From positions 723-64,722 of the forward strand of contig JAYUGC010000071.1 in NCBI GenBank assembly GCA_043767805.1: a stretch of DNA of 64,000 nucleotides. Reading direction: 5' to 3'. Below, piece after piece: positions 1-64,000 of the stretch (positions are counted from its first letter, which is position 1; each line of letters begins with the position of its first letter). Source of the DNA: Pseudomonadota bacterium (GTDB lineage: Bacteria > Bdellovibrionota > FAC87 > UBA2466). A model generated the notes under the pieces. That model had not been told where the DNA came from, made no database searches, and was given only the letters and a program-made list of their open reading frames with translations. The position numbers and the translations under genes were made by a program.

Positions 1-87
1 GGGCTTGAACCCACTTGTCGTCGATAAAATCACCAGTCCAAGTAAGAGCGACCCGATACGACCGAACTTGCCCACGTCTACCCCCAT
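1..87 (-). CDS. Possible 5' end of a secreted protein running off the window edge
   Basis: Minus frame from ATG at 87 reads MGVDVGKFGRIGSLLLGLVILSTTSGFKP, a signal-peptide-like stretch open to the window edge. Confidence 0.35.
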   Translation of the reverse strand, partial: MGVDVGKFGRIGSLLLGLVILSTTSGFKP

Positions 88-180
88 CCGTAACCCAGAG
101 GGCCCACATTAGTCAGTCTATTGGGTCTGTAAACTCAAGAGAGGCGGGGGTTGTGGACGGACGATAACGGGCGTGGAGAA

Positions 181-3100
181 CTAGAGTTTGAGGCGGCCAC
201 CGCCCGCACACCAACCGGAGCAATCACCGTTGAGATTGTAGGCGCTCTGGCCGCCGTAAATAAGAAGATAGCCCGCGCCTACAACGGAAGTGTGAAACGA
301 GCGGGCCAAGGGCCCGCCGTAAGTGGTAATCGCAGTCCAGGCGTCAGTAGCCGGGTCGTAATAAGCGCCGCCACTGTAACCAGTCGCAGCGCCGTTACCG
401 AACGTGCCGCCCCAAACCGCCATCTTGGATCCGGTCCATACGATAGTGTTGTCGGTCCAATGCACTGGGGCGTTCGTCGTCGACATCGACGCCCAGGTAT
501 TGGTCACGGGATTGTATTTTCCCACGGTGAAACTGTTGAGGTTCCGTGCGTAAACCAACATGCGGGCGCCACCCCAAACCGCCTTAGGCGCAATGGTTGC
601 GCCGGGGGTCGGCTGTCCCGTCGAGCTCATTACGGTCCAAGTGTTCGTGGCAAGCGTGTAAACGCCGCCCGTCACAATATAGTTGCCGCCCCAGATCAGC
701 AGTTGGGTTCCCGTCCAAACTCCCGCTTGTCCATAGCGGGCGGCGGGAGCAGTGGTCGTTGAAATGCGAGTCCATTGTGCCGTGGTAGGATCATAAAGGC
801 TTCCCGCATTTGTGCTGATGCCTCCGTACCCGTAGGTATCCACGCCGCCCCAAATGAGCATTTTCGAGCCAGTCCACACCCCAGTGGCGTCCACGCCGGC
901 CGGATGCACGTTGGCGCCGGTTCCAGTAGGCGTCCAAGTGTTACTCGCGAAATCGTAAACGCCGCCCGTGCTGGTGCCTTGCCAGAAAGCGATACGGCCG
1001 CCCCAAATGATCATTTTGGTCCCAGTCCAGACGGCGTTGGGCTGAATGCGCGCTTGCGGCGCATTAGTCGAAGACATCGCCGTCCACGAGTCGGTGACCG
1101 GGTTGTAAATGCCTCCACTATTTAGCATGACGGTGGGTTGGTCACTGCCCGCGCCATTTCGCCCGCCCCAAATGAGCATGCGCGAGCCCGTCCAGACTGC
1201 CGCATGCATACCGCGTCCCGTCGGGGCGCCGGTCGTGGTGATGGTTAGCCAATCTCCCGGGCCTAGATAAGTGAAAGCGTTGCGAACTCCGTAAGCCCCG
1301 TCCGTGTGGGTGGCCCTCACCTCTACCGTGCCATTCGTCGACGAAGCGGGCGTCACGCAGGTGAACTGAGTCGAATTGACGTAGACGAGGCTCGTGCAAT
1401 TGACGCCATTGAATTTCACCGTGTCCGTCGACTGGAAATTCGTTCCGGTTACAGTCACCGGCGTTCCGCCCGCGACAGGACCGCTCGAAGGAGCAACGGT
1501 GCGTATGGTCGGGACCAAGGCATAGGTATAGCCGTTGTAGAGACTACCCGAGATTCCGGACGTATTTGTTACGAGAACGGTGTACATACCGGCGGCTTTC
1601 GCCCCGGTCGTACAGGTGATGGAGGTCGAAGTGACTACCACGACTGAAGTGCAAGCCGTCCCGCCAATGGAAACCGTAGCTCCCGAGCGATACCCGCTAC
1701 CGGTAAGAGTTATCGGAGTGCCACCCGCCGTGGAACCGCCCGAGGGACTTATCGAGAAGAGGCGCGGGGGAAACTGGAAAGTAAAACCGTTAGTCAAAGT
1801 GCCCGTGCCCGGTGTTGTCGTGACCGATACGTTTACGGCCCCCTCACTCGCAGACGACGGCGCCGTACAAAGCAGCATTCCGTAAAAGAGATAGGTCGTC
1901 GACAAACAGGCCACTCCACCAATCGAAGCGGTTGCGTTGGACTCGAAACCGGTGCCGAAGATGCTAGTGGCCGTGCCACCCGAGGTGGTGCCTACATTAG
2001 GCGTAATGGAAGTCACGATCGGTGTGGCGGCGGTATAAGTGTACCCATTTAGCTTTTCGCCCCCATAGCCGTCATCCCTATTAGTGACGGTTACGGTGAC
2101 GGCTCCCGCGTTGAAGGGAGGGACCGTGCAAGTAATTGACGTCGAGCTGACGAAAACGATGGAATCGCAGTAGCGACCCGGGCCGATCTCGACGTACGGA
2201 TTCGTATGAAAATTTAATCCGGTAATGGTAATGGCCGTACCGCCGTGTACGGTTCCCGAGGACGGAGAGACGGTCGAAACGACGGGAGTATCGACGTACT
2301 GATAGGCGCCGACCGCAGTGGCGCTCTGTAAATCCGTATTCGTGACGACGACATTGACCGTGCCCGCCGCGTGCGCGCCAGTGTCGCAAGTCAGTAGGGT
2401 GCTACCGTAAAATTGAATCGAACCGCAATTTACGCCGCCCACACTGACCGTTGCCCCTGCATTGAAATTGGATCCCCGTATCGTGATGTTCTGGCCTCCC
2501 AAGGAAGTTCCGAGGTTAGGCGATACTGACGTAATCAACGGCGCACTTTGGTAGGTGAACCCATTGGTGAGCGTGCCCGTGCCGCCCGTAGTGGTGACGA
2601 CTACGTTAACCGCACCCGCCGCATGGGCGCCTGTCGTGCAATGAATCTGGGTTGCGGAGTCGACGACAAGCGTGCCACAACTCACGCCCCCGATGGACAC
2701 GGTCGAACCGGCTTCGAACGCCGTTCCGCGAATGGTGACCACGGTACCACCGGCCAAGGGCCCAGCCGCGGGCGCAATCGACGTGACGGTCGGCGCTGCA
2801 GCCGTATAGGTGAAGGCGGAGGCTTTAGTGCCCGCAAACGTATCCGAATTAGTCACAGTCACCGTCACCGCACCGGCCGCATGCGATGAAGTCGTGCAGG
2901 TTATGGAGGTGACACTTGCCACAACAAGCGAACCGCAACTCGATCCGCCGAAACTTGCTGTCGCGCCGGCAAGAAATCCGGTGCCTGTAATGGTGACCGG
3001 CGTTCCGCCGCCCACGACTCCCGAAGCGGGACTAACGGAGCTGACCGTGGGAGGGTCGCGGTACGTAAACGCACTACCCAGCGTGACCGACTGGCCGTCG

Positions 3101-6100
3101 GCATTAGTGACAATGATGTCATACGTGCCCGCCGCTTTGGCCGGCGTGACGCAACCAATTTGGGTCGAGCTGATAAGGTTGACCCCGTTGCAAATGCTTC
3201 CGCCTACCGTGACGGATACGCCAGCGAGAAATCCCGTGCCCGTGATGGTTATGGGAGTCGTTATTTGAGAATTCCCGAGGGTAGGAGCTACCGACGAAAT
3301 CGTCGGCGCAGGTTGATAAGTGTAGCTATTGGACAAAGTGCCCGTGCCGCCCGAGGTGGTAACCGCGACGGATACCAACCCTGCGGCATGAGACGTCGTC
3401 AAGCAAGTGAGGCGCGTTAAGCTCACGATGACCAAGCTCGCGCAGTTCGATCCGCCCAGCGCGGCAGTCGCTCCCGCAATGAAACCCGTTCCGGTAATGG
3501 TGACGGGGGTATCGCCCAGGGTATTACCGGCGATCGGCGTAATGGCGGTCACGACGGGCGCCGCCGCGGTATAGGTGTACGCGGTCGCCCTATTTCCGTT
3601 TTGGCCATCACTGTTGGTGACGGTAACGGTCACAGCCCCGACGGCATGTGCCGTGGTGGTACAAGTAATCGAAGTGCTGCTAGCCACGTTCACGCCGGCG
3701 CAAGCCGAGCCGCCGAAATCGACGGTGGCGCCAGAAACGAAACCCGTACCAGTGAGAGTTACCGGAGTCCCGCCATTGAGAATTCCTGTAGCAGGGCTCA
3801 CGTCCGCCGTAATCGTCGGAGCCGCCCGGTACGTATATCCGCTGGTAAGCGTTCCGGTTTGACCGACTGAGGTCACCACCACGTTGACCGCCCCGGCCGC
3901 ATGCGCGCCCGTGGTGCAGGTAATTTGCGTCCTGGAATCAACCGTAAGCGTGCCGCAGTTAACTCCGTCAATGGCAACGGTAGCCGCCGAATGATAATTG
4001 GTACCGCGAATGACGACGACCGTTCCGCCCGCCGTCGACCCGCCGGAGGGGGTGATATTGGCCACCGTGGGCGCGCCCCAATAAGTAAAGGCATTGTCCA
4101 GGTGGCCTTCCGCGCCGTCAGCGTTGGTAACCTTGACCGTAACCGGACCAGCGCCGTGAGCCGGCAAAGTACAGGTGTAGAGGATCGCGCTCGAGAAAGA
4201 GGCGGAGCCACACGTCACTCCGCCGAAATCGATGGTCGCCCCAGTTACGAAGCCGGTCCCGTTGATAGTTACCGTGCCTCCGCCAGCAATGGCGCCGAAG
4301 GTCGGGGTCACACTGGTAACCGTAGGAGGCGAAACGTAAGTGAAAGCGTTCGTCAAAGTGGCGGTGGTCCCGTCTGGATTGGTAATGACCACGTTCACCG
4401 CCCCGGCCGCATGAGCGCCCGTGGAACAAGTAAGATCCGTCGTCCCGGTGACGAAGGGGTTCGTACAAGTCACGCCTCCGACGGTGACAGTGGCCGCTCT
4501 GTCGAAATTTGTTCCCGTCAGAACGATCGCCGTACCGCCTAAAGTAGTCCCTGAAGTGGGAGCAACAGCCGAGAGAGTGAGGGTCGGAAGGTAAGTGAAC
4601 GCGTTCGTCGCGGTTCCCGTCGAGGAGTTTACGGTCACCACCACGTCCACCTGCCCGGCCGCATGCGCGCCCGTGGTACAACGAACTTCCGTGGAGCTGA
4701 TGAAACTAAACGAACCGCAGCTCACCCCACCGAGAGCCACCGAGGTAACCGAGTTCACGAAACCACTACCCAAGATGGTAACTGGAGTCCCTCCGGCACT
4801 TGAGCCAACGGTCGGACTAATGGAGTTGATTTGGGGCGAGCTCGAAAATACGCCCGTGGTGATATCGATCTTGGTCGTCAAAGCGCCGGTATAAGTTCCG
4901 TCCCCACCGCGCCCGACGGCGTATACGTAGGAAGTATCCGCGAAATAGGACATGGCATTTAAGACTTCGTCGTAAGAACCGAGCGCGCTCGATGAGGAGA
5001 TGCCGTTCGTGCCGAAGCCATTTACTAAAGCTCCCGCGGAACTGATTTTTGCGGCCACCGGATCATAGTTGGTGCCGTTGTAAACCGTTCCCACCATGAT
5101 GATGTTGGTTCCGCTCGGCGGCGGCTCGACGGTATTCAGAATACAGTCTTGGGTCGGCGTAGTGCCGCCGTTGTGAGAAAAGATGGTAATGCCCTTCAAG
5201 TTCGTTCCGCCGGTAATGGTGACGGAACCGAAGCCGGGATCGAGCGTACCGGGCGAGGTCGAAGTTCGCACCGCAACCGCGGCGCAGTTCCAAGGCGGAG
5301 TCGTATCGTTAATGCGGGTCGCGCCCACGGCAACCACGTACGTCGAAAAGACGGCGAGGCTCGTGGGAATAGAGTCGGTACCGCCGCCCGCTTGAGTCAT
5401 GTCGATGACGTCGCCCCAGGGGCTCGCGCTCTCGGCGAAGGCTGTCGTAAAGCGATGGACAAAGAAGTGGTTTGAGCCTGAGGTCTCCGTCGACGTTACG
5501 TAATAGTTGGTGCTACCGCCTACCGCGACGGCGGTGGCTGTTCCGTCGATACGGGCGACGGTGTTCGAGTTGACGAACGCGCCATTGGACCCTTCATAGC
5601 CCGCCACGAAAGGATGAAAAACACCTGGGGTATAAAACCCGATCGCGCCCGCGATGATCACGCGGCTGTTGTTGGCGTCCCAGGCGATGCCACGTACGAA
5701 CGCATGGCCCTTTACGGCGGTTCCGCCTAAAGCCGTCGACACCACGCCCCCCGTACCGAACGTCGCGTCGAGCGTGCCGTTGCGATTGAACTTCATGATG
5801 CGTATGTCGTAGTAGCCGGTCGAAGTCATCGAGCGGCAGGCAGTGAAATAGTGGGTGGTGCTGGCGACGACGGAGTTACAGAGATTGTCGTAACCCGAGA
5901 CTTCGAAATCTCTGAGAATTTTGCCGTTCAGATTGGCGTTGGTCGCCAAAGCGACGTCTTCACGGCCGCTGGCTTTCAAATAGCCGCCGACGATGGCCTG
6001 ATACTGAGTCCCCACCCAGCTGCGGCCGACGGAAACGAATTGCGTGGAGGAACCGGGCTCGAGAGCGGTGCCGCGGTAGACGGTATTTCCCGGGCCGACG

Positions 6101-6207
6101 ATCTCCAGCCGGCCGAAGCCCGCGTCCGCGAAAGCAGCCGTCGGCGCAAAGCAAAGCGCGGCAAAGGCTCCAATGGCAATTAGAATTTTCTTAAACGCAC
6201 GTTCCAC
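181..6207 (-). CDS. Giant secreted surface protein: N-terminal delta-60-like repeats, 14 IPT/TIG domains, C-terminal Kelch-like beta-propeller
   Basis: Signal peptide (KKILIAIGAFAALCFAPTAAFA) after GTG 6207 (ORF extends to 6231); GxLDxxFG motifs; 14 repeats of PxxxSxxPxxGxxxGGTxVTIxG; six xVWTGxxMxxWGG-type blades. Confidence 0.9.
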   Translation of the reverse strand: MERAFKKILIAIGAFAALCFAPTAAFADAGFGRLEIVGPGNTVYRGTALEPGSSTQFVSVGRSWVGTQYQAIVGGYLKASGREDVALATNANLNGKILRDFEVSGYDNLCNSVVASTTHYFTACRSMTSTGYYDIRIMKFNRNGTLDATFGTGGVVSTALGGTAVKGHAFVRGIAWDANNSRVIIAGAIGFYTPGVFHPFVAGYEGSNGAFVNSNTVARIDGTATAVAVGGSTNYYVTSTETSGSNHFFVHRFTTAFAESASPWGDVIDMTQAGGGTDSIPTSLAVFSTYVVAVGATRINDTTPPWNCAAVAVRTSTSPGTLDPGFGSVTITGGTNLKGITIFSHNGGTTPTQDCILNTVEPPPSGTNIIMVGTVYNGTNYDPVAAKISSAGALVNGFGTNGISSSSALGSYDEVLNAMSYFADTSYVYAVGRGGDGTYTGALTTKIDITTGVFSSSPQINSISPTVGSSAGGTPVTILGSGFVNSVTSVALGGVSCGSFSFISSTEVRCTTGAHAAGQVDVVVTVNSSTGTATNAFTYLPTLTLSAVAPTSGTTLGGTAIVLTGTNFDRAATVTVGGVTCTNPFVTGTTDLTCSTGAHAAGAVNVVITNPDGTTATLTNAFTYVSPPTVTSVTPTFGAIAGGGTVTINGTGFVTGATIDFGGVTCGSASFSSAILYTCTLPAHGAGPVTVKVTNADGAEGHLDNAFTYWGAPTVANITPSGGSTAGGTVVVIRGTNYHSAATVAIDGVNCGTLTVDSRTQITCTTGAHAAGAVNVVVTSVGQTGTLTSGYTYRAAPTITADVSPATGILNGGTPVTLTGTGFVSGATVDFGGSACAGVNVASSTSITCTTTAHAVGAVTVTVTNSDGQNGNRATAYTYTAAAPVVTAITPIAGNTLGDTPVTITGTGFIAGATAALGGSNCASLVIVSLTRLTCLTTSHAAGLVSVAVTTSGGTGTLSNSYTYQPAPTISSVAPTLGNSQITTPITITGTGFLAGVSVTVGGSICNGVNLISSTQIGCVTPAKAAGTYDIIVTNADGQSVTLGSAFTYRDPPTVSSVSPASGVVGGGTPVTITGTGFLAGATASFGGSSCGSLVVASVTSITCTTSSHAAGAVTVTVTNSDTFAGTKASAFTYTAAAPTVTSIAPAAGPLAGGTVVTIRGTAFEAGSTVSIGGVSCGTLVVDSATQIHCTTGAHAAGAVNVVVTTTGGTGTLTNGFTYQSAPLITSVSPNLGTSLGGQNITIRGSNFNAGATVSVGGVNCGSIQFYGSTLLTCDTGAHAAGTVNVVVTNTDLQSATAVGAYQYVDTPVVSTVSPSSGTVHGGTAITITGLNFHTNPYVEIGPGRYCDSIVFVSSTSITCTVPPFNAGAVTVTVTNRDDGYGGEKLNGYTYTAATPIVTSITPNVGTTSGGTATSIFGTGFESNATASIGGVACLSTTYLFYGMLLCTAPSSASEGAVNVSVTTTPGTGTLTNGFTFQFPPRLFSISPSGGSTAGGTPITLTGSGYRSGATVSIGGTACTSVVVVTSTSITCTTGAKAAGMYTVLVTNTSGISGSLYNGYTYALVPTIRTVAPSSGPVAGGTPVTVTGTNFQSTDTVKFNGVNCTSLVYVNSTQFTCVTPASSTNGTVEVRATHTDGAYGVRNAFTYLGPGDWLTITTTGAPTGRGMHAAVWTGSRMLIWGGRNGAGSDQPTVMLNSGGIYNPVTDSWTAMSSTNAPQARIQPNAVWTGTKMIIWGGRIAFWQGTSTGGVYDFASNTWTPTGTGANVHPAGVDATGVWTGSKMLIWGGVDTYGYGGISTNAGSLYDPTTAQWTRISTTTAPAARYGQAGVWTGTQLLIWGGNYIVTGGVYTLATNTWTVMSSTGQPTPGATIAPKAVWGGARMLVYARNLNSFTVGKYNPVTNTWASMSTTNAPVHWTDNTIVWTGSKMAVWGGTFGNGAATGYSGGAYYDPATDAWTAITTYGGPLARSFHTSVVGAGYLLIYGGQSAYNLNGDCSGWCAGGGRLKL

Positions 6208-6491
6208 GTTTTCACCGAAGTGAATGAGCAAAATTTCGGAGATTTTTGGGCTAGGCTTAATTGTAAGCCCAGTCTGTCAAAGGATTGTGTCGTTGCCTCC
6301 ATAGATCGGTTTATTGAGGGCGGCCGTATAGGCCTATTGACCTCTCCCGGCCAAGTCCTTGAAATCCCGTGCCATCTGAATTTGGCACAGGGCGTGATCC
6401 TGGGACGCCCCTCAGGCACTCGGGAAGGTTCCCGGCGTGCCTGGCCTGGAGGAGCGCGGAAGGGTAGAATGGGATCACTTCCTTCCTTTCC

Positions 6492-7943
6492 ATGAAAAAT
6501 CTCATTCTCAGTTACCTCCATCAGGTCATCGTGTACGTCGACGAAAGCCTGTACGTGATGACGTGGGTGGACGCCCTCGACGTAAGCGTCATGGCGGTTT
6601 TTCTCTGTCTGTCGCTCGTCTGGGTTCAGCGCCGCACGTCGTGGACGATATTATTCGCCGTTTTCCCGATGCTCATCACCTTCGTCCTCGCCAAAAGCCT
6701 CAAGATGTATCTGACCTCCAAAGTTTTTCAGATCGGTCTTACCGCCCTTTCGGTCAGCATCGTCATCATTTTCCAAGACGATTTCCGGCGCGCGTTCGAG
6801 TCCCTTTCGTCGTGGCGCTTGTGGGGTAAGAAGAAGGACTCGGCGCTTTCCGGACAGGTCGCCGATACCTTGGTCGAGTGTCTGTTCGCTTTCGGCAATA
6901 GCAAGACAGGCGCCCTCATCGTCATAGGCGGCCGCCAAGCTCTCAACGCGCATCTGAGAGCGGGCATTCCCGTGCACGGCCAAGTGAGCGGCCCGCTCCT
7001 TCAGAGCATCTTCGATCCGAACTCTCCGGGACACGACGGCGCGGTCATCATCACCAATGGCGTGCTGGAAAAATTCGGCGCCCACCTGCCCCTTTCCAGA
7101 AACTCCGACGCCACCGGCAGACTCGGCACTCGCCATGCCGCGGCCCTCGGGCTTGCCGAAAAATGCGACGCGCTCGTGCTCGTCGTCTCCGAAGAGACGG
7201 GAACCGTCAGTCTCGCGCGAAACGGAAAGCTCGTTGCCGCCAAAAACGAGGGCGCGGTCAAAGACGCGATCCGCGATCAGTACCGCCGCCTGCGCCCCCT
7301 TCCCCACCGCAGCCTCCTGGAAATTCCGTGGGGACGGCTCGCCGCTTCGTTCCTGCTTTCGTTCGCGCTCTGGACCGTTTTCGCGCGGCCCGTAAATCTC
7401 GTTCAGCGCATGATCGAAGTGCCCATCGTTTACCGCGGCCTTCCCAAAGCCTGGGAAGCCAAGCAACCTGACCCGGTGAAAGTCCGCCTGACTTTGCTCG
7501 GCCCCCAAGGATCGGTGCTGGGGATCGAGCCCGGCAATCTTTCCGTTACCCTCGATCTCTCCAAAGCGAGAGAGGGGCAACAGAACTTCGTCATCAGCGA
7601 GAGCAACCTCGTACTCCCGCCGCACATTCGCATCAAGAGGATCGAGCCCTCCGAAGTCTCCGTACACGCTTACACCACTCTCGATTACTCAGTGCCGGTA
7701 GCTTTGATCTGGCTCGAGGGTCTCGAGCGGTCGCCTAGCAGCGCTCAGGTGCGCCTGACTCCGACGACCGTGTCTCTTCGCATTCCCCGCTCCGCTTCGC
7801 CGCCCAAGGTGCTGGAGACCGAGCCGGTCGATGCCAAAGAGCTGAAGAAGGCAGGAAAAATGAAAGTGAAGTTGCGGCTCCCCAAAGACGTTCAGATGTC
7901 CGGCATGCTCGATCCGGAAGTCGACATCTCGCTTATTAAATAA
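6492..7943 (+). CDS. cdaA: Diadenylate cyclase (CdaA/DisA_N) fused to a YbbR/CdaR-like domain
   Basis: N-terminal TM helices, IIFQDDFRRA, HDGAVII and GTRHAAALGL catalytic-type motifs, VVSEETG, then a TM and YbbR-like beta domain(s). Confidence 0.85.
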   Translation: MKNLILSYLHQVIVYVDESLYVMTWVDALDVSVMAVFLCLSLVWVQRRTSWTILFAVFPMLITFVLAKSLKMYLTSKVFQIGLTALSVSIVIIFQDDFRRAFESLSSWRLWGKKKDSALSGQVADTLVECLFAFGNSKTGALIVIGGRQALNAHLRAGIPVHGQVSGPLLQSIFDPNSPGHDGAVIITNGVLEKFGAHLPLSRNSDATGRLGTRHAAALGLAEKCDALVLVVSEETGTVSLARNGKLVAAKNEGAVKDAIRDQYRRLRPLPHRSLLEIPWGRLAASFLLSFALWTVFARPVNLVQRMIEVPIVYRGLPKAWEAKQPDPVKVRLTLLGPQGSVLGIEPGNLSVTLDLSKAREGQQNFVISESNLVLPPHIRIKRIEPSEVSVHAYTTLDYSVPVALIWLEGLERSPSSAQVRLTPTTVSLRIPRSASPPKVLETEPVDAKELKKAGKMKVKLRLPKDVQMSGMLDPEVDISLIK

Positions 7944-7995
7944 TTGCTTTTGTAGCGATCTGCAGCGCCTCCTCGCTCCGCCGTGTAGGCATTTT

Positions 7996-8012
7996 TAGGC
8001 ACAGTGCTTGCA
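7996..8012 (+). promoter_or_regulatory. Sigma-54 (-24/-12) promoter candidate
   Basis: TAGGCAC-AGTGC-TTGCA matches TGGCAC-N5-TTGCW with correct GG-N10-GC spacing, 32 nt upstream of the BON gene. Confidence 0.65.
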
Positions 8013-8044
8013 ATGCGATTCCCACAAGTAAAGGGGAACCGCAA

Positions 8045-8482
8045 ATGAACCGCGCTCAACCGTTTCTAAAAGTTAGTTATATCGCTCTCGCCTTGGTCGC
8101 CTTTTCCGCGACAGGCGCGACCGTGGTCAAGAAAACCACCACGGTTACGTCCCTTGAAGATCCGGGCTCGGATCATGCCGTCGATAACTCAGGCATCAAC
8201 GAGGACCACCGCGGAAAAATCACCGCCGACGATCAAAGCAGGAACCGTTCCGATACGGACATCACGGCAGGGATCCGTAAGGCACTCATTGCCGACGACC
8301 TGCTCTCCACCTACGCCCACAACGTGAAAATCATCACGAAGGACGGGCGGGTCACTCTGAAGGGGCCGGTCCGTTCGGCCGCGGAAAAACTTAAAATCGG
8401 AAGAGTCGCTAGCAATATCGCCGGCGCGAAAAGAGTCAGCAACTTATTGGATGTAAGTCCTGTTAAAAAAGAAGGGGAATAG
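8045..8482 (+). CDS. BON-domain (OsmY-like) exported protein
   Basis: Signal peptide; DTDITAGIRKALIADD...AHNVKIIT..GRVTLKGPV...VSNLLDV. Confidence 0.85.
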   Translation: MNRAQPFLKVSYIALALVAFSATGATVVKKTTTVTSLEDPGSDHAVDNSGINEDHRGKITADDQSRNRSDTDITAGIRKALIADDLLSTYAHNVKIITKDGRVTLKGPVRSAAEKLKIGRVASNIAGAKRVSNLLDVSPVKKEGE

Positions 8483-8487
8483 ATTAA

Positions 8488-9060
8488 ATGAATGAAGAAA
8501 AAAAGAATATTGTCGTGTACGGCATCTTCGATACCCGTTTTAACGTGGAGGAAGCCGTGGACGAGCTCAAAGCCCGCGGGTTTCGTAACACGGATATTTC
8601 GGTGCTGATGGCCGACTCGCAAGGTGCGAAAGAGTTCGCTCATGAAAAGGACACCAAAGCACCCGAAGGTACGGCTATCGGCGTCAGCACCGGCGCTGTA
8701 GTCGGCGGCTCCCTTGGCTGGCTCGCGGGCATCGGAGCGCTCGCCATTCCGGCGGTCGGTCCCCTCATCGCGGCGGGCCCCATCATGGCGTTACTTGCCG
8801 GCGCGGGACTCGGCGGCGCCATCGGCGGTCTCACGGGTGCGCTTATCGGCATGGGCCTTCCCGAGTACGAAGCGAAACGCTTCGAGGGTCGCATCAAAAA
8901 TGGCGGCATCTTGGCGTCCATCCATTGCGACAACGACACCTGGGCCAAACACGCCAAATCGATTCTCGAAGAAACGGGGGCGAAAGACATCTCGACCACG
9001 AGTGAAGCGAAAGCCGACCTACCCGCCGACGAGCACGGCCGACTCCGCAAAACCGGCTGA
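8488..9060 (+). CDS. General stress-type membrane protein with glycine zipper (DUF3341/YflT-like)
   Basis: VYGIFD...AVDELK..GF...DISVL; Gly/Ala zipper; GLPEYEAKRFEGRIKNGGIL; directly downstream of the BON gene. Confidence 0.75.
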   Translation: MNEEKKNIVVYGIFDTRFNVEEAVDELKARGFRNTDISVLMADSQGAKEFAHEKDTKAPEGTAIGVSTGAVVGGSLGWLAGIGALAIPAVGPLIAAGPIMALLAGAGLGGAIGGLTGALIGMGLPEYEAKRFEGRIKNGGILASIHCDNDTWAKHAKSILEETGAKDISTTSEAKADLPADEHGRLRKTG

Positions 9061-9084
9061 GGCCCGCTCCCCCGACTCTTTGCC

Positions 9085-9124
9085 AGCGCCCCTGCCGCCC
9101 ACGCGGTGGGGGCGCTATTTTATT
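9085..9124 (+). terminator. Rho-independent terminator
   Basis: AGCGCCCCTGCCGC-CCAC-GCGGTGGGGGCGCT hairpin followed by ATTTTATT. Confidence 0.7.
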
Positions 9125-9199
9125 AGTGCAAAATCAAGTACCTACCTTCACCGAAAAGGAAGTGATCCGGAACTCCAAAACTGGTAGGTTGCCCCACCC

Positions 9200-10405
9200 A
9201 TGGAACCCCTAAAAAGTTTTAGAGAGCTGAACCTTCCCCAACCCGTGCTGGATACCCTCGAGAAGTTGGGCTTCAAAGCTCCTACTCCCATCCAGGCGCT
9301 GACCCTTCCGGCGGCCATGGCGGGAAAAGACATTTTGGGCATCGCTCCCACGGGAACGGGAAAGACGGCGGCGTACGTGCTACCGGCTATCGCCTATCTC
9401 TACCCGCAACCCGGGCGCCAGATTTTGGTGCTCACGCCGACTCGTGAGCTCGCCACGCAGATTTTTCGTTTTCTTCGCCAGCTCGGTAAGGACATCGACT
9501 TGAAAGGATCCCTTCTTTTGGGCGGCGAGAGCATGAGCCGCCAGACGGCTGAGATGAAAAACGGCGCCGACTACATCGTCGCAACCCCGGGGCGGCTCAT
9601 CGACCATTTGAACCGCGGCCTGAAGATCACTTCCGTGGGCATGGTGGTCCTGGATGAAGTGGATCAGATGCTGACCTTGGGCTTCGTTCCCCAGGTGAAC
9701 GAGATCCTGACTCATCTCGGGAAAAAACCGCAGACTTTCCTCTTCTCGGCGACTCTCCCACCGGCGATTCAAAAGCTCGCCCGGAAGTATCTCAAAGACT
9801 CGCACAACGTGAACACCGTGGGCTCCGCCTCCGAGACGCCTAAGATCGAGGAAGAGCACATCGACACCTGCGACGACGAGAAGCCTCGCCTGCTCCTTGA
9901 TCAGGTCGAAGCGAGACCGGGAAAAATCCTGGTGTTTGCCAATACCCAAGGGCACGTGGAGAAAATCGTCCGCCATCTAAGCGACGCGGGCCAGTCGGCC
10001 GCAGGCCTTCATGGGGGCCGCTCCCACGGCGAGCGCAAACAAGCTCTGGATGCTTTCCGCCGCGGCGATCTTCGCATTTTGGTTGCCACCGATCTCGCTT
10101 CCCGCGGCATCGACGTGGTGGATATCGCCCACATCATCAACTACGACAATCCGCAAAAGCGCGAAGACTATCTGCACCGTATCGGGCGCACGGCTCGCTT
10201 GGGCCGAAAAGGCAACGCAGTCACCTTCATGGACGTGACTCGCAAACGGCAGCATTCCGCCGCGGACGCCGTCAAAGAGGCGCCCAAACCGCAGCCCAAG
10301 AAGAAGCAAGCGCGCGGGAAGAAAAAATACGTTGGGAAAGTTTTCAAGCGCTACGGCGGCTCCAAAGGCCAGGGTCCGAGCGCCGAGAAATCCCGGTCCT
10401 ACTAA
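9200..10405 (+). CDS. DEAD/DEAH-box RNA helicase
   Basis: Q motif PTPIQ, GTGKT, PTRELA, TPGRL, DEVD, SAT, SRGID, HRIGRTAR; basic C-terminal tail. Confidence 0.95.
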   Translation: MEPLKSFRELNLPQPVLDTLEKLGFKAPTPIQALTLPAAMAGKDILGIAPTGTGKTAAYVLPAIAYLYPQPGRQILVLTPTRELATQIFRFLRQLGKDIDLKGSLLLGGESMSRQTAEMKNGADYIVATPGRLIDHLNRGLKITSVGMVVLDEVDQMLTLGFVPQVNEILTHLGKKPQTFLFSATLPPAIQKLARKYLKDSHNVNTVGSASETPKIEEEHIDTCDDEKPRLLLDQVEARPGKILVFANTQGHVEKIVRHLSDAGQSAAGLHGGRSHGERKQALDAFRRGDLRILVATDLASRGIDVVDIAHIINYDNPQKREDYLHRIGRTARLGRKGNAVTFMDVTRKRQHSAADAVKEAPKPQPKKKQARGKKKYVGKVFKRYGGSKGQGPSAEKSRSY

Positions 10406-10414
10406 GCTTGTCTC

Positions 10415-11414
10415 GATACCTGGACTACCTGAGTGTGTGCGGGGTGTGTACTCCTCTAAGAAACACGCTCCCCTAGGGTGCTTGCAGGGGGAGCGCTCCC
10501 GGCTCTAAGACCGTTTCCGAGTGAGAGGGAGCTGTACAAGGTGTGGTGGCGAGGAAGTGGTTCGCCACGGGTATTTTGTTAACCGTTGGAATCGAAAGCG
10601 AGTGCCGCGCTATTACTGCAAGCTTTGCCGCAAGACGTTTTCTAGTCGTACCGGTCACCCCACCTTTCGCCAGAAAAAGCCCTATCTCAACAAAGTCATC
10701 TTCGAGCTCTACTGCTCGACGCTGACTCAGCGGCGCATGGCTCGAGTCCTAAGAGTGAGTCGCACGACGGTTGTTCGAAAGTTTCTCTTTCTCGCCTTAC
10801 GGGCAAGGAGCGCGCAAGAAGCGTGGCTTCGTACCCAGAGGTTTCTCCATCTCGAGTTCGATGAGATGGAAAGTTTCGAGCACACGAGACTAAAGCCCGT
10901 GAGTGTTGTCCTCGCCGTAGAGACCGGATCTCGTAAAATCGTCGATATCCAGGTGGGAGAGATGCCCTATAAGGGGCAGCTCGCCCGGCTTGCGTTTCGA
11001 AAGTACGGCCCGAGAAAGGATCACCGGCCCCAGATTCGTAGAAGGGTGCTGAAGAGACTAGGTGAGGCAACGACTCTCACCACCGATGAACATCCAGGCT
11101 ACGCTCCTCTGATTAGAAGTCTTTTGCCTGGTGCCACCCACGTCGCCGTTCCGAGCGCGTCCAAAACCTTTCGGCCTCAGGGCTCCAGAAGAAATCCCGA
11201 TGACCCGATGTTTGCTATCAACCACGTGTCCGCTAAACTTCGAGCCGACCTTAGCCGCCTACTGAGAAGAGTCTGGGTCACCACCAAACGCGTCGAACGC
11301 CTTCAAGCCCACCTCGACCTATACCTCGCCTACCACAATGGATTAGCTCTCAACTGACACGGATACCCCCAGCCGAGAAAGACACAAAACCCACACTCAA
11401 GTGAGCCAGGTATC
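10415..11414. mobile_element. Complete ~1.0 kb insertion sequence (IS1/IS1595-like) with imperfect 23-bp TIRs and target-site duplication
   Basis: Left TIR GATACCTGGactaccTGAGTGTG (10415-10437); right TIR reverse complement GATACCTGGctcactTGAGTGTG (11392-11414); flanking direct repeat TTGTCTC (or CTTGTCTCG 10407-10415/11414-11422 if the ends are 1 bp further in). Confidence 0.9.
10521..11357 (+). CDS. DDE transposase with N-terminal zinc ribbon and HTH
   Basis: CxxC...RYYCKLCRKTF zinc ribbon, HTH (RRMARVLRVSRTTV), EFDEM and TTDEHPGY acidic motifs; lies inside the TIRs. Confidence 0.85.
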   Translation: MRGSCTRCGGEEVVRHGYFVNRWNRKRVPRYYCKLCRKTFSSRTGHPTFRQKKPYLNKVIFELYCSTLTQRRMARVLRVSRTTVVRKFLFLALRARSAQEAWLRTQRFLHLEFDEMESFEHTRLKPVSVVLAVETGSRKIVDIQVGEMPYKGQLARLAFRKYGPRKDHRPQIRRRVLKRLGEATTLTTDEHPGYAPLIRSLLPGATHVAVPSASKTFRPQGSRRNPDDPMFAINHVSAKLRADLSRLLRRVWVTTKRVERLQAHLDLYLAYHNGLALN

Positions 11415-11448
11415 TTGTCTCGCCGACAGCCGACCTATATAAAGAGGC

Positions 11449-12546
11449 ATGTCTGCCACTCCTCCCGAAATCAACCAAGTCGAATTGCGTATTCCGTTTC
11501 TCACGCTCGCTAAAGTCGTGGGAGTGGCGGCCCTCACCTTGCTCATTGTCAAAATCGCCCCGATTCTCGAAGTGCTCTTCCTTGCCATGCTGCTCGCGGT
11601 AACCTTGCGGCCGGTCTTTTGCTGGATGCAGCAACGCAAAGTTCCTTTTGCCGGACTCATCCTTACGATTGGAGTTCTCGGTACCTTGGCCGGGACCGTG
11701 GTGCTCATCCTGCCAAGCCTGGTCAATCAGATCTCGGGCCTCGCGACCCGTTTTCCGGAAATGCAGAAGTCCATTCTTGCCCAAGCCCCACCCTCGGGCT
11801 TCATGCACGATATTTTGACTCGAGCGATCACCGCGCCCAACGCCAAAAATTTGGAGGCATGGGGGACGCATCTGCTCACGGCCGGTCAGGTCGCCATGGG
11901 CGGACTCGCGAGCTTCATTCTGCTTCTCATCTTGATGCTCTACTTAACCATCGATGGCCACCGCGCTTATTCCTGGCTGATCGCTTTCGTGCCGGCCCGC
12001 CACCGCACCCAGCTCGGGGAGACGTCCGAGGAAATGTCGAAGGTCATCTTCGCTTACGTGGCGGGACAGCTCATCACGTCCCTACTCTGCTCGATATTCG
12101 CCTTCGGAACGCTGACCCTCTTGAAGGTGCCCGCGGCCCTGACCCTCGCCCTGATGGCGGGCGTCTTCGACGTCTTGCCGGTGCTCGGCTTTTTCATGTC
12201 GACGATTCCGGCGCTACTTCTAGCGCTCACGGTCTCGCCTTCGACGGCGCTCTATGTCCTGCTTTTGTACTTCGGCTACCATCAGCTCGAGAACTATCTC
12301 ATCGTACCGAAGGTGTACGGGACGAGACTCAGGCTTTCCGATCTCGTAGTGCTTCTCTCCGTTTTGATCGGCTGGGTCATCGCGGGGGTACCTGGCGCCA
12401 TCGCCATTCTTCCCATCGTCGCCTCTTACTCGATCATCGAGCGCATCTGGCTCGTCGATTACTTAGGGCCGAGGGTGGTCCAAAAGCACGTCAAACAGGA
12501 TAAAGAGAAATCCGAGAAGAAGCCGGGCACCGCCGACAAAGATTAG
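11449..12546 (+). CDS. AI-2E family transporter
   Basis: Multi-TM; YLTIDG, YVAGQ, LPVLG, QLENYLIVPKVYG motifs. Confidence 0.9.
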   Translation: MSATPPEINQVELRIPFLTLAKVVGVAALTLLIVKIAPILEVLFLAMLLAVTLRPVFCWMQQRKVPFAGLILTIGVLGTLAGTVVLILPSLVNQISGLATRFPEMQKSILAQAPPSGFMHDILTRAITAPNAKNLEAWGTHLLTAGQVAMGGLASFILLLILMLYLTIDGHRAYSWLIAFVPARHRTQLGETSEEMSKVIFAYVAGQLITSLLCSIFAFGTLTLLKVPAALTLALMAGVFDVLPVLGFFMSTIPALLLALTVSPSTALYVLLLYFGYHQLENYLIVPKVYGTRLRLSDLVVLLSVLIGWVIAGVPGAIAILPIVASYSIIERIWLVDYLGPRVVQKHVKQDKEKSEKKPGTADKD

Positions 12547-13727
12547 AGAAAGTGTTTCGGTAAAACGACTTTTTCTGCGCCGCACGCTTTCGCGTGGCGT
12601 GCGAGCAGCTTCGAGAGCGCCTCTTTATCTAACTTTCGTCCCACTTCTTTCCAAAGCCGAGTGATGACTAGTTCCGGGCCGCGCGCCTGTCCCTCCAAGC
12701 GGCCCACGAATCTTCCCCGGTGCAGAAGAGGGCAAACGTACCAACCCCAGCGGCGCTGCTTCTCCGGTTTATAGACTTCCCACACGTACTCGAAACCAAA
12801 AGCGGTTCTCACCAGCTCTCTATCCCAGATGAGGGGATCGAGCGGGCCGAGGAGCCGCATGCGATCGTCGGTCGGCTTATAGGTACGCTCCAAGAAATCA
12901 GGAGACGCGAGATACCGGCGCGGAGAGCCGGCGATCCGAATTTCCTGCAGGAGCCCCTCTTCCACCAGCTCGTTGGGAAGCGGGGACGTGCGGACGGCGG
13001 AAAGCATGGACCAATGCGGGCCCGACTGCCGAGACAAGAGACCGGCCGCCGCCGCGCGCTCTTGAAGCGACCACTTTCCGAAGGTGCCTTTGGGCTTTTG
13101 CGCAAGCGAAGGAAAGGCGCGCTCGGGAAGATCGTAGCGCTTTCCGCCTTTCTCTCTCCCACACACCACGACTTTGCATTGCGTCCACAACACTTCGAGG
13201 GCCATGGAGGTCGCGTTAGAAGTGCCCTTCCAGCCGTTCCAATCGATGGCTTGTACTTTACCGTGGTTGGTCAGCTCTTTTGGCGTAAGCGGCCCGCGAG
13301 CGCGAATCTCGTCGAGCACGCGTTGTAAGATTTCGGGGGAAACGCGCTTAATCCGTTCGGCCCCTCGCCACCACGGGGTTTCCGCGGCTTGGGCCTGATA
13401 CCAGGGAAAATGATGCGCAGGCAGTAAACAGCGCTCCTTCGCGAAATGCTCGAACGCATGCCCCGGATAAAGCGCGCGGAAAAGATCGCCGCGCTTGAGG
13501 CCATCGACGCGCGCGAGCGCGACGAGGTCCGCGTTGGTGCCCAGCATGTCGAGGGGATCGAGCTGAATGCAGCGCAACTGATTGAGCAAGGCGACGGCGC
13601 CCGCGGGCCCTTTGGGATATACGACGCGGTTCAGGCCGTGATGGCCCACGAGCTGACGGCGCGCCTCGACCGCGCTTATTTCCGTAAAGGGAAGCTCACT
13701 TCTCGCCTCAGCTTTAGTTTTGGGCAC
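12543..13727 (-). CDS. YcaQ/AlkZ-like (HTH_42) interstrand-crosslink DNA glycosylase
   Basis: IQLDP (QxD) motif, RYDLPER, LLGPLDPLIWDR, FEYVWEVYKP..RRWGWY; GTG 13727 overlaps the GNAT stop region (ORF extends to 13817). Confidence 0.85.
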   Translation of the reverse strand: MPKTKAEARSELPFTEISAVEARRQLVGHHGLNRVVYPKGPAGAVALLNQLRCIQLDPLDMLGTNADLVALARVDGLKRGDLFRALYPGHAFEHFAKERCLLPAHHFPWYQAQAAETPWWRGAERIKRVSPEILQRVLDEIRARGPLTPKELTNHGKVQAIDWNGWKGTSNATSMALEVLWTQCKVVVCGREKGGKRYDLPERAFPSLAQKPKGTFGKWSLQERAAAAGLLSRQSGPHWSMLSAVRTSPLPNELVEEGLLQEIRIAGSPRRYLASPDFLERTYKPTDDRMRLLGPLDPLIWDRELVRTAFGFEYVWEVYKPEKQRRWGWYVCPLLHRGRFVGRLEGQARGPELVITRLWKEVGRKLDKEALSKLLARHAKACGAEKVVLPKHFL

Positions 13728-14268
13728 GCCCCGCCTCGCGGGGAAGCCGGTAGAGCACGTGACGAACCACGGGGCTCTCCGGCGCGATGAGCGGGTGATC
13801 GAAATCCCCGGCGGCATCGTAGACCATCCCTAACTTTTCCATCACGCCGCGCGAGGGCTCGTTCTTCACGGCGGTGATCGCCACGATCTCGTCGAGCCCA
13901 AGCCAGCGAAAACCCTCTTCCAAAGCGGCGCGCGCGCCTTCGGTCGCGAGCCCCTTACGCCAATGATCGGCGGAAAGCCGCCAGCCGACTTCCACGCAAG
14001 GAGTGAAGTGCGCCGTCCACCGAGGCACGTTGAGTCCGATGAACCCGAGGACCTCACCCGTGGCTTTGAGCTCCGCCGCGTAAAACCCGAAACCGTGCCT
14101 TTCGATGTGTGCGGTAATGCGGTCGATGGCCTGGTCACTTTCCTCGCGAGTCCAAACGTTGGGGAAAAAGCGCATGACTCTCGGATCGGCGTTGATGGCC
14201 GCGAAGGCCGCGCGATCGGAGTCCTGCCAAGGACGAAGTTTGAGGCGCTGCGTTTCCAAACCGTTCAT
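13714..14268 (-). CDS. GNAT N-acetyltransferase, RimJ/RimL family
   Basis: LETQRLKLRPW, VEVGWRL...WRKGLATEGA, NEPSRGVMEKLGM. Confidence 0.9.
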   Translation of the reverse strand: MNGLETQRLKLRPWQDSDRAAFAAINADPRVMRFFPNVWTREESDQAIDRITAHIERHGFGFYAAELKATGEVLGFIGLNVPRWTAHFTPCVEVGWRLSADHWRKGLATEGARAALEEGFRWLGLDEIVAITAVKNEPSRGVMEKLGMVYDAAGDFDHPLIAPESPVVRHVLYRLPREAGRAQN

Positions 14269-14302
14269 AGGATTTCTGATCTACCACCGAAAGGGAGAAA
14301 TG

Positions 14303-14336
14303 AAAAAGGGCGCCCTCCGTTACAGAGGACGCCCTT
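14303..14336 (-). terminator. Rho-independent terminator of the DUF4157 gene
   Basis: AAGGGCGTCCTC-TGTAACG-GAGGGCGCCCTTTTT on the minus strand. Confidence 0.75.
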
Positions 14337-14350
14337 CTAGGAATCAAGGA

Positions 14351-15403
14351 CTAGTAGTTGCGGAACAGATTGATCTTTGCGCGATTGTCCGTGTACTTGA
14401 ACTCTTCGTGCTGGCGCTGACGGTTACAGTCTGAGTCGACGGCGGAGAACTGGGTCAGGTAGTACGACTGGTACTGCGAGCCCGTCTGCTGAAGGTTCTC
14501 GTCGAACCGGACGTAGAACTTCGGCGAGCGGTTCTCGTTCGCGAAGTCGTAATTCCAGGTGTGGCTGCGCCATTGGTTCGGGGTCAGCGTGTAGCTGGTC
14601 CAGGAACCGTCGGACCAGTGCGCCTGGTACTTCACCGTGAAGTCCGTCTTGTTCGAAATGCAGGTGAGCGCCATCTTGGTGTCGGTGGCCTTGATGCCGC
14701 CGGCGGCGAAGAAAGCGACGGTGCTGTTGGAGATATTCTGTTCCATGCCGAACGCCGCCCGCTCCATGGGGATGCCGTTGTAGCTCATGCCCGCGTTGCA
14801 ATAGCCTTCGAAGTAATCACGGCCGAAGCGGTTCAAGCTCTCGCCACGGTTCACGAACTGCTCGACGTGCTTCAGCTCGTGGCCGAGGAGCATCATCCAG
14901 CCGGTATTGCCCACGTTCGCGTCGGCGTTGGCGTGACGCAAATAGATGTTGTAGCCAAACGTCTGCGCTTCCGAACCGGGGCTAATGTTGACCGCGCCGC
15001 CTCCGATGCGATCCAAAGGCGGAACGCCGAAGTGAAGCTCGGCGCGCTTTAAGAGATCCATGTTGTAGGTGCTCTTCAAAATAGTGCGCTCTTCGAGGGT
15101 CAAGTGCCGGCGGCGCTTACCCACCGAGCGGCCGAACATGGTGTTGGAGCCGCCGATGTAGGCGTTGGCGCCGATTTCGCCGCAAGCGGACGCGATCGGG
15201 TTCAGGTTGCCGAGGTCGTGACAGTTCAGGTGCTTCCAGCTCTGGCAGGCTGCTTGGCAGACCGGATTGACGTTCGACACGCCGAAAACGGTTTGCATGC
15301 ATTGGCTGCCGCAGCCGTTCGGGCAGTTATAGGCGAGAGCCGACGTGGCTCCTCCGAAGAAACAGGCGAAGGCGAGCCAAGCGCCGAAAAAACTCTTACT
15401 CAT
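14351..15403 (-). CDS. Secreted DUF4157-like HExxH metallopeptidase-domain protein with Cys-rich N-terminus
   Basis: Signal peptide; AQTFGYNIY...LLGHELKHVEQF...MERAA; N-terminal cysteine cluster; strongly C/G-biased third codon positions. Confidence 0.7.
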   Translation of the reverse strand: MSKSFFGAWLAFACFFGGATSALAYNCPNGCGSQCMQTVFGVSNVNPVCQAACQSWKHLNCHDLGNLNPIASACGEIGANAYIGGSNTMFGRSVGKRRRHLTLEERTILKSTYNMDLLKRAELHFGVPPLDRIGGGAVNISPGSEAQTFGYNIYLRHANADANVGNTGWMMLLGHELKHVEQFVNRGESLNRFGRDYFEGYCNAGMSYNGIPMERAAFGMEQNISNSTVAFFAAGGIKATDTKMALTCISNKTDFTVKYQAHWSDGSWTSYTLTPNQWRSHTWNYDFANENRSPKFYVRFDENLQQTGSQYQSYYLTQFSAVDSDCNRQRQHEEFKYTDNRAKINLFRNY

Positions 15404-15631
15404 GATTTAGACTCCTCTAAAAAAGTTGCAATGAAACGAGCCAGGCACCAAATGCCGTGAGCCCCTTCCCATAGTCAACCCGCAGTTTGGCTCTCTCCCG
15501 CGGGATGATTAAAGGTGAGATACCGAGAGGTTAGCGCCCACACGCCGAGCGCTTGGCGAACTATTTGACGCAGGCAACCTTAACGCTGTGCTCGGCGTGA
15601 CCTAGGATGCAGTTTTCTCACGGGGGTTTTC

Positions 15632-16864
15632 ATGGCAATGCGGCTCATCTCACTTCTCGCGATTTTTCTTTCCCCATTCGCCGAAGCGAGCCCGCCGTAC
15701 CGAAGCCACGTCGTCATCCGGGGCGCATCCCGAAGCGGCACGGCTCAAAAGCTCACCTTCGGGATGACCGACCGGCAACAAACGGCGGTCTATCAATTGA
15801 CCCGCGGGAAAGTGGACTTCCGCGGCCTGCAGCTGGTGACCGTGCCGAACTACCGAGGCGAGCGCTCCGAAGGAGTGCTTTACACGAACGTTCCGCCTCC
15901 CGTCGTTTACGGCGCGGCCGATCCCGAGCTGAACGGACAATGGTGGCACGAAAAGCACGAGCTCGAAAAAGCCTGGCAGATTTCCACGGGAAAAGGCGTG
16001 ATCGTCGCCGACTGCGACGCGGGCTTCTACATCAAAGAGCCCGACCTCTTTCCCAATCTCCTTTTGGATCACCGCTACGATCTTTCCGATACCAGTAACC
16101 CGTTCGTGGTGGATGACGGTGGCTTCATTTCCCACGGCACGGCGGTGACCGCCATTTTGGCGGGAGTCAAAGACGGCAAGGGCACGAATGGCATGGCCTT
16201 CGACGCCAAGATCGTGCCGCTTCAAAATTTCAATTACGCGGCCAACGACAAGCTCAATAAGGAGGAGGCGACCGCTCGCTGCATCTTGAGAGCGATCACC
16301 ATCGCCCAGGTGCGGGTCATCGTGCTCGAAAACCAAACGGGCGAAGGCTCGTCTGAAACTTTCGTCGGCACTCGCAATGCCGTGCGCCTCGCGCTCGCCT
16401 CGGGAGTCACCATCGTTTCGGCAGGCGGCAATTACACGAAGGAATTGAAGCAGGAGCTCGCCGACGACACGGGTTCCATCATCGTCGGCGCGGTGAACTC
16501 AGACGGCGTGAAAGAGAGTTGGAGCAATTACGGCAAGCGCGTTTCCGTCGCGGCTTTCGGAAGCCGATTGCACACGCTCAAAGGGCCGAACGGCGCCATG
16601 GGTAGTTTTGGTGGCACCTCCGGCGCCACGCCTCAGGTCGCCGCGGCCGTCGCCATGATGCTTCAGGTAAACCCGGCGCTGACCCCCATCACGATCCGCG
16701 CGATCTTGGAGCGCACGCGGTTGACCAAACCGGAAAATGAGGCCGTGGGCGGCCAGTTACAACTGGTCCGGGCGCTTGAGGCCGCTAAAACGGTGCGGGA
16801 TCCCGGCCTGGCCCGGGCGCAAATTATCCGGCGGCGGCTCGTTCAGATTTTCGCCAATCCTTAA
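15632..16864 (+). CDS. Secreted S8 (subtilisin-like) serine peptidase
   Basis: Triad motifs VADCDAG, SHGTAV, GTSGATPQVA; signal peptide. Confidence 0.9.
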   Translation: MAMRLISLLAIFLSPFAEASPPYRSHVVIRGASRSGTAQKLTFGMTDRQQTAVYQLTRGKVDFRGLQLVTVPNYRGERSEGVLYTNVPPPVVYGAADPELNGQWWHEKHELEKAWQISTGKGVIVADCDAGFYIKEPDLFPNLLLDHRYDLSDTSNPFVVDDGGFISHGTAVTAILAGVKDGKGTNGMAFDAKIVPLQNFNYAANDKLNKEEATARCILRAITIAQVRVIVLENQTGEGSSETFVGTRNAVRLALASGVTIVSAGGNYTKELKQELADDTGSIIVGAVNSDGVKESWSNYGKRVSVAAFGSRLHTLKGPNGAMGSFGGTSGATPQVAAAVAMMLQVNPALTPITIRAILERTRLTKPENEAVGGQLQLVRALEAAKTVRDPGLARAQIIRRRLVQIFANP

Positions 16865-16977
16865 GCTTCGGGCTATTCTCTAATAGACGATCCCTCCTTC
16901 TATATTTTTCGGCTGATCGCTTTTATTCTCGTGGCCGCGGCCTTTCTGAGAGCGAACCAGACAAAAAAAGCGGGTAA

Positions 16978-18057
16978 TCAGATTTCGAGATTCAACTGAG
17001 CCGAGTCCGTCTCGCCCGGCTCGGTGGAGGGAAGCTTCACGCTGACGCCTAAAAGACGGATGGCGGTTTGTCCCGCTTCCGTCGCCGTCCGAAGGAGATC
17101 TCGCGCGGTGCGGGCTATGACCACCGGGTCTTGCGTGTCCGCGTCGATAGTGCGGCTACGAGTGATGAGGGAAAAATCCGCGTACTTCACTTTCAGCACG
17201 ATGCAGCGGGCTCCGCGCCCGAGACGTCCCAGGGATTTTCCGACATCTTCCGAAAGCTCGTCGAGGGTAGCCTCGAGCACCGCGATATCCAGGGTGTCTT
17301 TGGAAAACGTGGTCTCCGACCCGCGGCTTTTGACCTCCCGATCGGGACAGACCAAACGCGAGTCTTCTCCCTGGCCAAGGCCGTGGAGGAAAAGCCCAAA
17401 CCGCCCGAACCAGCCATGTAAAACCGCGGGCGACAACGCTCCCAAATCGGCGCCCGTCTTGATGCCCCGCTCGTGGAGTTTTTTCGCCGTGGCTGGACCC
17501 ACGCCCCAAAATCTTTCGATGGGAAGTTGGGTAACGAAGGCGGCGACTTGCGACGGGGCAATGACGAAGAGACCGTTCGGCTTTTTGATGTCGCTTGCCA
17601 CTTTTGCGATGAACTTGTTCGGGCCGACGCCAGCCGAAGCGGTGAGCCGTAGATTTTCTTGGATTTGCCGGCGCAAATGCTGTGCGATGCGAGTCGCGGA
17701 AGCTTCCTGGAGCTTATTTACGGTAACGTCGAGATAAGCCTCGTCTAGAGACAGAGGCTCCACCAAATCGGTCACGGCGTGAAAGAGCGCACGCAGCTCC
17801 CGGCTCACTTCCTTGTAGCGCTCCATGCGCGGCCGCACGATCACCGCTCCCGGACAGAGCCCGAGCGCGCGGCGCGAGCTCATGGCCGAGCGGATGCCGA
17901 ACTTTCTCGCTTCGTAAGAACAGGACGCCACCACCCCGCGATCGTCGGGCCTTCCGCCCACGATGAGAGGCTTGCCGCGGAGACCCGGGTTGTCTCTCTG
18001 CTCGACCGACGCGTAGAAGGCGTCCATGTCGATATGAATGATTTTGCGCGGCTCCAC
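16978..18057 (-). CDS. dinB: DNA polymerase IV
   Basis: IIHIDMDAFYASVEQRD, SYEARKFG, SLDEAYLD, AKVASDIKKPNG; likely GTG start at 18057 because the upstream terminator overlaps the longer ORF. Confidence 0.95.
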   Translation of the reverse strand: MEPRKIIHIDMDAFYASVEQRDNPGLRGKPLIVGGRPDDRGVVASCSYEARKFGIRSAMSSRRALGLCPGAVIVRPRMERYKEVSRELRALFHAVTDLVEPLSLDEAYLDVTVNKLQEASATRIAQHLRRQIQENLRLTASAGVGPNKFIAKVASDIKKPNGLFVIAPSQVAAFVTQLPIERFWGVGPATAKKLHERGIKTGADLGALSPAVLHGWFGRFGLFLHGLGQGEDSRLVCPDREVKSRGSETTFSKDTLDIAVLEATLDELSEDVGKSLGRLGRGARCIVLKVKYADFSLITRSRTIDADTQDPVVIARTARDLLRTATEAGQTAIRLLGVSVKLPSTEPGETDSAQLNLEI

Positions 18058-18083
18058 GGATCGGACTGTAGCATCCGCCGGGC

Positions 18084-18122
18084 AAAAAAAAAGGGTGGCG
18101 CTTCCCGCAGGAAGCGCCACCC
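18084..18122 (-). terminator. Rho-independent terminator of the S8 peptidase gene
   Basis: GGGTGGCGCTTCC-TGCG-GGAAGCGCCACCC followed by T9 on the minus strand. Confidence 0.85.
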
Positions 18123-18133
18123 CAAGAGTCAGA

Positions 18134-19537
18134 TTACTTGGCGTTTTTCAGGTCGATGCGGCCATTCGTGGACACTTTGCCCGCGAGCGCCGGTAAAGCG
18201 ACCGTGCTTTGCAAGAGACGGCTCCGCACCATGCGGTAGTTTTCCGTCGGATTGGTGGACCAGAGGACGGCCAAAGCTCCGGCGACGAAGGGACTCGCCA
18301 TGGAGGTGCCGTTCCAGGTCACTTTCTTTCCGAGGAGGTTCATGACCGTGTCCTGGTACTTGCCGCCGGGAACCGTCGAGAGGACGTTCACGCCCGGGGC
18401 GCCGACCTTTACGGTCTTCGCGCCGAAGTTGGAGAAGCTCGCGAGCGCGCCTTTCGAATCGATCGCGGCCACCGCGATCATGTTCGAATAGTCATAGCTC
18501 GCCGGAGACATGGGCTTCGCATCGGTATCGTTGTCGAAGCCCTTGCCGCCGCGGCCGTTACCAGCCGCCGCCACGAAGAGCACGCCTTTGGCTTCGGCGC
18601 GGTGGATCGCGTCTTGAAGCGCGCGCTCGCCTTTGCCGCCGGAGGGTCCGCCCCAGCTCGCGTTGATGATGTTCGCGCCGTTGGCGACCGCGTAGTCGAT
18701 CGCTTTCACCGCGTTTTCCATATTGCCCTGGCCCTTGAGTCCCAAGAACCGGAGCGCCATGATTTTCGCCTGAGGCGCGACGCCCGCGATGCCTTCCGCA
18801 TTGTTCAGCTGAGCCGCGATGACGCCCGACACGTGAGTGCCGTGGCCCGGGTTCCCGCCGAAAAAGTACATGCCCCATTTTCCCATGGAGAGATCGTAGG
18901 GCTTGTTGTCCTTGCCTTCGAAGTCCCAGCCAATGACGTCGTCGATGTAACCGTTGTTGTCATCGTCGATGCCGTTGCCGGCGATTTCTTTTTTATTGGT
19001 CCAGAGGCTCGAAACGAGGTCGGGATGGTTGTAATCGATACCGGTATCGATGACCGCCACCACGATTTCCTTGCCTTGAGGCGACTGCGTCCACGCGGTA
19101 TCCGCGCCGACGGCGAAAATGCCCCAAGACGTGCCGAGCAAGGGATCGACGCCGCCCTTTTGCATGGGCGCGCCGATCATGGCCGGGTTGTCTTGGAACC
19201 ACTTCGCGGAGTTGTCTTTGCTCAAGACGCGCGCGACGTCGTTCGGGTCGAGCTGCGTCTTCGCCTCTTCGAGAGACGGGTTCGGCATCAGGCTGATGAC
19301 CGTGTTGTCCTCGATGTACCCGACTTCGCCACGGGTCCCGTAGCTCGGGGTGGGCTTGTCGGTGGTCCATTTGTAGAGGTTGCCGGGCTCGCTCACCAAG
19401 GAAAGGCGGCCGCCGTTCTCGGAGATGAAGTTATCTCTAGCGATTTGGTCGTTCGTTTTGAAGTTAACGAGGTACTCGTGGGCTTGTCCCACGGAAGCAA
19501 AGAAGAGAATCATCGCCAGCCAAACAGATTGTCGCAT
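18134..19537 (-). CDS. Secreted S8 serine peptidase
   Basis: VAVIDTGIDYNHPDL, NGIDDDNNGYIDDVIGWDF, GHGTHVSG, NGTSMASP. Confidence 0.95.
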   Translation of the reverse strand: MRQSVWLAMILFFASVGQAHEYLVNFKTNDQIARDNFISENGGRLSLVSEPGNLYKWTTDKPTPSYGTRGEVGYIEDNTVISLMPNPSLEEAKTQLDPNDVARVLSKDNSAKWFQDNPAMIGAPMQKGGVDPLLGTSWGIFAVGADTAWTQSPQGKEIVVAVIDTGIDYNHPDLVSSLWTNKKEIAGNGIDDDNNGYIDDVIGWDFEGKDNKPYDLSMGKWGMYFFGGNPGHGTHVSGVIAAQLNNAEGIAGVAPQAKIMALRFLGLKGQGNMENAVKAIDYAVANGANIINASWGGPSGGKGERALQDAIHRAEAKGVLFVAAAGNGRGGKGFDNDTDAKPMSPASYDYSNMIAVAAIDSKGALASFSNFGAKTVKVGAPGVNVLSTVPGGKYQDTVMNLLGKKVTWNGTSMASPFVAGALAVLWSTNPTENYRMVRSRLLQSTVALPALAGKVSTNGRIDLKNAK

Positions 19538-19695
19538 CGTAAAGCCCCCTAAGGTTCAAATTGTGGTGAATCGAGCGAGGAGAAGGAGCGTAAAACCCGT
19601 GTGCGCTTGGTAAGAAAACTCCTAGAGGGTATCGCTCAAAAAGGAAATTTCAAGCGGATTGCGGTGCGGCAAAAACAGATTCTTTGCCTCGGCCC

Positions 19696-19992
19696 CTACC
19701 TTTTTGCTTCGACGGATGCGATCTTGTCCTCGAGGGTCTGATCCCGATCGGTTCGAGTCCCGAGACGCACCGTGGTCGCCACCCGAGGGGCCCCCATGGC
19801 GTGAAGTTTTTCATGGCAGCGCTTCAGCGCCGTGGTCACGGCGTCCCACTCCCCTTCGACGTTCGTTCCGTTGGCGTGCAGCTGCACTTTGAGACCCGCC
19901 GTCTCAAAGATCTTCTCGCACTCGGCGATATACGCCGACAAAGACAGTCCCACCCCGAGAGGAATCACACAAATATCCGCCAAGAGCTTCAT
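19696..19992 (-). CDS. MTH1187/YkoF-family thiamine-binding protein
   Basis: ADICVIPLG..SLSAYIA...LHANGTNVEGEWD...RTDRDQTLEDKIASVE. Confidence 0.85.
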   Translation of the reverse strand: MKLLADICVIPLGVGLSLSAYIAECEKIFETAGLKVQLHANGTNVEGEWDAVTTALKRCHEKLHAMGAPRVATTVRLGTRTDRDQTLEDKIASVEAKR

Positions 19993-20043
19993 CCCCCCGG
20001 TCTACCACGCTTATCTTAAAAGGTAGCCAGGTACCTTTTAAGA

Positions 20044-22092
20044 TTACGGGTGGCGGAGGTCGGCGCGGAGGATGGCGTCGAGGCGCTGGCGGACGAGAAT
20101 TGGGGAGATGCCGAGCGCAGGCGCTTCTTTTTCGACGAGCGCCACGGCTCTCTCATAGACTCCGGGCTTAGCGAGCCGATCTTTGGTGCGCATGTAGAAC
20201 TCAAAAGTAGTCGCGTCGCTCAAAGGAGTGCCCGGATAATGGCGCTCGTAGAAAAGCGCCGCCCAGGCCGCTTCTTTAGCAACCGCATCCGCGCTTTTGC
20301 GGGTACCGGAGGCGCGGGCAAGCAGCTTGGTCAACTCCGCATCGGCTTGCTCGGAGTCCGCCTTCTGGACAGCCGGAGCATTCGTCCATAGATCGGGGCG
20401 AATCATTCTTTCCAGGCGAACTAGCGCCTCGTCGGGACTGATTCCCGTTTCTTTGGCAAGAGATCGTATATTTCCCTGAACGCTCGCATAGGCGTCGACA
20501 TTGCCGAAGCGCTCCTTGACCTTCATGTGAAGGAGAAACGACAAGAGCGAGTTGATAGGCACTTCGGGAAACGTCTCCGCTTGATAAAGGACCGCCGCCG
20601 CGAGCGTCTTTCTCGCGTCCGTTTCGTCGCGAATGCGCCAAGCGGCGTCGTTCATGGAATCACGCGGATTGATTTCGCTGTCTTTCGTGATGTTTCGCCC
20701 ATCCTTAAAGGGATCGGAAAGGCCCGTCGACGCGGCCCCGATGCCCTCCATCGCGTGCCGGACGGGAGAGTCGGAGGCCCCCTCTTTTCTCCCTTGCGTG
20801 CCAATACGCTCCGTCTCCCGTTCCACGGGAGTATGCGCGACGGCGACCAGGGCCGTCTTCGGGCTCACGGAGAAGAAAGGTTTCATCTTTCCGTTTAGCC
20901 AATAGGTAACGCCAAAGGTGAACGGGCCGCCGAGTATGCCCGTGAAAATATACCAGGCGGGGCGAACGGCATCAGACATCACCATGCCTCCCGCGTAAGC
21001 AAAAGCTATCGGAACGCCGAGACCGATACTCGTCGTCAAAAGCGTCGGCCGGCTCTGATACGGCGCCAGGGCCGAGGCCACCAGAGTCTCCGCCGTGGCC
21101 TCCCGAACCTTTCGGCTCAAATTGGAAAACGCGACGCCGCGCTTGGCGAGCTCAGCATGCAAAGCTTCGAGAAGGCGCGCTTGCAACGAAGTCCGCGTGG
21201 CTCTGAGCTGCCAGTTCCACGGGCTACTCGTCTGCCGGATCCCGGCGGCGAGCGCTTTCTCGATAGGTCCAATGCGGGACAGAACTTCCGCGACGGCCGC
21301 ATCGGCGAGTTTTACCCCTTCCTCACCGGTCAAAGCCGCGAAAGAAACCGAGTGCGTCGTGACTTCGTGATGAACCACGGCGAGAACCAGCTCCGCCATG
21401 GGCCCAAGAGGAAGTTTTTCGCCCGCCCCGGAGGCCGCGTTTGCCCTCAGAATGGCATCGCGCACGGCTTGCGCGCGCGCGACGACTTCTTTCGTCACGC
21501 GATCTTGCCAACGGGATTTCTCCGCCGGGGATAAAGTGGAATGACGAACGCCTTCAGCCGAAAGCATGGCATGAAACACGTCCAGGAAAATCTCTTGGGT
21601 CTTTTTCTCCGACAGACCCCAGGATTTTTCCGACAGGCGCCGATCCGAAACGAGGGCCTGACCCGCGCCTTCAATTCGGCTCGCGGCCTCGGCGCGGTTA
21701 GCGACGTGGTTTGCGTGCGCATCCACCTCGGTAAGAATCGAAACGGCGATTTCCTTTCGCTCCTCCGGAGAGAGCTTGGAAAAGAGCCTTTTTTCTTCGC
21801 TCAGTTCGGCACCCAGCGCCTTGAGCACCGCTTCTCGGCGCTCGGAAAACGCGAGCTCGCCCGGACCCGCGGCGGGAATCTCGGCGAGCGCTTCATCTAT
21901 GACTTGCTGACGCGAGGTAGTTTCCCCAACGGTGAGCGCGACCGGCTTCGGGGAGCGGCCGCCGAAAACCTGGCCGTAGCGGGCGCGGCACCAAGTGAGA
22001 GGGTTCGCGTGGCTCGGCACCGCCTGCAAAGCAGACAAAAGCAGAATGGACACCAAAAGCCCGGCTCTCGGTCGTTTCGAATTAGCGGCCAC
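20044..22092 (-). CDS. Hypothetical exported protein with internal helical repeats and a central two-TM hairpin
   Basis: 682-aa ORF, signal peptide, two hydrophobic segments, repeated units (see findings). Confidence 0.75.
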   Translation of the reverse strand: MAANSKRPRAGLLVSILLLSALQAVPSHANPLTWCRARYGQVFGGRSPKPVALTVGETTSRQQVIDEALAEIPAAGPGELAFSERREAVLKALGAELSEEKRLFSKLSPEERKEIAVSILTEVDAHANHVANRAEAASRIEGAGQALVSDRRLSEKSWGLSEKKTQEIFLDVFHAMLSAEGVRHSTLSPAEKSRWQDRVTKEVVARAQAVRDAILRANAASGAGEKLPLGPMAELVLAVVHHEVTTHSVSFAALTGEEGVKLADAAVAEVLSRIGPIEKALAAGIRQTSSPWNWQLRATRTSLQARLLEALHAELAKRGVAFSNLSRKVREATAETLVASALAPYQSRPTLLTTSIGLGVPIAFAYAGGMVMSDAVRPAWYIFTGILGGPFTFGVTYWLNGKMKPFFSVSPKTALVAVAHTPVERETERIGTQGRKEGASDSPVRHAMEGIGAASTGLSDPFKDGRNITKDSEINPRDSMNDAAWRIRDETDARKTLAAAVLYQAETFPEVPINSLLSFLLHMKVKERFGNVDAYASVQGNIRSLAKETGISPDEALVRLERMIRPDLWTNAPAVQKADSEQADAELTKLLARASGTRKSADAVAKEAAWAALFYERHYPGTPLSDATTFEFYMRTKDRLAKPGVYERAVALVEKEAPALGISPILVRQRLDAILRADLRHP

Positions 22093-22186
22093 TTCGTTTG
22101 GGAACCCCCATTACCAAGGTAGCAGCTCTGAGGGCGGCGCCCCTAACAGCACCGTCAGACTACGCGAGGAGCCGCGAAAAAGACGA

Positions 22187-22789
22187 TTAAGACAAGCGGA
22201 CTACACCCGCCGCGCGGGCGAGGCGGTAGAGGCGGGGGCGCAGCGCGCGTTCCCCGAAGATCATCACGCCGAGGCTTACCGGACCGAAGGCCGAGCGAAA
22301 AGCCATGGCCTCATGTAGCGACCGCGTGTAACTAACCCACCCGTAGAGAGCGGCTTTCAGAACGAAATAGACGGCCCAGACGCCAGTCAGCGCGCGCAGG
22401 TAATCGCCGACGTCCGGCCTCCCCTTCTTTTCCTCGCTCAGGGTCTTTTCCGCGAGCTCGCGCAGAATGGGATCTCCTTTGAGGATCGTCCCAACAAAGA
22501 ACCCCGCGGTGATTAGGTTCGTCGCGACCGACTCATACCGAAAAAGAAATGGGCTAGGCGCCAAGAGATCGACGAGGCCAAAGCCGACGGTGGAAATCAA
22601 AAAGAACTGGTAGAGCCGGGTAATCTCGAGCCCCCGGTACCGGCGCCAAACCACGTCGGCCACGGAAAAAGCGACGGTGATCGCAATAGCGGCCCTTAAA
22701 GCAAAGAAGTGCTCGGCCGCCAGGAAAACTAAGAGGGGAGCAAACTCGGAGTAGACGAACGCCAGAAGACGGCGAAGCTTATCTGCCAT
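22187..22789 (-). CDS. IspZ/YciB-like integral membrane protein
   Basis: EFAPLLVF...GTILKGDPILRELAE...LTGVWAVYF pattern; ATG 22789 lies 7 nt after TAAGTT. Confidence 0.65.
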   Translation of the reverse strand: MADKLRRLLAFVYSEFAPLLVFLAAEHFFALRAAIAITVAFSVADVVWRRYRGLEITRLYQFFLISTVGFGLVDLLAPSPFLFRYESVATNLITAGFFVGTILKGDPILRELAEKTLSEEKKGRPDVGDYLRALTGVWAVYFVLKAALYGWVSYTRSLHEAMAFRSAFGPVSLGVMIFGERALRPRLYRLARAAGVVRLS

Positions 22790-22881
22790 GCGTCGCAACT
22801 TAGCCGACGTCCACAAAAACCGTAAAGAGAATTGACTAGTCCACGGCCGTACCTTGAAATGGCCGCCTACTTGGGGGTTGG

Positions 22882-23526
22882 ATGAAGGGTTTACTGTCCG
22901 TATTGGTTTTGGGTTCACTTGTAGTCGGCACGCAGGCTTTGGCTTTCGGTAACGCGACGACGTTCGATTACCGGCCCGAGGTGGCTCGCCTCACTCGCAG
23001 CCTCGAAATGGGCGGCACGATTCAAGAAGTGCAACGCGCCCTGGACAGCCTTCTCTCGACGGCCATCGCGCATTTGCGGGCACGCGGAAAGAACAAGGAA
23101 GCAGACGACATCGCACTCGAATGGCAGCAGTACCGCCCGCAGCTGGCGCGCCGCAATCTAGGCGATCACGATCCTTTGTTTCCGTGGCTTCGTCGCACTT
23201 ACCAGGTTCTCGAGATCCTCTTGGGCTCTCGCACCATGAAGCAGTATCGCCTGACCGACTTGAACACTTTGAACTTCGCTCTTCCCGTCGTTTTAAATCC
23301 CGAGGGCAAAGGCTGGGATCGCACTGAGTACCGAAAGCACTTCGTGCCGCTCGCGGGCATCACGACGTACTGGAGCACCTTTCTCGGTTGCCGCGCGGTC
23401 ATCGAATGGTCCTTGCTTCAGCGAGTTTGCGGTCCCGCCGCGAGCGCCGCCGGCTGGCTCATGGAAACGACCATTGCTCCCACTCTGAGCGATAAGGTTT
23501 ACGGTCACTTCGCCAAAGGCTTCTAA
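22882..23526 (+). CDS. Hypothetical secreted protein
   Basis: Signal peptide MKGLLSVLVLGSLVVGTQALA; 214-aa helical ORF with a C-terminal Cys pair. Confidence 0.7.
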   Translation: MKGLLSVLVLGSLVVGTQALAFGNATTFDYRPEVARLTRSLEMGGTIQEVQRALDSLLSTAIAHLRARGKNKEADDIALEWQQYRPQLARRNLGDHDPLFPWLRRTYQVLEILLGSRTMKQYRLTDLNTLNFALPVVLNPEGKGWDRTEYRKHFVPLAGITTYWSTFLGCRAVIEWSLLQRVCGPAASAAGWLMETTIAPTLSDKVYGHFAKGF

Positions 23527-24740
23527 AAAGATAGGCCGAAGCCAACGAGTAAGAGGAGCAGGAGAAGAAGACTCCAGCGCTCTCTCGGAAGTAAATCGCA
23601 AGCCGGCATTTCCGCGTTTACTTTGCCTAGAAAGAGAAGCAGGTAGCCGCGGTACATGGTCACGGCCAGTAACCCCATGGCAATCACGCTGAGAGCCGCG
23701 GTAAGCGGTTCCGTCGCGAAGGTCGCCTGGAGCACCAAGTCTTCTCCCAGAAAGCCGAACGTCCCGGGAACGTTCACGGCGCTCAGGCCAAAGATAAAGA
23801 AAAAGGCCGCGATGCCCGGCATGACACGTACCCAGCCGCCGCCTTCGCTCCAACGCTCAAGTCCCGTGCGCTCTTCGACGAGCCAAAGCACGATCCCGAG
23901 ACCTGTCGTCGAGAGCATGGCCGTCACCCAAAGATAGACCGAGCCCATCACACCCAGGTGGCTTGGCATGGCCCAACCGAGAGTCGCCGCGGAAATGAGA
24001 ATCGGATAAAGGAGCCCGAGCCACTTGCGCGGAGATTTTTGCACGACGCCGAGAAACGCAAGATAGAGCGAGGAGATCACCAGCGCACGCACGAGGGTGA
24101 GGCTCGTCTCGGTCAGCGGACAAAGCGGTAGGGCAACTCGCAAGAAGAGCGCGAACGCGCCCGGCGCCGTCAGTAACCCGATACCCAAAGGCAGGGGACT
24201 GTCCTTGAGGAGCGAAAGCGAGCCGGCATGAAAGGGGAACAGGCCGAGCCGCACCCATACGGAAAAAAGAACACAAGTTCCCGCCAGGATCGCGGTACTG
24301 CCGCCCGGCGCCGCGAGTAGCGGCAAGCGGGTAATCAAAAACCACTCGGCGTGCAGGCTTCCCAGGAAGTAGAGCGCCGCCAGTAAACTGAAGGCGCCTA
24401 GGACTTGATAATAAAGGTAGAGACGGTTACGGGCGAGCCATTGCCAGCGATTGCCGGAGCGAGAGACCGCGGCCGGAAAAAGGCCGAGCAGCCAGCAAAG
24501 CCCGACCAGGCGCAAGTCTCCCAAAAAGAGCACGCCCGCATTCATCACTTGAAGAAAGAGCAACGAAAAGACGACCGTCCTGTTTTCCTTACGAGGGGCG
24601 CTGAGCAGAATCAGACAAAAGCAAATCGCTCCGTAAGCTACGCCGAGAAGGGCCGGCCAAGAATTGGGATCCATCGCGGGAAGCGGCCACCAGTAGTAGA
24701 GCGTTGCCAAGAAACCGCCGGCCGAAAAGAGCGCCCTCAT
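23523..24740 (-). CDS. NuoM-like proton-conducting membrane subunit, third gene of the DAB operon
   Basis: RLGLFPFH, PGTFGFLGEDL; translationally coupled to dabB (4-bp overlap). Confidence 0.8.
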   Translation of the reverse strand: MRALFSAGGFLATLYYWWPLPAMDPNSWPALLGVAYGAICFCLILLSAPRKENRTVVFSLLFLQVMNAGVLFLGDLRLVGLCWLLGLFPAAVSRSGNRWQWLARNRLYLYYQVLGAFSLLAALYFLGSLHAEWFLITRLPLLAAPGGSTAILAGTCVLFSVWVRLGLFPFHAGSLSLLKDSPLPLGIGLLTAPGAFALFLRVALPLCPLTETSLTLVRALVISSLYLAFLGVVQKSPRKWLGLLYPILISAATLGWAMPSHLGVMGSVYLWVTAMLSTTGLGIVLWLVEERTGLERWSEGGGWVRVMPGIAAFFFIFGLSAVNVPGTFGFLGEDLVLQATFATEPLTAALSVIAMGLLAVTMYRGYLLLFLGKVNAEMPACDLLPRERWSLLLLLLLLVGFGLSF

Positions 24741-26041
24741 TTTAGGCCTCCTTTCGATTCGTCCCGGGGAGCAAAGCGCGCGAGCCAGCCGTCCTCGACG
24801 CGCTCGAAAAAGACGGCCACTTTCAGTACCGGCCCAACCACCGCCCAGCGTAAAGACTCTTCGAGACTAAAGCCAGCCACCGCCTGACGATAGATCCACG
24901 TCCGAAACGCATCGGGACTCATCCGTTCCCAAAACCGGGGACCCGAAGCGGGGCTCGTGCCGAACAGATTATGATCTTGAAGGAGAGATGGGGCGCGCAA
25001 GAACTGTAAGGTCCTTAGCAGGGCGTGGCCCATCAAATGCCAGATGGCGAGAGTGGTGAGCCCCAAACCGATCTCCGCAAATATTAGGCCGACCTGCGAG
25101 AGGCAAGCAAAGGCCAATTTCGATTTCGCATCAGGGCGAGCCAAGCCGACCGTGGTTCCATAGATCGCCGTCGAAACCCCGATGAGCACGATTAGAAACG
25201 GAACGAGACCCGACGCCTGCCAGACGACTCGCGTGCGTAGTAGCAAATAGGCTCCGGCGTGAATCGACAGGCCTCCGTAAAAAAGCGCGCTCGACGGTGT
25301 CGGGCCTTCCATCGCTTTGGGTAACCACCAGCTGAGCGGGAGCTGCGCGGATTTGGCGAGTGAGGCCACCAGAAGTAAAATCGCGAGGAGCAGCCTCGGC
25401 TCGGGCAAACCTTGCGGAGAAACGTCAAAGCGCGCGGTATCGAACTGCTGATGCCAGGCAACCGTGGCGAGAATCAACGCCACATCGCAAATCCGATAGG
25501 CGATCCAAGCCGTGTAGCCATGTTGAGCCGGCTGATCGCGGTAATGGAAAAAGCCGATGAGGAGCGCCGAGCTAATGCCCACCATCTCCCAGCCCGCCAC
25601 CAATAAATCGATAGTGCCCGCGAGCAAGGTGAGGTTCATCCCGGCGACAAAAAGGAGATAGAGCAAGAAGAAGCGAGAGAAGCCTTCCTCGCGGTGAAGA
25701 TACTGAAACGAGAAAAGCCCACTTGCCGCAGAAAGAATGGTGGTGACGACCAGGATGGGAAAGGAAAGCGCGTCGGCCCTGAAGAGAAACTCGAACTCGT
25801 AGTTTCCGATCTTGAACCAGTGCCCAGGCTCCCACTGAGCCAGGTGTCTGGTGCTAAGCAAGATTTCCCCGCCCACGACGAGAGTCGAGAGGACCAAGGC
25901 GAGGATGACCACGCTGACCACCCCGCGAATTCCCGATTCCTTGAGCTGAAGATTTAGGATCGCGGCGAGCCCCACGAGGACGAACGCGGCGAGAGGCACA
26001 CCCACCAGAGAGAAGAGGCTGACTGCGAGCGAATCGATCAT
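24737..26041 (-). CDS. dabB: DabB/MpsA, NuoL-like subunit of the inorganic carbon pump
   Basis: GWEMVG, AKSAQLP..WLPKAMEGPTPSSAL, HLMGHALLR; coupled to the DUF2309 gene. Confidence 0.85.
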   Translation of the reverse strand: MIDSLAVSLFSLVGVPLAAFVLVGLAAILNLQLKESGIRGVVSVVILALVLSTLVVGGEILLSTRHLAQWEPGHWFKIGNYEFEFLFRADALSFPILVVTTILSAASGLFSFQYLHREEGFSRFFLLYLLFVAGMNLTLLAGTIDLLVAGWEMVGISSALLIGFFHYRDQPAQHGYTAWIAYRICDVALILATVAWHQQFDTARFDVSPQGLPEPRLLLAILLLVASLAKSAQLPLSWWLPKAMEGPTPSSALFYGGLSIHAGAYLLLRTRVVWQASGLVPFLIVLIGVSTAIYGTTVGLARPDAKSKLAFACLSQVGLIFAEIGLGLTTLAIWHLMGHALLRTLQFLRAPSLLQDHNLFGTSPASGPRFWERMSPDAFRTWIYRQAVAGFSLEESLRWAVVGPVLKVAVFFERVEDGWLARFAPRDESKGGLK

Positions 26042-28863
26042 ATCGCCACCCCCGTGACTAGAACGGGCCTCAAGTTATCTCTTTTTCCGACGTAATAGGC
26101 CGGGGAAGCGGAAACTTCGAGCAGGGCCGGGTCTTCCGGATGGTATGGCTGGAATTTCCCACGGTAAAAACGCGCAAGCGCGCCCGTAGTCGGATCGACC
26201 AGGACCAGTTGAATCCAATCGTTTTCAACGGCGCGCCGGATGCCCGCGTGGGCCGCGAGCACCTTTTCCATCTTGAAAAGGTCCGTCTCGACCAGAGTCA
26301 GCAAACGCATGGGCTCGTGGATTTCCACCATTTGCAGGGGCAATCCCGCGCGCAAATCGGAGAACGCGCCGTTGGTCACCCCGATGAGACCGGAGATATT
26401 GTGCGGAAGCTTCGTTCCCGAGCCGTACTCTTCGTTATCGACGTAGGAAAAATAGTACTCGAGGCTGATGCCCGCGCACACCGGCACGACGGCGGAAAGG
26501 CTTCGTAGAAGAATGTCTCCGGTCGGGTCCTGGGCGTTGTCGTAAGAGGTCAAAAACGCCCGGCGATCCAGAAATAGCCCTCGCGTCAGCCGCCGAGGCG
26601 CGATGATGAGCGAAGCATTGCTCGCATGACCGCACTCGGGCCGTGGCTCCCGTAGATCCTGGCAACGGCCCTCCACGTGCTGGAGCGCGAGCGGCGCCGA
26701 AAGATGCCTCGCCGAATCAAAACGGCGGCATCTTTCGTGCGCGTCGAACATGCGCGCGCGATTGAGGACCGTGGTCGCATGCTGGAATGCTTGCGCGTGC
26801 GTTTTGGGTACGGAGGCCTCGTCGAAAAAACGCACCGAGTCCGAGCACGTATCGTGCAGCCCGCCGATGAACCAAGTCGTGACGGGAATAATGATTCCCT
26901 TTTCCTTTATGAGAGCGCGCACCGCGGGAAGATTCGCCATCGCGGCGAACGCGCGCGCGTTCGGGCCGCCTCCCCTGCCTCCACAAGCGCCGCAATCGTA
27001 GGCGGACTTGTGAGGGTTATTGGCGCTACTCGATCCGTGTCCCAGGATGACGACGAGACGGGAGAATTTTTTGGTCAGCCCAAGCTCGCCGAGCACCGCC
27101 TGTACGCGCTCCGCCATGTCGGCCACAGAAAAGCCCGCTTGAATTTGGGCATCGGGCGCCGCGGGAACCGCGGTTTCCAGAGCCAGCCCGGTCTCCATTT
27201 CGGGGAGGAACGTCTCCCGCAAAATCCGTTTCAGCCGGCCGCTGAGCCTCGGAGAATGTAAGCGCAGACCGAGCGGCACGACGGCGAGCACACCGCCCGC
27301 GACACTCATCGCGAGCCCCCCCAAGGGATGGCGCGAGCCGTGATGCACGGTCTTTCGCACCGTTCTGACGAGGTGATGGCGTCCCTTCCCGTCTTTTTGC
27401 GCGGGAGAGCGCGGCGCTTCCGAAATGGCATGCTTCGGACGGACCACCACGGGACAAAGGGGCACGGGGAACGAATCGTAAATTCCCTGGTACCACATAT
27501 CGACCGAGAAAAAGCCGGCGATCGAGAACGTCTCGGCGCGCGGATCGGCCTCTTCGAGATGCCGGCGCAAAGACTCCTCCCGCTCGTCGATACAAGTCAC
27601 CAGCTGAACCGAAGGGCCGTCGGCGGAAACCGCGGTCTTAGGCCGGCGCAGATTGATGGCGACCGCATCGAGCACGCGGCAGCGGTACGTGCGCTCGAAA
27701 GCGCGGTGGAGAAAACGGCGCCGAGGCACGTCCGAGAAAGCGTCGATTTCTTCGAGGAGCGCGTTCAGATCCCCGGCCTCACGAATCAGAGGCGCCGAAA
27801 GGCCCACTTGTTGAAAGAAACGAAACGCCTCGTAAACCCGGTGCAAACTCCCGGGCACGCGGCTGCTTGCCGCAGAAGGCTCCAGGCGGGCTTTGAGGGA
27901 AAGCTTGAGTAGTAGCCGGACCGCTAGAAAGTCGGCGAGCGAAGCGCGCACGGGCTGACTGACCAGATGGGGGCGATGCTCGAGAACCGCCATCATGCCG
28001 GCCCAGCCGGGAAGGCAGAGCAGCTCGCGCACGATGAGCGTTTCCCACTCCGCGCGAGGCACGCCGAGGCGGGACAAGCAGAGCTCGCAGGTTTGGAACG
28101 CGTCCCGGCCGTCGAGCTCTTTCCAATTCCACTGGCGAGGGACCCAACGAAGTCCCTCGGGCAAGAAGACTTCCCCGTCCTCCGCCAAAGCCCGGAACGC
28201 GGCTAGAAATCCCTTGTCGCGATCGGGCATCGCCCAGCGAGAGACGCCTTGGTCGAGAAAGGAGGCCGCGAGACGAATCAAAATGCCATTGAGCTCTCCG
28301 GCCTCGGGCGCGTCGGTTTTTTTCTGAGATCTCGCTTCGAATTTCACTCGCGAGCGCAGGACTTCCCAAAGCGCGGACAAAGCTTCCGCGGGGGTCTTGG
28401 CGCCCGACTCAGAGAGAAAGCGCCGGCGCGCCGGCGCTTCGACTCCCTTTTGAAACTCGGTCGCTTCCTTTTTTTCGCGCAGGAGCCAAGTGATGGTCTC
28501 GTCGGCGAAGGGCCGCGACGCAATGGACAACAAGGCTCGCCACACTTCGGTTTGAGAGAGCCGGCCTCCCAAAAAACGACGCCCCGGCGCGGCGCTTTCC
28601 GCATCTGCCAAAGCTAAGATCTCGTCGAGGTCTTGTTCGCGAATGCGGCCCTGGCCCAATTCCTTGAGGTACCGCTCGTGAGTGAGGTAGGGCTCGGAGC
28701 CCCGCATCTCGGCGGCCCATTCGACCATGTCCTCGAACTTTTTGTCCTCGAACGCGACGAGCGGATTCTGATGAATGAAAACGCCGATGGGCCCTTGTTC
28801 GGGCAATAGGCGAGCGGCTTGTTTGACCGCCCCCTCGATAATGTTTCGCGCTTCGCTGTCCAT
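26038..28863 (-). CDS. dabA: DabA/MpsB (DUF2309) beta-CA-like subunit of the inorganic carbon pump
   Basis: PIGVFIHQNPL, CIDEREESLRRHLE, LGHGSSSANNP, YDCGACGG, LFLDRRAFLTSYD, HEPMRL. Confidence 0.92.
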   Translation of the reverse strand: MDSEARNIIEGAVKQAARLLPEQGPIGVFIHQNPLVAFEDKKFEDMVEWAAEMRGSEPYLTHERYLKELGQGRIREQDLDEILALADAESAAPGRRFLGGRLSQTEVWRALLSIASRPFADETITWLLREKKEATEFQKGVEAPARRRFLSESGAKTPAEALSALWEVLRSRVKFEARSQKKTDAPEAGELNGILIRLAASFLDQGVSRWAMPDRDKGFLAAFRALAEDGEVFLPEGLRWVPRQWNWKELDGRDAFQTCELCLSRLGVPRAEWETLIVRELLCLPGWAGMMAVLEHRPHLVSQPVRASLADFLAVRLLLKLSLKARLEPSAASSRVPGSLHRVYEAFRFFQQVGLSAPLIREAGDLNALLEEIDAFSDVPRRRFLHRAFERTYRCRVLDAVAINLRRPKTAVSADGPSVQLVTCIDEREESLRRHLEEADPRAETFSIAGFFSVDMWYQGIYDSFPVPLCPVVVRPKHAISEAPRSPAQKDGKGRHHLVRTVRKTVHHGSRHPLGGLAMSVAGGVLAVVPLGLRLHSPRLSGRLKRILRETFLPEMETGLALETAVPAAPDAQIQAGFSVADMAERVQAVLGELGLTKKFSRLVVILGHGSSSANNPHKSAYDCGACGGRGGGPNARAFAAMANLPAVRALIKEKGIIIPVTTWFIGGLHDTCSDSVRFFDEASVPKTHAQAFQHATTVLNRARMFDAHERCRRFDSARHLSAPLALQHVEGRCQDLREPRPECGHASNASLIIAPRRLTRGLFLDRRAFLTSYDNAQDPTGDILLRSLSAVVPVCAGISLEYYFSYVDNEEYGSGTKLPHNISGLIGVTNGAFSDLRAGLPLQMVEIHEPMRLLTLVETDLFKMEKVLAAHAGIRRAVENDWIQLVLVDPTTGALARFYRGKFQPYHPEDPALLEVSASPAYYVGKRDNLRPVLVTGVAI

Positions 28864-28902
28864 GTGTCCCCGGATCCGTGTCCAAGCTAGAGCCTAAAGG
28901 GA

Positions 28903-28951
28903 GCTCGCCGCTAAAAAAGCGCCGAGCGAAATCGTCTGACCGAAGTCAGAC
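28903..28951 (-). promoter_or_regulatory. Two tandem hairpins between the RAPP leader ORF and dabA
   Basis: GTCTGAC-TTCG-GTCAGAC (C(UUCG)G loop) covering the leader stop codon, then GCTCGgCGCT-TTTT-AGCGgCGAGC. Confidence 0.6.
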
Positions 28952-29263
28952 CGGCGGAGCCCGGCTCGCCCGGAAAGCGATCTGGAAGCGACTAAAAGAA
29001 ATCAGGCCGCGTGCGGAGGGGGCCCGCCACGACGACTCGGATTCGAGCCGAAACGGGCAAGCGGGCAAAAACCCGTCTTTGCGGCTTTCATCGCGTTCCT
29101 CCAGCTCGCTCGGGACGCTACCGCGAGACTCGCCGAGCTGTCTAAAGGAGCCACGCTCCTGCGAAAGCGGCTTGGAAAGCACTCGATTGCCCGTACGAGG
29201 GAGCGCGGCGTCAGCGCCGGTCAAAAGGAGGGCAAAAATGAGAAGCCAGGGGCCGTACTTCAT
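28946..29263 (-). CDS. Putative leader/arrest peptide with signal peptide and C-terminal RAPP motif
   Basis: MKYGPWLLIFALLLTGADA...FRASRAPPV*; 105 aa; ends 82 nt upstream of dabA on the same strand. Confidence 0.7.
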   Translation of the reverse strand: MKYGPWLLIFALLLTGADAALPRTGNRVLSKPLSQERGSFRQLGESRGSVPSELEERDESRKDGFLPACPFRLESESSWRAPSARGLISFSRFQIAFRASRAPPV

Positions 29264-29273
29264 AAGAGGCTCT

Positions 29274-29302
29274 AGGTTACCCCTCCCCGCTTTCTTACTC
29301 AA
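29274..29302 (-). promoter_or_regulatory. Sigma70-type promoter for leader-dabAB
   Basis: TTGAGT-17 bp-TAACCT ending 10 nt before ATG 29263. Confidence 0.55.
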
Positions 29303-29400
29303 TGCGCTATTTCCCGATTTCGCAAACGGGCTCCCTGCCGCCAGTTGCCCAACGCTTCATTTCAGGGAAAACTGCCCGGATGCACGATTCCCGGGGCGAG

Positions 29401-30525
29401 ATGGAAAATGCCCAAGAGTTCCGCCGCCGGCTTTGGGTCAGACAGCTTTACCGCGAGTACGATCAAATCGTGTATCGCTACCGCGTCGGCTTGAACGCTC
29501 CCGTCCTGAAGGTCGGTATCATGGTCTCGAAGTTCGGCTATTGGGATCCGCTCATGCGGGTCATCACCCTCAGCCAGGATCTCATCGAAAAGCACCCTTG
29601 GGACATCGTCATCGAGATTTTGAAGCACGAAATGGCCCATCAGCTCGTGGACGAAGTGTTCCGAGGCTCGTCGGGCCACGGCAAGGACTTTAAAGACGCC
29701 TGCGTGACTTTGGGGGTCGCCCCTTGGGCCGTGTCGGCGACCGGAGAGCTCCCGAAAGAAGTGCCGCGGTGGCGAGACCGCGCGCTTTCCGAGGAAGAGG
29801 AGCGCCTGCTCCGGCGCGTGGAAAAACTTCTGGCGCTCGCCGAGTCCACCAACGAGCACGAAGCGGCGCTCGCCATGCAACGAGTGCAGGAGATTTACCG
29901 GAAGTACAACCTCGCTCAGATCTCGGGCGCGCTCCAGCCGGCCCTCGTCTACTCGATGATTTGCCGCAAGCGGCGCAAGCTGTCTCGCCCCGAAGCTCTC
30001 ATCTTCTCGATTCTGGGGGAGCATTACTTCGTGCGTGTAGTGCACGGGCATGTTTTCGATGCGAAAGATGGCTGCGAGTACGTGATGGCCGAGCTCATGG
30101 GAACGCGCGAGAACGTGCTCATGGCCGAGTACGTCCACGCCTTTCTCTGGACGCAGATTCATTCGCTCTGGAGAAGCTACCAAAAGGAAACGCGGGCGCC
30201 CGGACGAAGAAAAAACTCTTACCTACTCGGCGTCCTCGCGGGTTTTCGAGAGAAGCTTCGCCATAGCGCGGAGGCGGCTCCCGCGCCGGCGGCTCCCGTT
30301 TCCAATCTCACGGCGCTCGTCGCCGCCGCCGACAAACGGGTCGACGAGTTCGTGCGGGCTCGTCACCCGCGGCTGTCTCGCAGCACGGGCCGCACGGTGT
30401 ATAGCGATCCTTCGCTCTTTGAGGCCGGAAAAGCCGAGGGCAAGAAGCTCACCTTGCGTAAAGCCGTCACTGAAAAGCAGGGCAACCGGGCGTTGCTTCT
30501 CAACAAAGGCACGACTCGCAAATAG
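29401..30525 (+). CDS. SprT-like metallopeptidase plus DUF2786 domain protein
   Basis: ILKHEMAHQ...HGKDFK; RVEKLLALAESTNEHEAALAMQRVQE; start uncertain (29302/29380/29401). Confidence 0.8.
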   Translation: MENAQEFRRRLWVRQLYREYDQIVYRYRVGLNAPVLKVGIMVSKFGYWDPLMRVITLSQDLIEKHPWDIVIEILKHEMAHQLVDEVFRGSSGHGKDFKDACVTLGVAPWAVSATGELPKEVPRWRDRALSEEEERLLRRVEKLLALAESTNEHEAALAMQRVQEIYRKYNLAQISGALQPALVYSMICRKRRKLSRPEALIFSILGEHYFVRVVHGHVFDAKDGCEYVMAELMGTRENVLMAEYVHAFLWTQIHSLWRSYQKETRAPGRRKNSYLLGVLAGFREKLRHSAEAAPAPAAPVSNLTALVAAADKRVDEFVRARHPRLSRSTGRTVYSDPSLFEAGKAEGKKLTLRKAVTEKQGNRALLLNKGTTRK

Positions 30526-31034
30526 TTAAGGACTCGGCTTGGCGTGGAGAACCTTGCGAAACCGATCCGGCGCGTCCTCGGCGATTCGCTGAGTCGTCGG
30601 ATCGGGATCCTGCTTAACGAGATTCAGCTCGTTGATGAGAAAATGGATCTCCTGCATCACCCCACTCACGAGTTGAGCCCGCGCTTGCGGCGAGAGGGAG
30701 CCCGGCTGAAAGCGGGCGAGTAGCAGCTCGCGCGCTTTGGCGACGGTCGCCGTATCGAGAGCGCGCCGAGCGCGGTCGCCGAAAATGAACCGGCCTTCCT
30801 CCGTTTCCGAAGGAAGGCCGATTCAAGTCGCGTTACTCGCTTCATTACTACGCCTCACTTTCTAATTTGAACTTAGGATCGCTTTACGGGTCGCTGCAAG
30901 CGCGACCGTGAAAAAAGTACCCGGCCCATCCGTAACAAACCGACCGGGACAAGTTCGGGACGGTTTTTTCAGAAAAAGTTAAGCGGTCTTGCATTTGGCC
31001 TCTTGAAGAGCGGGGGCTATAGTCCGGCTCTCAA

Positions 31035-32642
31035 GTGAGTCTATTTTTCGACATCCAAGATCGGCAACGCCTGAGAAATACTAGGCGCCTACTGCTCGGC
31101 ACGGCAGCCGTGTACCTGGGCTGGTGGTTTCTCGTGGAGCTCCTGCTACCAGGCTCGTTCAACCCGCTTTCGGGACGCCTGGTCATCGTGGCCCTCATGT
31201 TGGCGGTGGTGCTGGCAAGCTACCGCTCGGGACCTATCGCGACCCATATCCCTTATTGGTTTTGCGGCTGCGCCTCGCTCGCGACGCTTCATTACTTTTA
31301 TCTCTTCTATCGCAATCGGGGAGACATCAACTGGGTCGTGGGCTCCTACATCACGGTCATCGCGGTGTGCGCGTGCTTGGAAACCGCGACGTCGTTTCTG
31401 TTCTACGGCGTATACGTGTTGCTCCTTTCGGTCAGCCTTTGTTTGGTCGACCAAGATCTCTTTCGCACCGTTTTCTTGCCCGGGATGATGACGCTCCTTC
31501 TCTTCGGGTATTTCAGTCTGCGCGCGCGCCTGAGACTCGCCTCGCAGAACTGGGAAAACGCCCAGCGGCTGCAAAGCCTGTTTGACGGCGTGTTCGAGGG
31601 CATCTGCCTTCACGACGGGGGCAAGATCCTCGACGCCAATCAGTCCTTTGCGAAAATGTTCGGGTACGAGCGGCGGGAGACCTTCGGCAAAATGGTGACC
31701 GATTTCGTGATACCCGAGGTCCGCTCCCAGGTGCTGGAAAAAGTCCACACCATGAACGAGATCCCTTACGAGAGCTCGGGACTTCGCAAGGATGGCACCT
31801 ACTTTCCCATCGAGGTCTTGGGCAAGCCGCATTTCTCCGACGGAAAAACGCTTCGCATCGCCGCCATCCGTGATTTGACCGACACGAAAAAAGGAGAGCG
31901 CAACCGCGTCTTGCTGGAAGCCTCCCGGACCGCGCTCGCCATGCGAGACGAGTTTATTTCCATCGCCTCTCACGAGCTGAAAACTCCGCTCACCACCATC
32001 AAGATTCAGGCGCAAATGATCGAACGAGGCTTTGCCAAAAACGACTCGGCTCCGTCTCCGGAACAAGTCCGCAGTTTTGCGAAAAAGATCGATCGCCAGA
32101 CCAACCGGCTCAACTACCTCATCGAGGACATGCTCTACAGCTCCCGCCTTTCTTTCGGAAACGTGGTTCTCGAATTGCAAACCTTCGCGCTTTCGGACTT
32201 CACCCAGCGGGTCATCGGAACCCTTTCCGAATCGTTCAAGCAGGCCCAGGTCGAAGTCACCTTTCAAGGCGAGCCCGGCATCCAAGTCGAAGCCGACCCG
32301 GGCCGCATGGAGCAGGTGCTCGTGAACCTGCTCTCCAACGGCCTGAAGTACGGGAATGGAAAGCCGCTCGTAGTGAGCGTGGTCAGAATTGGGGAAACCG
32401 CCGTGGTCTCCGTGCAAGATCAGGGGATGGGCATCGCGCCGGAAGATCAGGAAAGAGTGTTTCAACGCTTCGAGCGCGCAGTCTCCGCGCGAAAAATCAG
32501 CGGCATGGGCCTGGGGCTTTTCATCTGCCGCCAAATCATCGAGGCCCATGGGGGCCGTATCGAATTGCAGAGCCAGGTCGGTCAGGGCACTACGTTCCTA
32601 GTCACCCTTCCCTTGAAGTCCGGCGAGCCCCCGATCCCATGA
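31035..32642 (+). CDS. Membrane PAS-domain sensor histidine kinase (no response regulator adjacent)
   Basis: About 5-6 TMs, PAS (ANQSF..MFGY...RKDG), H-box ASHELKTPLT, N-box NLLSNGLKY, DQGMGI, GMGLGL. Confidence 0.92.
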   Translation: MSLFFDIQDRQRLRNTRRLLLGTAAVYLGWWFLVELLLPGSFNPLSGRLVIVALMLAVVLASYRSGPIATHIPYWFCGCASLATLHYFYLFYRNRGDINWVVGSYITVIAVCACLETATSFLFYGVYVLLLSVSLCLVDQDLFRTVFLPGMMTLLLFGYFSLRARLRLASQNWENAQRLQSLFDGVFEGICLHDGGKILDANQSFAKMFGYERRETFGKMVTDFVIPEVRSQVLEKVHTMNEIPYESSGLRKDGTYFPIEVLGKPHFSDGKTLRIAAIRDLTDTKKGERNRVLLEASRTALAMRDEFISIASHELKTPLTTIKIQAQMIERGFAKNDSAPSPEQVRSFAKKIDRQTNRLNYLIEDMLYSSRLSFGNVVLELQTFALSDFTQRVIGTLSESFKQAQVEVTFQGEPGIQVEADPGRMEQVLVNLLSNGLKYGNGKPLVVSVVRIGETAVVSVQDQGMGIAPEDQERVFQRFERAVSARKISGMGLGLFICRQIIEAHGGRIELQSQVGQGTTFLVTLPLKSGEPPIP

Positions 32643-32656
32643 CTTGTTTCTAGGTC

Positions 32657-33925
32657 CTATTTGCGGGCGATTGCTGTTTGCTTACCCGGTCCGCTCACCA
32701 GCGCAGCGATTACCAAATCACCGCTGACGTTTATCGTCGTGCGGCACATGTCGAGCAGGCGATCGACGCCGAGTACGATCCCTAGTCCCTCGGGCGGGAT
32801 GCCGACCTGCTGAAGCAAGATCATGATGAGCGGAAGCGAGCCACCAGGGACGCCCGCCGTTCCGATGCCGGCCAGCACCGACATCAGCACCACCTGTACC
32901 TGCTGACCGAGCGCCAAATGCACGCCGTACACTTGCGCCAAGAAGAGCACCGTGATGCCTTCGAAAAGCGCGGTGCCGTTTTGATTGGCCGTCGAGCCTA
33001 CCGTCAAAACGAAACGGGAAATCTCGGGAGGCAATTTCAGCTTATGCTCGGCAAGCTCCAAAGACTTGGGCAAGGTCGCGTTGGAGGACGCCGTCGCGAA
33101 CGCGTAAATATAGACTTCCCGGCAATCCTTGAAGAACGCCAAAGGATTGCGTCCCCCGAGGAACTTCAGCATCAGGGAGTACACGCCGAACTGCTGAAGC
33201 GCGAGACCGAGCAGCACCACGCCGACGTAAGCGAGTAACGACAGGAGCAGCGTGTGGCCGAACTTAAACGTGCTGCTAAACACGAGCGCGAACACCGCGA
33301 ACGGAGCGAGCTTCATCACCCATTCGACGATCATCATGCAAGCTTCGTAGATTTCTTCCAGAATCGTCGTGAAGGGGCTTCCCTTGTCCGTGCGCGCGCT
33401 ACTTTTGGCGAGCGCCAGACCGAAGACCAGCGCGAAAAACATGAGAGAGAGCATTTCGCCGTCCAGGGCTCGGGCGGCGGCGTCGAGCGGATTCTTGGGC
33501 ACGATCTCGAGCAGCGCTTGGAGGATGGGCTTTGCGGCCCTTACGTTGGAAGCGACTTTTTCCACCGAGGCGCCGGTAGCTAGCCCCGCGACGTTCTTCA
33601 CGTGCTGGCCCGGCTGAAACAGGTTCACCAGCCCCACCCCGATGAGTACCGAGGCCAGACTCGAAAGCACCGTAAAAAGTAAAGTGCGAGAGACGACCCG
33701 GCCCAACCCATGATGGCGCCCGAGCTGGCAAACGCCGAGCACGAGGCCCGAAAAAACCATCGGCACGACGATCATGAAAATGAGGCGGAGGAAGAGCTGT
33801 CCCAGAGGGTCCAAAACGTATTGGGAGAATCCGGCGAGCCAGGCGACATCTCCATAGGAATGGAGGGACGTGCCGAGCAGAGCTCCGGTAAACAGAGCAA
33901 CGAGGAGCCAGTGGTGACGTTTCAT
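32657..33925 (-). CDS. Dicarboxylate/amino acid:cation symporter (DAACS, GltP-like)
   Basis: FLRLIFMIVVP, FATASSNATLP, NQNGTALF, GVDRLLDMCRTTINVSGD. Confidence 0.92.
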   Translation of the reverse strand: MKRHHWLLVALFTGALLGTSLHSYGDVAWLAGFSQYVLDPLGQLFLRLIFMIVVPMVFSGLVLGVCQLGRHHGLGRVVSRTLLFTVLSSLASVLIGVGLVNLFQPGQHVKNVAGLATGASVEKVASNVRAAKPILQALLEIVPKNPLDAAARALDGEMLSLMFFALVFGLALAKSSARTDKGSPFTTILEEIYEACMMIVEWVMKLAPFAVFALVFSSTFKFGHTLLLSLLAYVGVVLLGLALQQFGVYSLMLKFLGGRNPLAFFKDCREVYIYAFATASSNATLPKSLELAEHKLKLPPEISRFVLTVGSTANQNGTALFEGITVLFLAQVYGVHLALGQQVQVVLMSVLAGIGTAGVPGGSLPLIMILLQQVGIPPEGLGIVLGVDRLLDMCRTTINVSGDLVIAALVSGPGKQTAIARK

Positions 33926-33964
33926 CGACCTTAAGTAACCCGGGTCTCCAGTTTCGACAACGTT

Positions 33965-34090
33965 TCAGTTGGCGATCCGAAGCCGATCGCGCAGCGCCAT
34001 GGTAGGTTTTTCGATGAGGACGTGAATGAGGTAAGCGACGAGAAACGAGACCACCAGAACGAGCGGCGTATAAATCATCCAGATGAGGCA
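33965..34090 (-). pseudogene. C-terminal remnant of an acyltransferase-3 family gene
   Basis: VVSFLVAYLIHVLIEKPTMALRDRL resembles the Acyl_transf_3 C-terminal 'IEKP' motif; the rest of the gene is absent. Confidence 0.5.
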
Positions 34091-34269
34091 GGAGATCGAC
34101 TCTTTCGCCGCACCAGCAAGTCGAAGTGGTTCGGCCGTCCGGTCGAAGGCGTCGGCATCAGCGAAATCTACTGCCAGAAAACGGATTGGGGTATTTGGGG
34201 CAAGGGCCACAAATGTTTCGTTCGCGGCGTCACGGTGAGCGATTCCAACGCTCCGTTCTCCATCGTCAA

Positions 34270-35415
34270 CTAACGGCCGGTCGCCGCCCGAATGGCGTCG
34301 TCGAGCTTTTGCTGCGCGGCTTTGTTGAGCTTTGCTAGAGACCCAAAAAGCTCAGGAGTGCAGGCGTCCGCGGGTAAGAGCGCCCTCAGAAAAGCTTCGT
34401 CTTCTCTCGGGGTAATCACGATGTCCTTCAGCTGCCAGCTATTTCGCCGTTTGGCGTTCCATTCATAGAACCCTTTGGCGAAGGCTTCCACGGAGCCCAA
34501 CAGAACCTTGGCGTCGCGGTCGCCGTGTATCGCGCCGGGAAATGTCTGGTGCTCCGTAAAGCCAAAGCTGAGTAGCTGGCGAATCACCTGAGGATTATCC
34601 GACTCGGCCACGAATCGCTTCGGAGTCACCAGGACTGGGCCCGTTCCCAAGTCGAGCCACTGCCCCTCCTCGAAACGAGCGACCGACAAGGCGCCCTGTT
34701 CTTGCGCGGCATGAAAAAGAATGGCCGACAGATCGATGTCACCGCGGGGCACGGCCGAATAATGCTTTAGCTCGATGGTATCACCGGCAAAGACCCGCGC
34801 GTTTTGAATGTCGATGAAATACGGCTCGAGATTGCGATAGCTGTAGATCTTGATGCGATTACTGGTGACTCGCTCGTAGCCGTCATCCGGCAACGGCTTG
34901 AGCTTGTCTTTGAATTGCGTCTGCACGGGGAGCAGCGGAACCGAGAGACTGGGCTTGGCCAACCGAAGCAGAGCCAAGATTTTCGAAAAGTCATTGGGGT
35001 CCGAAAGCACCACGATGGTGTTACGTCCGAGAAAGAGCGAATGATCCCGAGTTAAGCTCTCTACGAACTCCGGCGTCAGGGGCGTGCCCGTGCTCTCGGA
35101 CAGATGCCGAGCGTACCAATCCTGCACCTCGAGCATCAGCCGGCGGCGTACCCGATGCCGGTTCTGTTCGTCCTGGAAGGTGAACTTCGTGCCGCGGACG
35201 TCGGGGGTGTGAAACTCGTAGTCTTGGGTCTCGAACACAGTTAGCGCAAGCTTGGTGGGCGGCCCCGCTTTAGAGGGAACTTCCACTTCGGAAAAGCTCA
35301 CCGGCTTTCTGAGAATGTCGCGGCGGCTGCCGGGTTCGGCGTGCGCCACGGGAGGGAGCCAGAGGAAGACCCCGAGGAGTAGTAAGCCTAAATGTAGGGG
35401 CCAACGAGACAGCAT
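34270..35415 (-). CDS. Hypothetical secreted protein
   Basis: Signal peptide (LHLGLLLLGVFLWLPPVAHA); about 381 aa. Confidence 0.7.
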   Translation of the reverse strand: MLSRWPLHLGLLLLGVFLWLPPVAHAEPGSRRDILRKPVSFSEVEVPSKAGPPTKLALTVFETQDYEFHTPDVRGTKFTFQDEQNRHRVRRRLMLEVQDWYARHLSESTGTPLTPEFVESLTRDHSLFLGRNTIVVLSDPNDFSKILALLRLAKPSLSVPLLPVQTQFKDKLKPLPDDGYERVTSNRIKIYSYRNLEPYFIDIQNARVFAGDTIELKHYSAVPRGDIDLSAILFHAAQEQGALSVARFEEGQWLDLGTGPVLVTPKRFVAESDNPQVIRQLLSFGFTEHQTFPGAIHGDRDAKVLLGSVEAFAKGFYEWNAKRRNSWQLKDIVITPREDEAFLRALLPADACTPELFGSLAKLNKAAQQKLDDAIRAATGR

Positions 35416-35687
35416 TTCATATCCAGCATCGACCCCCCCCAACTCATCATGATACCTGCCCGAAAAGGCGAAACCTACGAGCACCCGAAGTATACGAATT
35501 TAGGCGCGGCAAGCCGGTTAGTTTTTCGGGGACCAGGCACACCTTGGGATATATTAAAAATATATTTCGGTCTCATTCCTTATATCTTTTTAATAGGAAC
35601 GGAACCGCCCAAACCGTTATTCATCACCGCGCGTCAAACAACTTGTTTCGGCCTTCTCACTCTCTCAACCCTTTTCTTGGAGTTTTT

Positions 35688-36155
35688 ATGAAGTCGTTCC
35701 TGACCTTGTCCCTTTGCCTTTTCGCCCTCCTGGGTTCCAGCGCTCACGCGCAAGAAGCGCAAAACCCCGTCGAGCCCACGGATGACGTCTACATGCCGTC
35801 CGATTGCGCGGCCCCGACCGATACCTTCAACGTGAAGAGCGGCGGCGATAAAGCCATCGGGAAGAAAGCCAACGCCATCGCGTACGCCTTGGCGTCCCAA
35901 GCCTGGGCCGACCTCAAGAAGGACGAGAGCCTCGACGGCTCGAAAGTCGTCGGCGTGCATCTCTCTTCCACGAAAAAGGGCTATCAAATCGGCGTAAGCC
36001 TCACCGAGTCCCAGCTCAGCTTCGGCTCCCAGGGCGGCACGCAGAACACGCCCCAGACGGCCCTCCTCGAAGTCGAAGTCGATTCCCAGGGTAAGCTCGG
36101 CAAAGTGACTGGCTACTTCGCCCGTGCTTACGCCTCGCCTTCGTTCATTCACTAA
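35688..36155 (+). CDS. Small secreted protein
   Basis: GGAG RBS, MKSFLTLSLCLFALLGSSAHA signal peptide, strongly biased codon usage, followed by a hairpin. Confidence 0.8.
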   Translation: MKSFLTLSLCLFALLGSSAHAQEAQNPVEPTDDVYMPSDCAAPTDTFNVKSGGDKAIGKKANAIAYALASQAWADLKKDESLDGSKVVGVHLSSTKKGYQIGVSLTESQLSFGSQGGTQNTPQTALLEVEVDSQGKLGKVTGYFARAYASPSFIH

Positions 36156-36163
36156 TTCCCTTC

Positions 36164-36200
36164 TCGGGCCTCCGCCTTCTCCCGGCGGAGGCCCGAAATT
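36164..36200 (+). terminator. Terminator-like hairpin
   Basis: TCGGGCCTCCGCC-loop-GGCGGAGGCCCGA, 13-bp perfect stem. Confidence 0.65.
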
Positions 36201-36244
36201 GTCTCTAGAAGTAGCACTGGCCTCTTTGCTATTAACAGGCACCC

Positions 36245-37597
36245 ATGTCGCTCTCACTTTCGCTGTTTAAACGAGTCGGATTTTGCGTCGCCGTTCTGGT
36301 GACGTTTTTTGTCTTGGGTTGCAAGGGACCGGCCGCGGCCACGCCACAAGGCACGCCCGACACTCCGTCCGCCACCGAGCCCGGTAGTAAACCCGGCGGC
36401 AGTCAGGGATGGGAAAGCAGCGGAGGCGACGGCGTCGCCTGCTTCGACTCGCAAGCCACCGCGCAAGAAGCGCAGGCGCTCTTAGACTCCGGCAAAGGAC
36501 TCACCCAGGAGCTTCGCGAAAAGGTGCAGACCCTCGTCACTCTCGAGTACTGGGAGAACCACGAGAAGGTGAAGTTCGCCAATGAGTTCCTGGTCGCCGA
36601 AGGGATGAACGACGAGTCCGCCATCCTGAACGTCGTCACCACGACGCTCAAACGCTATTCCCCGCTCTTCTACTCGAAGTTCGTATCGGTCCAGACGAGA
36701 ATGGAACCGACCCAATGGGGCGATGACAAAGCGCTGCCCGACGTGCGCGACTCGAAACCGGTCACGCCCATCGAAACCGCCGATGCAAAATGCCGGCTCA
36801 TTCAGCTCGCCGTTCGCTACACCCGCTCCACTCCCGGAAAGATTCCCGAAGTGCGCGTGGATTTCGACGGCTGGCTTTATGCGCATAAGTTGGACGCGCT
36901 CAATCGCGTGATCCTGCAGAGCCACGAGATTTTCTATCTGATCGCCAAAGAAGGCGGCCACCCGGACTCGCAAGCCGTGCGCCCCCTCGTCGTAACTCTT
37001 CTCAACATGGATTTTCAGATCGCGCTGATGCGATTCGGGAACTCCAAAGCGATCGATCTCGTCCAGAACGCAATTGGGAGCGTGTACGGAGACTACTACC
37101 GCTTCTTCGTGAACGATGCTTCGAACCTCCCAGCGGTCGCCGTGCCTCCGGGACCGCATCAGTACAGCCGCTACAAGAGCTTTGGCAGCGCCATTGCTCC
37201 CCTCAGGGCGCGCAAGGGAAAGTGCCTCACGGAGAAGAAGTTCGACGATGCAAAACCCGAAGAGCGCCAGGCTCTCTTGCAGACTTGCGCCGACTTCGCG
37301 ATGAGCCCTAATTACATCAACGACGCCTTCAATGACGAAGAGTCTTTCGTCTTCGTGGCGCGCTACTTCATCGATCGCCTTCCCAACGTCATCGACAACA
37401 GCGAGTCGTTTCTGGTTTGGGAAAAAGAGCACCCCGAAGCGACTAGCCCCTATATCTGGCAGCAATTGGCCCGCGCCTGCGAGGTAATTCCCGGCTTCAA
37501 ACGCCAGTACCTGGGGAAGCTGTTTGATAAGGCCGAGGGCTATTGCAAATCGCTCCCGCTGCCTGCGGTCGACCGCTCCATCATGGAACGCTTCTAG
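36245..37597 (+). CDS. Hypothetical lipoprotein
   Basis: Lipobox VLGC, P/T/G linker, SGGDGVAC and SHEIFY motifs. Confidence 0.75.
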   Translation: MSLSLSLFKRVGFCVAVLVTFFVLGCKGPAAATPQGTPDTPSATEPGSKPGGSQGWESSGGDGVACFDSQATAQEAQALLDSGKGLTQELREKVQTLVTLEYWENHEKVKFANEFLVAEGMNDESAILNVVTTTLKRYSPLFYSKFVSVQTRMEPTQWGDDKALPDVRDSKPVTPIETADAKCRLIQLAVRYTRSTPGKIPEVRVDFDGWLYAHKLDALNRVILQSHEIFYLIAKEGGHPDSQAVRPLVVTLLNMDFQIALMRFGNSKAIDLVQNAIGSVYGDYYRFFVNDASNLPAVAVPPGPHQYSRYKSFGSAIAPLRARKGKCLTEKKFDDAKPEERQALLQTCADFAMSPNYINDAFNDEESFVFVARYFIDRLPNVIDNSESFLVWEKEHPEATSPYIWQQLARACEVIPGFKRQYLGKLFDKAEGYCKSLPLPAVDRSIMERF

Positions 37598-37622
37598 CCC
37601 CCGGCCAAAAGACAAGCCTTCC

Positions 37623-37934
37623 TCAAGGAAGGTTCAAGGGAGTGCGGCCCGCGCGAATGAACAACGCTCCGATCCCACCTAGAGGTAGCGCGCTCACCAG
37701 CCCCAAAAATCCTACGATGGCGCCCCACCCTTCCTCGCCCGTTCCGCCGTCGCCAAAACCAAAGCTGTAAATCCCCCAAAGCCCGCCCGCGACCGCGAGA
37801 AAGCAAAACAAGTAACCGACGAGCGTAAAGCGCCGGCCCCGCACTTCGGTATCGGCCACCACGAGCCACGCCAAAGCGAACATGAGGCAAGTGCCGAGCA
37901 CACCGAACGCAAAAAGCGCTTTCATTTTTCCCAT
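37623..37934 (-). CDS. Small three-TM membrane protein
   Basis: Three hydrophobic segments; starts directly after the FkbM stop. Confidence 0.55.
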   Translation of the reverse strand: MGKMKALFAFGVLGTCLMFALAWLVVADTEVRGRRFTLVGYLFCFLAVAGGLWGIYSFGFGDGGTGEEGWGAIVGFLGLVSALPLGGIGALFIRAGRTPLNLP

Positions 37935-37938
37935 AAGA

Positions 37939-38778
37939 TCATCCGACCGGGTTGAATCCCGAAGCGCCGGGCCCAATTTCCCGCGTAGGGCCGAGAGAAG
38001 CCCAAAGCGCATCGAGACCCGGCAAGCGATAGATCCAGTGGCCGTCGTTCAAGTGGGACAGGCGATAACCTGCCTCGCGCAGCAGCCCATCGATTTGAAT
38101 CGCGGGCTCTTCTCCGACGATATGCGGATGGAACTCGCAGAAAATATAATCGGCGGCGCGCCGGGCAAGCAGCTCGCCGGCTCCCAAAACGATCGGAAGC
38201 TCGGCGCCTTCGCAATCGAGCTTCAGAAAGCGCACGCGCTCGATTCCGTGTGCCCGAAGCACGCTATCGAGAGTTTGAGAGAGCACGGTCTCCTCCGCGC
38301 CACCGAAACGGGATTTCTTAAACTGATTGGTGGAGCCCGTATTCGTGTCCGGAGTCAGGTGAAGCGTCGTCTTCCCTTCGGACTGCGCTAACGCAAGCGG
38401 AAGGACGGTGACGTTACGGCAAGCGTTCAAGTTCAGGTTTTCCTGAATGATCGGCTGAAGCCGGGTTTGCGGCTCGACGCAAAGCACTTTGCCCTTGCCC
38501 ACGAGCCGGCTCGCCACCACGGAGAAGTAACCCTCGTTGGCGCCCACATCGACGAAGCAATCCCCAGGTCTAAGCAAGAGACCCAGCAGATGAGTCAGCT
38601 CGATCTCGTAAACGCCGTCATCCAAGACATCGCCGCCAAACTCCGATACCGGATCGATCCAAAGTGTGTCGCCGAACGTCGTCTTGGCGACGCGGCGCTT
38701 GACGCCGAGGATCTTCTTCAACAATACCGCAAGGGACGAAGGGCGAATCCGGCGCAGAGTACGATGCAGAGAAGGCAC
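37939..38778 (-). CDS. FkbM family methyltransferase
   Basis: FVDVGANEGYF, VEPQ, LKLDCEGAE. Confidence 0.9.
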   Translation of the reverse strand: MPSLHRTLRRIRPSSLAVLLKKILGVKRRVAKTTFGDTLWIDPVSEFGGDVLDDGVYEIELTHLLGLLLRPGDCFVDVGANEGYFSVVASRLVGKGKVLCVEPQTRLQPIIQENLNLNACRNVTVLPLALAQSEGKTTLHLTPDTNTGSTNQFKKSRFGGAEETVLSQTLDSVLRAHGIERVRFLKLDCEGAELPIVLGAGELLARRAADYIFCEFHPHIVGEEPAIQIDGLLREAGYRLSHLNDGHWIYRLPGLDALWASLGPTREIGPGASGFNPVG

Positions 38779-38981
38779 AAAGGAGACAGTAACTTAACTC
38801 GCGCCAAGGCTCAATCAAACGAGAAGCGTGACAAAAGGCGCGTTACATCCGTCTACCTCCCCCGAGGCAGCCTTCCTCGAGGAAGCATCGAAGCTGTCAA
38901 ATTTTTGACCAATTTTTTACCCTTTCGTGCTATGAGCCCTGTTATTATTTCTTACTGAGTCTTTTGAGCCTAGTGAAGCCA

Positions 38982-39332
38982 ATGCGCCTGAGACGAAATT
39001 CCAACTGCTTCTTGATAGTCCTCTCCTTTCTCTCGGTGTTCTTACTCGGGGATGCGCTTTCGTTCAGCCTGGCGCCCACACCGGCGGATAACGCCGACCG
39101 GGTGCTCGCCTCCTCTCCCGAATCCCCTTCTCAATTTCCGCTTCTCTACTGTGATGCCTCCGAAGCGTCCGACTGTTCGGATTCTATTCTGGACGACGGC
39201 CCGATCGACATGGCCTTGAGCTCTTTCGAATGGAGCCCGTCCGTCCAGCTAAGCTGGCCCGCGCGGGCTCCCTCGGTGATCTCACCCACGGCTGATCTGG
39301 GCCTCATCCACAAACCTCCGGAACTTTCCTAG
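38982..39332 (+). CDS. Putative leader peptide with signal/TM segment and C-terminal HKPP motif
   Basis: MRLRRNSNCFLIVLSFLSVFLLG...acidic Ser/Asp linker...LGLIHKPPELS*; directly upstream of sulP-can. Confidence 0.6.
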   Translation: MRLRRNSNCFLIVLSFLSVFLLGDALSFSLAPTPADNADRVLASSPESPSQFPLLYCDASEASDCSDSILDDGPIDMALSSFEWSPSVQLSWPARAPSVISPTADLGLIHKPPELS

Positions 39333-39452
39333 CGTTCCCGCGCCTAGAACGGTGGATTCCTCCGGTTTTTTCGGCCTGGAATCGCCACTCTCTGTCCCGG
39401 CTCGTTCGCGCGAGCTGATTGGCTGCCGACTTATGACTTTGGTGAAAAACAG

Positions 39453-41102
39453 ATGCGAAAAGTGAACACGAAGATAAAGCTAAAACGCTTTTCCAGCTCC
39501 CCCCTGCTTAAATCCGCCCGTCCGAATCGGCGGGCCACGCGCCTCATGCGGGTCTATTGGGAACGAAACCTCCTGAAGAATTTCCGTTACGATTTCTCGG
39601 CGTCCATCGTCGTGTTTCTCGTAGCTCTGCCGCTGTGCCTAGGGATCGCCTTGGCCTCGGACGCGCCTCTATTTTCGGGCGTCATTACCGGCATCATCGC
39701 GGGCATGATCGTGGCCTTACTCTCGGGCTCCGAGCTGAGTATCAGTGGGCCGGCGGCGGGCCTCACGGTGATTGTCGCGAGCGGTATCAAATCCGTGGGC
39801 GGGTTCGATGCTTTTCTAGTCGCCGTGGTTCTGGCGGGCGTCTTCCAGTTTATTCTGGGGCTCGTCCGGGCGGGGTCCATCGCGAGCTTATTCCCCTTAA
39901 GCGTAATCAAGGGAATGCTCGTCGCCATCGGCATCACCATCATCCTGAAGCAGATCCCCCATGCGTTAGGAGCCGCGGGAGGCTTTGAGAGCGACATGGA
40001 ATTTCTTTCCTGGCTCGGCAAAGACACGGCCGTGCATCACTTCGCGGCGACTCTCGTCTCTTTCAAAGGCTCTGTGGTGATGATCTCCCTATCGAGCCTC
40101 GCGCTCCTGAGGCTGTGGGACTCGCCGCAGGTCAAGAAGAGCCCCGTGCTCGCCAAGATCCCGGGTCCTTTGCTTGCCGTTCTCTTCGGATCTCTGCTGA
40201 ACGAAATCTTTCAAGTGGGTTTTCCGCATCTCGCGCTCCAAGCGGCCGACGGGCACCTAGTGCAACTCCCTCTGCTTAGTTCGCCGCTCGCCATCTTGAA
40301 CGAGCTGCGCTTTCCCGCGTTTGCGGCCATCAAGAATCAGAACGTTTGGGTTCTCGCCATGACCTTGGCCGCGGTCGGCAGCATCGAGACGTTGCTGTGT
40401 CTCGAATCGACCGACCGTATCGATCCGCAGAAACGCGTCTCAAACCCGAACCGAGAGCTTCTGGCGCAAGGAACCGGCAATATTCTCGCGGGCCTCATCG
40501 GCGGCATTCCGATGACCTCCGTCATCGTGAGAAGCTCGGCGAATATTTACGCCGGGGCCCGCACCCGTATCTCGGGCTTTCTTCATGGCGCCATTCTCCT
40601 TCTCTCGGTGCTGGCGTTACCCTGGTTCTTGAACCACATCCCGCTCGGTTCTTTGGCGGCCATTCTCATCATGGTCGGCTATAAGCTCGCGAGCCCGGCC
40701 CTCTTCAAGAAGATGTGGCAGGGCGGATTGGACCAGTTCATCCCGTTCGCCGTCACGATTGCCGCCATCCTCGCGCTCGACCTGCTGAAAGGCGTGTTGA
40801 TTGGAACCATTTGCGGGCTGATCTTCGTGCTCCGGGCGGGGTACTCGTCGGCCCTTCTAGTGGTGACCGAAGGCAACGACGTTCTCTTTCGCTTCACCAA
40901 GGACGTGACTTTCATTCACAAGGTGAAGCTCCGCAAAGAGCTCGCGTCAATCGAGCCGGGATCGAACGTCATTTTCAACGCGACTCGCGCGACCTACATC
41001 GACAACGACATCATCCAAATGCTGTCCGAGTTTCAGGAGACCGCGGGAAGCCGCGAGCTCCACGTCGAAATGGAAAACGTATTTCAAAAGAAACGGCACT
41101 AA
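39453..41102 (+). CDS. SulP/SLC26 anion transporter, probably bicarbonate
   Basis: VFLVALPLCLGIALAS, ISGPAAGL, NRELLAQG, SVIVRSS, short STAS-like tail; adjacent to carbonic anhydrase; start may be 39546. Confidence 0.92.
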   Translation: MRKVNTKIKLKRFSSSPLLKSARPNRRATRLMRVYWERNLLKNFRYDFSASIVVFLVALPLCLGIALASDAPLFSGVITGIIAGMIVALLSGSELSISGPAAGLTVIVASGIKSVGGFDAFLVAVVLAGVFQFILGLVRAGSIASLFPLSVIKGMLVAIGITIILKQIPHALGAAGGFESDMEFLSWLGKDTAVHHFAATLVSFKGSVVMISLSSLALLRLWDSPQVKKSPVLAKIPGPLLAVLFGSLLNEIFQVGFPHLALQAADGHLVQLPLLSSPLAILNELRFPAFAAIKNQNVWVLAMTLAAVGSIETLLCLESTDRIDPQKRVSNPNRELLAQGTGNILAGLIGGIPMTSVIVRSSANIYAGARTRISGFLHGAILLLSVLALPWFLNHIPLGSLAAILIMVGYKLASPALFKKMWQGGLDQFIPFAVTIAAILALDLLKGVLIGTICGLIFVLRAGYSSALLVVTEGNDVLFRFTKDVTFIHKVKLRKELASIEPGSNVIFNATRATYIDNDIIQMLSEFQETAGSRELHVEMENVFQKKRH

Positions 41103-41128
41103 CACTTTTTACTTTCTAGGAGAAATCC

Positions 41129-41755
41129 ATGGAACCTACTACCAAGCTACTGCTAAACAACAAAGCGTGGGCCCACGAAAAGACCAAGCTCAATCCGAAC
41201 TACTTCAAGGAGCTGTCCAAGGATCAGCAGCCTGAGTTTCTGTGGGTGGGTTGTTCCGATAGCCGCGTTCCCGCCGAGGAAGTCACCGGAACGGAAGCCG
41301 GCCAAATTTTCGTGCATAGAAACATCGCGAACCTCGTCATTCACGCCGACTTCAATTTCCTGAGCGTCCTTCTGTATGCCGTGCAAAATCTGAAGGTCAA
41401 ACACATCATCATTTGCGGTCATTACGGTTGCGGCGGCGTTCGCGCCGCGCTCTCTCGGGAAAACTTCGGCCCCCTCAATAAGTGGATTCACTACATCAAA
41501 GAAGTGGCCCACAAGCACGCGGGCGAGCTCAATGGCCTTAACGACGAAAACGTCTTCAAAAGAATGATCGAATTGAACGTCGAAGAGCAGGTGAAGAACC
41601 TCTCGCGTACGGCGACCATCCAGCGCGCGTGGAAAGAGACGGATGGACCGATGATTCACGGCTGGGTCTTCAATATGGAAGACGGTCTCATCACCTCGCG
41701 GGTAACGATGGGACCAAACTCTCCCGTCGACGCTCCGTTTAAGTTCAGGCTGTAG
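41129..41755 (+). CDS. can: Beta-class carbonic anhydrase
   Basis: WVGCSDSRVP, FVHRNIAN, CGHYGCGG zinc ligands; AGGAG RBS. Confidence 0.95.
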   Translation: MEPTTKLLLNNKAWAHEKTKLNPNYFKELSKDQQPEFLWVGCSDSRVPAEEVTGTEAGQIFVHRNIANLVIHADFNFLSVLLYAVQNLKVKHIIICGHYGCGGVRAALSRENFGPLNKWIHYIKEVAHKHAGELNGLNDENVFKRMIELNVEEQVKNLSRTATIQRAWKETDGPMIHGWVFNMEDGLITSRVTMGPNSPVDAPFKFRL

Positions 41756-41807
41756 CGACGCCCGCGGAGATTCTTGAAATAGATTTACCCGTCCCCTATG
41801 CTAGGGC

Positions 41808-42707
41808 ATCGCCTGCGCCGTCTACATCGTCATCCCTATATTCAACGCCTTCGAAGCGACGCGCCGATGCCTGAAGAGCGTGTTTAAGCACACGAGTGCC
41901 CAGACCCGCCTCGTTCTCGTCGACGATGGCAGCACGGATCCGGCCATGAGGCCGCTCCTGGAGAGTTACGCTGGGGATGGAGCACGGGTTACCCTCATAA
42001 AGCTAGAAAAGAACTCGGGCTTCGTGGCCGCGGCGAACCTTGGGTTGGCGTACGGAGAGTCGGACGTCGTCTTGCTCAATTCGGACACTCAGGTGACCGA
42101 GGGCTGGCTCGCCCGCCTCGAGGCTTGTCTCACTAGCCGGCCCGGGCTCGGCATCGTGTCTCCCCTTTCCAACAACGGGTTCATTCTCTCCGTGCCGCGG
42201 ATCAATCACTCCAACGAGCTTCCGTCGGGCTATTCAGTCGACGATTATGCGGCCCTCGTAAGCCGGCTTTCCTGGCGCGAATACCCGGAGCTTCCCGCCG
42301 CCGTCGGCTACTGCATGTGGATCCGGCGAGACGTCCTGCGCGCGGTGGGTGATTTCGATAGAGTATTTCTCGAAGGGTACGGCGAGGAAATGGATTTTTC
42401 TTACCGGGCGAAGCGAGCCGGATTTGGCATCGCCTGTGCCGACGATTGTTTTATCTTTCATCAGGGCGCCGCTTCTTTCGGCGAGGGGAAAAAACCCGAG
42501 TCCTTGCACCGCCGGAATGAGATCATTCTCAAGCGCTACTGGCCGAACTATCCGGCTGATCTACTCGCGTTCCAAGCAGGCGACCCCTTTGGCCCTCTGG
42601 CCGAACGAATCACTTCGACTTTAACGCTCCGTAAGACATCTCGACCAGAATCCGATGCGCCTCCGACTCCCGCGTCCCGCAAAGAATTCCCCCCTTGCTT
42701 TGTCTGA
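41808..42707 (+). CDS. Glycosyltransferase family 2 (5' start anomalous)
   Basis: VYIVIPIFN in frame upstream of GTG 41880; VDDGSTD, LLNSD, GYGEEMD. Confidence 0.8.
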   Translation: MACAVYIVIPIFNAFEATRRCLKSVFKHTSAQTRLVLVDDGSTDPAMRPLLESYAGDGARVTLIKLEKNSGFVAAANLGLAYGESDVVLLNSDTQVTEGWLARLEACLTSRPGLGIVSPLSNNGFILSVPRINHSNELPSGYSVDDYAALVSRLSWREYPELPAAVGYCMWIRRDVLRAVGDFDRVFLEGYGEEMDFSYRAKRAGFGIACADDCFIFHQGAASFGEGKKPESLHRRNEIILKRYWPNYPADLLAFQAGDPFGPLAERITSTLTLRKTSRPESDAPPTPASRKEFPPCFV

Positions 42708-43347
42708 CCGAAATATTTTCGTCGTGCAACCGGTAGCGAAAGACCGGACGAAATCGATGGGGCAAGTGATACTGCTTTAAGTAGCGGCACATGAAGTCCG
42801 TGTCTTCGGCCCAGCGAAGCGTCTCGTCGAAATTACCCAACTCACGAAACACTTCCGCGCGAAACATCGTCGGCGTGACCGGCGCGGCGAAGGGGCCATC
42901 TTTCTTCCACACCGCCCAGGTGACCAAGTCGGGAATGCTGGCGTGTAGCCTTCGGAAATCCGGAGTGTACTCCCGCGCCTTTCCCGCCCCATCGACCCAA
43001 GTGAAGATGGATCCGAAGATCGCGTTTTCCTCGGGGTGGGCATCCAGCCAATCCGCTCGCCAGCGCAGCCCTCCCGGCTCGAGCAAATCGTCGGAGTCGA
43101 GAAAGGCGATTTTAGATCCCGTGGCCTGGCTAAGGCCCGCGTTACGGGCGGCGGCGGGGCCGACGTTTTCTTTAAGGCGCACGCACGTCACGGGAAGATC
43201 GGAAATCGTTTCGAGACAATCATCCGTGGAAGCGTCGTCGACTACGATCACTTGGAGATCGGAAAGCGCTTCGTCGAGAAGTCCCAGAACGGCTTCTCTC
43301 AAAAACCGACGGGAGTTGAAGGCTGGCACTACGACGCTGACTGTCAA
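42610..43347 (-). CDS. Glycosyltransferase family 2
   Basis: VSVVVPAFN, VDDASTD, ARNAG, FLDSDD, AED. Confidence 0.9.
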   Translation of the reverse strand: MTVSVVVPAFNSRRFLREAVLGLLDEALSDLQVIVVDDASTDDCLETISDLPVTCVRLKENVGPAAARNAGLSQATGSKIAFLDSDDLLEPGGLRWRADWLDAHPEENAIFGSIFTWVDGAGKAREYTPDFRRLHASIPDLVTWAVWKKDGPFAAPVTPTMFRAEVFRELGNFDETLRWAEDTDFMCRYLKQYHLPHRFRPVFRYRLHDENISVRQSKGGILCGTRESEAHRILVEMSYGALKSK

Positions 43348-43410
43348 TGGAACTCCTTCCCCTCTCGCTGCCGGTTAGTTTTTCAAAACTAGAGGTTAGT
43401 CCTTTCTCGG

Positions 43411-43587
43411 TCATCTGTCATCGAGTTCGGCGGCCGCCTCATCGAGGTAAACTGCGAAACCGGAGAGCTGCGGTCCGTGGGCGAGTCCCATAAGAGCTTG
43501 CAGGAACTCACGCATTTCGTCGGTTTTTTCCACCAAATACTCATAAGCCCGCGAGATGCCTTGTCGTGATAGGGACTCGGCATGCAT
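43411..43587 (-). CDS. Small hypothetical protein (58 aa)
   Basis: MHAESLSRQGISRAYEYL...AELDDR; protein-like composition, weak support. Confidence 0.3.
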   Translation of the reverse strand: MHAESLSRQGISRAYEYLVEKTDEMREFLQALMGLAHGPQLSGFAVYLDEAAAELDDR

Positions 43588-43744
43588 TGAAAGGCCCCTG
43601 GCAATTCGAATGAGCGCCGAAAAGGCGTGCAGAATAAAAATGAGGCCAGACGAATGCCCTGACTCTATTTCCCCCTCCGGAACATGAACAAATTTCCTGC
43701 AATTTCGGGACCCTCCTTGAGAGGGCAATCGGCGGGTAGCGAAA

Positions 43745-44197
43745 CTACGGGTTCTTGCCGTGGCCCTTCTTCTTGGCCTCTTCGGACTTGCCCTTTTCGT
43801 TCGGGCGGCCGGCGGCGGTCGACGCCTTCGCGGCATCGGAGCTTCCTTTCGAGGAGGCCCCGGAGTCGTCGGGACGCTGGCTACGCTGCTTGGAGACCCA
43901 AGCGCCGAAATTCTTGTTGTCCTTTTGAACGTCGGTCTTGAGGTTGCGAGCCGCATCGGAAACTTTTCGAGCGAAGTTGTCGTTCTTGGCCGAACCGGGG
44001 TCGCTCATCTGAGTGTCGATTCCGGGAGCTTCCGCTTTTTGCCCCTCGGCGCGACGGCTCTCGGCGATCGCCTTGCCGAAGGCGCTCTTGTAAGCGCCCA
44101 TCTCTTCCTTCGAGACGGAAGGAATCACGTCGTCGGCGTGGACGGCGAAGGGCCAAATCAAAGTGGCGAAGAGGGCGGCAAAGCAAATACGCTTCAT
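43745..44197 (-). CDS. Secreted low-complexity protein with NF(G/A)xxVS repeats
   Basis: Signal peptide; coupled to the anti-sigma gene (4-bp overlap); paralog of 47130..47435. Confidence 0.8.
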   Translation of the reverse strand: MKRICFAALFATLIWPFAVHADDVIPSVSKEEMGAYKSAFGKAIAESRRAEGQKAEAPGIDTQMSDPGSAKNDNFARKVSDAARNLKTDVQKDNKNFGAWVSKQRSQRPDDSGASSKGSSDAAKASTAAGRPNEKGKSEEAKKKGHGKNP

Positions 44198-44760
44198 ACT
44201 CTCTCCTCGGGCTTAGGCACTGAGCCTTTGAGCCTCAAATTGAAAACCCGCTCGGCGACCACGTCATCCTTGGCGTTGAAAAATTTAACTTTGACCGTCT
44301 TCAGACCGGCCTCTGTCGCCGACAAAACGAAAGGGAACACCCCAGTCGAGTCCTGCTTCGTCCAGTGAAGAGTCAAAGTCTTCGCGTCTTTCAGCTCGGG
44401 GTACTGCTCGATATCGAAGCGCACTCCAGGGGGAAGCTCGATTCGCGCTTTGGCAATCTTCTCTTGATTGAGATCCTTGAGTTCGATGCGAACCACGAAA
44501 GGCTGATCGACGAAGGCTTCGTAAGTCGTGCCGCGCACGAACCACACTACGAGGAGAGCCACCGCGAGCGCGCTGAAAGCGGACGTGCCGATGGCAAGGC
44601 GCTTCCACCACACCAGCGAGTTACCGTGCTTGCGGCGCTCACGCAGCTGAGCGAGAACGCGCGTCTCGAGATACGGCTCCGCTTCATGAGGCAGCTGGCG
44701 CAAGCCATTGAAGACGGTCTTTATCTCGGCGGGAGCCTGGTTGTGATTCGGGTCTTTCAT
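44194..44760 (-). CDS. Putative anti-sigma factor (single TM, periplasmic beta domain)
   Basis: PYLETRVLA...WWK then one TM; immediately downstream of the ECF sigma gene. Confidence 0.7.
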   Translation of the reverse strand: MKDPNHNQAPAEIKTVFNGLRQLPHEAEPYLETRVLAQLRERRKHGNSLVWWKRLAIGTSAFSALAVALLVVWFVRGTTYEAFVDQPFVVRIELKDLNQEKIAKARIELPPGVRFDIEQYPELKDAKTLTLHWTKQDSTGVFPFVLSATEAGLKTVKVKFFNAKDDVVAERVFNLRLKGSVPKPEERV

Positions 44761-44803
44761 GATGGGTCTCCGACAGAAAGGCGTGCGAAGGGGCTAATTC
44801 CTT

Positions 44804-45352
44804 TCATCTCTTGGAGAATAATTGCTGGAATTTTTGACGGGCCCTGTAAAGCCTTGAAACCACGGCAGATTCCGATATCCCCACGACTACCGCCGCCTCC
44901 GCGTACGAGTGTCCCTCCAAGTCCACCAGCAGTAGGAGCACCCGGTCCTCCTCACTCATTTTGGCGAGCACTTCGTTGGCCTGGAAGTGGAGCTCGCGTT
45001 GATCGGTGGTGAAACCAGGAAGCTCCGCCACGCTTTCTAGGCTCGCGTGAGCCTGGTTTCTCGGGCTGCGCTTGTGATCGAAAAATTTATTCTTCGCAAT
45101 CAGAAAGAGCCATTTAGGAAAGGCCCCCTCCTTCTTCAGACTGCCGAGATTCTCCAGCGCGTAGAGATAAGTTTCCTGGGCCAAATCGTTGGCGAGTTCT
45201 CGGCTTCCTCCAAGATAAAGTAGAAACCGGAACACCGCCAGATTGGTTCGGCGAATGAGTTCCGACATGGCGGGCTCGTCCCCGGCTTTCGCCTTCTTGA
45301 CGAGCTGCTCGATGGCCTCGATCTCGGTGGGCTTCAATTTAGGATGTCCCAT
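44804..45352 (-). CDS. ECF RNA polymerase sigma factor
   Basis: AKAGDEPAM, ANDLAQETY, WLFLIAKN, EGHSYAEAA...VVSRLYRAR. Confidence 0.92.
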   Translation of the reverse strand: MGHPKLKPTEIEAIEQLVKKAKAGDEPAMSELIRRTNLAVFRFLLYLGGSRELANDLAQETYLYALENLGSLKKEGAFPKWLFLIAKNKFFDHKRSPRNQAHASLESVAELPGFTTDQRELHFQANEVLAKMSEEDRVLLLLVDLEGHSYAEAAVVVGISESAVVSRLYRARQKFQQLFSKR

Positions 45353-46920
45353 GTGATTCCCATAAGTGCGATGACTTGTGAAAAGTTCTTATCGTTGACC
45401 GCGCTAGCGGCATGTAGTGTCGATCGGTTCACCTGAGCACTGAGGGAGGCGAACCCTTGCAAGCTAGGAGTCCAGCGATACGCGACTCGCGTTGTCCCGC
45501 TCCACAGGCCGTCTTTTCTGGCGATTGCGTCCGGCAGCGCGAGAGTCGAATAATTTCGCCAGAGATAGGACAACCTTCCGCTCAGCTCCCATTTGTCAGC
45601 TAGCTCCCAGGATAGACGTATTCCCGGCCCGTGAGAGCTCGACTTAAGAGGCAGCAGAGTCGTGCCGCTCACTAAGTCCTGCGAGCCGTCGAACAGCAGC
45701 GAATAAATTACACTCAGATCGAGTGCTGGCACCGAGTACCCGAAGCTCGCGCGAGTCACGTGAGTGGAACCATCCAGATACTGGTACTCACTCAGCTGCC
45801 CAAAGTTTTTCCCCCACTCATACTGAAACGCTCCATAGAAACGCTTACCGATACTTCGTTGGGCGTGACCCCCAAGAGAGCCTTTCAGCAAAAAGGGGTC
45901 CGATCCGTAGATCTGATACTGCAACGAGGGGAAAAATCTCAGCCGCCATTGTTCGCTCACATAGGTGAAATCGCTTCGCAAAGTCTGGGACAGAAACCTT
46001 CCCGAACTCTCGCCAAGAGCCTCTTCCCAGTAGAGAAGGTAGCTCACGTCGGCGGTGTGGCGCGGCCGTTTCAGCACATAGGCGCCAGCTCCAAAAAGCG
46101 CCTGGACGGCGGGTTTTGACGTCGGAGCCAAACTCGCCCCTTCCAAAAATACGTTCGAGTTGTAGCCCAGTCCAAGATCCAGGAAAAGCCAGCCCGCGCT
46201 CTCCGTCGATTGTTTTTCGATTCTCTCGAGAAAGTAGCGCGACTGCTCCCTCGCCGGTCCGCCGCGAGCCAGACTTTCGGCCCGACGGAGCGCGGGCTTT
46301 GCTTCGGTGGGGCGCTCGAGTCTCATCAGCGTAAGCCCCATCATGAAAGTAACGTCGCCATCGGCTTCGATGTCGGAAGCGATCTTAAAACCGCCAAGCG
46401 CCTGCTCGAGCTCGTGGTTCTCGTAATGTTCCATCGCGGCGTCCAAAACAGCACGCCGTAACGTCTTAAGCTCCGCGGCAGCGGCGGAGCCGAGCCCTTC
46501 GGACTTCTGGCATTTGCGAACTAGGTTTAGTGCCGCGGCGAACTGACCTTGCCGGCGGCGGCATTTGGCGAGCGAAAGCTCGGCCGCCGGAGTGAGTGGG
46601 CTTGCGAGAGCGATGACCTTCTCAAAAGCGGTGGCGGCACCGTCGGTCTTCTGCTGATTGAAGCGCGCGCTTCCCAAGTTGAACCAGAAGAGCGCATTTT
46701 CGGGCTCTCGCATGACGAGCGAAGCTAAAAGCGACTCCGCCTCTCCGTACTCTTTTGCATCCAGTAGAGTCACCGCGGCAGCGAAGGATGGCTCGCTATT
46801 TTGCTTACGAGCCGCCAAAGCGAAAGAGCTCGAGGACCCAGCTATCCACAAAGACAGCCCTATCCACCCACACCCCCAACGCCTGCCTAAAAAACTAAGG
46901 GAGGTTGCGGCGGCTTTCAT
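45334..46920 (-). CDS. TPR-containing outer-membrane beta-barrel protein
   Basis: Signal peptide, N-terminal TPR helices, LGLGYNSNV barrel entry, alternating aromatic beta strands to the C-terminus. Confidence 0.75.
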   Translation of the reverse strand: MKAAATSLSFLGRRWGCGWIGLSLWIAGSSSSFALAARKQNSEPSFAAAVTLLDAKEYGEAESLLASLVMREPENALFWFNLGSARFNQQKTDGAATAFEKVIALASPLTPAAELSLAKCRRRQGQFAAALNLVRKCQKSEGLGSAAAAELKTLRRAVLDAAMEHYENHELEQALGGFKIASDIEADGDVTFMMGLTLMRLERPTEAKPALRRAESLARGGPAREQSRYFLERIEKQSTESAGWLFLDLGLGYNSNVFLEGASLAPTSKPAVQALFGAGAYVLKRPRHTADVSYLLYWEEALGESSGRFLSQTLRSDFTYVSEQWRLRFFPSLQYQIYGSDPFLLKGSLGGHAQRSIGKRFYGAFQYEWGKNFGQLSEYQYLDGSTHVTRASFGYSVPALDLSVIYSLLFDGSQDLVSGTTLLPLKSSSHGPGIRLSWELADKWELSGRLSYLWRNYSTLALPDAIARKDGLWSGTTRVAYRWTPSLQGFASLSAQVNRSTLHAASAVNDKNFSQVIALMGITWDILN

Positions 46921-47129
46921 CGAAGGAAGTTCCAGAGATGGGCTGTTCCTAATCAGGACAAGGGCATGTCTATTGTAGCACCGGGGAATATTGTGCTCCG
47001 CGCCACAAAGGTCCCTTCCAATGTGGCGATCACTCCAAAAAAGGTTCCCCCCCCTGCGCCGCCTTCCTCACGAGAGCGGAAGGCAGCATGTAAGTGACCC
47101 GCTAGCTGGAAACCTAACTGGAGGTTGAT

Positions 47130-47435
47130 ATGAAGCGGTTCATTCTTGCGGCCATGCTAGGCGTTACTTTGCTTTCCCCTGGGATTCAGGCGGATGAAAC
47201 GAACGTGAAGGAGCCGGAAGTGAGCGAGCCGAAACCGGAGCGCACTCCCCTCAAGGAAAATTTTGGCTCGCGCGTCTCCGTCGAAGCGAAGCAGTTCCGT
47301 ACCGACGAGGCACGGACGGAAAGAAATTTTGGAGAATGGGTGTCGAGTCAGCGTAGCCACCGCCCCGCCCGGCACCACGGCCAACCGGACAATGCTGGCC
47401 ACGGCAAGTCGGACGAACGAGGTCGCTCTAGGTAA
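47130..47435 (+). CDS. Small secreted protein with NFGxxVS repeats
   Basis: GGAGG RBS, signal peptide, motif shared with 43745..44197. Confidence 0.8.
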   Translation: MKRFILAAMLGVTLLSPGIQADETNVKEPEVSEPKPERTPLKENFGSRVSVEAKQFRTDEARTERNFGEWVSSQRSHRPARHHGQPDNAGHGKSDERGRSR

Positions 47436-47459
47436 TCCTCCCCCCGGAGTGCCTAGACT

Positions 47460-47491
47460 GGAACTGGGGGGCCCCAGGGCCCCCCAGTTCC
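47460..47491 (+). terminator. Terminator-like hairpin
   Basis: GGAACTGGGGG...CCCCCAGTTCC inverted repeat after the stop; no U-tract. Confidence 0.5.
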
Positions 47492-47605
47492 CTATCCCAA
47501 TATTATTGAAGACTTACCAAATTTCACAATCTCGCTCGAAAGGATCTCTCCTCGCGCATCGCCCTTCTCCCGTGAACGCCCCGTCCCCTTTTTAGGAGTG
47601 CGCGT

Positions 47606-48409
47606 ATGCAGAGGCAAATCACTATCAATCCCCAAAAAATGATCGCGTTTATTTACTGTTTGGTAACGGCCTTGGTGCTGCTCAGCGGTTGCGAAGCCGC
47701 CGATCAGAAGTTCATGGCGACGGGCTCCGTCACCAATATCATTTTGAATCCCATGTCGGGAGAAGGCTCATGGTCTTCTCTCGATGAGGAAGTCGGGGAC
47801 AAACCTCCCGTTCTCGCCGGCTTTCCCGGTTCTCAACCTCCCCCGAGTAATGGCGGAAACGCTGGGGACACCAGCGGCGGGACAGAGGGATCAACCGGTG
47901 GCTCCGACGGCTCGACCGGCGGCACCGTTGCGCCGCCGGCTCAAAATTCCTCGGACACCAATGTGTCGCGGACGGAGGCGGATGCTTGCTCCGAACTTCT
48001 CGGAGTCGAACCGTCGAAAGTTCGAGTCATTCGCGCGGGGCAGGACCTCACGATTACCGGCAATCAGCCCATTGCCATCAAAGTGACGGGCAATCAGACC
48101 AAGATCAGCATGAACATCCTTGGCACTGCAGGACAAACTCTGCCGGGCCTCTGCGTTTATGCCTTGGGAAATCAGCCGGACATTACGATAAACCTCGGCG
48201 TTGCGTTGGGCGGTCTCTACTACAAGGCTCGCGGCAACCAAAGCCGCGCGGTGGTTCAGGTCAGCCTGCTCGCGTCGCTGATGAAATCCTTTACCGCCGA
48301 CATGAGCGGTAACCTCGCTAGCCTCGTCATTTGGGGCAAGGGCAAGTACATCTGCCCCACAGTGTCGATGTCGGGCCACAATCCCGTCGTCAACTGTACG
48401 CAAAATTGA
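47606..48409 (+). CDS. Lipoprotein with Gly/Ser/Thr linker and GNQ-repeat beta domain
   Basis: AGGAG RBS, lipobox LSGC, repeated xxGNQ turns. Confidence 0.75.
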   Translation: MQRQITINPQKMIAFIYCLVTALVLLSGCEAADQKFMATGSVTNIILNPMSGEGSWSSLDEEVGDKPPVLAGFPGSQPPPSNGGNAGDTSGGTEGSTGGSDGSTGGTVAPPAQNSSDTNVSRTEADACSELLGVEPSKVRVIRAGQDLTITGNQPIAIKVTGNQTKISMNILGTAGQTLPGLCVYALGNQPDITINLGVALGGLYYKARGNQSRAVVQVSLLASLMKSFTADMSGNLASLVIWGKGKYICPTVSMSGHNPVVNCTQN

Positions 48410-48440
48410 AGGTAGCGAGCCGAAGCTAATTTAACCGCGC

Positions 48441-48487
48441 AAGCCCCCTCTTCCCCCCGGAGAGGGGGCTTTCCCTTGCCCTTTTTT
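48441..48487 (+). terminator. Rho-independent terminator
   Basis: AAGCCCCCTCTT...GAGAGGGGGCTT hairpin followed by a pyrimidine tract. Confidence 0.65.
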
Positions 48488-49010
48488 AGGGACTCTTGGC
48501 TTTCACGACTTATGGCGTTTGCCTGGCTGGGTAACTTGACGATGGGTGGCTGGTCCACTTTCGTTCTCTTTAGCCTGCCCCTGAATCTGATTTACGGCGG
48601 CGTGCTACTCACGCGTTGGGCGTTTTCTCTTGGGCCAATGGACCCTTCGGTGCAGGCGCTTTGGAGCCGGGGTCTACTCCAACTCATCCTGATTGTGTCG
48701 GCGGTAATCGCGGCCGTCGGTTGGCTCCAGGTGCTTTGGGGACCGAACGTAAAGCGAGTCCGAGTTAAAGTGAAGGGCCTGCCGGCTGAGCTCAATGGAA
48801 TCACACTCGCCCAGATCAGCGATTTGCACGTTGGGCCGACGATTCGACGAAGTTATCTTCTTCATGCCCTTTGCGCACCAGTATTACCGCGGGCTCAACC
48901 GGCACAAAAGTATGTGGGTCTACGTAAACGCGGGAACCGGTTACTGGGGACCGCCGAACCGTTTTGGGATTCCTTCCGAAATTACTTTGCTCACCGTCGT
49001 CACCGATTGA
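48476..49010 (+). pseudogene. Internally deleted membrane metallophosphoesterase (YkuE/YaeI-like)
   Basis: QISDLHVG joined in a different frame to the C-terminal YVNAGTGYWGPPNRFGIPSEIT; central GD, GNH and HxH motifs missing. Confidence 0.8.
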
Positions 49011-49095
49011 CTGAGACTTCCTCGAGGAGGGCCCGCATCAACCGGGCGGCCCTTGCCATAGTGGGTTACCCCTCGATAGTCTCTGCCCAAGAAAC

Positions 49096-50265
49096 ATGCG
49101 CGCCGTAATTCGAGTCACCCTCGCCCTTATCTGCGTAGTGATGCTTCCGCTCGGCGCACTTGAAGTTGGGATGCGGTACCGGGAGGCCACCCCGGCGTAC
49201 GTCTGGGAGCCCGGAATAGGAATCCTCCTCAAGCCGAACGAAAAGCGTACGTTTCGAAGATCGCAAGCGAACGGCGGAAAAGAGATCGTCTGGACCACCA
49301 ACTCGAAAGGCCTGCGGGGGCAAGAGCTGGACGACTCCTCTGAGTTTAGAATACTGGTTTATGGCGATTCCAACATCCAGGCCAGGTTCTCCAACACGGA
49401 AGACACGTTCACTTACCTGCTGCAAAGTACTCTGCACCAAATGACGAGTCGCTCGATCGAGGTGGTCAATGCGGGAGTGGTGGGAGCCGGGCCCGATCAA
49501 AATTTGCTCCGAATGCACAAAGACTTGAAGGAGTACCATCCAAATTTGGTGTTGTTTCATCTCTTCGCCGACAACGACTACGGAGACTTGATACGCAACC
49601 GTCTCTTTAGAACCAACGCCCACGGGGAATTAGTTCGAAGTGCCTATGAGCCAACAAATGACATCTCCTTTCTTCGTGCGCACCCACTTTCAAGGCATCT
49701 CCGCCTACGTCAGTGGTTGATGTCTGAGAAGCCAAGGAAGAACATTCCGGAGTCCCTGAAAGAGTGCCAAGCCGATTATGAAACCTACCAAAGCGACGGA
49801 CGCGGACCTTTCGACCAGCTTCGGGATGATTACGATTTTGATTTGGCGCTCTTTCCAGAATTGCCGTCGAGCCGAGCCAAGGTCGAGCTCATGGGAGCCG
49901 TTCTTAAAGAAATAGCTCATACCGCGAGACAAGCAAGAGTGTCTCTCGCCCTCTCAATTCTTCCCTCAGCCAGGGACCTCACCCAAAACCACGCGTACAA
50001 CTATAGAGATTTCGAGAAGTACTCGGCTCGGTACCGAAGAGAACGCCTATCCACCACGCTGGAAAAATTGGCTCAGAGCAGCCGGATTCCAACTCTCAAC
50101 CTCTATCCGATCTTTCTAGCCAAGAATCCCGAAACACTCTACTTCGCCAAAGAGGATAATCACTGGAACGACGAGGGGCAGAAGCTCGCCGCTCTGGTCG
50201 TGGCCAAGTTTCTCCTTTCCGAGGGACTCGTCGGAGCGGGAGTGCCGCGAAGGCCAGTACCTTAA
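49096..50265 (+). CDS. SGNH/GDSL hydrolase family protein (glycan O-acyl modification type)
   Basis: N-terminal TM, TNSKGLR, YGDS, VVNAGV, ND, DNHWN.EG. Confidence 0.85.
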   Translation: MRAVIRVTLALICVVMLPLGALEVGMRYREATPAYVWEPGIGILLKPNEKRTFRRSQANGGKEIVWTTNSKGLRGQELDDSSEFRILVYGDSNIQARFSNTEDTFTYLLQSTLHQMTSRSIEVVNAGVVGAGPDQNLLRMHKDLKEYHPNLVLFHLFADNDYGDLIRNRLFRTNAHGELVRSAYEPTNDISFLRAHPLSRHLRLRQWLMSEKPRKNIPESLKECQADYETYQSDGRGPFDQLRDDYDFDLALFPELPSSRAKVELMGAVLKEIAHTARQARVSLALSILPSARDLTQNHAYNYRDFEKYSARYRRERLSTTLEKLAQSSRIPTLNLYPIFLAKNPETLYFAKEDNHWNDEGQKLAALVVAKFLLSEGLVGAGVPRRPVP

Positions 50266-50361
50266 CGCGGCAGGCAATCAGAAGGTCGCTGCTAGACCAA
50301 AAAGGCTTGTGTATTTCTTCAATCCGCCAGAAAATTTTGATCGAATCCCCCGCAACCCAGA

Positions 50362-52296
50362 GTGATAAAAGTGAATGCCTCAGTGCTCCCCTGGTCGCAT
50401 TCCAAAAGTAAACTTCCCCGTGGTCACCGGAGACAGGCGGCGCAGTTCCTTGCTCGGAAAGGATCCACCTTCCGCGTTTTAGGTGAGGCGCTTGGGCGCC
50501 ATAAGCTTTGGCTCGCCTTGATTTATCTGTCGACGCTCCTTCTGGCCGCTTGTGAGGGACTCAGCTATGGACTGATCCTCACCCTGGTCACCGCGGCGTC
50601 CGGCGCCGAGCGGCATGTCGGCCCCGGAATGCTCCACCGCTTCTACGACAGTCTTCTATCGATAATTCCTGGAATCCAAGGCGGCAACGCGTACGTCCCT
50701 CTTTGTATTTTGATAGTGGGACTACAAATTTTACGGGCAGGTATTTACTTCGGCGGATTATCGGCGACGTCCTATATTGCCGCGCGCATCGAGAACGCCA
50801 TTCGGCAGCGGGTCTACGCCGACATCCTCAATCTGCAATTCGCCGAGGTCCGGCGTTACGCCGTAGGCGATTTGTTGTTTTTTATCTCCACGGCTCCCGG
50901 ATCCATCAGGGCACTGCTGACACAGCTCAATACCCTCGCCGCCATGAGCTCCATGTGTCTGGGCTATGGCTTGACTCTGCTCTTCATCAACAAGACCTGG
51001 ACTGGCTTCGTCTTTCTGATTTTCGGTCCCATCGTCTTTTTGCAAAGAATCCTCATTCGTCTGAGTCGCCATGCCGCTCACGCCTCCATAGCCGCAATGG
51101 CGGACATGACACGCAATTCATTGGAAGTATTTCGTAACTTGCGGCTCATTCATGCCTTCGGGCAACAAGAAGAAGCCGTAAAAGCTTTTGCCCGCGTTGG
51201 CCAAGGCATCATCAAGCTCAACACCCGTCGCTGCCTACTAAACGCCAGCGTACAGCCGCTGGCTGAGCTCCTGCTCATCCTCGGCGCGGGCGTACTACTG
51301 GCGATATCGATTCCCCAAAGCACACAGGCGGGGCGCTTCCCTATCGCCAATCTCCTGGTATTCTTGGCGACCCTTCAACGTTTGAGCACCTACACGCGAC
51401 TAGCAGCGGCCACCGCCGTCGACATCACGAATCATTATGCCCCGCTGAAAAGATTGGACGGCCTTCTGGCTCATCCGCCGACCGCATTTATACGTGAGGG
51501 CGGCAAGCCCGTGCACACCTTGAGCCGTGGGATCGTCTTTGAAGACGTGTCCCTGCGCTACAGCCCCGAGCACAAATCTCCGGCGTTGAACCGAATCGAT
51601 TTCGCAATCCACAAAGGCGAGATCATCGCCTTCGTTGGCGATTCCGGCTCGGGCAAGTCGACGCTCGTAGATTTGCTCCTGGGCCTTTACTCGCCGAGCG
51701 AAGGCCGGATTACTATCGATGGCGAGGACCTGGAGACAATCGACCTCAAGTCCTGGCGGCGCCTTGTCGGCACGGTAAGCCAGGACACCGTCCTCTTTAA
51801 CGACACGGTCGAAGCGAATTTAAGATGGGGAGCTCCCGAAGTCTCCGCGAAGGAGTTGGTCGAGGCGGCAAAGCTGGCGAATGCCCACGACTTCATCACG
51901 AGCCTCCCCAAGGGATATCAAACCGAGATCGGGGACAACGGACAAAGCCTCTCCGGAGGCCAGCGCCAAAGACTGGCTTTGGCGCGTGCTTTGGCGATTA
52001 AACCGCAACTCTTGGTATTAGACGAAGCGACCAGCGCTTTGGACAGCGAATCAGAGCGTTTGATACAAAATGCCCTCGAAAATATCCGGCACCAGCTGAC
52101 GATCGTGATGGTGGCTCATCGCCTGTCGACGATAACCAGCGCCGACCGCATCGTAGTACTGCGGCACGGCCAAATCATCGAGCAGGGAACTCATCAAGAG
52201 CTCATCACGCTTTCTGGACAGTATGCGAAACATTGGTCAATCCAGTCGCACCTGCCTCCCGAGTCTGCCGCCAGGCAAGAGAGCCGGCCATCCTAG
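50362..52296 (+). CDS. ABC exporter, fused permease/ATPase (MsbA/PglK-like)
   Basis: TM domain, GDSGSGKST, LSGGQRQR, LDEATSALD, AHRLST. Confidence 0.92.
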   Translation: MIKVNASVLPWSHSKSKLPRGHRRQAAQFLARKGSTFRVLGEALGRHKLWLALIYLSTLLLAACEGLSYGLILTLVTAASGAERHVGPGMLHRFYDSLLSIIPGIQGGNAYVPLCILIVGLQILRAGIYFGGLSATSYIAARIENAIRQRVYADILNLQFAEVRRYAVGDLLFFISTAPGSIRALLTQLNTLAAMSSMCLGYGLTLLFINKTWTGFVFLIFGPIVFLQRILIRLSRHAAHASIAAMADMTRNSLEVFRNLRLIHAFGQQEEAVKAFARVGQGIIKLNTRRCLLNASVQPLAELLLILGAGVLLAISIPQSTQAGRFPIANLLVFLATLQRLSTYTRLAAATAVDITNHYAPLKRLDGLLAHPPTAFIREGGKPVHTLSRGIVFEDVSLRYSPEHKSPALNRIDFAIHKGEIIAFVGDSGSGKSTLVDLLLGLYSPSEGRITIDGEDLETIDLKSWRRLVGTVSQDTVLFNDTVEANLRWGAPEVSAKELVEAAKLANAHDFITSLPKGYQTEIGDNGQSLSGGQRQRLALARALAIKPQLLVLDEATSALDSESERLIQNALENIRHQLTIVMVAHRLSTITSADRIVVLRHGQIIEQGTHQELITLSGQYAKHWSIQSHLPPESAARQESRPS

Positions 52297-53324
52297 TGCG
52301 AAAAACTTCCGAACCGACCGTCACGGTCATGATGCCGGTTCATAACGTCGCCCCCTTTCTCAGGACTTGCCTTCGCAGCGTTCTTGCACAGACCTTTAAG
52401 GATTTCGAGATAGTTGCGATTGATGACGGCAGCACGGATGGGAGCTGGGAGATCCTGCACGCGCAGCCTCACCCGGCCCTGCGGATCGAGCGCCAGGAGA
52501 ACCAAGGGATCGCCCGGACGCGCAACACCATCCTCGAGCGCGCCCGCGGTCGCTATATCGCCGTTATGGATCCGGATGACGTAGCGTTTCCGGACCGCCT
52601 CGCGCGGCAAGTGGAGTTCCTTGAAGCAAACCCGGATTGCGCCATAGTCAGCGGCCAGGTCGTCGAAATCGATGAGATAGGCCGTATTTTATCGGCTTGC
52701 CGGACCACGCCCGCACGGCCTTCGTTCGATCGCGCGACGCTCGCGGCAAAACCGAACCAGATGCTGTGCTGGCATAGCGCAGCCATGCTGCGGGCAAGCG
52801 CCGTTCGCGCCATCGGAGGCTACGACGAGGCCTTTCGAAATTACGCCGAGGACCTGGATCTCTTCGAAAGGATCGCGGCGACGAGCCGCATCGCCAACCT
52901 GAACGCACCGATGATCTACTATCGCATCCGGCGGAGCAGCGCCATCACCCGGTACCGAGAGTTGAACTCGCTGCACCGGCAGGCGGCCCACGGCGCGGCA
53001 GCCGACTCTAGCGCCGGAGCGCGCGACAGGGCTCAGGCAGATTTGCGCCGGCGGGTCGACGAGCACGAACGGAGACTCACCGCGGCCCGCCTGGAGCGAA
53101 GTTACCAAAACCGCATCGGGTGGGCGGCCTTACGCGGAGAGCAGTGGGCCCTAGCTAGAGCCGCCTTTTTTCGCAGCGCTTCGCCCCCTCTTCTTCTGCC
53201 ATCCCTAAAAGGAATCGTGAAAGCGTGTCTCGGCACGATCGGACTGCTTGCGAAGTGGCACCCGGTCGAACGGCTCGAGGGATCGAGGGATCAGTTTCGA
53301 AGCTACCTCGAAGAGCTGGGATGA
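52296..53324 (+). CDS. Glycosyltransferase family 2
   Basis: VTVMMPVHN, IDDGSTD, MDPDD, AEDLDL; GTG overlaps the ABC gene stop. Confidence 0.9.
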   Translation: MRKTSEPTVTVMMPVHNVAPFLRTCLRSVLAQTFKDFEIVAIDDGSTDGSWEILHAQPHPALRIERQENQGIARTRNTILERARGRYIAVMDPDDVAFPDRLARQVEFLEANPDCAIVSGQVVEIDEIGRILSACRTTPARPSFDRATLAAKPNQMLCWHSAAMLRASAVRAIGGYDEAFRNYAEDLDLFERIAATSRIANLNAPMIYYRIRRSSAITRYRELNSLHRQAAHGAAADSSAGARDRAQADLRRRVDEHERRLTAARLERSYQNRIGWAALRGEQWALARAAFFRSASPPLLLPSLKGIVKACLGTIGLLAKWHPVERLEGSRDQFRSYLEELG

Positions 53325-54937
53325 AACGACGGCGATGAGGGCGAAACCGTTTCTAGATCGCACTCCTCGACCTTCAGATGGAACCCCGTGGCATTTAGGC
53401 AATGACCGGTTTTCAGATCGAAGCAGAATCGGTGCGCCAGGCAGGTGATGGTGCCGTCCGGATTGAGACGGCCGTTAGTCGCGAGGTCAGCCCCGGCGTG
53501 GGGGCAATAGCGCTGTATTTTAAATGTCCTGCCGCCAACTTCCACCACCATCATTTCCTTGTCGCCTTGGTCGGAGAGGCTCACGCACTCATAGCTTTCC
53601 AGCTGAGACAATACTTCGGAATCATAGCAACGGAGCAGGGTCTTCAAGTGAGGCACGAATCGATCGCTACTTTCATCAAAGCGCGCTCGTAACGACAAAA
53701 AAATGTCGTCCCAAGTCGCCTTTCCGGCCAGGACATCGCTAAGAAGCGAGGCTGGGACCGCGATCCGGTAGAGGGCGTCCTCGGCGGTACCGAAGTAAGT
53801 CGCCTTTTTACGAAAATCGACGACCAGGGACTTACTCTCCCGCTCGCCCTCGATCTCAAAACAGATTTTCCCCGGAATGGTGGCGCTTATGTACTCGGAC
53901 AGAAAGGGGAGCGCCGCGAAGTGATCGAGCAGATTATTCTCCTCAGGCAGCTCTCCTCGCTGGAACGACAAGACGTCGCGCCTCCTATCGGCGTAATCCT
54001 TGAGGTATCGCTCTCGATTCGTATAAGGAAGCATTCGCTCCGATCCTTCGTGCAACTCTTGTTGGCAGTTCGACCAGAGTCGCGCTTCGGTGAGCTCATC
54101 ACCCGGAAGCGCGAAGTAACACCGCCCCGCCACATCAGGCCTGTGAATCGCGTAATGCTCTAGAATGTCGAGCTGGTCTGGAAAGACCGAGAATTCCGAT
54201 TTTTCGTTGAAGGCACCCAAACCGGCGCCAAGGAACACCGGCGGACCGGCGAAGAACAGGATCCGTTCAGGATTTAGGGCGTCGATCGCCCTTAGGCAGG
54301 CCTCCCATTTGCTGCGTCTCTTTTCGACGGAAGCTCGTCGCATCTCGCTAGCGGAGTACGAATAGTTGATCGGATATTCGCTCGCCCCCGAACCTTGCAG
54401 CGCGAGAACGCGAATCTTCTTGGCGCTCGATTTGATCGCCGCCAGTTGTCGCGTGGAAAGACGGGCGTCGTTCAGGTTCACGAGCGCTTCGCCCTCCCGA
54501 CAAAAAACGATGGCAGCGTCGAAGTGCGCGGGCGACTCCTCCGGCACGAAGTACACCTGGCCACCGCCGGCCAGATCGAATGGCTCAAAGGCCGAGTGCT
54601 CACGGATTCGGTCGCGAAAGCGGGGTAGCTCTCGATCGACTTTTCGTTTAAACCACGCCGTCGCATAATTGGGAATATGCAACGACAACGTCGGATTTCT
54701 CTCTAGAGCGAGCGTTAGGGTCTGCGGATCGAAATGGTCCGCGTGATTGTGCGAGACGCAGATGTCCGTGACCGATTCCAAGGCTTGATTGAGAAACGGA
54801 TAGTTTTCAGGGAACTGGAACCAAGAAGAGAAGAACGCCCCGCTTCGGGAAAACCAGGGGTCAAAGAGGCAGGCCCGCTCACTTCCGACTTTCAAGCAAG
54901 CATGACCGAAGAAACGAATTTCCAAGCCCGCGCTCAT
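53303..54937 (-). CDS. NamH-like hydroxylase: MBL-fold domain plus C-terminal Rieske [2Fe-2S]
   Basis: GHAC, DPW, SWFQFP, SHNHADHFD, NLNDAR, AGPPVFL, FPDQ, QRYCPH...CLAH. Confidence 0.8.
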   Translation of the reverse strand: MSAGLEIRFFGHACLKVGSERACLFDPWFSRSGAFFSSWFQFPENYPFLNQALESVTDICVSHNHADHFDPQTLTLALERNPTLSLHIPNYATAWFKRKVDRELPRFRDRIREHSAFEPFDLAGGGQVYFVPEESPAHFDAAIVFCREGEALVNLNDARLSTRQLAAIKSSAKKIRVLALQGSGASEYPINYSYSASEMRRASVEKRRSKWEACLRAIDALNPERILFFAGPPVFLGAGLGAFNEKSEFSVFPDQLDILEHYAIHRPDVAGRCYFALPGDELTEARLWSNCQQELHEGSERMLPYTNRERYLKDYADRRRDVLSFQRGELPEENNLLDHFAALPFLSEYISATIPGKICFEIEGERESKSLVVDFRKKATYFGTAEDALYRIAVPASLLSDVLAGKATWDDIFLSLRARFDESSDRFVPHLKTLLRCYDSEVLSQLESYECVSLSDQGDKEMMVVEVGGRTFKIQRYCPHAGADLATNGRLNPDGTITCLAHRFCFDLKTGHCLNATGFHLKVEECDLETVSPSSPSFHPSSSR

Positions 54938-55001
54938 ATTTCCATTCACCAAGACGGATTTCAGGAAGGGTACCAGAAACCAGGGAAAACCACGAGAATG
55001 T

Positions 55002-55820
55002 CTAAGGCATTTCCAACAGGGCGCGCCATCGGGTGACTGAGAACCGGCGGGAGAGCTCGTCGAAATTTCCGACTATCTCGGGCAAGCCACGATACTCCTG
55101 CCGACGATAAGGCGAGTTCAGCCGGCTTGGGCCGAGGCCGAGATACTCCGATACCTGACCATCGATCTCCCCAGGCGATGAGACCATCGTCTCGTACTCC
55201 ACCTGAAGAGAGTCGCAATCGGCGAAAGCTTCGTTATAGCTCGCCCGCAGCGCTTCGGCCCGATCGAGATACCTCAGGCAATGGTCGATATCCACCTTGA
55301 TCACCGAGCCCGTTCTCTGTTCAGTGGATCGGCGATTCGAGTAGACGCCGGACTTACGGGCAATTTCGTGTGAGAGATACACGCGCAGAAGATTGCGGCG
55401 CCGAAGCTGGATGACTTTCACTCTCTGTTCACGCCGCAGGTAATCGAGGAACGCGAAGCGCGCGCCTCGCGGCATTCGCTCTAGATGCTCGTAAAATAAC
55501 TTGAACCCGATCGCTCCGACATCGCCCGAGAAAGCCCGGAAGAGGTATCTCCGGGCGAAATCGACCGGCCAGAGGTCGCGGCTCCACCGGGCATAAGATG
55601 ACGTTACATGGCTTCCGAGAAGGAAGATGCCGCCCGCGTGGAAGACCTCGCGAGACATGAGGACATTCGGATGGCTTTCGAGCCTCGAACAAAAAAATTC
55701 GGAGCCGCTGCGCGCGGCGGTCAGCACGATGAACGGCTGGTATCGCTCGTTCGTACCCGCGCGGAGCTCGCGCGTCCTCTCCAGCGATTGCGGCTTAGGA
55801 AAGATCTTATATAGACTCAC
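55002..55820 (-). CDS. Sulfotransferase (Stf0-like)
   Basis: PAPS loop AARSGSEF, LESHP, GFKLF, LRRRNLLRVYLS, VEYE. Confidence 0.85.
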   Translation of the reverse strand: MSLYKIFPKPQSLERTRELRAGTNERYQPFIVLTAARSGSEFFCSRLESHPNVLMSREVFHAGGIFLLGSHVTSSYARWSRDLWPVDFARRYLFRAFSGDVGAIGFKLFYEHLERMPRGARFAFLDYLRREQRVKVIQLRRRNLLRVYLSHEIARKSGVYSNRRSTEQRTGSVIKVDIDHCLRYLDRAEALRASYNEAFADCDSLQVEYETMVSSPGEIDGQVSEYLGLGPSRLNSPYRRQEYRGLPEIVGNFDELSRRFSVTRWRALLEMP

Positions 55821-55862
55821 GCCGTGCAGACTCCCAAGTAACCATGAATTCGGAATTTCATT

Positions 55863-57032
55863 TTAGTCCGCACAGGATTGAATGACCACGGCGCAAATTC
55901 GCTCGATGGCGTCGTCGGGCAACTGGGGACTCGACGGTACCGAGAGAAACGTTTGCCAAGCGCCGTCCGCGTTCGGAAACCCTGTGATCGGTTGCAAGAA
56001 ACCGGTCAACGCCGGCTGGCGGTGAAACGGCGTCCATAAGGGCCGGGCATTTACCCTGTTCTCCAACAGCCGAATCATAGCCCGTTCTCGAAGCGCCTGA
56101 GTCGCGAAGACGAGGTTCACCAGCCAGTGGTTCGGATGGCTGAGCGCCTCTTCGTAGACTGTCACCCGCGGCGCCGCTTTCGCCAGGAGCTTTTTATAGA
56201 GCTCAAATATCTGTCGCTTACGAACGAGTCGAACGGGCAGCTTATCAAGTTGCGAGCAGCCGAGAGCCGCTAATAGATTTACGAGACGAAAATTGTAGCC
56301 GACCTCATCGTGCACAAACCTTACCTCGTCCGTTCTCGCGGTCGTGCTCAGGTGCTTGACACTTCTTGCCAAGACGTCATCATCCGTCACGATCATCCCG
56401 CCGCCACCAGTCGTGAGAATTTTGTTGCCGTTAAAGCTAAAGACCGCGGCCAGACCCTCTCGGCCGAGATGAAGGCCGTCCGCCGCGCGGCTGCCGAGCG
56501 ACTCGGCCGCGTCCACGAGGAGCGGTAAAGCCTTCGCCTCGCAAAGACTTTTAAAGGAGGCCGTATCACCCGACCATCCCATTAGAGAGGCGTGCAGATA
56601 GGCGAGGAGCGGCAGCTCGGAAACCCGCGAGCGCCACACGTTCGCGCGGTCATCCCGGAAGTAGTGCTCGCTCAAGCAAGCTTGCAACTGGTCCGGTGAA
56701 ACATGCAACGATCCCGGCGCCGTATCCAGAAAGACCGGCCGGCCACCCGCGTGCACGACCGAGTTGGCCGTTGCGATAAAGGACATCGTGGGAATCAGCA
56801 CCTCGAACGGCGTAGTGACTCCCGACAGACGCGCGAGGGCATCGATCATCAAAGTGAGCGCGACCGTCCCGTTCGAGGTAGATACAGCGTGCCGCGCGCC
56901 GACGAACGCCGCAACGCCGCGCTCAAAACGATCGACGAAAGGCCCGCCAGTAGAAACCCAGCTCGAGCGCAGCGCTTCGAGAACGTAGCGCTCGTCGGCC
57001 TCGTCGAACTGCGGTTCATGCAAGGAAATCAT
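55863..57032 (-). CDS. LegC-like DegT/DnrJ PLP-dependent sugar aminotransferase
   Basis: ISLHEP, WVSTGGPFVDRFE, DAAESLGS, SFNGNKILTTGGGG, HDEVGYNFR. Confidence 0.88.
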   Translation of the reverse strand: MISLHEPQFDEADERYVLEALRSSWVSTGGPFVDRFERGVAAFVGARHAVSTSNGTVALTLMIDALARLSGVTTPFEVLIPTMSFIATANSVVHAGGRPVFLDTAPGSLHVSPDQLQACLSEHYFRDDRANVWRSRVSELPLLAYLHASLMGWSGDTASFKSLCEAKALPLLVDAAESLGSRAADGLHLGREGLAAVFSFNGNKILTTGGGGMIVTDDDVLARSVKHLSTTARTDEVRFVHDEVGYNFRLVNLLAALGCSQLDKLPVRLVRKRQIFELYKKLLAKAAPRVTVYEEALSHPNHWLVNLVFATQALRERAMIRLLENRVNARPLWTPFHRQPALTGFLQPITGFPNADGAWQTFLSVPSSPQLPDDAIERICAVVIQSCAD

Positions 57033-57075
57033 CTCAACTCAGGCTCCGACCGGATATTATGCCCCAGGCACCGCC

Positions 57076-57729
57076 ATGACGTCCACCACGGGAGACAACT
57101 TCATGCCAGCGCTTTCCTCTCCTCACTCCTTTCGCCTCATGCCATTCTCGTCGATGGACGGGATGTCGATTGACGGCTCCGTGGAAGTCGCGACCGATGG
57201 CGTTATCCTCCGGTACCGCTTGAAGGCATCGACGAAAATCCGGATCCTGGTGCCAGAGCGCGCGGCGAGTCCCACCTTCCTCGAAGGCCTCTGGAACCAA
57301 ACTTGTTTTGAATGCTTTGTGAGCCGAGGAGACGACGCTAAATACCTGGAATGGAACTTAGCGCCGAGTGGACACTGGGCGACGTTCGCTTATGCCGGCT
57401 ACCGCCAACGTCTGCCGCTCGCGGAAACCGAGTTACCTGCCTTCAAGCCGGAGATTACCGTCGAGTGTCCTGCCATGACCTCCGGAAGGACATCCCTGAC
57501 CTTGTGCGCGACGCTGCCGATGAGCGGGCTCCGAAATTTCTGGGGTGTCGACAGCGGCCCTTTTGTTTTCGGTATCAGCGCCGTCGTCGCCACCCGCCGC
57601 GCCTTACTCGGCTTGCGCCGAGGACCTCGCTCTTATTGGGCACTCGTCCACGAACGGGATATTCCCGACTTTCACGTACGGAGCTCTTTCATTCTGGAGT
57701 TGGGCGAGCGGACAAAAAATGAGTCCTAG
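57076..57729 (+). CDS. DOMON-like domain protein
   Basis: LWNQTCFECF, YLEWNLAPSGHW...GYR, SYWALVH...PDFH...SF. Confidence 0.75.
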   Translation: MTSTTGDNFMPALSSPHSFRLMPFSSMDGMSIDGSVEVATDGVILRYRLKASTKIRILVPERAASPTFLEGLWNQTCFECFVSRGDDAKYLEWNLAPSGHWATFAYAGYRQRLPLAETELPAFKPEITVECPAMTSGRTSLTLCATLPMSGLRNFWGVDSGPFVFGISAVVATRRALLGLRRGPRSYWALVHERDIPDFHVRSSFILELGERTKNES

Positions 57730-58390
57730 CGTTAGTCGCGGCAAGGCGCAGGTATTCCCTGCGGGTGTCATCTCGCAAAACGATACTGACATTGGCATCG
57801 TGAATACGCCGCTTGAGTACGGTCTCCTTCAGCATTCGCGTCCTGAGACCGATGCGCTGAGCTCTGGCCCACCAATCTAAAAATTGAGTGTAGAGGTAAG
57901 CCGTGTCAAAGAGACCGACGCGATCGAACGCCGCGCGCCGGATTAAGAGAGCGCCGGCGAGCTGACAAGGCTGCGCGCCTTCGGGGCAAAAGCGCTGCGT
58001 TTGCGCGTTATTTTCGATGTCCGGGCTGACGAACGATTCGATGTAACCGAAGCAGCCATCGAGACTCTCGTCGCTCTGCAGGGCTTCCAGCTGTAACGCT
58101 CGGCGGCCCGGGGTCCAAAGATCGTCGGCATCAAGAAACGATAAATAGGCACCCCGCGCTGCTTTCACGCCCACGTTCATGCCGAGACAGCTGCCCACGC
58201 CAGGCTCGACAAGCAGCTGGACGGAATCGCCGAAGCGCCGTACTACTTCGACGGTCCGGTCGGTCGACGCACCGTCGACAACCAAGACCTCGAATGGCTT
58301 TGGCGATTGGCTCAAAACACTCTCCAGGGCTTGAGCAATATAACGCTCACCGTTCTTGACCGGCATAACGACGGATACTTGAGAGCTCAT
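57689..58390 (-). CDS. Glycosyltransferase family 2
   Basis: VSVVMPVKN, VDGASTD, FLDADDLW, RRIHDAN. Confidence 0.9.
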   Translation of the reverse strand: MSSQVSVVMPVKNGERYIAQALESVLSQSPKPFEVLVVDGASTDRTVEVVRRFGDSVQLLVEPGVGSCLGMNVGVKAARGAYLSFLDADDLWTPGRRALQLEALQSDESLDGCFGYIESFVSPDIENNAQTQRFCPEGAQPCQLAGALLIRRAAFDRVGLFDTAYLYTQFLDWWARAQRIGLRTRMLKETVLKRRIHDANVSIVLRDDTRREYLRLAATNARTHFLSARPTPE

Positions 58391-58507
58391 GATGGATGCG
58401 TCCTTATATGCCCTTATGAGCAATGCAGGAAAGTTGTGCGACCAATCGAGACTTTTGTTATTATGCCGTCACACCCAACTGAGTTCAATATTGCTTCGAG
58501 GTTCTTT

Positions 58508-58969
58508 ATGCGTCGCACTGATGTATGGGTCATCAACAGGCCTGGCGTAATCAGCGAAGTGGTCGATGGAGAAACCATTGCGATCAACTTGCAGAACGGA
58601 ATCTATTACAGCTTCAACAAGGCGGGTTCCTACGTCTGGCAATTAATTGAGTGTGGGCGAACGCTCGATTCAATCGCCGTAGCCGTCGCCGAGGCCGCGG
58701 TGCAACCCACCGCCGGCGTCAGGGCCGAAGTGCTCCAGTTCACCGGGCAGCTCGTCGCTGAAGGGCTGATTTCAGGCGCCGACGACAGCGTCTCCAAGAC
58801 GTCGCCTCAATCACCTGTGGTCGACGCTGTGGTCGACGCTTCGCTCGTCGACTACGAGCCACCCCAGTTCCAGAAATTCGAGGACCTAAATACTCTCCTT
58901 CTCGCGGATCCGATCCACGACGTGGGTGAGATGGGCTGGCCGAACGTCAAGACGCCGCAGCCGGAATAG
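58508..58969 (+). CDS. PqqD-family (RRE-like) protein with C-terminal DPIHxV..GWP tail
   Basis: EVVDGETIAINLQNGIYYSFNKAGSYVWQLI...LVAEGLI, then YEPPQFQKFEDLNTLLLADPIHDVGEMGWP. Confidence 0.85.
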   Translation: MRRTDVWVINRPGVISEVVDGETIAINLQNGIYYSFNKAGSYVWQLIECGRTLDSIAVAVAEAAVQPTAGVRAEVLQFTGQLVAEGLISGADDSVSKTSPQSPVVDAVVDASLVDYEPPQFQKFEDLNTLLLADPIHDVGEMGWPNVKTPQPE

Positions 58970-60193
58970 ATGTCCCAGGTCACGCTCCGCGGGCTCCACC
59001 GAGGAAGTCTCATGTACTCTCATTTTCCCAATCCAACGCAGCTTGATTTTTTGAACGCGTCGCTTTTGGTTGGCTCTCCCGCACTCGCGGCGTGGGAACG
59101 CTGGAAGGGCAAAGTCGACATCGAGCGCCTGGACATCGGTACGTACCGACTCTTGCCGCTTCTCTACCTGAACCTCAGCCGCCACGGCATGCAAGACCCC
59201 CTCATGACGCGGCTCAAAGGCGCCCATCGTTTTACTTGGGTCAAGAACCACCGGCTACAACTCGCGGCGGCGGCGATCGCCCAGGCCTTAAGCGATGGCG
59301 GGGTGCCGCTGCTGTTCTTTAAGGGATTGCCCCTCGTCGTCGACTGCTACGCGGATTTCGGTAGCCGCCAGATGCAGGACGTCGATGTGCTCATACCAGA
59401 GGCGTCGATTCCCCGTACCTTCGAGATCATGCTCAATCACGGGTGGATCGTCGACATCCCGCGCTTACGGAATCTGAACGACCCGTGGTCCAAAGGGTTT
59501 GTGAAGTACATTAACGGTTGCGACTTCCGGGATCCGCATCGCCAGACCGTGGATTTGCACTGGCGGCTCCTTCCTGAGAACTGCGACCCGTCCCTCAGTC
59601 AGAGTTTCTGGGACGAAGCCCGGCCCTTCGAGTTCCACGGCGTAAAAGCCAAGAGGTTGCGCCCGGAAGACATGCTGATCCACCTGATGCTGCATGGGTC
59701 GAGACGCGACGCCACGCCGCCCTTTCGCTGGATCGCGGACACGAGCTTGCTGCTCAAGCGATACGGAGACGATTTCGACTGGCGCTTCGTACGCGAGCGC
59801 TGTCTTTCCATGGACGTCGTGCTGGTCGTGCGCAGAAGCCTCGAGTTCTTACAAAAACATTTTGCGCTCGATACCGCCGCGCAAGGCGTAGAGGCGCTGG
59901 CCAGCGTGAAGACGACGGAGCGAGCTGCGTGGGAGTACAAGATCAACGCGCAAAGGAGCGACGCCTTACGAGAAGCTTGTTTCTTTTGGAACCGATACCG
60001 ACGCATCCGGCGGACGCACCCTCAGGCGTTGTCGATCTTCGGTTTCTTCAGGTACCTGCAGTACCTGGCGAAACTGGATTCGATCTTCGATATTCCAAGG
60101 CACGCGCTGAACAAGGCGGGAAAACTCCTCTTTGGCGTATCGTCGAAAGAAGCCCACGCCGGCCTTCTGCCTGACGGCCGCACCACCGTATGA
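58970..60193 (+). CDS. Nucleotidyltransferase family protein (NTP_transf_5-like)
   Basis: LFFKG...Y...GSRQMQDVDVLI, VDLHW; start may be 59012. Confidence 0.85.
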   Translation: MSQVTLRGLHRGSLMYSHFPNPTQLDFLNASLLVGSPALAAWERWKGKVDIERLDIGTYRLLPLLYLNLSRHGMQDPLMTRLKGAHRFTWVKNHRLQLAAAAIAQALSDGGVPLLFFKGLPLVVDCYADFGSRQMQDVDVLIPEASIPRTFEIMLNHGWIVDIPRLRNLNDPWSKGFVKYINGCDFRDPHRQTVDLHWRLLPENCDPSLSQSFWDEARPFEFHGVKAKRLRPEDMLIHLMLHGSRRDATPPFRWIADTSLLLKRYGDDFDWRFVRERCLSMDVVLVVRRSLEFLQKHFALDTAAQGVEALASVKTTERAAWEYKINAQRSDALREACFFWNRYRRIRRTHPQALSIFGFFRYLQYLAKLDSIFDIPRHALNKAGKLLFGVSSKEAHAGLLPDGRTTV

Positions 60194-60211
60194 CACCGAG
60201 GGTAGCAGACA

Positions 60212-61306
60212 ATGCAATTTGCCTATTTACGCGATTCGCGTACCTATAGCTCGATTCCCGCGGACGCCCGATCGGAGTTTCGTCGCCAGGTCGAAGCGAG
60301 CCGAGACGGCGCGTTTGAGAGCGGCGGCGGAACGCGGCTATACGAGGTCGCCGGCCGAAAGCTATGCGTTCGATATGCGGACGACCGCGTGTTCGAGCGG
60401 ATGTCCCGGGCGATAGCCCATCTGGAGACGAGCCTCGAGCCTTCGATCGATCTCACGGTGTATGCCTGGGACGCCCAGCGGTCCTTCTTTCCGGCGTTAC
60501 CGTGGCAAGCCACCGACGTCAGCTACCGGGGCGACGTTCAGCTACAAGGAATCAACACCGAGGGATGCTTCGTCGCCCACCGGCTCGGAGAAAAAATCCT
60601 TACCCTATTCGACAAGAACGCCCGTACCGCCTACGTATGGACCGAAGACATCCAGACAGTGCCGAACTGGGCCATGGGCGCGCCGCTTCGCACCCTCTTC
60701 CACTTATGGCTGACGGACGAAGGCCTGCAGATGGTGCACGGCGCGGTGGTCGGCCTGGATGGAACCGGCGTGTTACTGACGGCGCGAGGCGGGTCCGGCA
60801 AGTCGACGACCGCCGTCTTGTGCCTACAAAACGGGATGCTATATGTCGGCGACGATTATATTGCGGTGGCCTTCGACGAAGCGAGGCCAGTCGCGCACAG
60901 TCTGTACAATACGGGGAAATTGCATCGCCACGTTGCCGCGGCCTTTCCCGATTTCGCCACGGCGCCCGTCGATGCGTCCGAGTCCAATGACGACAAGCAG
61001 ATCTTCTATATCAACGAAGGTGCCTTCGCTGACCGATTGGAAAATCGGTTACCTCTTGGGGCAGTCATGGTGCCGATCATCGTAGATAAGGCCGAGACCA
61101 TCGTTCGGCCGATACACGGTGCCATCGCCCTCGCGGCTCTCGCGCCGACGACGATGACTCAGCTGCCCTACTGCGGAGAAAAGTCGCTGCGAAACTTAAG
61201 ACAGCTCGTCGAGCGGGTTCCCTGTTTCGCCTTGGAGCTCGGAAGACGGCCGAGCGGCGTCCTCGACGCTATCCGCTCTCACCTTGACGGCCTCCGGTCC
61301 TCTTAA
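60212..61306 (+). CDS. HPr-kinase-related P-loop kinase
   Basis: VHGAVV...GVLLTARGGSGKSTT...YVGDD. Confidence 0.85.
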   Translation: MQFAYLRDSRTYSSIPADARSEFRRQVEASRDGAFESGGGTRLYEVAGRKLCVRYADDRVFERMSRAIAHLETSLEPSIDLTVYAWDAQRSFFPALPWQATDVSYRGDVQLQGINTEGCFVAHRLGEKILTLFDKNARTAYVWTEDIQTVPNWAMGAPLRTLFHLWLTDEGLQMVHGAVVGLDGTGVLLTARGGSGKSTTAVLCLQNGMLYVGDDYIAVAFDEARPVAHSLYNTGKLHRHVAAAFPDFATAPVDASESNDDKQIFYINEGAFADRLENRLPLGAVMVPIIVDKAETIVRPIHGAIALAALAPTTMTQLPYCGEKSLRNLRQLVERVPCFALELGRRPSGVLDAIRSHLDGLRSS

Positions 61307-62002
61307 ATCTTGGTTCGTTGACTGGGCGGCCCGCTCACGCTCCAGCTTGCGCCGGATGGCGCTCAAAATACCGACGTTTACCGATTCGAAGTTGGCCGAC
61401 ATACCGTTTGTGCGGCGATACAGCACGGAGGCGCCCTGATAGGGAATGGTGGTGATCCCGCGCTCACAACATCTCAGGTACCAGTCGAGGTCCTCGGCGA
61501 AGCGCAGCGCGGGAGACGGATCAAACACACCGCACCGGACGAAGAGGGAGGCGCGAAAGAGCGCGTTTACGGGGCTGAAAGGCCCGAGGTTCTCCGCCCC
61601 CACCGCCGCCTCGCGCGGCGAATAGCCACCGAGTCTATGAATCTGTCCCCGCACTATGTCGGCCTCGGGATGATTCACCATCAAGGCGACCATGTTCGAC
61701 AGGCGATCGACGGGCCAAAGGTCGTCGGCATCCAGGAAGGCGATGAGGCCGCCTTTGGAATTTTTGATTCCTAGGTTACGCGCGGCTCCGGGCCCCTGAT
61801 TGCGCTGATGCAAAAGCACGATCCGGTCATGATAACCAGCGAGCCGCTCCACCGTGCCATCTATCGAGCCGTCATTGACGACGATAACTTCGAAATTTTG
61901 ATAGGACTGCGCGAAAACGCTTTTGAGCGTCTCCTCGATATAGGCCTCGCAGTTATAGGCAGGAATGATGACGGATACCAGGGTCTCGGTCGTGTCCGAC
62001 AT
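61196..62002 (-). CDS. Glycosyltransferase family 2
   Basis: VSVIIPAYN, VNDGSID, ARNLG, FLDADDLW, AEDLDW. Confidence 0.9.
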   Translation of the reverse strand: MSDTTETLVSVIIPAYNCEAYIEETLKSVFAQSYQNFEVIVVNDGSIDGTVERLAGYHDRIVLLHQRNQGPGAARNLGIKNSKGGLIAFLDADDLWPVDRLSNMVALMVNHPEADIVRGQIHRLGGYSPREAAVGAENLGPFSPVNALFRASLFVRCGVFDPSPALRFAEDLDWYLRCCERGITTIPYQGASVLYRRTNGMSANFESVNVGILSAIRRKLERERAAQSTNQDLRGPEAVKVRADSVEDAARPSSELQGETGNPLDELS

Positions 62003-62111
62003 TGTCGTCTCCCTATCGTTGGGTCGTTTGCGGAATCAGTTTTGATTGCAGCAGCAGGGGGAGAGTAGCAGCTCCGTGTATCGCGCATGAGGCCGCAGAC
62101 AGTGGCTCAGA

Positions 62112-63155
62112 TCATAGACCGGTCTGAGTCACCAGAGCTTGCAGGCGATCCAGGAGTCTAAGAGCGTAGCTTCTATATCGTAGCATGGTCCCCCGACCTA
62201 AAAACAGATAGGTCCCGATGAGATCGTAGACACGCAGAAGGGCCTGATGATCGTAGGCTCCTTGCAAGACGGAAAGCGGGGTATCCCGGTGGAGCGTCGA
62301 CGTCCGGTGGTAATGCAACAGACTGGCTTGACGAAGCGTCTCGGTAATCTCGATCTGCGGATCTTCGAGAAGGCTCGCCAGATCGTGAAGGCAGGGCCCG
62401 ATCTTCGTATCTTGATAGTCGATAAAAAAGCATTTCTCTTGGTGAAACAAGAGATTGGTACTCTGGAAATCCGAGTGTACGAGGCAGCGGCGCTCACCGG
62501 TCGCGAGTATGAGCTCGACGAGTCGCCGAAGCGTTTGCCGCGATAGGGCTCTAGCGGTTTCGCCGTGGCCAGGTGGCATCCACTTGTGGATGCGCGCCAG
62601 GCTCAGGTCGACTCGTCGTCGAAGATAGGCGGCATCCATCTTATCCAGCCGAGCTCGGCGAGTAAAATTGTCGGCATCCAGGGCTTGAATCTGACAGAGC
62701 ACGTCGATCGCGAGGGGAAGACGATCGATTAGGCCCGGAGACGAGGCGAGCGACGTGTCACCCAGGTCTTGGAACACAAAGAATCCGTACTGAAGCTGCG
62801 AATGGCGTAAGCGCGGAACCGGCGCGCCATACGACGAGTAGAGAGCGCTCAGCTGAGCGAATCGACGGCGCCGTGTGGCGTTCGGATGAGGATCATCGCA
62901 AAAAATCAGCGACTCTCCGGTCGTCACCAGGCGGTAGTAGTGTCGATCCGAAGCCTGCTGGGGGATCTCAGTCCGACGGGCATGACCCAAGTTGAGCGAG
63001 TCAAGGAAGCGTCGCTCCTTAGCCCGCCTGAGGCCCTGCGGGGCTCGGAGCGCCGCCCAAGTCTTAATCAATACGGACCTCAATCCGCCCCAATCAGCGC
63101 GGCCGGCGCCGAGCCGTTTAATCAGCCGAGCCTCTTTGTTAATAGATTCGCCCAA
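62112..63155 (-). CDS. APH-family phosphotransferase, AmgK-like anomeric sugar kinase
   Basis: ASDRHYYRL, QDLGD, HSDFQSTNL, IDYQD..IGP..HDLASLL; true start probably downstream of 63155. Confidence 0.75.
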   Translation of the reverse strand: MGESINKEARLIKRLGAGRADWGGLRSVLIKTWAALRAPQGLRRAKERRFLDSLNLGHARRTEIPQQASDRHYYRLVTTGESLIFCDDPHPNATRRRRFAQLSALYSSYGAPVPRLRHSQLQYGFFVFQDLGDTSLASSPGLIDRLPLAIDVLCQIQALDADNFTRRARLDKMDAAYLRRRVDLSLARIHKWMPPGHGETARALSRQTLRRLVELILATGERRCLVHSDFQSTNLLFHQEKCFFIDYQDTKIGPCLHDLASLLEDPQIEITETLRQASLLHYHRTSTLHRDTPLSVLQGAYDHQALLRVYDLIGTYLFLGRGTMLRYRSYALRLLDRLQALVTQTGL

Positions 63156-63201
63156 GGACCTACTCTAATATCTGCACATACTCGAAGTTAAGGGGTGGCG
63201 T

Positions 63202-64000
63202 ATGGACCTAAGCAACAAGACTGTCCTGGTTACGGGCGCCGACGGCTTCATCGGCAGCCACCTCGTGGAAGCCCTCGTGCAGAGACATTGCCGAGTCAGG
63301 GCTCTTGCATATTACAACTCTTTCAACACTTGGGGATGGCTCGATGCTTTGCCCGAAGAGACTATGCGCCATGTCGAAGTCGTTACCGGCGATATACGGG
63401 ACCCTTATGGAACCCGGAAGCTCGCGGAAGGCGCCGAAATCATCTTCCATCTCGCGGCACTAATTTCGATACCTTTTAGTTATCACTCCCCTGACATGTA
63501 CATCGACACCAACGTGAAAGGGACGCTCAACGTTCTGAACGCGGCTCGCGACGTCGGGTGCAGCCGTCTAATCGTGACGTCGACGTCAGAGGTCTATGGC
63601 ACGGCACGCTACGTGCCGATGGACGAAAATCACCCTTTACAGGGGCAGTCGCCCTATTCGGCGTCCAAAATCGGCGCCGACCGCCTTGCCGAGTCATTCT
63701 ACCGAAGCTTCGACCTGCCGCTAATCATCGTGCGGCCTTTTAATACTTACGGCCCTCGTCAATCGGCGCGAGCCGTGATTCCCGCCATCATTGGGCAGCT
63801 GCTTGCTGGCGACCGTCCGTTAGTTCTCGGCAAGGTATCGCCTACGCGCGACTTGGTGTTCGTCAAAGATACGGCCGAAGGCTTTATCGCGGCGGCTCAG
63901 TGTGACGCGGCGGTCGGTGAAGAGGTCAACATCGCCACGGAGAAAGAGATCTCTATCGAGAAGGTGGCCGAAAAGCTGACCAAAATCTTTGGCGTCGACG
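63202..64000 (+). CDS. NAD-dependent 4,6-dehydratase, LegB-like (truncated by the window end)
   Basis: VLVTGADGFIGSHL, YNSFNTWGWLD, HLAALISIPFSY, STSEVYG, QSPYSASK, RPFNTYGPRQSARAVIP. Confidence 0.9.
   Translation, partial: MDLSNKTVLVTGADGFIGSHLVEALVQRHCRVRALAYYNSFNTWGWLDALPEETMRHVEVVTGDIRDPYGTRKLAEGAEIIFHLAALISIPFSYHSPDMYIDTNVKGTLNVLNAARDVGCSRLIVTSTSEVYGTARYVPMDENHPLQGQSPYSASKIGADRLAESFYRSFDLPLIIVRPFNTYGPRQSARAVIPAIIGQLLAGDRPLVLGKVSPTRDLVFVKDTAEGFIAAAQCDAAVGEEVNIATEKEISIEKVAEKLTKIFGVD

Follow-up and report, generated by a model that had tools for sequence, protein, structure and literature searches.

Proline-ended leader ORFs ahead of carbon-uptake operons: candidate Sec-targeted arrest peptides with a common geometry

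In the window, which is the whole 64,000-nucleotide stretch of DNA analysed here, two carbon-uptake operons are each headed by a short open reading frame (ORF) that ends in a proline pair, which raises the question of whether these ORFs are leaders that control the genes behind them. To our knowledge, the regulation of DAB pumps and SulP/carbonic-anhydrase systems in heterotrophic bacteria is largely unknown. Here, we examined the two ORFs, their relatives in other genomes and the arrest peptides that they resemble.

The leader ORFs and their operons

The initial annotation had described a signal-segment leader ORF ending in a PP motif at the start of both operons, and every element was found in place (Table 1). 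DabA (PF10070) adjoins a Proton_antipo_M subunit (PF00361, E 2.8e-32), as expected of a DAB complex. The two SulP proteins of the genome fall short of the BicA equivalog NF050096 (120 bits against a cut-off of 880), and bicarbonate would be their substrate going by linkage to carbonic anhydrase or dabA only.

Table 1. Features of the two carbon-uptake loci in the window
Feature	Position	Strand	Remarks
nuoM-like second antiporter-like subunit, 405 aa	23523-24740	minus	Proton_antipo_M; 4-nt overlap with dabB-like
dabB-like, NuoL-type membrane subunit, 434 aa	24737-26041	minus	Proton_antipo_M; 4-nt overlap with dabA
dabA, 941 aa	26038-28863	minus	Pfam DabA PF10070, E 3.6e-225
Candidate Shine-Dalgarno (SD) of dabA, GGGGA	28867-28871	minus	possible
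Second ORF1 spacer hairpin, GCUCGGCGCU-U5-AGCGGCGAGC	28903-28927	minus	RNA folding
Hairpin GUCUGAC-UUCG-GUCAGAC at ORF1 end	28934-28951	minus	in MFE and centroid structures
RAPP codons of ORF1, cgg gct ccg ccg	28952-28963	minus	presumed arrest site
Acidic cluster of ORF1, residues 45-59	29087-29131	minus	44-58 residues before P-site Pro
Signal-peptide-like N-terminus of ORF1, MKYGPWLLIFALLLTGADAALP	29198-29263	minus	11-residue hydropathy 2.6
Leader ORF1, 105 aa from ATG 29263	28946-29263	minus	ends ...FRASRAPPV-stop
Leader ORF2, 116 aa from ATG 38982	38982-39332	plus	ends ...LGLIHKPPELS-stop
Acidic cluster of ORF2, residues 58-72	39153-39197	plus	40-54 residues before P-site Pro
HKPP codons of ORF2	39309-39320	plus	inside IHKPPEL block
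Branched hairpin from second Pro codon of ORF2	39318-39371	plus	then U6 at 39366-39371; weakly terminator-like
sulP family transporter, 549 aa	39453-41102	plus	Pfam Sulfate_transp
Beta-carbonic anhydrase (beta-CA, can), 208 aa	41129-41755	plus	Pfam Pro_CA

ORF1 lies 82 nt upstream of dabA with a single residue between PP and stop, and ORF2 lies 120 nt upstream of sulP-can with three. Genes of exactly 105 aa for ORF1, in a protein collection, and of 116 aa for ORF2 are on record, and in-frame TTG codons at 29302 and 38964 would lengthen them to 118 and 122 aa, respectively. Signal peptides were assigned by hydropathy alone, and the best 11-residue Kyte-Doolittle mean of the ORF2 N-terminus was 2.9; the middle part of both ORFs is Ser/acidic.

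A third leader was found on another contig, C66, where a paralogue of ORF1 (E 4e-7) of 111 aa, ending PRAPPRLA-stop, heads the only other sulP gene of the genome across a 58-nt spacer. Since in relatives the orthologue of this sulP (60-62% identity) stands before dabA, an ancestral leader-sulP-dabA operon appears to have been split, with each half keeping its leader. In all three leaders the hydrophobic 11-mers score 2.3-2.9 and fall at residues 5-22. A profile of ORF1 and its paralogue did not retrieve ORF2; the two ORFs, between which no obvious similarity had been noted initially, are thus not detectably similar. No family in Rfam, Pfam or NCBIfam accounts for the leader regions.

The hairpins that had been noted ahead of the structural genes are present in both spacers. 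At ORF1, a 7-bp stem with a UUCG loop takes in the last sense codon (Val) and the stop codon, and the spacer folded with a z-score of -2.06 (5 of 200 shuffles folded equally well). The ORF2 hairpin region, in contrast, folded no better than its shuffles (z +0.88); a terminator scan made no call on this hairpin and its U6, and the U-tract is not kept as a conserved feature in the same-genus orthologue.

Motif, recurrence and geometry of the leaders

A proline pair near the stop codon is common by itself, being present in the last six residues of 1,474 of the 49,312 open frames of the genome (3.0%), and RAPP in the last eight residues is rare (26 of 49,312). The whole design, defined as PP near the stop, a hydrophobic segment 75-115 aa upstream and an acidic cluster, was found in 13 of 23,005 open frames, all three leaders among them. 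When R[AG]PP or HKPP close to the stop was required along with a hydrophobic segment, 3 of 26,679 ORFs genome-wide qualified, two of them ORF1 and ORF2, with the C66 copy slightly below the hydropathy cut-off. Moreover, among the 2,691 ORFs of 300 aa or more in this genome, RAPP (13 observed against 25.4 expected, ratio 0.51) and RGPP (5 against 21.7, ratio 0.23) were depleted and HKPP occurred once against 4.0 expected; AAPP was not depleted (observed/expected 1.16).

The codons of the motif were then compared between related leaders. The same-genus orthologue of ORF2 (genome G001) ends RIHKPPELA-stop and shares with ORF2 only IHKPPEL, while the neighbouring sulP proteins are 75% identical, and the codons of this block differ at four synonymous places (CAC/CAT, CCG/CCC, GAA/GAG, CTT/CTC). 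Similarly, the RAPP codons of the C66 paralogue, cgc gct ccc cca, carry three synonymous differences from ORF1 in four codons. Synonymous changes within codons of a conserved motif point to selection on the leader motif at the protein level.

We further asked how often such leaders occur elsewhere. Leader-like ORFs precede dab at 6 of 10 assessable loci of the same order and sulP-can at 3 of 13 assessable loci. At phylum level they were found at 8 of 40 loci, with 8 of 35 upstream ORFs qualifying against 7 of 705 in the background (p 6e-8). Across phyla, an R[AG]PP ORF was present at 7 of 72 loci against 11 of 6,302 background ORFs, and the full architecture in 6 of 86 upstream frames against 5 of 4,898 (Fisher p 1e-8), in loci from Planctomycetota, Acidobacteriota and Myxococcota. 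The endings enriched before carbon-uptake genes are RAPP, RGPP and xPP(P), by 30-70 fold over background in tests that count related genomes as independent. The leaders stand before dabA, sulP-dabA or sulP-can, in four phyla in all, in genomes whose GC spans 36 to 71%. The reverse count is large as well: 64 of 72 cross-phylum dab loci and 32 of 40 phylum loci are without any leader-like ORF, so that a leader is one regulatory option rather than a rule. The outcome named at the outset as fatal to the idea, that the uORFs are absent or the PP unconserved at orthologous loci, was checked across genomes and the opposite was seen.

What the leaders keep in common is limited to their geometry and the C-terminal motif (RAPP, RGPP or R-I/L-H...PP). 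Measured in 19 leaders, the distance from the hydrophobic core to the P-site Pro is 83-106 residues (mean 94.6, sd 7.9). Acidic residues (D/E) make up a fraction of 0.29 in the stretch 40-49 residues before this Pro and of 0.24 in the stretch 50-59 residues before it, compared with 0.02-0.13 elsewhere. This acidic enrichment was matched in none of 5,000 circular-shift permutations, and nine further leaders repeated the pattern of core and cluster. The ORFs exist, recur and keep their motif and geometry. With the PP motif kept in the ORF2 orthologue, RAPP kept in the ORF1 paralogue and enrichment in four phyla, the proposal that they are arrest-type leaders gains support, and the pattern suggests, at the level of sequence, that a stalling nascent peptide exerts control over carbon uptake.

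The motifs themselves are not uniform. As a rule, EF-P resolves the pauses at ordinary PP sites. HKPP in ORF2 and the xPPP, SPP and GPP of many relatives lie outside the published arrest cores, which counts against stalling.

A force-released stall and its alternatives

From this pattern we infer stalling, the direction of its effect and its signal, as follows. The leaders would be translated ahead of dabA-dabB (ORF1), the dab-type sulP (C66) and sulP-can (ORF2), and the signal peptide would direct the nascent chain to the SecYEG translocon. Peptide-bond formation would stall at RAPP (ORF1, C66) or IHKPP (ORF2), 1-3 codons before the stop, and the stalled ribosome, covering the leader end and the start of the spacer, would favour operon expression, either by keeping the spacer RNA open, as for CutF, or by blocking transcription termination, as for CruR. 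The pulling force of translocation on the chain would end the stall and lower expression. Given that about 45 residues from the peptidyl-transferase centre corresponds to the translocon position in the chain (PMC7886326), and that membrane potential is reported to pull acidic stretches hard enough to release SecM arrest (PMC6028853, citing Ismail 2015), we propose a voltage or pH force because the acidic cluster is in every case found 40-59 residues away from the stall, approximately at translocon entry. Membrane potential acting on the cluster, or periplasmic pH acting on its charge, would set the force, and the leaders would thereby signal to the carbon-uptake genes how energised the membrane is or what the external pH is. 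We consider it probable, with some reservation, that ORF1, the C66 paralogue and ORF2 are such cis-acting, Sec-targeted arrest-peptide leaders, with membrane potential or periplasmic pH setting the force; what a cell would gain by tying carbon uptake to membrane potential is conjecture.

No coupling model, unmasking of the ribosome-binding site included, was consistently supported by RNA folding. At 15 loci, the SD and start codon had a mean pairing of 0.55 when free and 0.56 with the stalled footprint masked, and the SD pairs with the Pro codons at only 3 of the 15 loci (G025, G026, G028). A C>G bias of the rut type was not seen in the spacers (14 of 28 loci), and a terminator scan of the spacers called none.

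An arrest peptide of this kind might instead respond to a ligand or condition in the periplasm (bicarbonate/CO2, Ca2+ or another cation, or a metal) whose effect on folding or retention of the chain alters the pulling force. Copper acts in this way on CutF and CruR, described as exported or membrane-directed leaders with C-terminal proline motifs and stalling that responds to periplasmic Cu (PMC9973294, PMC9426467), the genes downstream here handle an extracellular substrate, and cations could bind the acidic cluster. However, the mature parts hold no conserved Cys/His pattern, the two Cys of ORF2 are both missing from its orthologue in G001, and 20 leaders compared with Pfam and NCBIfam matched no family, including DUF2946 at E<=0.1. 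Charge and distance are conserved while sequence is not, which is more in keeping with a physical signal than with a binding site, and ligand sensing seems to us unlikely. The Zn sensing suggested in the initial annotation lacks support because the mature part has no conserved Cys or His. Stalling might also serve no sensing role, and tether the polycistronic mRNA at the membrane or pace translation for SulP/DabB insertion. Polytopic membrane proteins are encoded downstream, the constant distance from signal peptide to stall suits tethering, and in the phylum set the leaders are commoner before sulP-first operons (5 of 8) than before dabA-first operons (3 of 30); yet the first downstream gene of the dab operon in the window encodes soluble DabA, the conserved acidic cluster would be left unexplained, and stops 1-11 residues past the stall site with spacers of 32-247 nt in the leader set look like regulatory leaders. 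We regard this explanation as improbable.

That the ORFs encode small secreted or membrane-anchored proteins acting in trans, for example as a periplasmic accessory subunit with an incidental proline motif, would agree with their being called as genes, bearing export signals and being syntenic with transporters in several phyla. It is made highly improbable by mature parts that cannot be aligned even inside the genus, where the neighbouring sulP is so well kept, and by the fact that a search of 5.8 billion proteins with ORF1 and ORF2 matched only the query itself and a leader profile search of 1.84 billion representatives added one relative to the input sequences; moreover, the sole conserved residues are a motif that proteomes avoid (PMC12992588). 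Chance open frames with coincidental PP endings would be expected at times in intergenic DNA as GC-rich as that here (56-62%), given how common PP endings are in the genome and that the ORF2 spacer folds like its shuffles. Against chance stand the synonymous substitutions, the recurrence of the design at genome GC of 36-45%, the enrichment and the fixed geometry, and we find it scarcely credible.

A stronger form of the arrest-leader reading, which we put forward tentatively and think doubtful, is that the leaders form a class of their own, gauging voltage or pH through the nascent chain, with fixed distances of the signal peptide (~95 residues) and the acidic cluster (~50 residues) from an arrest site of the RAPP, RGPP or R-I/L-H...PP type. 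Negative charge inside the SecYEG channel at the moment of stalling would be what is read, and stall duration would set the production level of the DAB pumps and SulP/carbonic-anhydrase systems. If true, carbon acquisition would for the first time be placed under arrest-peptide control, in at least four phyla, and R-I/L-H...PP would be a so far undescribed arrest sequence. Our literature search found no paper linking RAPP-class arrest leaders to carbon uptake. The finding offers a concrete candidate cis-regulatory element before DAB/SulP-CA genes in Verrucomicrobiota-type genomes, Planctomycetota, Acidobacteriota and Myxococcota. For the arrest-peptide field it would provide a new physiological target, a collection of about 29 natural leaders whose shared geometry can be measured and, in R-I/L-H followed by PP, a candidate second motif. 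The acidic cluster at translocon distance suggests a source of the releasing force, which for arrest peptides outside the secretion pathway is posed as an open question in PMC12992588.

Comparison with known arrest peptides

The closest known system is that of the RAPP/RGPP arrest peptides including ApdA and ApdP (Fujiwara et al., EMBO J 2025, PMC12992588; Sakiyama 2021; Morici 2024). RAPP and RGPP are demonstrated arrest motifs (PMC10951233; PMC12992588), reported to be EF-P-resistant, under-represented in proteomes and enriched towards the C-terminal end of small secretory proteins encoded upstream of other genes (PMC12992588). Common to those peptides and the present leaders are a small ORF (<300 aa; here 105, 111 and 116 aa), an N-terminal localisation signal (here a hydrophobic segment by hydropathy), R-A/G-P-P near the stop, a variable N-terminal part and a close downstream gene on the same strand. 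ORF1, the C66 copy and 13 relatives fit this pattern; ORF2 (HKPPELS-stop) lacks the R-A/G-P-P core, and it and many relatives differ in having HKPP, xPPP or SPP. The downstream genes differ too: those in the main text of PMC12992588 are Sec, TonB receptors, YcnI, PCuAC, PepSY, DsbA/thioredoxin and ECF sigma factors, and the words SulP, bicarbonate, carbonic, DUF2309 and transporter do not occur in that main text, while here they are DabA/DabB, SulP and carbonic anhydrase. The fixed acidic cluster is likewise not mentioned in the paper's sections on RAPP/RGPP.

CruR of Bordetella pertussis (Roy et al., mBio 2022, PMC9426467) is, like the present leaders, a uORF with a C-terminal RAPP at the head of an uptake operon for an extracellular substrate. 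Its arrest is described as holding the operon on, with release allowing termination between gene 1 and gene 2 (PMC9426467). CruR belongs to the DUF2946 proteins and carries a CXXC copper motif, whereas the leaders here have no family match or conserved Cys, and a C>G bias is absent from their spacers. CutF of Rhodobacter capsulatus (Ozturk et al., mBio 2023, PMC9973294) shares Sec export, a C-terminal proline-rich motif and a stem-loop before the next gene, and couples downstream translation to co-translational export (PMC9973294). Unlike the present loci, it senses Cu via CxxxC and neighbours metal-homeostasis genes (PMC9973294), and CutF-like shielding of the ribosome-binding site was predicted here at only 3 of 15 loci. 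Membership in the CutF/CruR DUF2946 metal-sensing class was ruled out by 0 of 20 DUF2946 matches and Cys that are unconserved between ORF2 of this genome (G000) and its G001 orthologue.

The class that monitors Sec/YidC (SecM, VemP, MifM, ApdA, ApdP) was ruled out by the downstream DabA, Proton_antipo_M, SulP and Pro_CA. The likeness to SecM, VemP and MifM lies in an export-dependent, force-released arrest near the leader C-terminus, on the same transcript as the regulated gene. Those leaders regulate by feedback the very Sec/YidC machinery that acts on them, whereas the genes that the present leaders would regulate lie outside the export machinery.

Leader ORFs of the carbon-uptake loci

A small ORF precedes each of the two carbon-uptake operons, and the initial annotation described the positions, design and PP endings of these ORFs, and the operons themselves, accurately (Table). 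Both N-termini are basic, followed by a hydrophobic segment and then a Ser/acidic stretch. A promoter scan found no promoter-like sites in either leader region of the window, a terminator scan called none in the ORF1-dabA or ORF2-sulP spacer, a look-up of sequencing runs gave no RNA run containing the region, and the contigs of one DNA run showed no sequence variants (identical low-coverage pieces only). No dedicated transcription factor adjoins either operon of the window, and dabA, dabB and the NuoM-like gene overlap by 4 nt at each junction. The membrane part of DAB is formed here by two separate antiporter-like genes, whose products show no similarity by BLASTP (best E 0.34); the NuoL-like protein covers NuoL profiles only up to about position 350. 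Divergent from ORF1 lies a gene for a SprT-like/DUF2786/DUF7168 protein, whose annotated start adjoins ORF1's upstream TTG, and genes for a PAS histidine kinase and a sodium:dicarboxylate symporter lie between the two operons.

Positions of leaders, carbon-uptake genes and neighbouring features (window coordinates unless a contig of the genome, G000, or a fetched locus, L-number, is named)
Feature	Position	Strand	Remarks
ORF1	from ATG 29263	minus	105 aa; 82 nt before dabA; C-terminus ...FSRFQIAFRASRAPPV, then stop
ORF2	from ATG 38982	plus	116 aa; 120 nt before sulP; C-terminus ...ADLGLIHKPPELS, then stop
ORF1 paralogue	G000:C66:10731-11066	minus	111 aa; C-terminus ...SFSRLRLTLRSPRAPPRLA, then stop
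C66 leader with sulP	G000:C66:9008-11066 (L035:4009-6067)	minus	
dabA	26038-28863	minus	Pfam DabA, E 3.6e-225
NuoL-like dabB	24737-26041	minus	434 aa
NuoM-like gene	23523-24740	minus	405 aa
DAB membrane part	23523-26041	minus	
sulP	39453-41102	plus	
beta-carbonic anhydrase	41129-41755	plus	
R/L-I/L-H leaders	39303-39320; L132, L040, L041, L161, L167, L175, L196		
SprT-like/DUF2786/DUF7168 protein	29302-30525	plus	
PAS histidine kinase	31035-32642		
Sodium:dicarboxylate symporter	32657-33925	minus	
111-aa ORF on contig C123	G000:C123:8961-9296	plus	

PP no more than 6 residues from the stop is common among the open frames of this genome (1,474 of 49,312, 3.0%); RAPP among the last 8 residues is rare (26 of 49,312). 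A hydrophobic segment combined with R[AG]PP or HKPP close to the stop was found in three of 26,679 ORFs (45-260 aa), among them ORF1 and ORF2, and the full design in 13 of 23,005 open frames, including ORF1, ORF2 and a further copy on contig C66. The 111-aa ORF on C123 has a hydrophobic segment midway along its sequence and RAPP 12 residues before its stop; it lies 159 nt before a 464-aa gene with a signal-like start and is a possible further leader of this type.

The C66 leader (E 4e-7, 36% identity) is the sole ORF1 paralogue in the genome and lies 58 nt before the only other sulP found there. The C66 SulP shares 60-62% identity with the SulP encoded directly before dabA in relatives, and only 32-33% with the SulP of the window. 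Since the C66 sulP is the orthologue of the gene preceding dabA in relatives, where the usual order is leader-sulP-dabA, an ancestral operon of this order appears, from the comparison of sequences, to have been broken up between two contigs, its leader being duplicated, so that all three loci found with DabA, SulP or the carbonic anhydrase of the window as query (3/3) are headed by a leader. The RAPP codons of ORF1 and its paralogue show three synonymous differences.

Recurrence in relatives and other phyla

Similarity searches returned very few relatives of these peptides. The protein collection records genes whose lengths are exactly those of ORF1 and ORF2 (105 and 116 aa), without relatives there; searches in 40 related genomes gave nothing below E 0.01, the only match being the paralogue in the leaders' own genome, and a search of 5.8 billion proteins with ORF1 and ORF2 returned the query itself only. 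Searched with a profile, 1.84 billion representatives yielded four proteins, namely the query, the leader of one relative's genome (G010), a new relative of 115 aa ending SSSRAPPRVA, and a 974-aa protein that is a spurious match. None of 20 leaders matched any Pfam or NCBIfam family, DUF2946 included, and Rfam gave no match at E<=1 across 23000-42500.

The initial annotation had named the absence of such ORFs, or of a conserved PP, from orthologous loci as evidence against its proposal. From the same order, 15 dab loci were fetched; 13 of them gave a DabA ORF, and 3 of the 13 end at a contig edge. A leader was found in six of the ten assessable loci and none in the other four. These six leaders have 101-122 aa, an N-terminal hydrophobic segment and a C-terminal proline motif, and lie 34-87 nt before sulP-dabA or dabA, ending in GSRAPPRLG, SNRAPPSI or SNRAPPSL (RAPP type) and in SGLSPPLSI, HLPPPALAHLL or LGLPPPHRVS (others). 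Among sulP-can loci, a leader was found in 3 of 13 assessable, ending in SRIHKPPELA (the 111-aa orthologue from the same genus), SHRGPPLAEALFHL and SPRAPPFSC. In the same-genus pair the SulPs are 75% identical, yet the leaders can be aligned only over IHKPPEL, which is kept despite four synonymous codon differences (CAC/CAT, CCG/CCC, GAA/GAG, CTT/CTC); this points to selection on the encoded peptide rather than on RNA or DNA.

That same-genus genome (G001) has no DabA match at E<=1e-20, and its contig C13 (L132, L147) carries two sulP-can pairs ~6 kb apart, with SulPs 75% and 60% identical to that of the window; the IHKPPEL leader occurs only at the closer (75%) pair. At a dab locus of another relative (L044, genome G013), a 162-aa ORF (starting MSISSFTATVHFMLSQTVEYALRS) that looks like a transcription regulator, as far as its sequence suggests, precedes the dabA leader on the same strand.

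Of the 401 genomes of the phylum set, 77 gave a DabA match; 60 loci were fetched, 58 had a DabA hit, and 40 were usable. A leader-like ORF was present in 8 of the 40, distributed by operon type as 5/8 sulP-first, 3/30 dabA-first and 0/2 dabB-first. The cross-phylum set comprised the best 80 DabA loci, one genome per species, with the DabA ORF in 79 and at least 450 nt of upstream sequence in 72. Seven of these 72 have an R[AG]PP-ending ORF (<=16 residues from the stop) directly before dabA or sulP-dabA, all seven with a hydrophobic segment; by record label they come from Planctomycetota, Bryobacterales (Acidobacteriota) and Polyangia (Myxococcota). Of the 6,302 background ORFs of these loci, 11 have the motif and 1 has the motif with a hydrophobic segment. 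Enrichment of leaders upstream of dabA or sulP-dabA was found in both sets, with 8/35 upstream ORFs versus 7/705 background ORFs in the phylum set (p 6e-8) and, for the full architecture with any PP, 6/86 upstream frames versus 5/4,898 elsewhere in the cross-phylum set (Fisher p 1e-8), and these p-values overstate the case because related genomes are counted as independent. Against this kinship, the leaders are mutually unalignable and their host genomes range from 36 to 71% GC. Most dab loci have no leader of this kind.

Many acidobacterial loci have instead a conserved gene of ~118 aa (starting MSDALRRFKSEIFQGLA), with a 4-nt overlap between its stop and the start of dabA; its product looks like a small winged-helix regulator, a putative assignment, and the gene is present in L064, L070, L085, L088, L096, L108, L114 and others of the cross-phylum loci.

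Conserved motif and geometry

Compared by sequence, the leaders share only a C-terminal motif and a geometry. Fifteen, counting the new database relative (P0004), end in RAPP or RGPP, and the others mostly in xPPP, SPP or GPP. In nine non-RAPP leaders the PP is preceded at a distance of 1-8 residues by a His, mostly within R-I/L-H, as in LIHKPP, RIHKPP, RLHLPPP, RLHSGLSPP, RIHLLNIPPP, RIHSMYSNIPPP, RIHCKYSNIPPP and LIHGIGNGPP. This recurrent R/L-I/L-H ahead of Pro-Pro could be a second arrest motif; the long ORFs of the genome contain a single HKPP, where 4.0 are expected. One to 11 residues (median 3) follow the PP.

Across 19 leaders, the hydrophobic segment is centred 83-106 residues ahead of the first Pro (mean 94.6, sd 7.9), and the D/E fraction is 0.29 at 40-49 and 0.24 at 50-59 residues before it, compared with 0.02-0.13 in the other bins. 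This acidic cluster was equalled by none of 5,000 circular-shift permutations (n=18, one near-duplicate dropped). The nine leaders of the phylum set, which were picked without a distance criterion, show the same geometry, with the hydrophobic centre at 83-96 residues in all and the acidic centre at 39-67 in eight.

Possible mechanism and known arrest peptides

The leaders are rather likely to be translated, export-targeted peptides that stall shortly before the stop codon and affect the operon in cis, because of their motif, synteny, duplication after the operon split, substitution pattern and geometry. The arrest-peptide-type control proposed initially is in this respect supported by motif, recurrence, enrichment and geometry; stalling, the direction of its effect and its trigger are predictions. 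How a stall would reach the next gene was sought in the RNA. The last sense codon and the stop of ORF1 lie inside a predicted 7-bp UUCG hairpin, and in its MFE fold the dabA GGGGA pairs with leader codons just 5' of and inside the footprint (z -2.06); in three relatives the Pro codons are predicted to pair directly with the downstream Shine-Dalgarno sequence. Unmasking of the ribosome-binding site showed no consistent effect over 15 loci, in which masking the footprint did not lower the predicted pairing (0.55 free, 0.56 masked). The ORF2 hairpin with U6 is not kept in the same-genus orthologue, and a rut-like composition test found no C>G bias of the spacers (C>G in 14/28 loci).

As to the signal, residues ~45 from the peptidyl-transferase centre are described as reaching SecYEG (PMC7886326), so in a stalled ribosome the acidic cluster 40-59 residues back would sit at the translocon. 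Membrane potential is reported to pull acidic stretches hard enough to release SecM arrest (PMC6028853). Given both, the leaders might gauge membrane potential or external pH, a proposal that we hold as tentative and somewhat doubtful. The main alternative, ligand-dependent sensing in the periplasm, is slightly less probable. Zn, which had been listed with pH, PMF and bicarbonate as a possible signal, was rejected, as the leaders have no conserved Cys or His.

Experiments have established RAPP and RGPP as arrest cores that stall the peptidyl-transferase centre and resist EF-P; proteomes exclude them, and they are concentrated close to the C-terminus in small secretory or membrane proteins encoded upstream of other genes (PMC10951233, PMC12992588). 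In the genome studied here both are likewise depleted in long ORFs (observed/expected 0.51 and 0.23). The uORFs described in PMC12992588 (2025) precede genes of diverse function, among which it names Sec, TonB receptors, YcnI, PCuAC, PepSY, DsbA/thioredoxin and sigma factors. The words SulP, bicarbonate, carbonic, DUF2309, transporter, anion and permease are absent from its main text, and its figure lists or appendix, or the supplements of PMC9973294, may include SulP or DUF2309 among downstream genes. Full-text literature searches found no paper joining arrest peptides with bicarbonate transporters, or a leader peptide with DabA-DabB. The kind of element is thus already known, and these searches gave no published case of its attachment to carbon uptake. 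In the accounts of the characterized leaders, RAPP arrest in CruR can hold an operon on by preventing Rho termination (PMC9426467), and in CutF, a leader exported by Sec, the proline-rich end opens a stem-loop shielding the ribosome-binding site of the next gene (PMC9973294). By comparison with these, the leaders of the carbon-uptake operons would be secretory arrest-peptide leaders, possibly with new features.

Follow-up and report, generated by a model that had tools for sequence, protein, structure and literature searches.

An open reading frame (ORF) immediately upstream of dabA probably encodes a co-translationally exported arrest leader of the RAPP type that would control inorganic-carbon uptake genes in cis. 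It lies in the window, the whole stretch of 64,000 nucleotides that was analysed. Comparison with its relatives shows a conserved coding sequence with the architecture of an exported leader, and from this point on we infer a stall, its release by export, an input signal and a step that couples the stall to downstream expression. The original prediction of a RAPP-terminated leader upstream of dabA is thus borne out, since the ORF is conserved as coding sequence, has the class-defining architecture and has analogous counterparts before dabA and sulP-dabA operons elsewhere. Because look-alike peptides head such operons in five phyla, they suggest that carbon uptake may be switched by a stalling nascent peptide.

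The leader ORF and the operon downstream

The leader ends with the codons CGG GCT CCG CCG GTC TGA (28963..28946, minus), which read R-A-P-P-V-stop. Its location was first given as 28946..29302 with the strand (minus) unstated. An ORF does exist over that span, but as a TTG-extended form of 118 aa; the peptide that was quoted starts at the ATG at 29263..29261 and has 105 aa, and a gene caller independently predicted the identical 105-aa protein (P0001). The ATG start is supported by a paralog on contig C66 of the same genome, because the ATG-AAG of the paralog aligns with that of the window leader and an in-frame stop lies six codons upstream of the C66 ATG. By eye, the N-terminus has Lys as its second residue, followed by a hydrophobic core and by Ala-Asp-Ala ahead of the presumed cleavage site. 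The peptide contains no His and one Cys, in agreement with the earlier description of a single Cys and no CxxC. The tail after the two prolines is one residue long in the window leader versus 2-7 residues in the others among 22 leaders compared. One leader carries its Cys past the motif, in the tail.

By codon usage, the leader frame is the best of the six, with a GC3 of 0.70 compared with 0.71 in the training ORFs. Among real-gene windows its codon-usage score ranks at the 5th percentile, and 17% of spurious ORFs exceed it. Contigs assembled from four DNA runs of one study, which may be the source of the assembly, have no differences over 28700..29450, which leaves no population variation to draw on at the leader.

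Table 1. Features of the leader and dab operon region in window coordinates
Feature	Coordinates	Strand	Basis or detail
Promoter-like hexamers TTGAGT (29302..29297), 17 nt, TAACCT (29279..29274)	29274..29302	minus	sequence
Leader ORF	28946..29263	minus	105 codons + TGA stop
Signal-peptide-like N-terminus, residues 1-19	29207..29263	minus	read from translation; hydropathy score 2.7
Presumed arrest motif Arg-Ala-Pro-Pro	28952..28963	minus	codons CGG GCT CCG CCG
Val codon GTC and TGA stop after RAPP	28946..28951	minus	sequence
Predicted hairpin, 7 bp, UUCG loop	28934..28951	minus	in MFE and centroid structures
Spacer, leader stop to dabA ATG, 82 nt	28864..28945	minus	sequence
Second predicted spacer hairpin, 9-nt arms, one mismatch, U-rich loop	28903..28927	minus	predicted fold; not a terminator by scan
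dabA, 941 aa, carbonic-anhydrase-like subunit of DAB inorganic-carbon pump	26038..28863	minus	Pfam PF10070 E 3.6e-225, profile 1-747 of 747
First NuoL-like membrane subunit, 434 aa, dabB-like	24737..26041	minus	PF00361 E 2.8e-32, PF00662 E 3.5e-11
Second NuoL/M-like membrane subunit, 405 aa	23523..24740	minus	PF00361 E 3.5e-08

DAB complexes, composed of DabA and DabB, are described as energy-coupled CO2 pumps (PMC13684180). In the window operon (Table 1), the first NuoL-like gene overlaps the dabA stop by 4 nt and the second overlaps the first by 4 nt. Two NuoL-like ORFs also follow dabA in 13 of the 14 other loci examined, with the 14th (L108) ending just past dabA. DabA is present in 61 of 301 sampled Bdellovibrionota genomes, and, judging from record titles, at least seven further groups of phylum rank include MAGs and isolates with relatives of the window DabA.

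Coding conservation between the leader and its relatives

The C66 paralog (G000:C66, locus L124, 4267..3932, minus) is 37% identical to the window leader over the full length (E 1e-12) and conserves the signal-peptide-like segment. Nucleotide identity between the two is 0.50, 0.67 and 0.31 at the three codon positions, with a pN of 0.40 and a pS of 0.82, and 43 of 96 residues are identical in the coding frame versus 17 of 86 and 12 of 86 in the other two frames. The codon-position identities are as expected for coding sequence under purifying selection.

The paralog is located 58 nt before a gene for a SulP transporter (Pfam Sulfate_transp, E 8.4e-58), and this SulP is 62% identical to the one that precedes dabA in a relative of the same family (L031). 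In that relative, a single homologous leader of 101 aa, with a tail of RAPP plus three residues and a TTG start that has GGAGG 6 nt before it, heads sulP, dabA and two NuoL-like genes. With one leader there and two in this genome, it appears that each gene keeps its own copy of the leader where sulP and dabA lie apart. The paralog, the codon-position identities and the same-family homolog before sulP-dabA together argue that the ORF is real.

Sequence similarity does not reach far: an alignment is possible only among the leaders of the window, C66 and G010. Among 5.8 billion proteins, the window leader matched only itself, and a three-leader profile matched only the window and G010 proteins. 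A search of 1.84 billion representatives with the window leader gave no homolog: it returned the leader itself and three long proteins (554-972 aa), which we rejected since they matched in 6-8 short stretches and were read as low-complexity noise. In 41 relatives at E < 1e-3, the leader profile detected only its three input loci plus one stop-ridden match, and neither dabA nor the leader was found in the same-genus genome G001. None of the 13 leaders scanned has a Pfam family match. For the window leader, 0 families were found at E up to 0.01, DUF2946 included, which together with the missing CxxC agrees with the earlier view that this is not a copper-type CruR leader.

The RAPP ending and its chance level

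Taken alone, the RAPP ending is at chance level in this genome. It occurs within the last 8 residues of 10 of the 16771 six-frame ORFs of 80-160 aa, and the control motifs AAPP, RAPA, PPAR and RPAP occur 9, 9, 11 and 7 times in the same ORF set. In a crude proxy for the proteome of this genome, RAPP is mildly depleted (23 observed versus 33 expected). Six-frame translation of the genome gives 64327 ORFs of 40 aa or longer; 58 ORFs of this length carry R[AG]PP within the last 8 residues, and the window leader (2.7) and the C66 paralog (2.52) have the highest N-terminal hydrophobicity of the 58. The R-A-P-P columns are invariant in the alignment of three leaders (A3). The object as a whole exceeds chance, as shown by its paralog, by the identities at the codon positions and by its reappearance in other genomes.

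Recurrence before dabA and sulP-dabA operons

The leader architecture recurs specifically before dabA and sulP-dabA operons. We surveyed 80 dabA loci from other genomes and counted the 65 with at least 700 nt of upstream sequence, dropping the other 15. In 14 of the 65, the operon is led by an ORF that ends in R[AG]PP plus 2-7 residues, and in 13 of them the N-terminus of this ORF resembles a signal peptide. Those directly before dabA (L037, L040, L056, L092 and L108) are all from Planctomycetota, while those before sulP-dabA (L031, L035, L039, L046, L048, L049, L053, L055 and L086) are from Bdellovibrionota, Acidobacteriota, Thermodesulfobacteriota and Gammaproteobacteria, which makes five phyla in total. 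The leader position represents 2% of the strand space in the 80 loci, yet holds 11 of the 16 R[AG]PP-terminal ORFs of 60-220 aa (binomial 7e-16, where related genomes are not independent). Three more R[AG]PP leaders were identified in relatives (G018, G026 and G028), and other Bdellovibrionota leaders end in PPP, SPP or GPP variants.

A sample of 50 further Bdellovibrionota dabA loci, in which L150, L142, L159 and L165 were left out for too little upstream DNA, shows how the leader is distributed among operon types. It is absent in all 15 classic dabB-dabA loci of this sample, in 4 of the 9 assessable sulP-dabA loci and in 17 of the 19 assessable loci of other context.

Some candidates were rejected on inspection. 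Among 19 entries of one screen, the one at L043 ends in ITPPG and the ORF at L109 (8454..8834) is downstream of dabA; in another screen, the one at L137 lies inside the dabB ORF. A conserved Cys sensor motif, with Cys followed by acidic or hydrophobic residues, was also discarded, as the Cys is found anywhere from 4 to 117 residues away from the arrest motif and some leaders are Cys-free.

Promoter, ribosome-binding site and spacer RNA

The original prediction included a promoter-like TTGAGT-17-TAACCT. The letters are present, but the hexamers are weak, with 4/6 and 3/6 matches to the consensus, and a promoter scan of 28500..29700 returned 0 sites. If the hexamers are used, the transcript would begin a few bases before the leader ATG and would be near-leaderless. 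No sigma-54 pattern was seen by eye upstream of the leader. There is no Shine-Dalgarno sequence at the usual distance from the leader ATG, with GGAGGGG ending 16 nt before it, and the only terminator-like site found by the terminator scan is within dabA.

The UUCG hairpin at the leader end would sit inside a ribosome stalled at RAPP, because its 5' arm consists of the Val codon, the stop codon and one base; it might conceivably have a functional role. The leader end and spacer of the window fold with a z-score of -1.76, and 8-9 of 200 shuffles fold as well. The corresponding folds of the window, C66 and L031 are not better than shuffles (z -1.76 to +1.10). A footprint-constraint test over 14 loci likewise showed no consistent unmasking of the downstream start site: averaged over the loci, the ribosome-binding site after the leader has a predicted exposure of 0.37 when the RNA is free and of 0.38 when a footprint covers the motif, and a gain of at least 0.1 is predicted in only 2 of the 14 loci. 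The window is one of these two, with predicted exposure of the dabA site at 0.33 free and 0.49 with the footprint on RAPP. The predicted RNA structures thus give no consistent mechanism.

Proposed mechanism and alternative explanations

In the mechanism that we propose, the signal peptide would take the nascent leader chain to the Sec machinery, and at Arg-Ala-Pro-Pro peptide-bond formation to the second Pro would be blocked. The ribosome would then stall, its leading edge covering the final sense codon, the stop codon and the first hairpin of the spacer. The duration of the stall would depend on the pull that export exerts on the chain, hence on something in the envelope, and the dwell time would set the output of dabA and the membrane subunits. 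Two precedented routes could couple the stall to expression: Rho could be kept off the transcript, as in the CruR type, or the spacer RNA could be remodelled around the start site, as in the CutF/SecM type.

A broader reading, which we offer tentatively, is that an exported proline-stall layer sets SulP/DAB expression across phyla, that the nascent leader, still bound to the ribosome, senses an envelope condition that bears on the supply of CO2/bicarbonate, and that the leader was duplicated in this genome when sulP and dabA became separated. The envelope cue could be, for example, periplasmic pH or bicarbonate, or the membrane energy that powers export as well as the DAB pump. If this is true, carbon acquisition would gain its first nascent-chain sensor, and DAB pumps in heterotrophs their first known regulator.

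It is unlikely that the ORF instead encodes a genuine small exported protein with a function as finished product, such as a periplasmic SulP/DAB accessory, whose proline-rich end has no role in stalling. Such a protein would account for a conserved coding sequence with a signal peptide, for leaders that always adjoin transporter genes, and for the fact that no RNA switch is evident. However, the mature parts have no detectable similarity across phyla, 13 leaders lack a Pfam match as noted above, and finished proteins avoid few tetrapeptides as strongly as RAPP and RGPP (PMC12992588). The constant parts are the signal peptide and R[AG]PP or PP within 1-7 residues of the stop, and because only these persist, the leader is better read as a nascent-chain element than as a folded protein.

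We consider it improbable that the leader stalls without sensing, with the Sec-engaged ribosome holding the polycistronic mRNA at the membrane for synthesis at their assembly site of the polytopic SulP and NuoL-like proteins and of DabA, which docks on them. The classic dabB-dabA operons are equally membrane-bound and lack a leader in 15 of 15 cases, the arrest-peptide literature that we checked has no bacterial precedent for it, and the worked examples, CruR and CutF, are both signal-responsive (PMC9426467; PMC9973294). These points stand against three that such a role would explain: all downstream operons encode large membrane proteins, the mature parts have no conserved sensor motif (the Cys residues are scattered and the window leader is without His), and no consistent structure that unmasks the ribosome-binding site is predicted.

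That the frame is open merely by chance, in an intergenic region with 58% G+C, and ends in RAPP by accident is scarcely credible: long spurious ORFs are common in this genome, the RAPP ending is no commoner than the controls, the codon-usage score is weak, and neither a promoter nor a Shine-Dalgarno sequence at the usual distance was found, but the C66 paralog has frame-specific conservation with a third-position identity of 0.31, a homolog exists in G010, and other phyla have the same architecture at the leader position.

As a stalling leader read out by export, the ORF would give dab operons a fast post-transcriptional switch, and would add carbon acquisition to protein export and metal homeostasis as a field of the recently recognised RAPP/RGPP leaders. 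Useful natural variation is available in the two paralogous leaders of one genome and in the R[AG]PP versus PPP/SPP/GPP endings of related lineages, and the leaderless dabB-dabA operons provide a built-in contrast. The leaders also matter when DAB/SulP carbon-uptake modules are transferred to other hosts, as expression may require the native leader or be limited by it.

Comparison with known arrest-peptide systems

Our best reading places the window leader in the class reported in 2025 (Fujiwara et al.; CruR, CutF), outside the DUF2946/CruR family. According to Fujiwara et al. (EMBO J 2025, PMC12992588), RAPP and RGPP can bring about arrest in several contexts that are unrelated to one another; proteomes are depleted of them, but they are enriched close to the C-terminal end of small secretory proteins encoded ahead of diverse genes. 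Of seven such Streptomyces lividans proteins tested, all seven arrested in an Arg-dependent manner in B. subtilis- and S. lividans-ribosome systems; with E. coli ribosomes, most of them yielded mainly full-length product. At the CruR arrest point, the third and fourth RAPP codons are in the P and A sites. The window leader resembles this class in its Arg-Ala-Pro-Pro core, with arrest itself being predicted, in its size and motif position (105 aa with one residue between motif and stop, where the class has fewer than 300 aa and the motif near the C-terminus), and in having a signal-like N-terminus and a gene in the same orientation, dabA, 82 nt downstream. In contrast to the leaders in that paper, the window leader is followed by a DAB CO2 pump and the C66 paralog by SulP.

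The source data of Figure 4 in that paper contain 15 word matches to 'SulP family inorganic anion transporter', and the two of these passages that were inspected are labelled '/ RAPP'. The terms SulP, anion, bicarbonate, transporter, carbon, DabA and DUF2309 are absent from its main text, and no DabA or DUF2309 term occurs in the supplements searched, so that a listing would be possible in the remaining supplementary files. Our literature search returned no paper connecting arrest peptides with DabA or DUF2309.

CruR (Bp2923, DUF2946) of Bordetella pertussis arrests on RAPP, which prevents Rho-dependent termination and keeps the operon expressed (Roy et al., mBio 2022, PMC9426467). The window leader is similarly the first gene of its operon and a small protein of exported type with a C-terminal RAPP. 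Unlike CruR, it has no DUF2946 match and no CxxC, with one Cys only, and it precedes DabA and NuoL-like genes instead of heading a copper-homeostasis operon.

The rules for CutF-like proteins in Ozturk et al. (mBio 2023, PMC9973294) are a length below 150 aa, PP in the last 15 residues, a signal peptide, and a same-strand gene at most 1000 nt away. The window leader has 105 aa, PP at residues 103-104, a signal-like N-terminus and a gap of 82 nt. The proposed logic would also be shared, with co-translational export and a C-terminal stall controlling the next gene. It differs from CutF in having no Cys/His metal site (one Cys, no His) and in neighbours that are not metal-homeostasis genes. Its predicted structures, with the modest gain in exposure of the dabA site given above, show no clear CutF-type stem-loop that would shield the ribosome-binding site of the next gene. 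No SulP, DUF2309 or bicarbonate term occurs in the main text of that paper.

With ApdA and ApdP (Sakiyama 2021, PMC7897499; Morici 2024, PMC10951233; Fujiwara 2024, PMC10987492), the window leader shares a C-terminal RAPP core and an N-terminal export signal and has no sequence similarity. The Sec/YidC monitoring substrates SecM, MifM, VemP, ApdA and ApdP are encoded ahead of protein-export genes of the Sec or YidC pathway, in a feedback arrangement, whereas the window leader precedes carbon-uptake genes.

A leader ORF ahead of dabA

Most of the 438-nt gap between dabA and a divergent SprT-like gene is taken up by a single minus-strand ORF (see table), in which the original prediction had seen a RAPP-terminated leader peptide. 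The ORF is present and spans 118 aa from a TTG, while the peptide quoted for it begins at an ATG further in and has 105 aa. Its 3′ end reads CGG GCT CCG CCG GTC TGA (R-A-P-P-V-stop), and the dabA ATG lies 82 nt downstream of the stop. The N-terminus is signal-peptide-shaped: Lys is the second residue, followed by a hydrophobic core and Ala-Asp-Ala. The remainder is hydrophilic, and the whole peptide contains one Cys and no His. The hexamers of the proposed promoter, TTGAGT-17-TAACCT, are in place, yet a promoter scan yields none, and no Shine-Dalgarno sequence was seen at a normal distance before the leader ATG. A Pfam scan matched no family, and searches with the leader as query found no homolog except itself in sets of 5.8 billion proteins and 1.84 billion representatives. 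About 20 residues ahead of the terminal RAPP, the leader carries an internal Trp-Arg-Ala-Pro-Ser. The SprT-like gene (SprT-like/DUF7168/DUF2786), read from its first ATG, leaves 38 nt to the leader ATG; later in-frame ATGs at about 29380 or 29401 would leave a more usual divergent promoter region.

Coordinates of features in the window and in loci of related genomes
Feature	Coordinates	Strand	Annotation
Leader ORF, from TTG	28946..29302	minus	118 aa
Leader ATG	29263..29261	minus	105 aa
Internal Trp-Arg-Ala-Pro-Ser	29018..29032	minus	
Putative stall site	28957..28952		
UUCG hairpin	28951..28934		7 bp
dabA	28863..26038	minus	Pfam DabA, E 3.6e-225
NuoL-like genes, overlapping	26041..24737; 24740..23523	minus	434 and 405 aa
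SprT-like gene	29302..30525	plus	
Third leader-like ORF	38982..39332	plus	
Second SulP gene	39453..41102	plus	Sulfate_transp, E 1e-56
Beta-carbonic anhydrase gene	41129..41755	plus	Pro_CA, E 2.4e-49
Tandem leaders, G026 (L115)	762..1061; 1855..2181		
Tandem leaders, G028 (L118)	902..1060; 1851..2183		
Long signal-peptide protein, L148	2319..3002		oriented coordinates
Long signal-peptide protein, L154	2291..2998		oriented coordinates
Long signal-peptide protein, L156	2234..2980		oriented coordinates

The window also holds a third leader-like ORF; its N-terminus resembles a signal peptide, and Lys-Pro-Pro lies three residues ahead of its stop. A second SulP anion transporter gene follows 120 nt downstream, and then a beta-carbonic anhydrase gene. 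By BLASTP this ORF has no similarity to the other two leaders of the genome; it carries Ala-Arg-Ala-Pro-Ser about as far from its end as the Trp-Arg-Ala-Pro-Ser of the window leader.

Chance occurrence and coding conservation

By itself, the RAPP ending is no more than chance. In the whole genome (4.52 Mb, 58% G+C, six frames), 10 of the 16 771 ORFs of 80–160 aa have RAPP within their last 8 residues, and control motifs give similar numbers (AAPP 9, RAPA 9, PPAR 11, RPAP 7). Codon usage backs the leader weakly: its frame scores highest among the six and its GC3 is 0.70 versus 0.71 in training ORFs, but its codon score is at the 5th percentile for windows of real genes and is exceeded by 17% of spurious ORFs.

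A paralog settles the window ORF as real. Screening the 58 R[AG]PP-ending (RAPP or RGPP) ORFs among 64 327 of at least 40 aa genome-wide for N-terminal hydrophobicity singled out two: the window ORF (2.7) and an ORF on another contig of the same genome, C66 (2.52). The latter encodes 111 aa, ends in RAPP plus three residues, and is followed 58 nt downstream by a SulP gene (Sulfate_transp E 8.4e-58). Over their full length the two peptides are 37% identical (E 1e-12). The residue is kept at 43 of 96 aligned codons, versus 17/86 and 12/86 in the other two frames, and identity at the three codon positions is 0.50/0.67/0.31 (pN 0.40, pS 0.82, the latter saturated), a pattern that points to translated sequence under purifying selection. 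We favor the ATG over the TTG as the window start, because the paralog's ATG-AAG start aligns with it and is preceded, six codons upstream, by an in-frame stop. The predicted RAPP-terminated leader before dabA is borne out, and the ORF is almost certainly translated and conserved as a leader built in this way.

The best DabA relative, in a Pseudobdellovibrionaceae MAG (locus L031, genome G010), has a 101-aa ORF at the head of sulP-dabA and two NuoL-like genes. This ORF starts with TTG, 6 nt after a GGAGG, and has a signal peptide and a RAPP+3 tail; it aligns with both leaders of the window's genome, R, A, P and P being invariant columns. Since the C66 SulP shares 62% identity with the dabA-linked SulP of L031, sulP and dabA lie apart in the window's genome, each with its own leader copy, which suggests that the leader would be needed in cis.

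Recurrence of leaders across phyla

Among the best 80 dabA loci from species-representative genomes, 65 had at least 700 nt upstream and were examined; 14 of these carry R[AG]PP in leader position (at the head of a dabA or sulP-dabA operon), and in 13 of the 14 the ORF has a signal peptide. In six Planctomycetota loci a free-standing signal-peptide ORF lies directly ahead of dabA, always with a basic-Pro-Pro tail (RGPP in L037, L040, L056 and L092; RAPP in L108; RPPP in L110). R[AG]PP-ending ORFs precede sulP-dabA in L031, L035, L039, L046, L048, L049, L053, L055 and L086, from Bdellovibrionota, Acidobacteriota, Thermodesulfobacteriota and Gammaproteobacteria, all except L049 with a clear signal-like N-terminus. 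Over both strands of the 80 loci, 16 of 5428 ORFs of 60–220 aa end in R[AG]PP, and 11 of the 16 fall in leader position, which makes up 2% of strand space (binomial 7e-16, an overstatement because related genomes are not independent, though five phyla are still represented). Control endings in the same loci numbered 3 (A[AG]PP), 0 (K[AG]PP), 5 (PP[AG]R), 5 (R[AG]AP) and 18 (R[AG]PA). As with the window leader, a Pfam scan of 12 other leaders matched no family, and across phyla the leaders have no alignable sequence in common outside the motif; one to seven residues follow the Pro-Pro. The window leader is part of a recurrent, cross-phylum association of proline-stall leaders with inorganic-carbon uptake operons.

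In place of a single DabB, two full-size NuoL/M-like ORFs lie downstream of dabA in the window. A pair of long ORFs also comes after dabA in 13 of 14 other loci inspected (L031, L033, L037, L040, L056, L092, L053, L055, L086, L048, L039, L074 and L088); the 14th, L108, ends just past dabA. As DAB is described in PMC13684180 as DabA-DabB, or as DabA-DabB plus a small DabC lacking a Pfam domain, the arrangement found here may represent a distinct DAB subtype.

Leaders within Bdellovibrionota

Of 41 relatives, 16 have DabA; in a sample of 301 Bdellovibrionota genomes, 61 do. Leaders precede sulP-dabA in G018 (RGPP) and in G026 and G028 (RAPP), and variants without Arg occur in G025 (LSPP), G021 and G013 (both LPPP); none was seen at G012:C2. 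The G026 and G028 leaders are in tandem, an RGPP-ending ORF lying upstream of the RAPP-ending leader ahead of sulP-dabA; in G026 the upstream ORF heads a DUF2490 gene (E 1.9e-22).

We fetched 50 further Bdellovibrionota dabA loci and typed their context by Pfam. All 15 classic dabB-dabA loci are without a leader. Five of 10 sulP-dabA loci have one (IPPP, TPPP and RPPP tails; four without, one not assessable), as do three of five in which an unknown ORF separates sulP from dabA (SPP and PPP tails; two not assessable), and two of 20 in other contexts, directly before dabA (TGPP, NGPP; 17 without, one not assessable). R[AG]PP proper was found in none of the 50, so the phylum-wide theme is a signal-peptide leader with Pro-Pro near its stop, and the strong RAPP/RGPP form was seen in the family and order to which the window belongs. 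Leaders accompany the long type of DabA, whether sulP-linked or stand-alone, and not classic dabB-dabA. Endings that replace R[AG]PP consist of IPPP, TPPP, RPPP, LPPP, SPP or GPP plus 1–6 residues (L143, L149, L151, L153, L160, L138, L139, L167, L168, L170, L112, L113 and L117). Since EF-P normally resolves pausing at plain polyproline, leaders of the PPP/SPP/GPP type may act differently from, or more weakly than, RAPP/RGPP leaders. Two further proteins have no Pfam match: a conserved ORF of about 390–410 aa between sulP and dabA (L138, L139, L142, L159 and L167) and, in three loci of one family, a 227–248-aa signal-peptide protein that replaces the short leader directly before dabA.

Proposed mechanism

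RAPP and RGPP are described as versatile arrest cores. Few tetrapeptides are avoided as strongly in proteomes, and the two are enriched close to the C-terminal end of small secretory or membrane proteins encoded ahead of a variety of genes; for CruR, the arrest was mapped with the third and fourth RAPP codons in the P and A sites (PMC12992588). Two ways of coupling arrest to the next genes have been worked out. In CruR, Rho-dependent termination is prevented as long as the ribosome is arrested, and the arrest is lifted by copper (PMC9426467). In the CutF case, slower export in the presence of copper prolongs the stall, which opens a stem-loop over the ribosome-binding site of the next gene (PMC9973294). 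By analogy, the window leader would be exported co-translationally, and a ribosome stalled at its Pro-Pro codons would cover the UUCG hairpin that starts at the last sense codon, its dwell time setting dabA expression. Within what sequence can show, the original interpretation finds support, and the leader probably stalls and regulates dabA in cis. Predicted spacer folds in the window, C66 and L031 were no better than shuffles. Constraining a ribosome footprint at 14 loci gave no general unmasking of the downstream start site (mean exposure 0.37 free versus 0.38 with footprint); for the window alone, predicted exposure was 0.33 versus 0.49. No conserved metal-type motif was found in the leaders.

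Comparison with known systems

A literature search found no paper joining DabA with arrest peptides or DUF2309 with RAPP, and SulP, DabA, DUF2309 and bicarbonate go unmentioned in the main text of PMC12992588, PMC9973294 and PMC10987492. The Figure 4 source data of PMC12992588 list RAPP uORFs ahead of genes labelled 'SulP family inorganic anion transporter', a label with at least 15 word hits there, which indicates that this survey caught SulP-linked cases without comment; its supplements may also hold an unremarked DabA entry. The leader was correctly set apart from the copper-type CruR/DUF2946 leaders, with no DUF2946 match, no CxxC and no copper genes, and it is not a Sec/YidC monitoring substrate, because the export gene that defines these is absent downstream. 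At the sequence level it does have all the features that define RAPP/RGPP leaders, and all those of the rule-based CutF-like set as outlined in PMC9973294.

Follow-up and report, generated by a model that had tools for sequence, protein, structure and literature searches.

An RRE protein with a conserved tail, and a widespread gene cassette related to LPP and paeninodin-type systems

An RRE is taken as the hallmark of a peptide natural-product cluster, and mining of genomes looks beside it for a precursor. The locus described here raises the question of what an RRE does when the RRE protein itself carries a leader-like sequence and a separate precursor is absent. The stretch of DNA that we analysed, hereafter the window, spans 64,000 nt of a Pseudomonadota bacterium (GCA_043767805.1, JAYUGC010000071.1:723-64722), and the three genes in question lie at 58508-61306. 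An initial annotation had described an RRE with a precursor-like tail beside a nucleotidyltransferase and an HPr-like kinase, and had proposed that the RRE protein is a self-leadered scaffold that is phosphorylated, nucleotidylated and then glycosylated by flanking GT2s.

Anatomy of the locus and conservation of the tail

On the plus strand, the RRE-tail gene is followed by a PF14907 nucleotidyltransferase gene and then by a gene for an HprK/PEPCK-type P-loop kinase (Table 1). All three ORFs are intact and keep their catalytic motifs, and the ATG of the nucleotidyltransferase (58970) directly abuts the TAG of the RRE-tail gene. The longest ORF for the latter runs from 58307 to 58969(+), and the family alignment favours the ATG at 58508 as its start. 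A promoter and terminator scan of 57500-62200 returned nothing above shuffled expectation. The product of the exporter gene, which lies 6 kb upstream of the trio, scores 396 bits with HepA_fam_ABC and 375 bits with MsbA, both below cut-off. The surroundings include LegB-like, LegC-like, sulfotransferase-like, SGNH and APH-type kinase genes, typical of glycan loci. Elsewhere in the same genome, two further RRE/kinase/PF14907 loci occur with radical-SAM enzymes and SpI-like peptidases.

Table 1. Features of the locus, in coordinates of the window.
Feature	Position	Strand	Evidence
MsbA/HepA-like ABC exporter, 644 aa, possible cassette member	50362..52296	+	ABC_membrane + ABC_tran
Third GT2, 363 aa, adjoins exporter, possible cassette member	52233..53324	+	PF00535 E 1e-34
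Small GT2, 244 aa, divergent from RRE gene	57689..58423	-	PF00535 E 5.4e-25
RRE-tail gene, 153 aa	58508..58969	+	ORF; PF05402 E 3e-10; AF2 mean pLDDT 85, pTM 0.76
RRE, PqqD-like winged helix, residues 1-90	58508..58777	+	AF2 pLDDT ~95; Foldseek TbiB1
Linker, variable, Ala/Pro/Ser-rich, residues 91-115	58778..58852	+	unconserved in family alignments; AF2 pLDDT ~60
Exact 12-bp tandem duplication in linker, VVDA VVDA	58815..58840	+	TRF
Leader-like motif YEPPQF, residues 116-121	58853..58870	+	column counts; AF2 strand 121-124
Distal conserved tail, residues 122-145: helix 127-132, then DPIHDV...GWP	58871..58942	+	alignment columns
PF14907 (NTP_transf_5) nucleotidyltransferase, 407 aa	58970..60193	+	PF14907 E 1.2e-43
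P-loop kinase, HprK/PEPCK fold, 364 aa	60212..61306	+	PF07475 28.7 bits, below cut-off; PDB profile; AF2
P-loop ARGGSGKS, kinase residues 191-198	60782..60805	+	sequence
Small GT2, 268 aa, convergent with kinase gene	61196..62002	-	PF00535 E 2e-36

The division into a PqqD domain, a variable linker and a tail, first proposed from the sequence, was recovered in full. PF05402 (PqqD) matches residues 89-155 of the long ORF, and by Foldseek the RRE fold is closest to leader-bound TbiB1 (5v1u/5v1v; TM 0.91, identity 26-27%). TbiB1 is also found by a profile search against the PDB (E 4.6e-18), as are 9x90_B (3.9e-14) and 9x8z_B (3.1e-7). The NCBIfam lasso_PqqD models give the RRE protein 36 bits, below the cut-off of 80, it has no TIGR04353 or TIGR04248 match at E<=0.01, and all three proteins of the trio stay below the cut-off of every NCBIfam model. 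The linker, 18-31 aa long in the family (median 24), contains the tandem duplication noted earlier (TRF period 12, 2.2 copies, 100% matches, score 52). The tail, YEPPQFQKFEDLNTLLLADPIHDVGEMGWP, comprises residues 116-145 and is translated from 58853-58942.

The other two proteins of the trio likewise agree with their earlier assignments. For the kinase, the match to Hpr_kinase_C (PF07475, E 1.2e-6) reaches 28.7 bits against a curated cut-off of 33.3, and the curated models TIGR04352 (25.3 bits against 200), TIGR04355 (21.8 against 200) and TIGR04249 (18.1 against 125) are all below cut-off. Its profile matches HprK/P in the PDB over the P-loop region only (E 3.6e-7): the P-loop and flanking strands align, with sequence similarity confined to about 55 residues. 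The top Foldseek matches of its AF2 model (pLDDT 87, pTM 0.89) are ATP-PEPCK (TMq 0.5-0.58), which gives the best superposition of the two-domain model. HprK/P acts with HPr as its partner, whereas the predicted partner of the window kinase is the RRE. Assignment to an HPr-rel-A/SynChlorMet-type cassette (TIGR04352, TIGR04353, TIGR04249, TIGR04248) was rejected, as kinase and RRE miss the cut-offs.

A word-based search with the single RRE-tail protein recovered only itself and one relative, and an exhaustive search was needed; this returned 1,696 representative clusters at E<=1e-10 and 3,943 at E<=1e-3, in a family that spans many phyla. Relatives at E<=1e-10 are nearly all 140-155 aa long and matched end to end. 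We aligned the window protein with 128 such end-to-end relatives in single-domain form. D134, P135, H137, W144 and P145 are invariant in all 129 sequences, the window protein included, and D126 and G143 are kept in 128. The tail is the most conserved stretch of the family protein while the linker varies, and its conservation goes far beyond chance. Counted back from the Asp of DPIH, position -18 is aromatic in 122/129, position -15 is Pro in 127/129 and position -13 is L, F, I, V or M in 126/129. The tail carries a leader-like motif, [FYW]xxPx[LFIV], 18 residues ahead of the invariant DPIH..GWP, and the fixed spacing across the alignment upholds the earlier remark that the YxxP start resembles a leader. 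In the study of linear polyphosphorylated peptide (LPP) clusters (Popov et al., Nat Commun 2026, PMC13381572), the leader motif of lasso and LPP systems belongs to the same class.

Gene linkage of the tail-bearing RRE

Among 80 loci anchored on the RRE, many of them incomplete, a kinase is present in 70, a GT2 in 74 (median of 2 per locus), PF14907 in 52 and an ABC exporter in 35. In the 49 loci that extend 6 kb or more to each side, the corresponding counts are 46, 48, 36 and 24. The kinase starts less than 200 bp from the RRE stop in half of the loci (40/80), and a GT2 is fused to the kinase in 12/80. In the reverse direction, metagenome loci anchored on the kinase include a tail-bearing RRE in 63 of 80 cases, and in 57 of the 61 for which at least 600 bp upstream are available. 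The tail-bearing RRE, this kinase subfamily and small GT2s are linked in both directions and constitute a cassette, of which PF14907 is a usual and an MsbA-like exporter a frequent member. The survey of DPIH.V...GWP proteins and their neighbours suggested by the initial annotation has uncovered a large family, and the GT2s that it drew into its proposal are genuine parts of the system. The window trio and the two small GT2s beside it are one copy of this widespread cassette, to which the MsbA-like exporter probably belongs as well.

Fusions add to this picture. RRE-tail and kinase share one ORF in 3 of the kinase-anchored loci, and P0020, P0037 and P0039 are single chains of RRE-tail, RRE, RRE and kinase. 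In the forms fused to the kinase (780-850 aa) the tail is internal to the polypeptide, and proteins with two or three RREs have a leader-like motif behind each RRE, with one full DPIH..GWP only. Glycan genes outside the cassette rarely co-occur (0-1/80 loci; LegB 8/80); the APH-type kinase, sulfotransferase-like, MBL-Rieske, LegC-like and SGNH genes and the ORF at 57076-57729 were rejected as members, each being found in 0-1/80 loci. The cassette is patchy among relatives, with a full-length match in only one (G000) of the 41 genomes searched.

In the ESM Atlas we found generic 'PqqD family' clusters only. Our search of the literature on PqqD/RRE with HprK, nucleotidyltransferase or glycosyltransferase, or on PF14907, did not turn up any account of an RRE cassette with such a tail; the two RRE-mining papers mention neither HPr nor nucleotidyltransferase, and the one of them searched for kinase (PMC7470986) does not mention that either.

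Relation to lasso and LPP systems

The absence of a B2 protease and a cyclase, noted at first for the window, extends to the whole genome (4.52 Mb; completeness 100%, contamination 2.8%). PF13471 has 0 matches there, and the only strong Asn_synthase (PF00733) match, on contig C89 beside an aspartate kinase gene, scores 410 bits with TIGR01536 (cut-off 267) and 168 bits with the lasso cyclase model NF033535 (cut-off 525). A lasso cluster was rejected, since the genome lacks PF13471 and its only Asn-synthase is an ordinary asparagine synthase of the housekeeping type.

The search for a separate precursor gave a similar result. A six-frame regex scan of the window for LPP and lasso leader motifs, including YxxPxVLxHQxIxFETxxS, found none besides the RRE's own tail, and when 1,159 small ORFs of 25-120 aa in the 80 loci were clustered by blastp, no conserved precursor family emerged; the clusters consist only of GT2 fragments and of shadows of the RRE gene in alternative frames, though short variable peptides could escape such clustering. 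TIGR02228 (archaeal-type signal peptidase I, LppS-like) has 4 weak matches in the genome and 0 on the window contig, and the 35 window ORFs scanned include no S24/S26 peptidase. Membership in the LPP clusters was rejected on the grounds that the contig has no SpI-like peptidase and the six frames no LPP-type leader.

The closest known system is nevertheless the LPP cluster lppA-K-B-S-D-N of Bacillota. As described in PMC13381572, LPP clusters share with the cassette a discrete lasso-type RRE, a kinase of the HprK-like superfamily, PF14907 (lppN and pbaN are PF14907, like the window nucleotidyltransferase; supplement file 1), an MsbA-like exporter (in the window a possible member), an RRE-binding motif of the [Y/W]xxPx[L/V/I/F/A] class with a beta-strand after the Pro, a setting within polysaccharide loci and the lack of any macrolactam cyclase. 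In the cassette, however, RRE and leader-like motif form one protein, a separate precursor is absent, no SpI-like leader peptidase lies on the window contig, small GT2s are core members (74/80 loci) and an invariant Asp stands where LPP carries a phosphorylated Ser. The cassette is also found in many phyla, whereas LPP clusters are reported there from Bacillota alone. With the paeninodin and pseudomycoidin lasso clusters, whose tailoring enzymes are the PadeK/PsmK kinase and the PsmN nucleotidyltransferase, the cassette has in common a B1-type RRE, an HprK-family kinase, a nucleotidyltransferase and a YxxPxL-type motif, but it is without their B2 protease, lasso cyclase and precursor ending in Ser (PMC8498205). 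The cassette shares toolkit ancestry with the paeninodin-type tailoring enzymes and the LPP clusters, and is an undescribed variant related to both.

Predicted docking and the role of the tail

In the AF2 model of the RRE-tail protein, residues 111-130 are placed with pLDDT 86-90 and include a strand at 121-124. DSSP calls a strand solely within a beta-ladder. Because the only other strands are those of the RRE, the tail strand is predicted to pair with the RRE sheet, with a presumed partner strand within the RRE; the initial annotation had asked whether the tail docks in this way, and the model suggests that its leader-like motif does. The DPIH..GWP segment is placed at low confidence (pLDDT 60-78).

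Complex prediction for the kinase and the RRE-tail protein gave a score of 0.81 (runs 0.85, 0.81 and 0.77), whereas the best of 3 controls scored 0.00. Of 157 solved complexes 116 attain the score mark, as do 2 of 215 mismatched pairs; these counts apply only roughly here, because the prediction used alignments of our own making. The runs share at least 64% of contacts, with a partner pLDDT of at least 73. The confident interface comprises kinase residues 302-334, 4-8, 105 and 192-193 (the start of the P-loop) and RRE-tail residues 11-35, 124, 126-127 and 131, and DPIH..GWP is absent from it. The prediction thus places the tail helix, together with the RRE sheet, on the kinase and in contact with the start of its P-loop, an arrangement that would suit a substrate and an activator equally.

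Our preferred explanation, held tentatively and with a probability of about 0.45, is that the tail serves as a built-in (cis) leader by which kinase, GT2s and PF14907 enzyme are assembled or activated, and that these make a phosphate-linked sugar product without a separate precursor. The Y116-F121 motif would fold back and extend the RRE sheet by a strand, in the manner of free lasso and LPP leaders. The self-loaded RRE would then dock through its beta-sheet face on two C-terminal helices of the kinase, so that the conserved helix D126-L131 of the tail comes to lie at the P-loop mouth and the invariant DPIHDV..GWP end is left free to contact the kinase or the next enzymes. The RRE-tail protein would be an obligate non-catalytic subunit, and the enzymes that it assembles or switches on would act without a leader-bearing precursor, on an acceptor not peptide-encoded in the cassette, such as a glycan, a lipid-linked sugar or a leaderless protein. 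Loci with an ABC transporter would use it to export the product. The gene layout, the conservation across the family and the two-way linkage are observed; the two docking steps are structure predictions, the chemistry is deduced by homology to LppK/PadeK and PsmN, and the acceptor is putative.

Fusions of leaders in cis have been engineered before, with comparable lanthipeptide and cyanobactin examples. In the microviridin ATP-grasp ligases (Reyna-Gonzalez 2016) they render RiPP enzymes constitutively active, according to the review PMC8141463. As in such fusions, where the substrate needs no leader, the leader motif of the RRE-tail protein is covalently attached to the leader-binding protein; those are laboratory constructs, whereas the RRE-tail fusion is natural, ancient and equipped with an additional invariant segment, and its activating effect is putative.

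We favour a built-in leader over a phospho-glycosylated tail because the tail has no conserved hydroxyl residue. No Ser, Thr or Tyr in the tail is invariant among the 129 relatives, and a conserved Ser/Thr acceptor sought in their tail, linker and C-terminal extension was found in none of these. Ser and Thr are absent from tail positions 120-133 in 31/129, Ser is absent from the linker or C-terminal extension in 10/129, and one relative has a 30-residue tail entirely without Ser, Thr or Tyr. A paeninodin-like C-terminal Ser was rejected as well, the last residue being Ser in only 13/129. Such counts weigh against the strongest rival, which we regard as less likely: that the self-bound leader offers the distal tail to the kinase, and that PF14907 and the GT2s extend the phosphate or another activated group, giving a phospho-glycosylated protein or a glycogenin-like protein-primed glycan. 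The near-invariance of the tail across phyla also speaks against this, as a RiPP core that is near-invariant across phyla is unusual, and so do the absence of a peptidase, the presence of an exporter in only 35/80 loci and the occurrence of the tail inside kinase fusions.

Against a built-in leader, on the other hand, stands the analogy that the characterised kinase and PF14907 homologues all modify an RRE-bound peptide, so that parsimony would make the tail the substrate. According to PMC13381572 and PMC8498205, LppK and PadeK phosphorylate Ser and PsmN acts on phospho-Ser; LppK, however, is Ser-specific (PMC13381572). Modification of the tail would also be in keeping with the absence of a separate precursor from the window and the 80 loci, with the obligatory GT2s, at times fused to the kinase, and with the predicted interface shared by tail residues 124-131 and P-loop residues 192-193. 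D134 lies 18 residues from the aromatic anchor, the offset of the phosphorylated S3 of LppA from Y-16, and position 125, which is Thr or Ser in 80/129 and Asp or Glu in 37/129, shows a pattern that may be compatible with a phosphosite. The window residue at 125 is Glu, however, and a swap between positions 125 and 129 (E125/T129 in the window) is not supported, the E/T pair being present in only 1/129. Of the scheme put forward initially, the self-leader motif and the involvement of GT2s have held up, whereas an ordinary RiPP core, with neither a conserved hydroxyl nor a peptidase, does not fit; the tail may still be modified.

A self-priming acceptor with a non-hydroxyl site appears improbable. 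Here the kinase would activate Asp134 or His137, and PF14907 and the GT2s would build a phosphate-linked glycan on the protein; if so, more than 10 phyla would have a glycogenin-like, protein-primed glycan pathway with acyl- or imidazole-phosphate chemistry.

We give a comparably small chance to the tail being an autoinhibitory pseudo-leader that is displaced by the true substrate, a poorly conserved precursor encoded elsewhere. A lasso-B1-type RRE may well be able to bind free leaders, as sequence and model suggest, short variable peptides would slip through blastp clustering, and the two other RRE/kinase/PF14907 loci of the genome have radical-SAM enzymes and SpI-like peptidases. The window, though, contains no LPP/lasso-type leader motif in any frame beyond the tail itself, the 80 loci share no conserved small ORF family, and invariance extends beyond the docking motif to the distal tail, which simple autoinhibition would not require. 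Stand-alone tail peptides are rare at most: the window protein as query returned 0, and a profile query returned 6 matches of 32-70 aa, mostly fragments, at least 2 of which start inside the RRE. Split genes for a tail peptide were likewise rejected, as all 6 may be fragments or miscalled starts.

That the trio is a mere passenger or remnant in an ordinary polysaccharide locus and does not work together with the GT2s is very improbable despite its typical glycan neighbours and the patchiness of the cassette, given the intact ORFs and catalytic motifs, the translational coupling, the gene fusions, the two-way linkage across many phyla and the failure of the other local glycan genes to stay with the cassette.

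Together, these observations describe RREs, very numerous and spread over many phyla, that bear their own leader without a separate precursor, so that the label 'orphan' mis-scores clusters of this kind. Should the tail be a built-in leader, nature would have anticipated the laboratory leader-enzyme fusions that spare the leader on the substrate, and RiPP-type recognition machinery would be tied to the decoration of glycans or the envelope. Should the tail instead be the substrate, the product would be a protein-primed phospho-glycan of a new kind. On either reading, the family offers a testable system in which to study what PF14907 enzymes do and what end product an LPP-like pathway yields, a product that the single experimental study of LPP clusters does not identify (PMC13381572).

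The three-gene unit and its glycan locus

Positions 58508-61306 are filled by three co-directional ORFs, and profile searches bear out the initial annotation of a PqqD-type RRE, a nucleotidyltransferase and an HPr-like kinase, the last by a sub-threshold Hpr_kinase_C match. The first reading frame extends back to a TTG at 58307; the ATG at 58508 fits the family alignment and gives a protein of 153 residues, of which residues 2-151 align with residues 2-145 of P0002, the closest relative found by exhaustive search. The TAG of this gene directly abuts the ATG of the second, and 18 bp separate the end of the second gene from the start of the third. None of the trio proteins reached the cut-off of an NCBIfam model; the best matches were lasso_PqqD_Bac (36 of 80 bits) and HprK_rel_A (25 of 200 bits). 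The linker carries the 12-bp duplication described previously, which is exact and encodes VVDA twice. A second, imperfect repeat falls where this gene codes for the RRE.

Features of the trio and of the window around it
Feature	Coordinates	Strand	Evidence or remark
RRE-tail gene	58508-58969	+	PqqD PF05402, E 3e-10 (Pfam)
Nucleotidyltransferase gene	58970-60193	+	NTP_transf_5 PF14907, E 1.2e-43 (Pfam)
Kinase gene	60212-61306	+	Hpr_kinase_C sub-threshold, 28.7 bits vs cut-off 33.3 (Pfam)
Exact 12-bp repeat, linker	58815-58840		TRF
Imperfect 12-bp tandem repeat	58674-58697		2.0 copies, 83% matches (TRF)
Small GT2	57689-58423	-	Opposite to trio, flanking it
Small GT2	61196-62002	-	Opposite to trio, flanking it
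MsbA/HepA-like ABC exporter	50362-52296		Glycan locus
ORF, 217 aa	57076-57729	+	Between LegC-like gene and GT2; no Pfam or NCBIfam match; no counterpart in 80 related loci
Rieske protein, 549 aa	53303-54952	-	Weak N-terminal metallo-beta-lactamase-fold match below Pfam cut-off; C-terminal Rieske [2Fe-2S] domain
DabA/DabB-type inorganic-carbon uptake pair	23523-28863	-	DabA PF10070, E 3.6e-225; two Proton_antipo_M proteins
Beta-carbonic anhydrase and SulP transporter	39453-41755		
ORF, 2,016 aa	181-6231	-	Window start

Around the trio, a glycan locus extends from 41.9 kb to past 64 kb of the window and includes further GT2s, LegB-like and LegC-like enzymes, a sulfotransferase-like protein, an SGNH protein and an APH-type kinase. 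As called from the ORFs, the kinase gene and the GT2 gene converging on it share 111 bp at their 3' ends (61196-61306). The Rieske protein is encoded within this locus, and its gene does not recur with the cassette, that is, with the set of RRE-tail, kinase and GT2 genes.

A lasso cluster was rejected as an identity for the trio. The whole genome (4.52 Mb, 204 contigs, 100% complete) contains no match to PF13471, the lasso B2 protease, and its sole strong Asn-synthase match, located on another contig and adjoining an aspartate kinase gene, meets the threshold of the asparagine synthase model but not that of the lasso cyclase model. The reported lack of a B2 protease and cyclase in the window thus extends to the genome.

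Conservation of the tail and its linkage to the kinase

When 1.84 billion representatives were searched exhaustively, 3,943 family matches were obtained at E<=1e-3, of which 1,696 had E<=1e-10; the top 150 are nearly all 140-155 residues long, with the match running from roughly residue 8 to roughly residue 148. Among 129 single-domain relatives that were aligned, the tail (residues 116-145 of the window protein) is the most conserved part and the RRE core is moderately conserved, while the linker, already described as variable, is unconserved (18-31 residues, rich in Ala, Pro and Ser). D134, P135, H137, W144 and P145 are present in all 129 members, and D126 and G143 in 128. The leader-like YxxP start of the tail also recurs across the family: counted from the DPIH Asp, an aromatic residue occupies position -18 in 122 members (Phe 85, Tyr 34, Trp 3), Pro position -15 in 127, and Leu, Phe, Ile, Val or Met position -13 in 126. 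This motif falls within the class [Y/W]xxPx[L/V/I/F/A], which PMC13381572 describes as bound by the RREs of lasso clusters and of LPP (lppA-K-B-S-D-N) clusters.

Scanning one genome per species for the pattern yielded at least 600 stretches, 573 of them confirmed by tblastn, and 80 loci were kept. By record titles, these belong to Chloroflexota, Acidobacteriota, Alpha- and Gammaproteobacteria, Cyanobacteriota, Patescibacteria, Planctomycetota, Verrucomicrobiota, Nitrospirota, Bacteroidota, Bacillota, Actinomycetota and others, in addition to one Bathyarchaeia MAG; Nostoc, Oscillatoria and Kaistia are among the named carriers. A full-length match is absent from all 40 relatives of the window genome, a same-genus genome among them, which makes the distribution patchy. 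RRE proteins from two of these relatives, both same-family genomes (G006:C5:68718-69080 and G002:C266:1882-2262), match profile positions 5-129 only, with the leader-like motif and helix and without the DPIH..GWP end; these may constitute a truncated-tail subfamily.

The survey of neighboring genes proposed in the initial annotation was run on the 80 loci, many of which are cut by contig ends. A kinase of the window's type was found in 70, GT2s in 74 (median two per locus), PF14907 in 52 and an ABC exporter in 35. Where at least 6 kb was available on both sides (49 loci), GT2s occurred in 48, the kinase in 46, PF14907 in 36 and the ABC exporter in 24, with all four together in 17. The kinase start lies within 200 bp of the RRE stop in 40/80 loci, the kinase carries a C-terminal GT2 fusion in 12/80, and five clean operons are alike in comprising RRE-tail, kinase, two to three GT2s (230-290 residues), ABC exporter and PF14907. 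LegB occurs in eight of the 80 cassette loci, and the window's other glycan genes in none or one. In a reverse survey of 80 metagenome loci anchored on the kinase, a tail-bearing RRE was present in 63; of the 61 loci offering 600 bp or more upstream, 57 had one. This RRE was adjacent to the kinase in 46 loci and in the same ORF in three. Linkage from both sides thus makes the RRE-tail protein and this kinase subfamily an obligate pair.

The window genome holds two more RRE/kinase/PF14907 loci of another type, L009 (C23, 5154-9151) and L010 (C134 29000-48000; locus coordinates 7972-11705). Each encodes a short PqqD protein without DPIH..GWP, a radical-SAM/SPASM enzyme, an HprK/PEPCK-like protein and a weak match to archaeal-type signal peptidase I; weak ScmC/HprK_rel_B matches occur at L009 only. 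Both seem to resemble LPP or SynChlorMet cassettes more than the window's copy does.

Some relatives (P0003, P0006, P0012, P0022 and P0035) contain two to three tandem RREs, with a leader-like motif about 25 residues after each and a distal tail in one unit only; this is the full DPIH..GWP except in P0012 and P0035, which end in a DPP variant without the His. Three proteins of 780-850 residues (P0020, P0037 and P0039) combine RRE-tail, RRE, RRE and kinase in a single chain. These forms indicate that the leader-like motif belongs to each RRE, that one distal tail suffices and that the tail is not bound to the C-terminal position.

Predicted structures of the pair

The AF2 model of the RRE-tail protein, built with the family alignment, has a mean pLDDT of 85 and a pTM of 0.76; pLDDT is about 95 in the RRE, about 60 in the linker, 86-90 in residues 111-130 (strand 121-124, helix 127-132) and 60-78 in the DPIH..GWP end. 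A DSSP strand assignment requires a beta-ladder, and the only other strands are those of the RRE, hence the tail strand must be paired with the RRE sheet in the model. The docking anticipated earlier is thus predicted, and we infer that the tail would pair with the RRE edge strand, as in solved complexes. The closest fold to the RRE is leader-bound TbiB1 (Foldseek TM 0.91, 26-27% identity). The family profile also matches the PDB chains 9x90_B and 9x8z_B, identified as PbaB1 and LppB in PMC13381572. None of the solved chains covers the tail.

The kinase model (pLDDT 87, pTM 0.89) superposes best on ATP-dependent PEP carboxykinases (Foldseek TMq 0.5-0.58), with HprK/P behind (TMq 0.32); at the sequence level it resembles HprK/P in the P-loop region only (E 3.6e-7). 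When the kinase was modeled with the RRE-tail protein as scored partner, each with its own family alignment, the median score was 0.81 (runs 0.85, 0.81 and 0.77), against 0.00 in the best of three controls. The runs share at least 64% of contacts, with partner pLDDT of at least 73. The mark for this score is reached by 116/157 solved complexes and 2/215 mismatched pairs, counts that are only rough here because custom alignments were used. The confident interface comprises kinase helices 303-317 and 323-335, residues 4-8 and 105, and R192-G193 at the start of the P-loop ARGGSGKS, facing RRE residues 11-35 and tail residues 124, 126, 127 and 131. No solved complex between an RRE and a kinase is known to us from which the model might have learned this arrangement. 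The prediction supports binding of the RRE-tail protein to the kinase; it does not discriminate between substrate and activator roles.

Possible roles of the tail: built-in leader or substrate

The paeninodin kinase phosphorylates the precursor's C-terminal Ser, and the nucleotidyltransferase of pseudomycoidin attaches one or two hexoses to the Ser phosphate (PMC8498205). Popov et al. 2026 (PMC13381572) place LPP clusters in Bacillota, within capsule loci, with a precursor leader YxxPxVLxHQxIxFETxxS, an RRE (LppB), an SpI-like peptidase (LppS) and an MsbA-like exporter (LppD). According to the same paper, LppK polyphosphorylates core Ser3 only, no activity was seen for the PF14907 protein LppN, and the final LPP product was not identified. 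The cassette shares with LPP the RRE type and PF14907; its kinase belongs to the same superfamily, and the candidate exporter 6 kb upstream of the trio is MsbA/HepA-like. Unlike LPP, it has no SpI-like peptidase on the window's contig and no separate precursor in the six frames of the window or, as a conserved small ORF, in the 80 loci; its leader is fused to the RRE, and its GT2s are obligatory.

Our main reading, tentatively held at a probability of about 45%, is that the tail would serve as a cis-leader, an activator or assembler. Leaders fused in cis in the laboratory gave constitutively active RiPP enzymes (PMC8141463).

An acceptor role for the tail itself would accord with every characterized homolog modifying an RRE-bound peptide, and is the next most probable reading, somewhat less likely than the cis-leader. 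Against a Ser/Thr acceptor, no hydroxyl residue is invariant among the 129 members. Position 125, Thr or Ser in 80/129 and Asp or Glu in 37/129, speaks for such a role, yet it is Glu in the window protein. Moreover, tail positions 120-133 lack Ser and Thr in 31/129, one member has no Ser, Thr or Tyr across the 30-residue tail, the linker and C-terminal extension lack Ser in 10/129, and Ser is the last residue in just 13/129. The offset of D134 also favors an acceptor, since the same 18-residue span separates Y-16 from S3 in LppA and Y116 from invariant D134 in the window protein; the agreement could be significant or fortuitous. Against it stand the absence of a peptidase from the cassette, the internal tails possible in fused forms, and near-invariance across phyla, which is easier to reconcile with an enzyme-contact surface than with a RiPP core. 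That the RRE is gated and serves an unseen precursor seems improbable, and that the genes have no joint function is very improbable.

We found no description of the tail-bearing RRE family in the literature searched, RRE-mining papers included, and Atlas and NCBIfam label it only generically, with PqqD names. We rate the cassette as one that uses RRE-guided phospho-glycosyl tailoring machinery with a putative natural cis-leader and no precursor.
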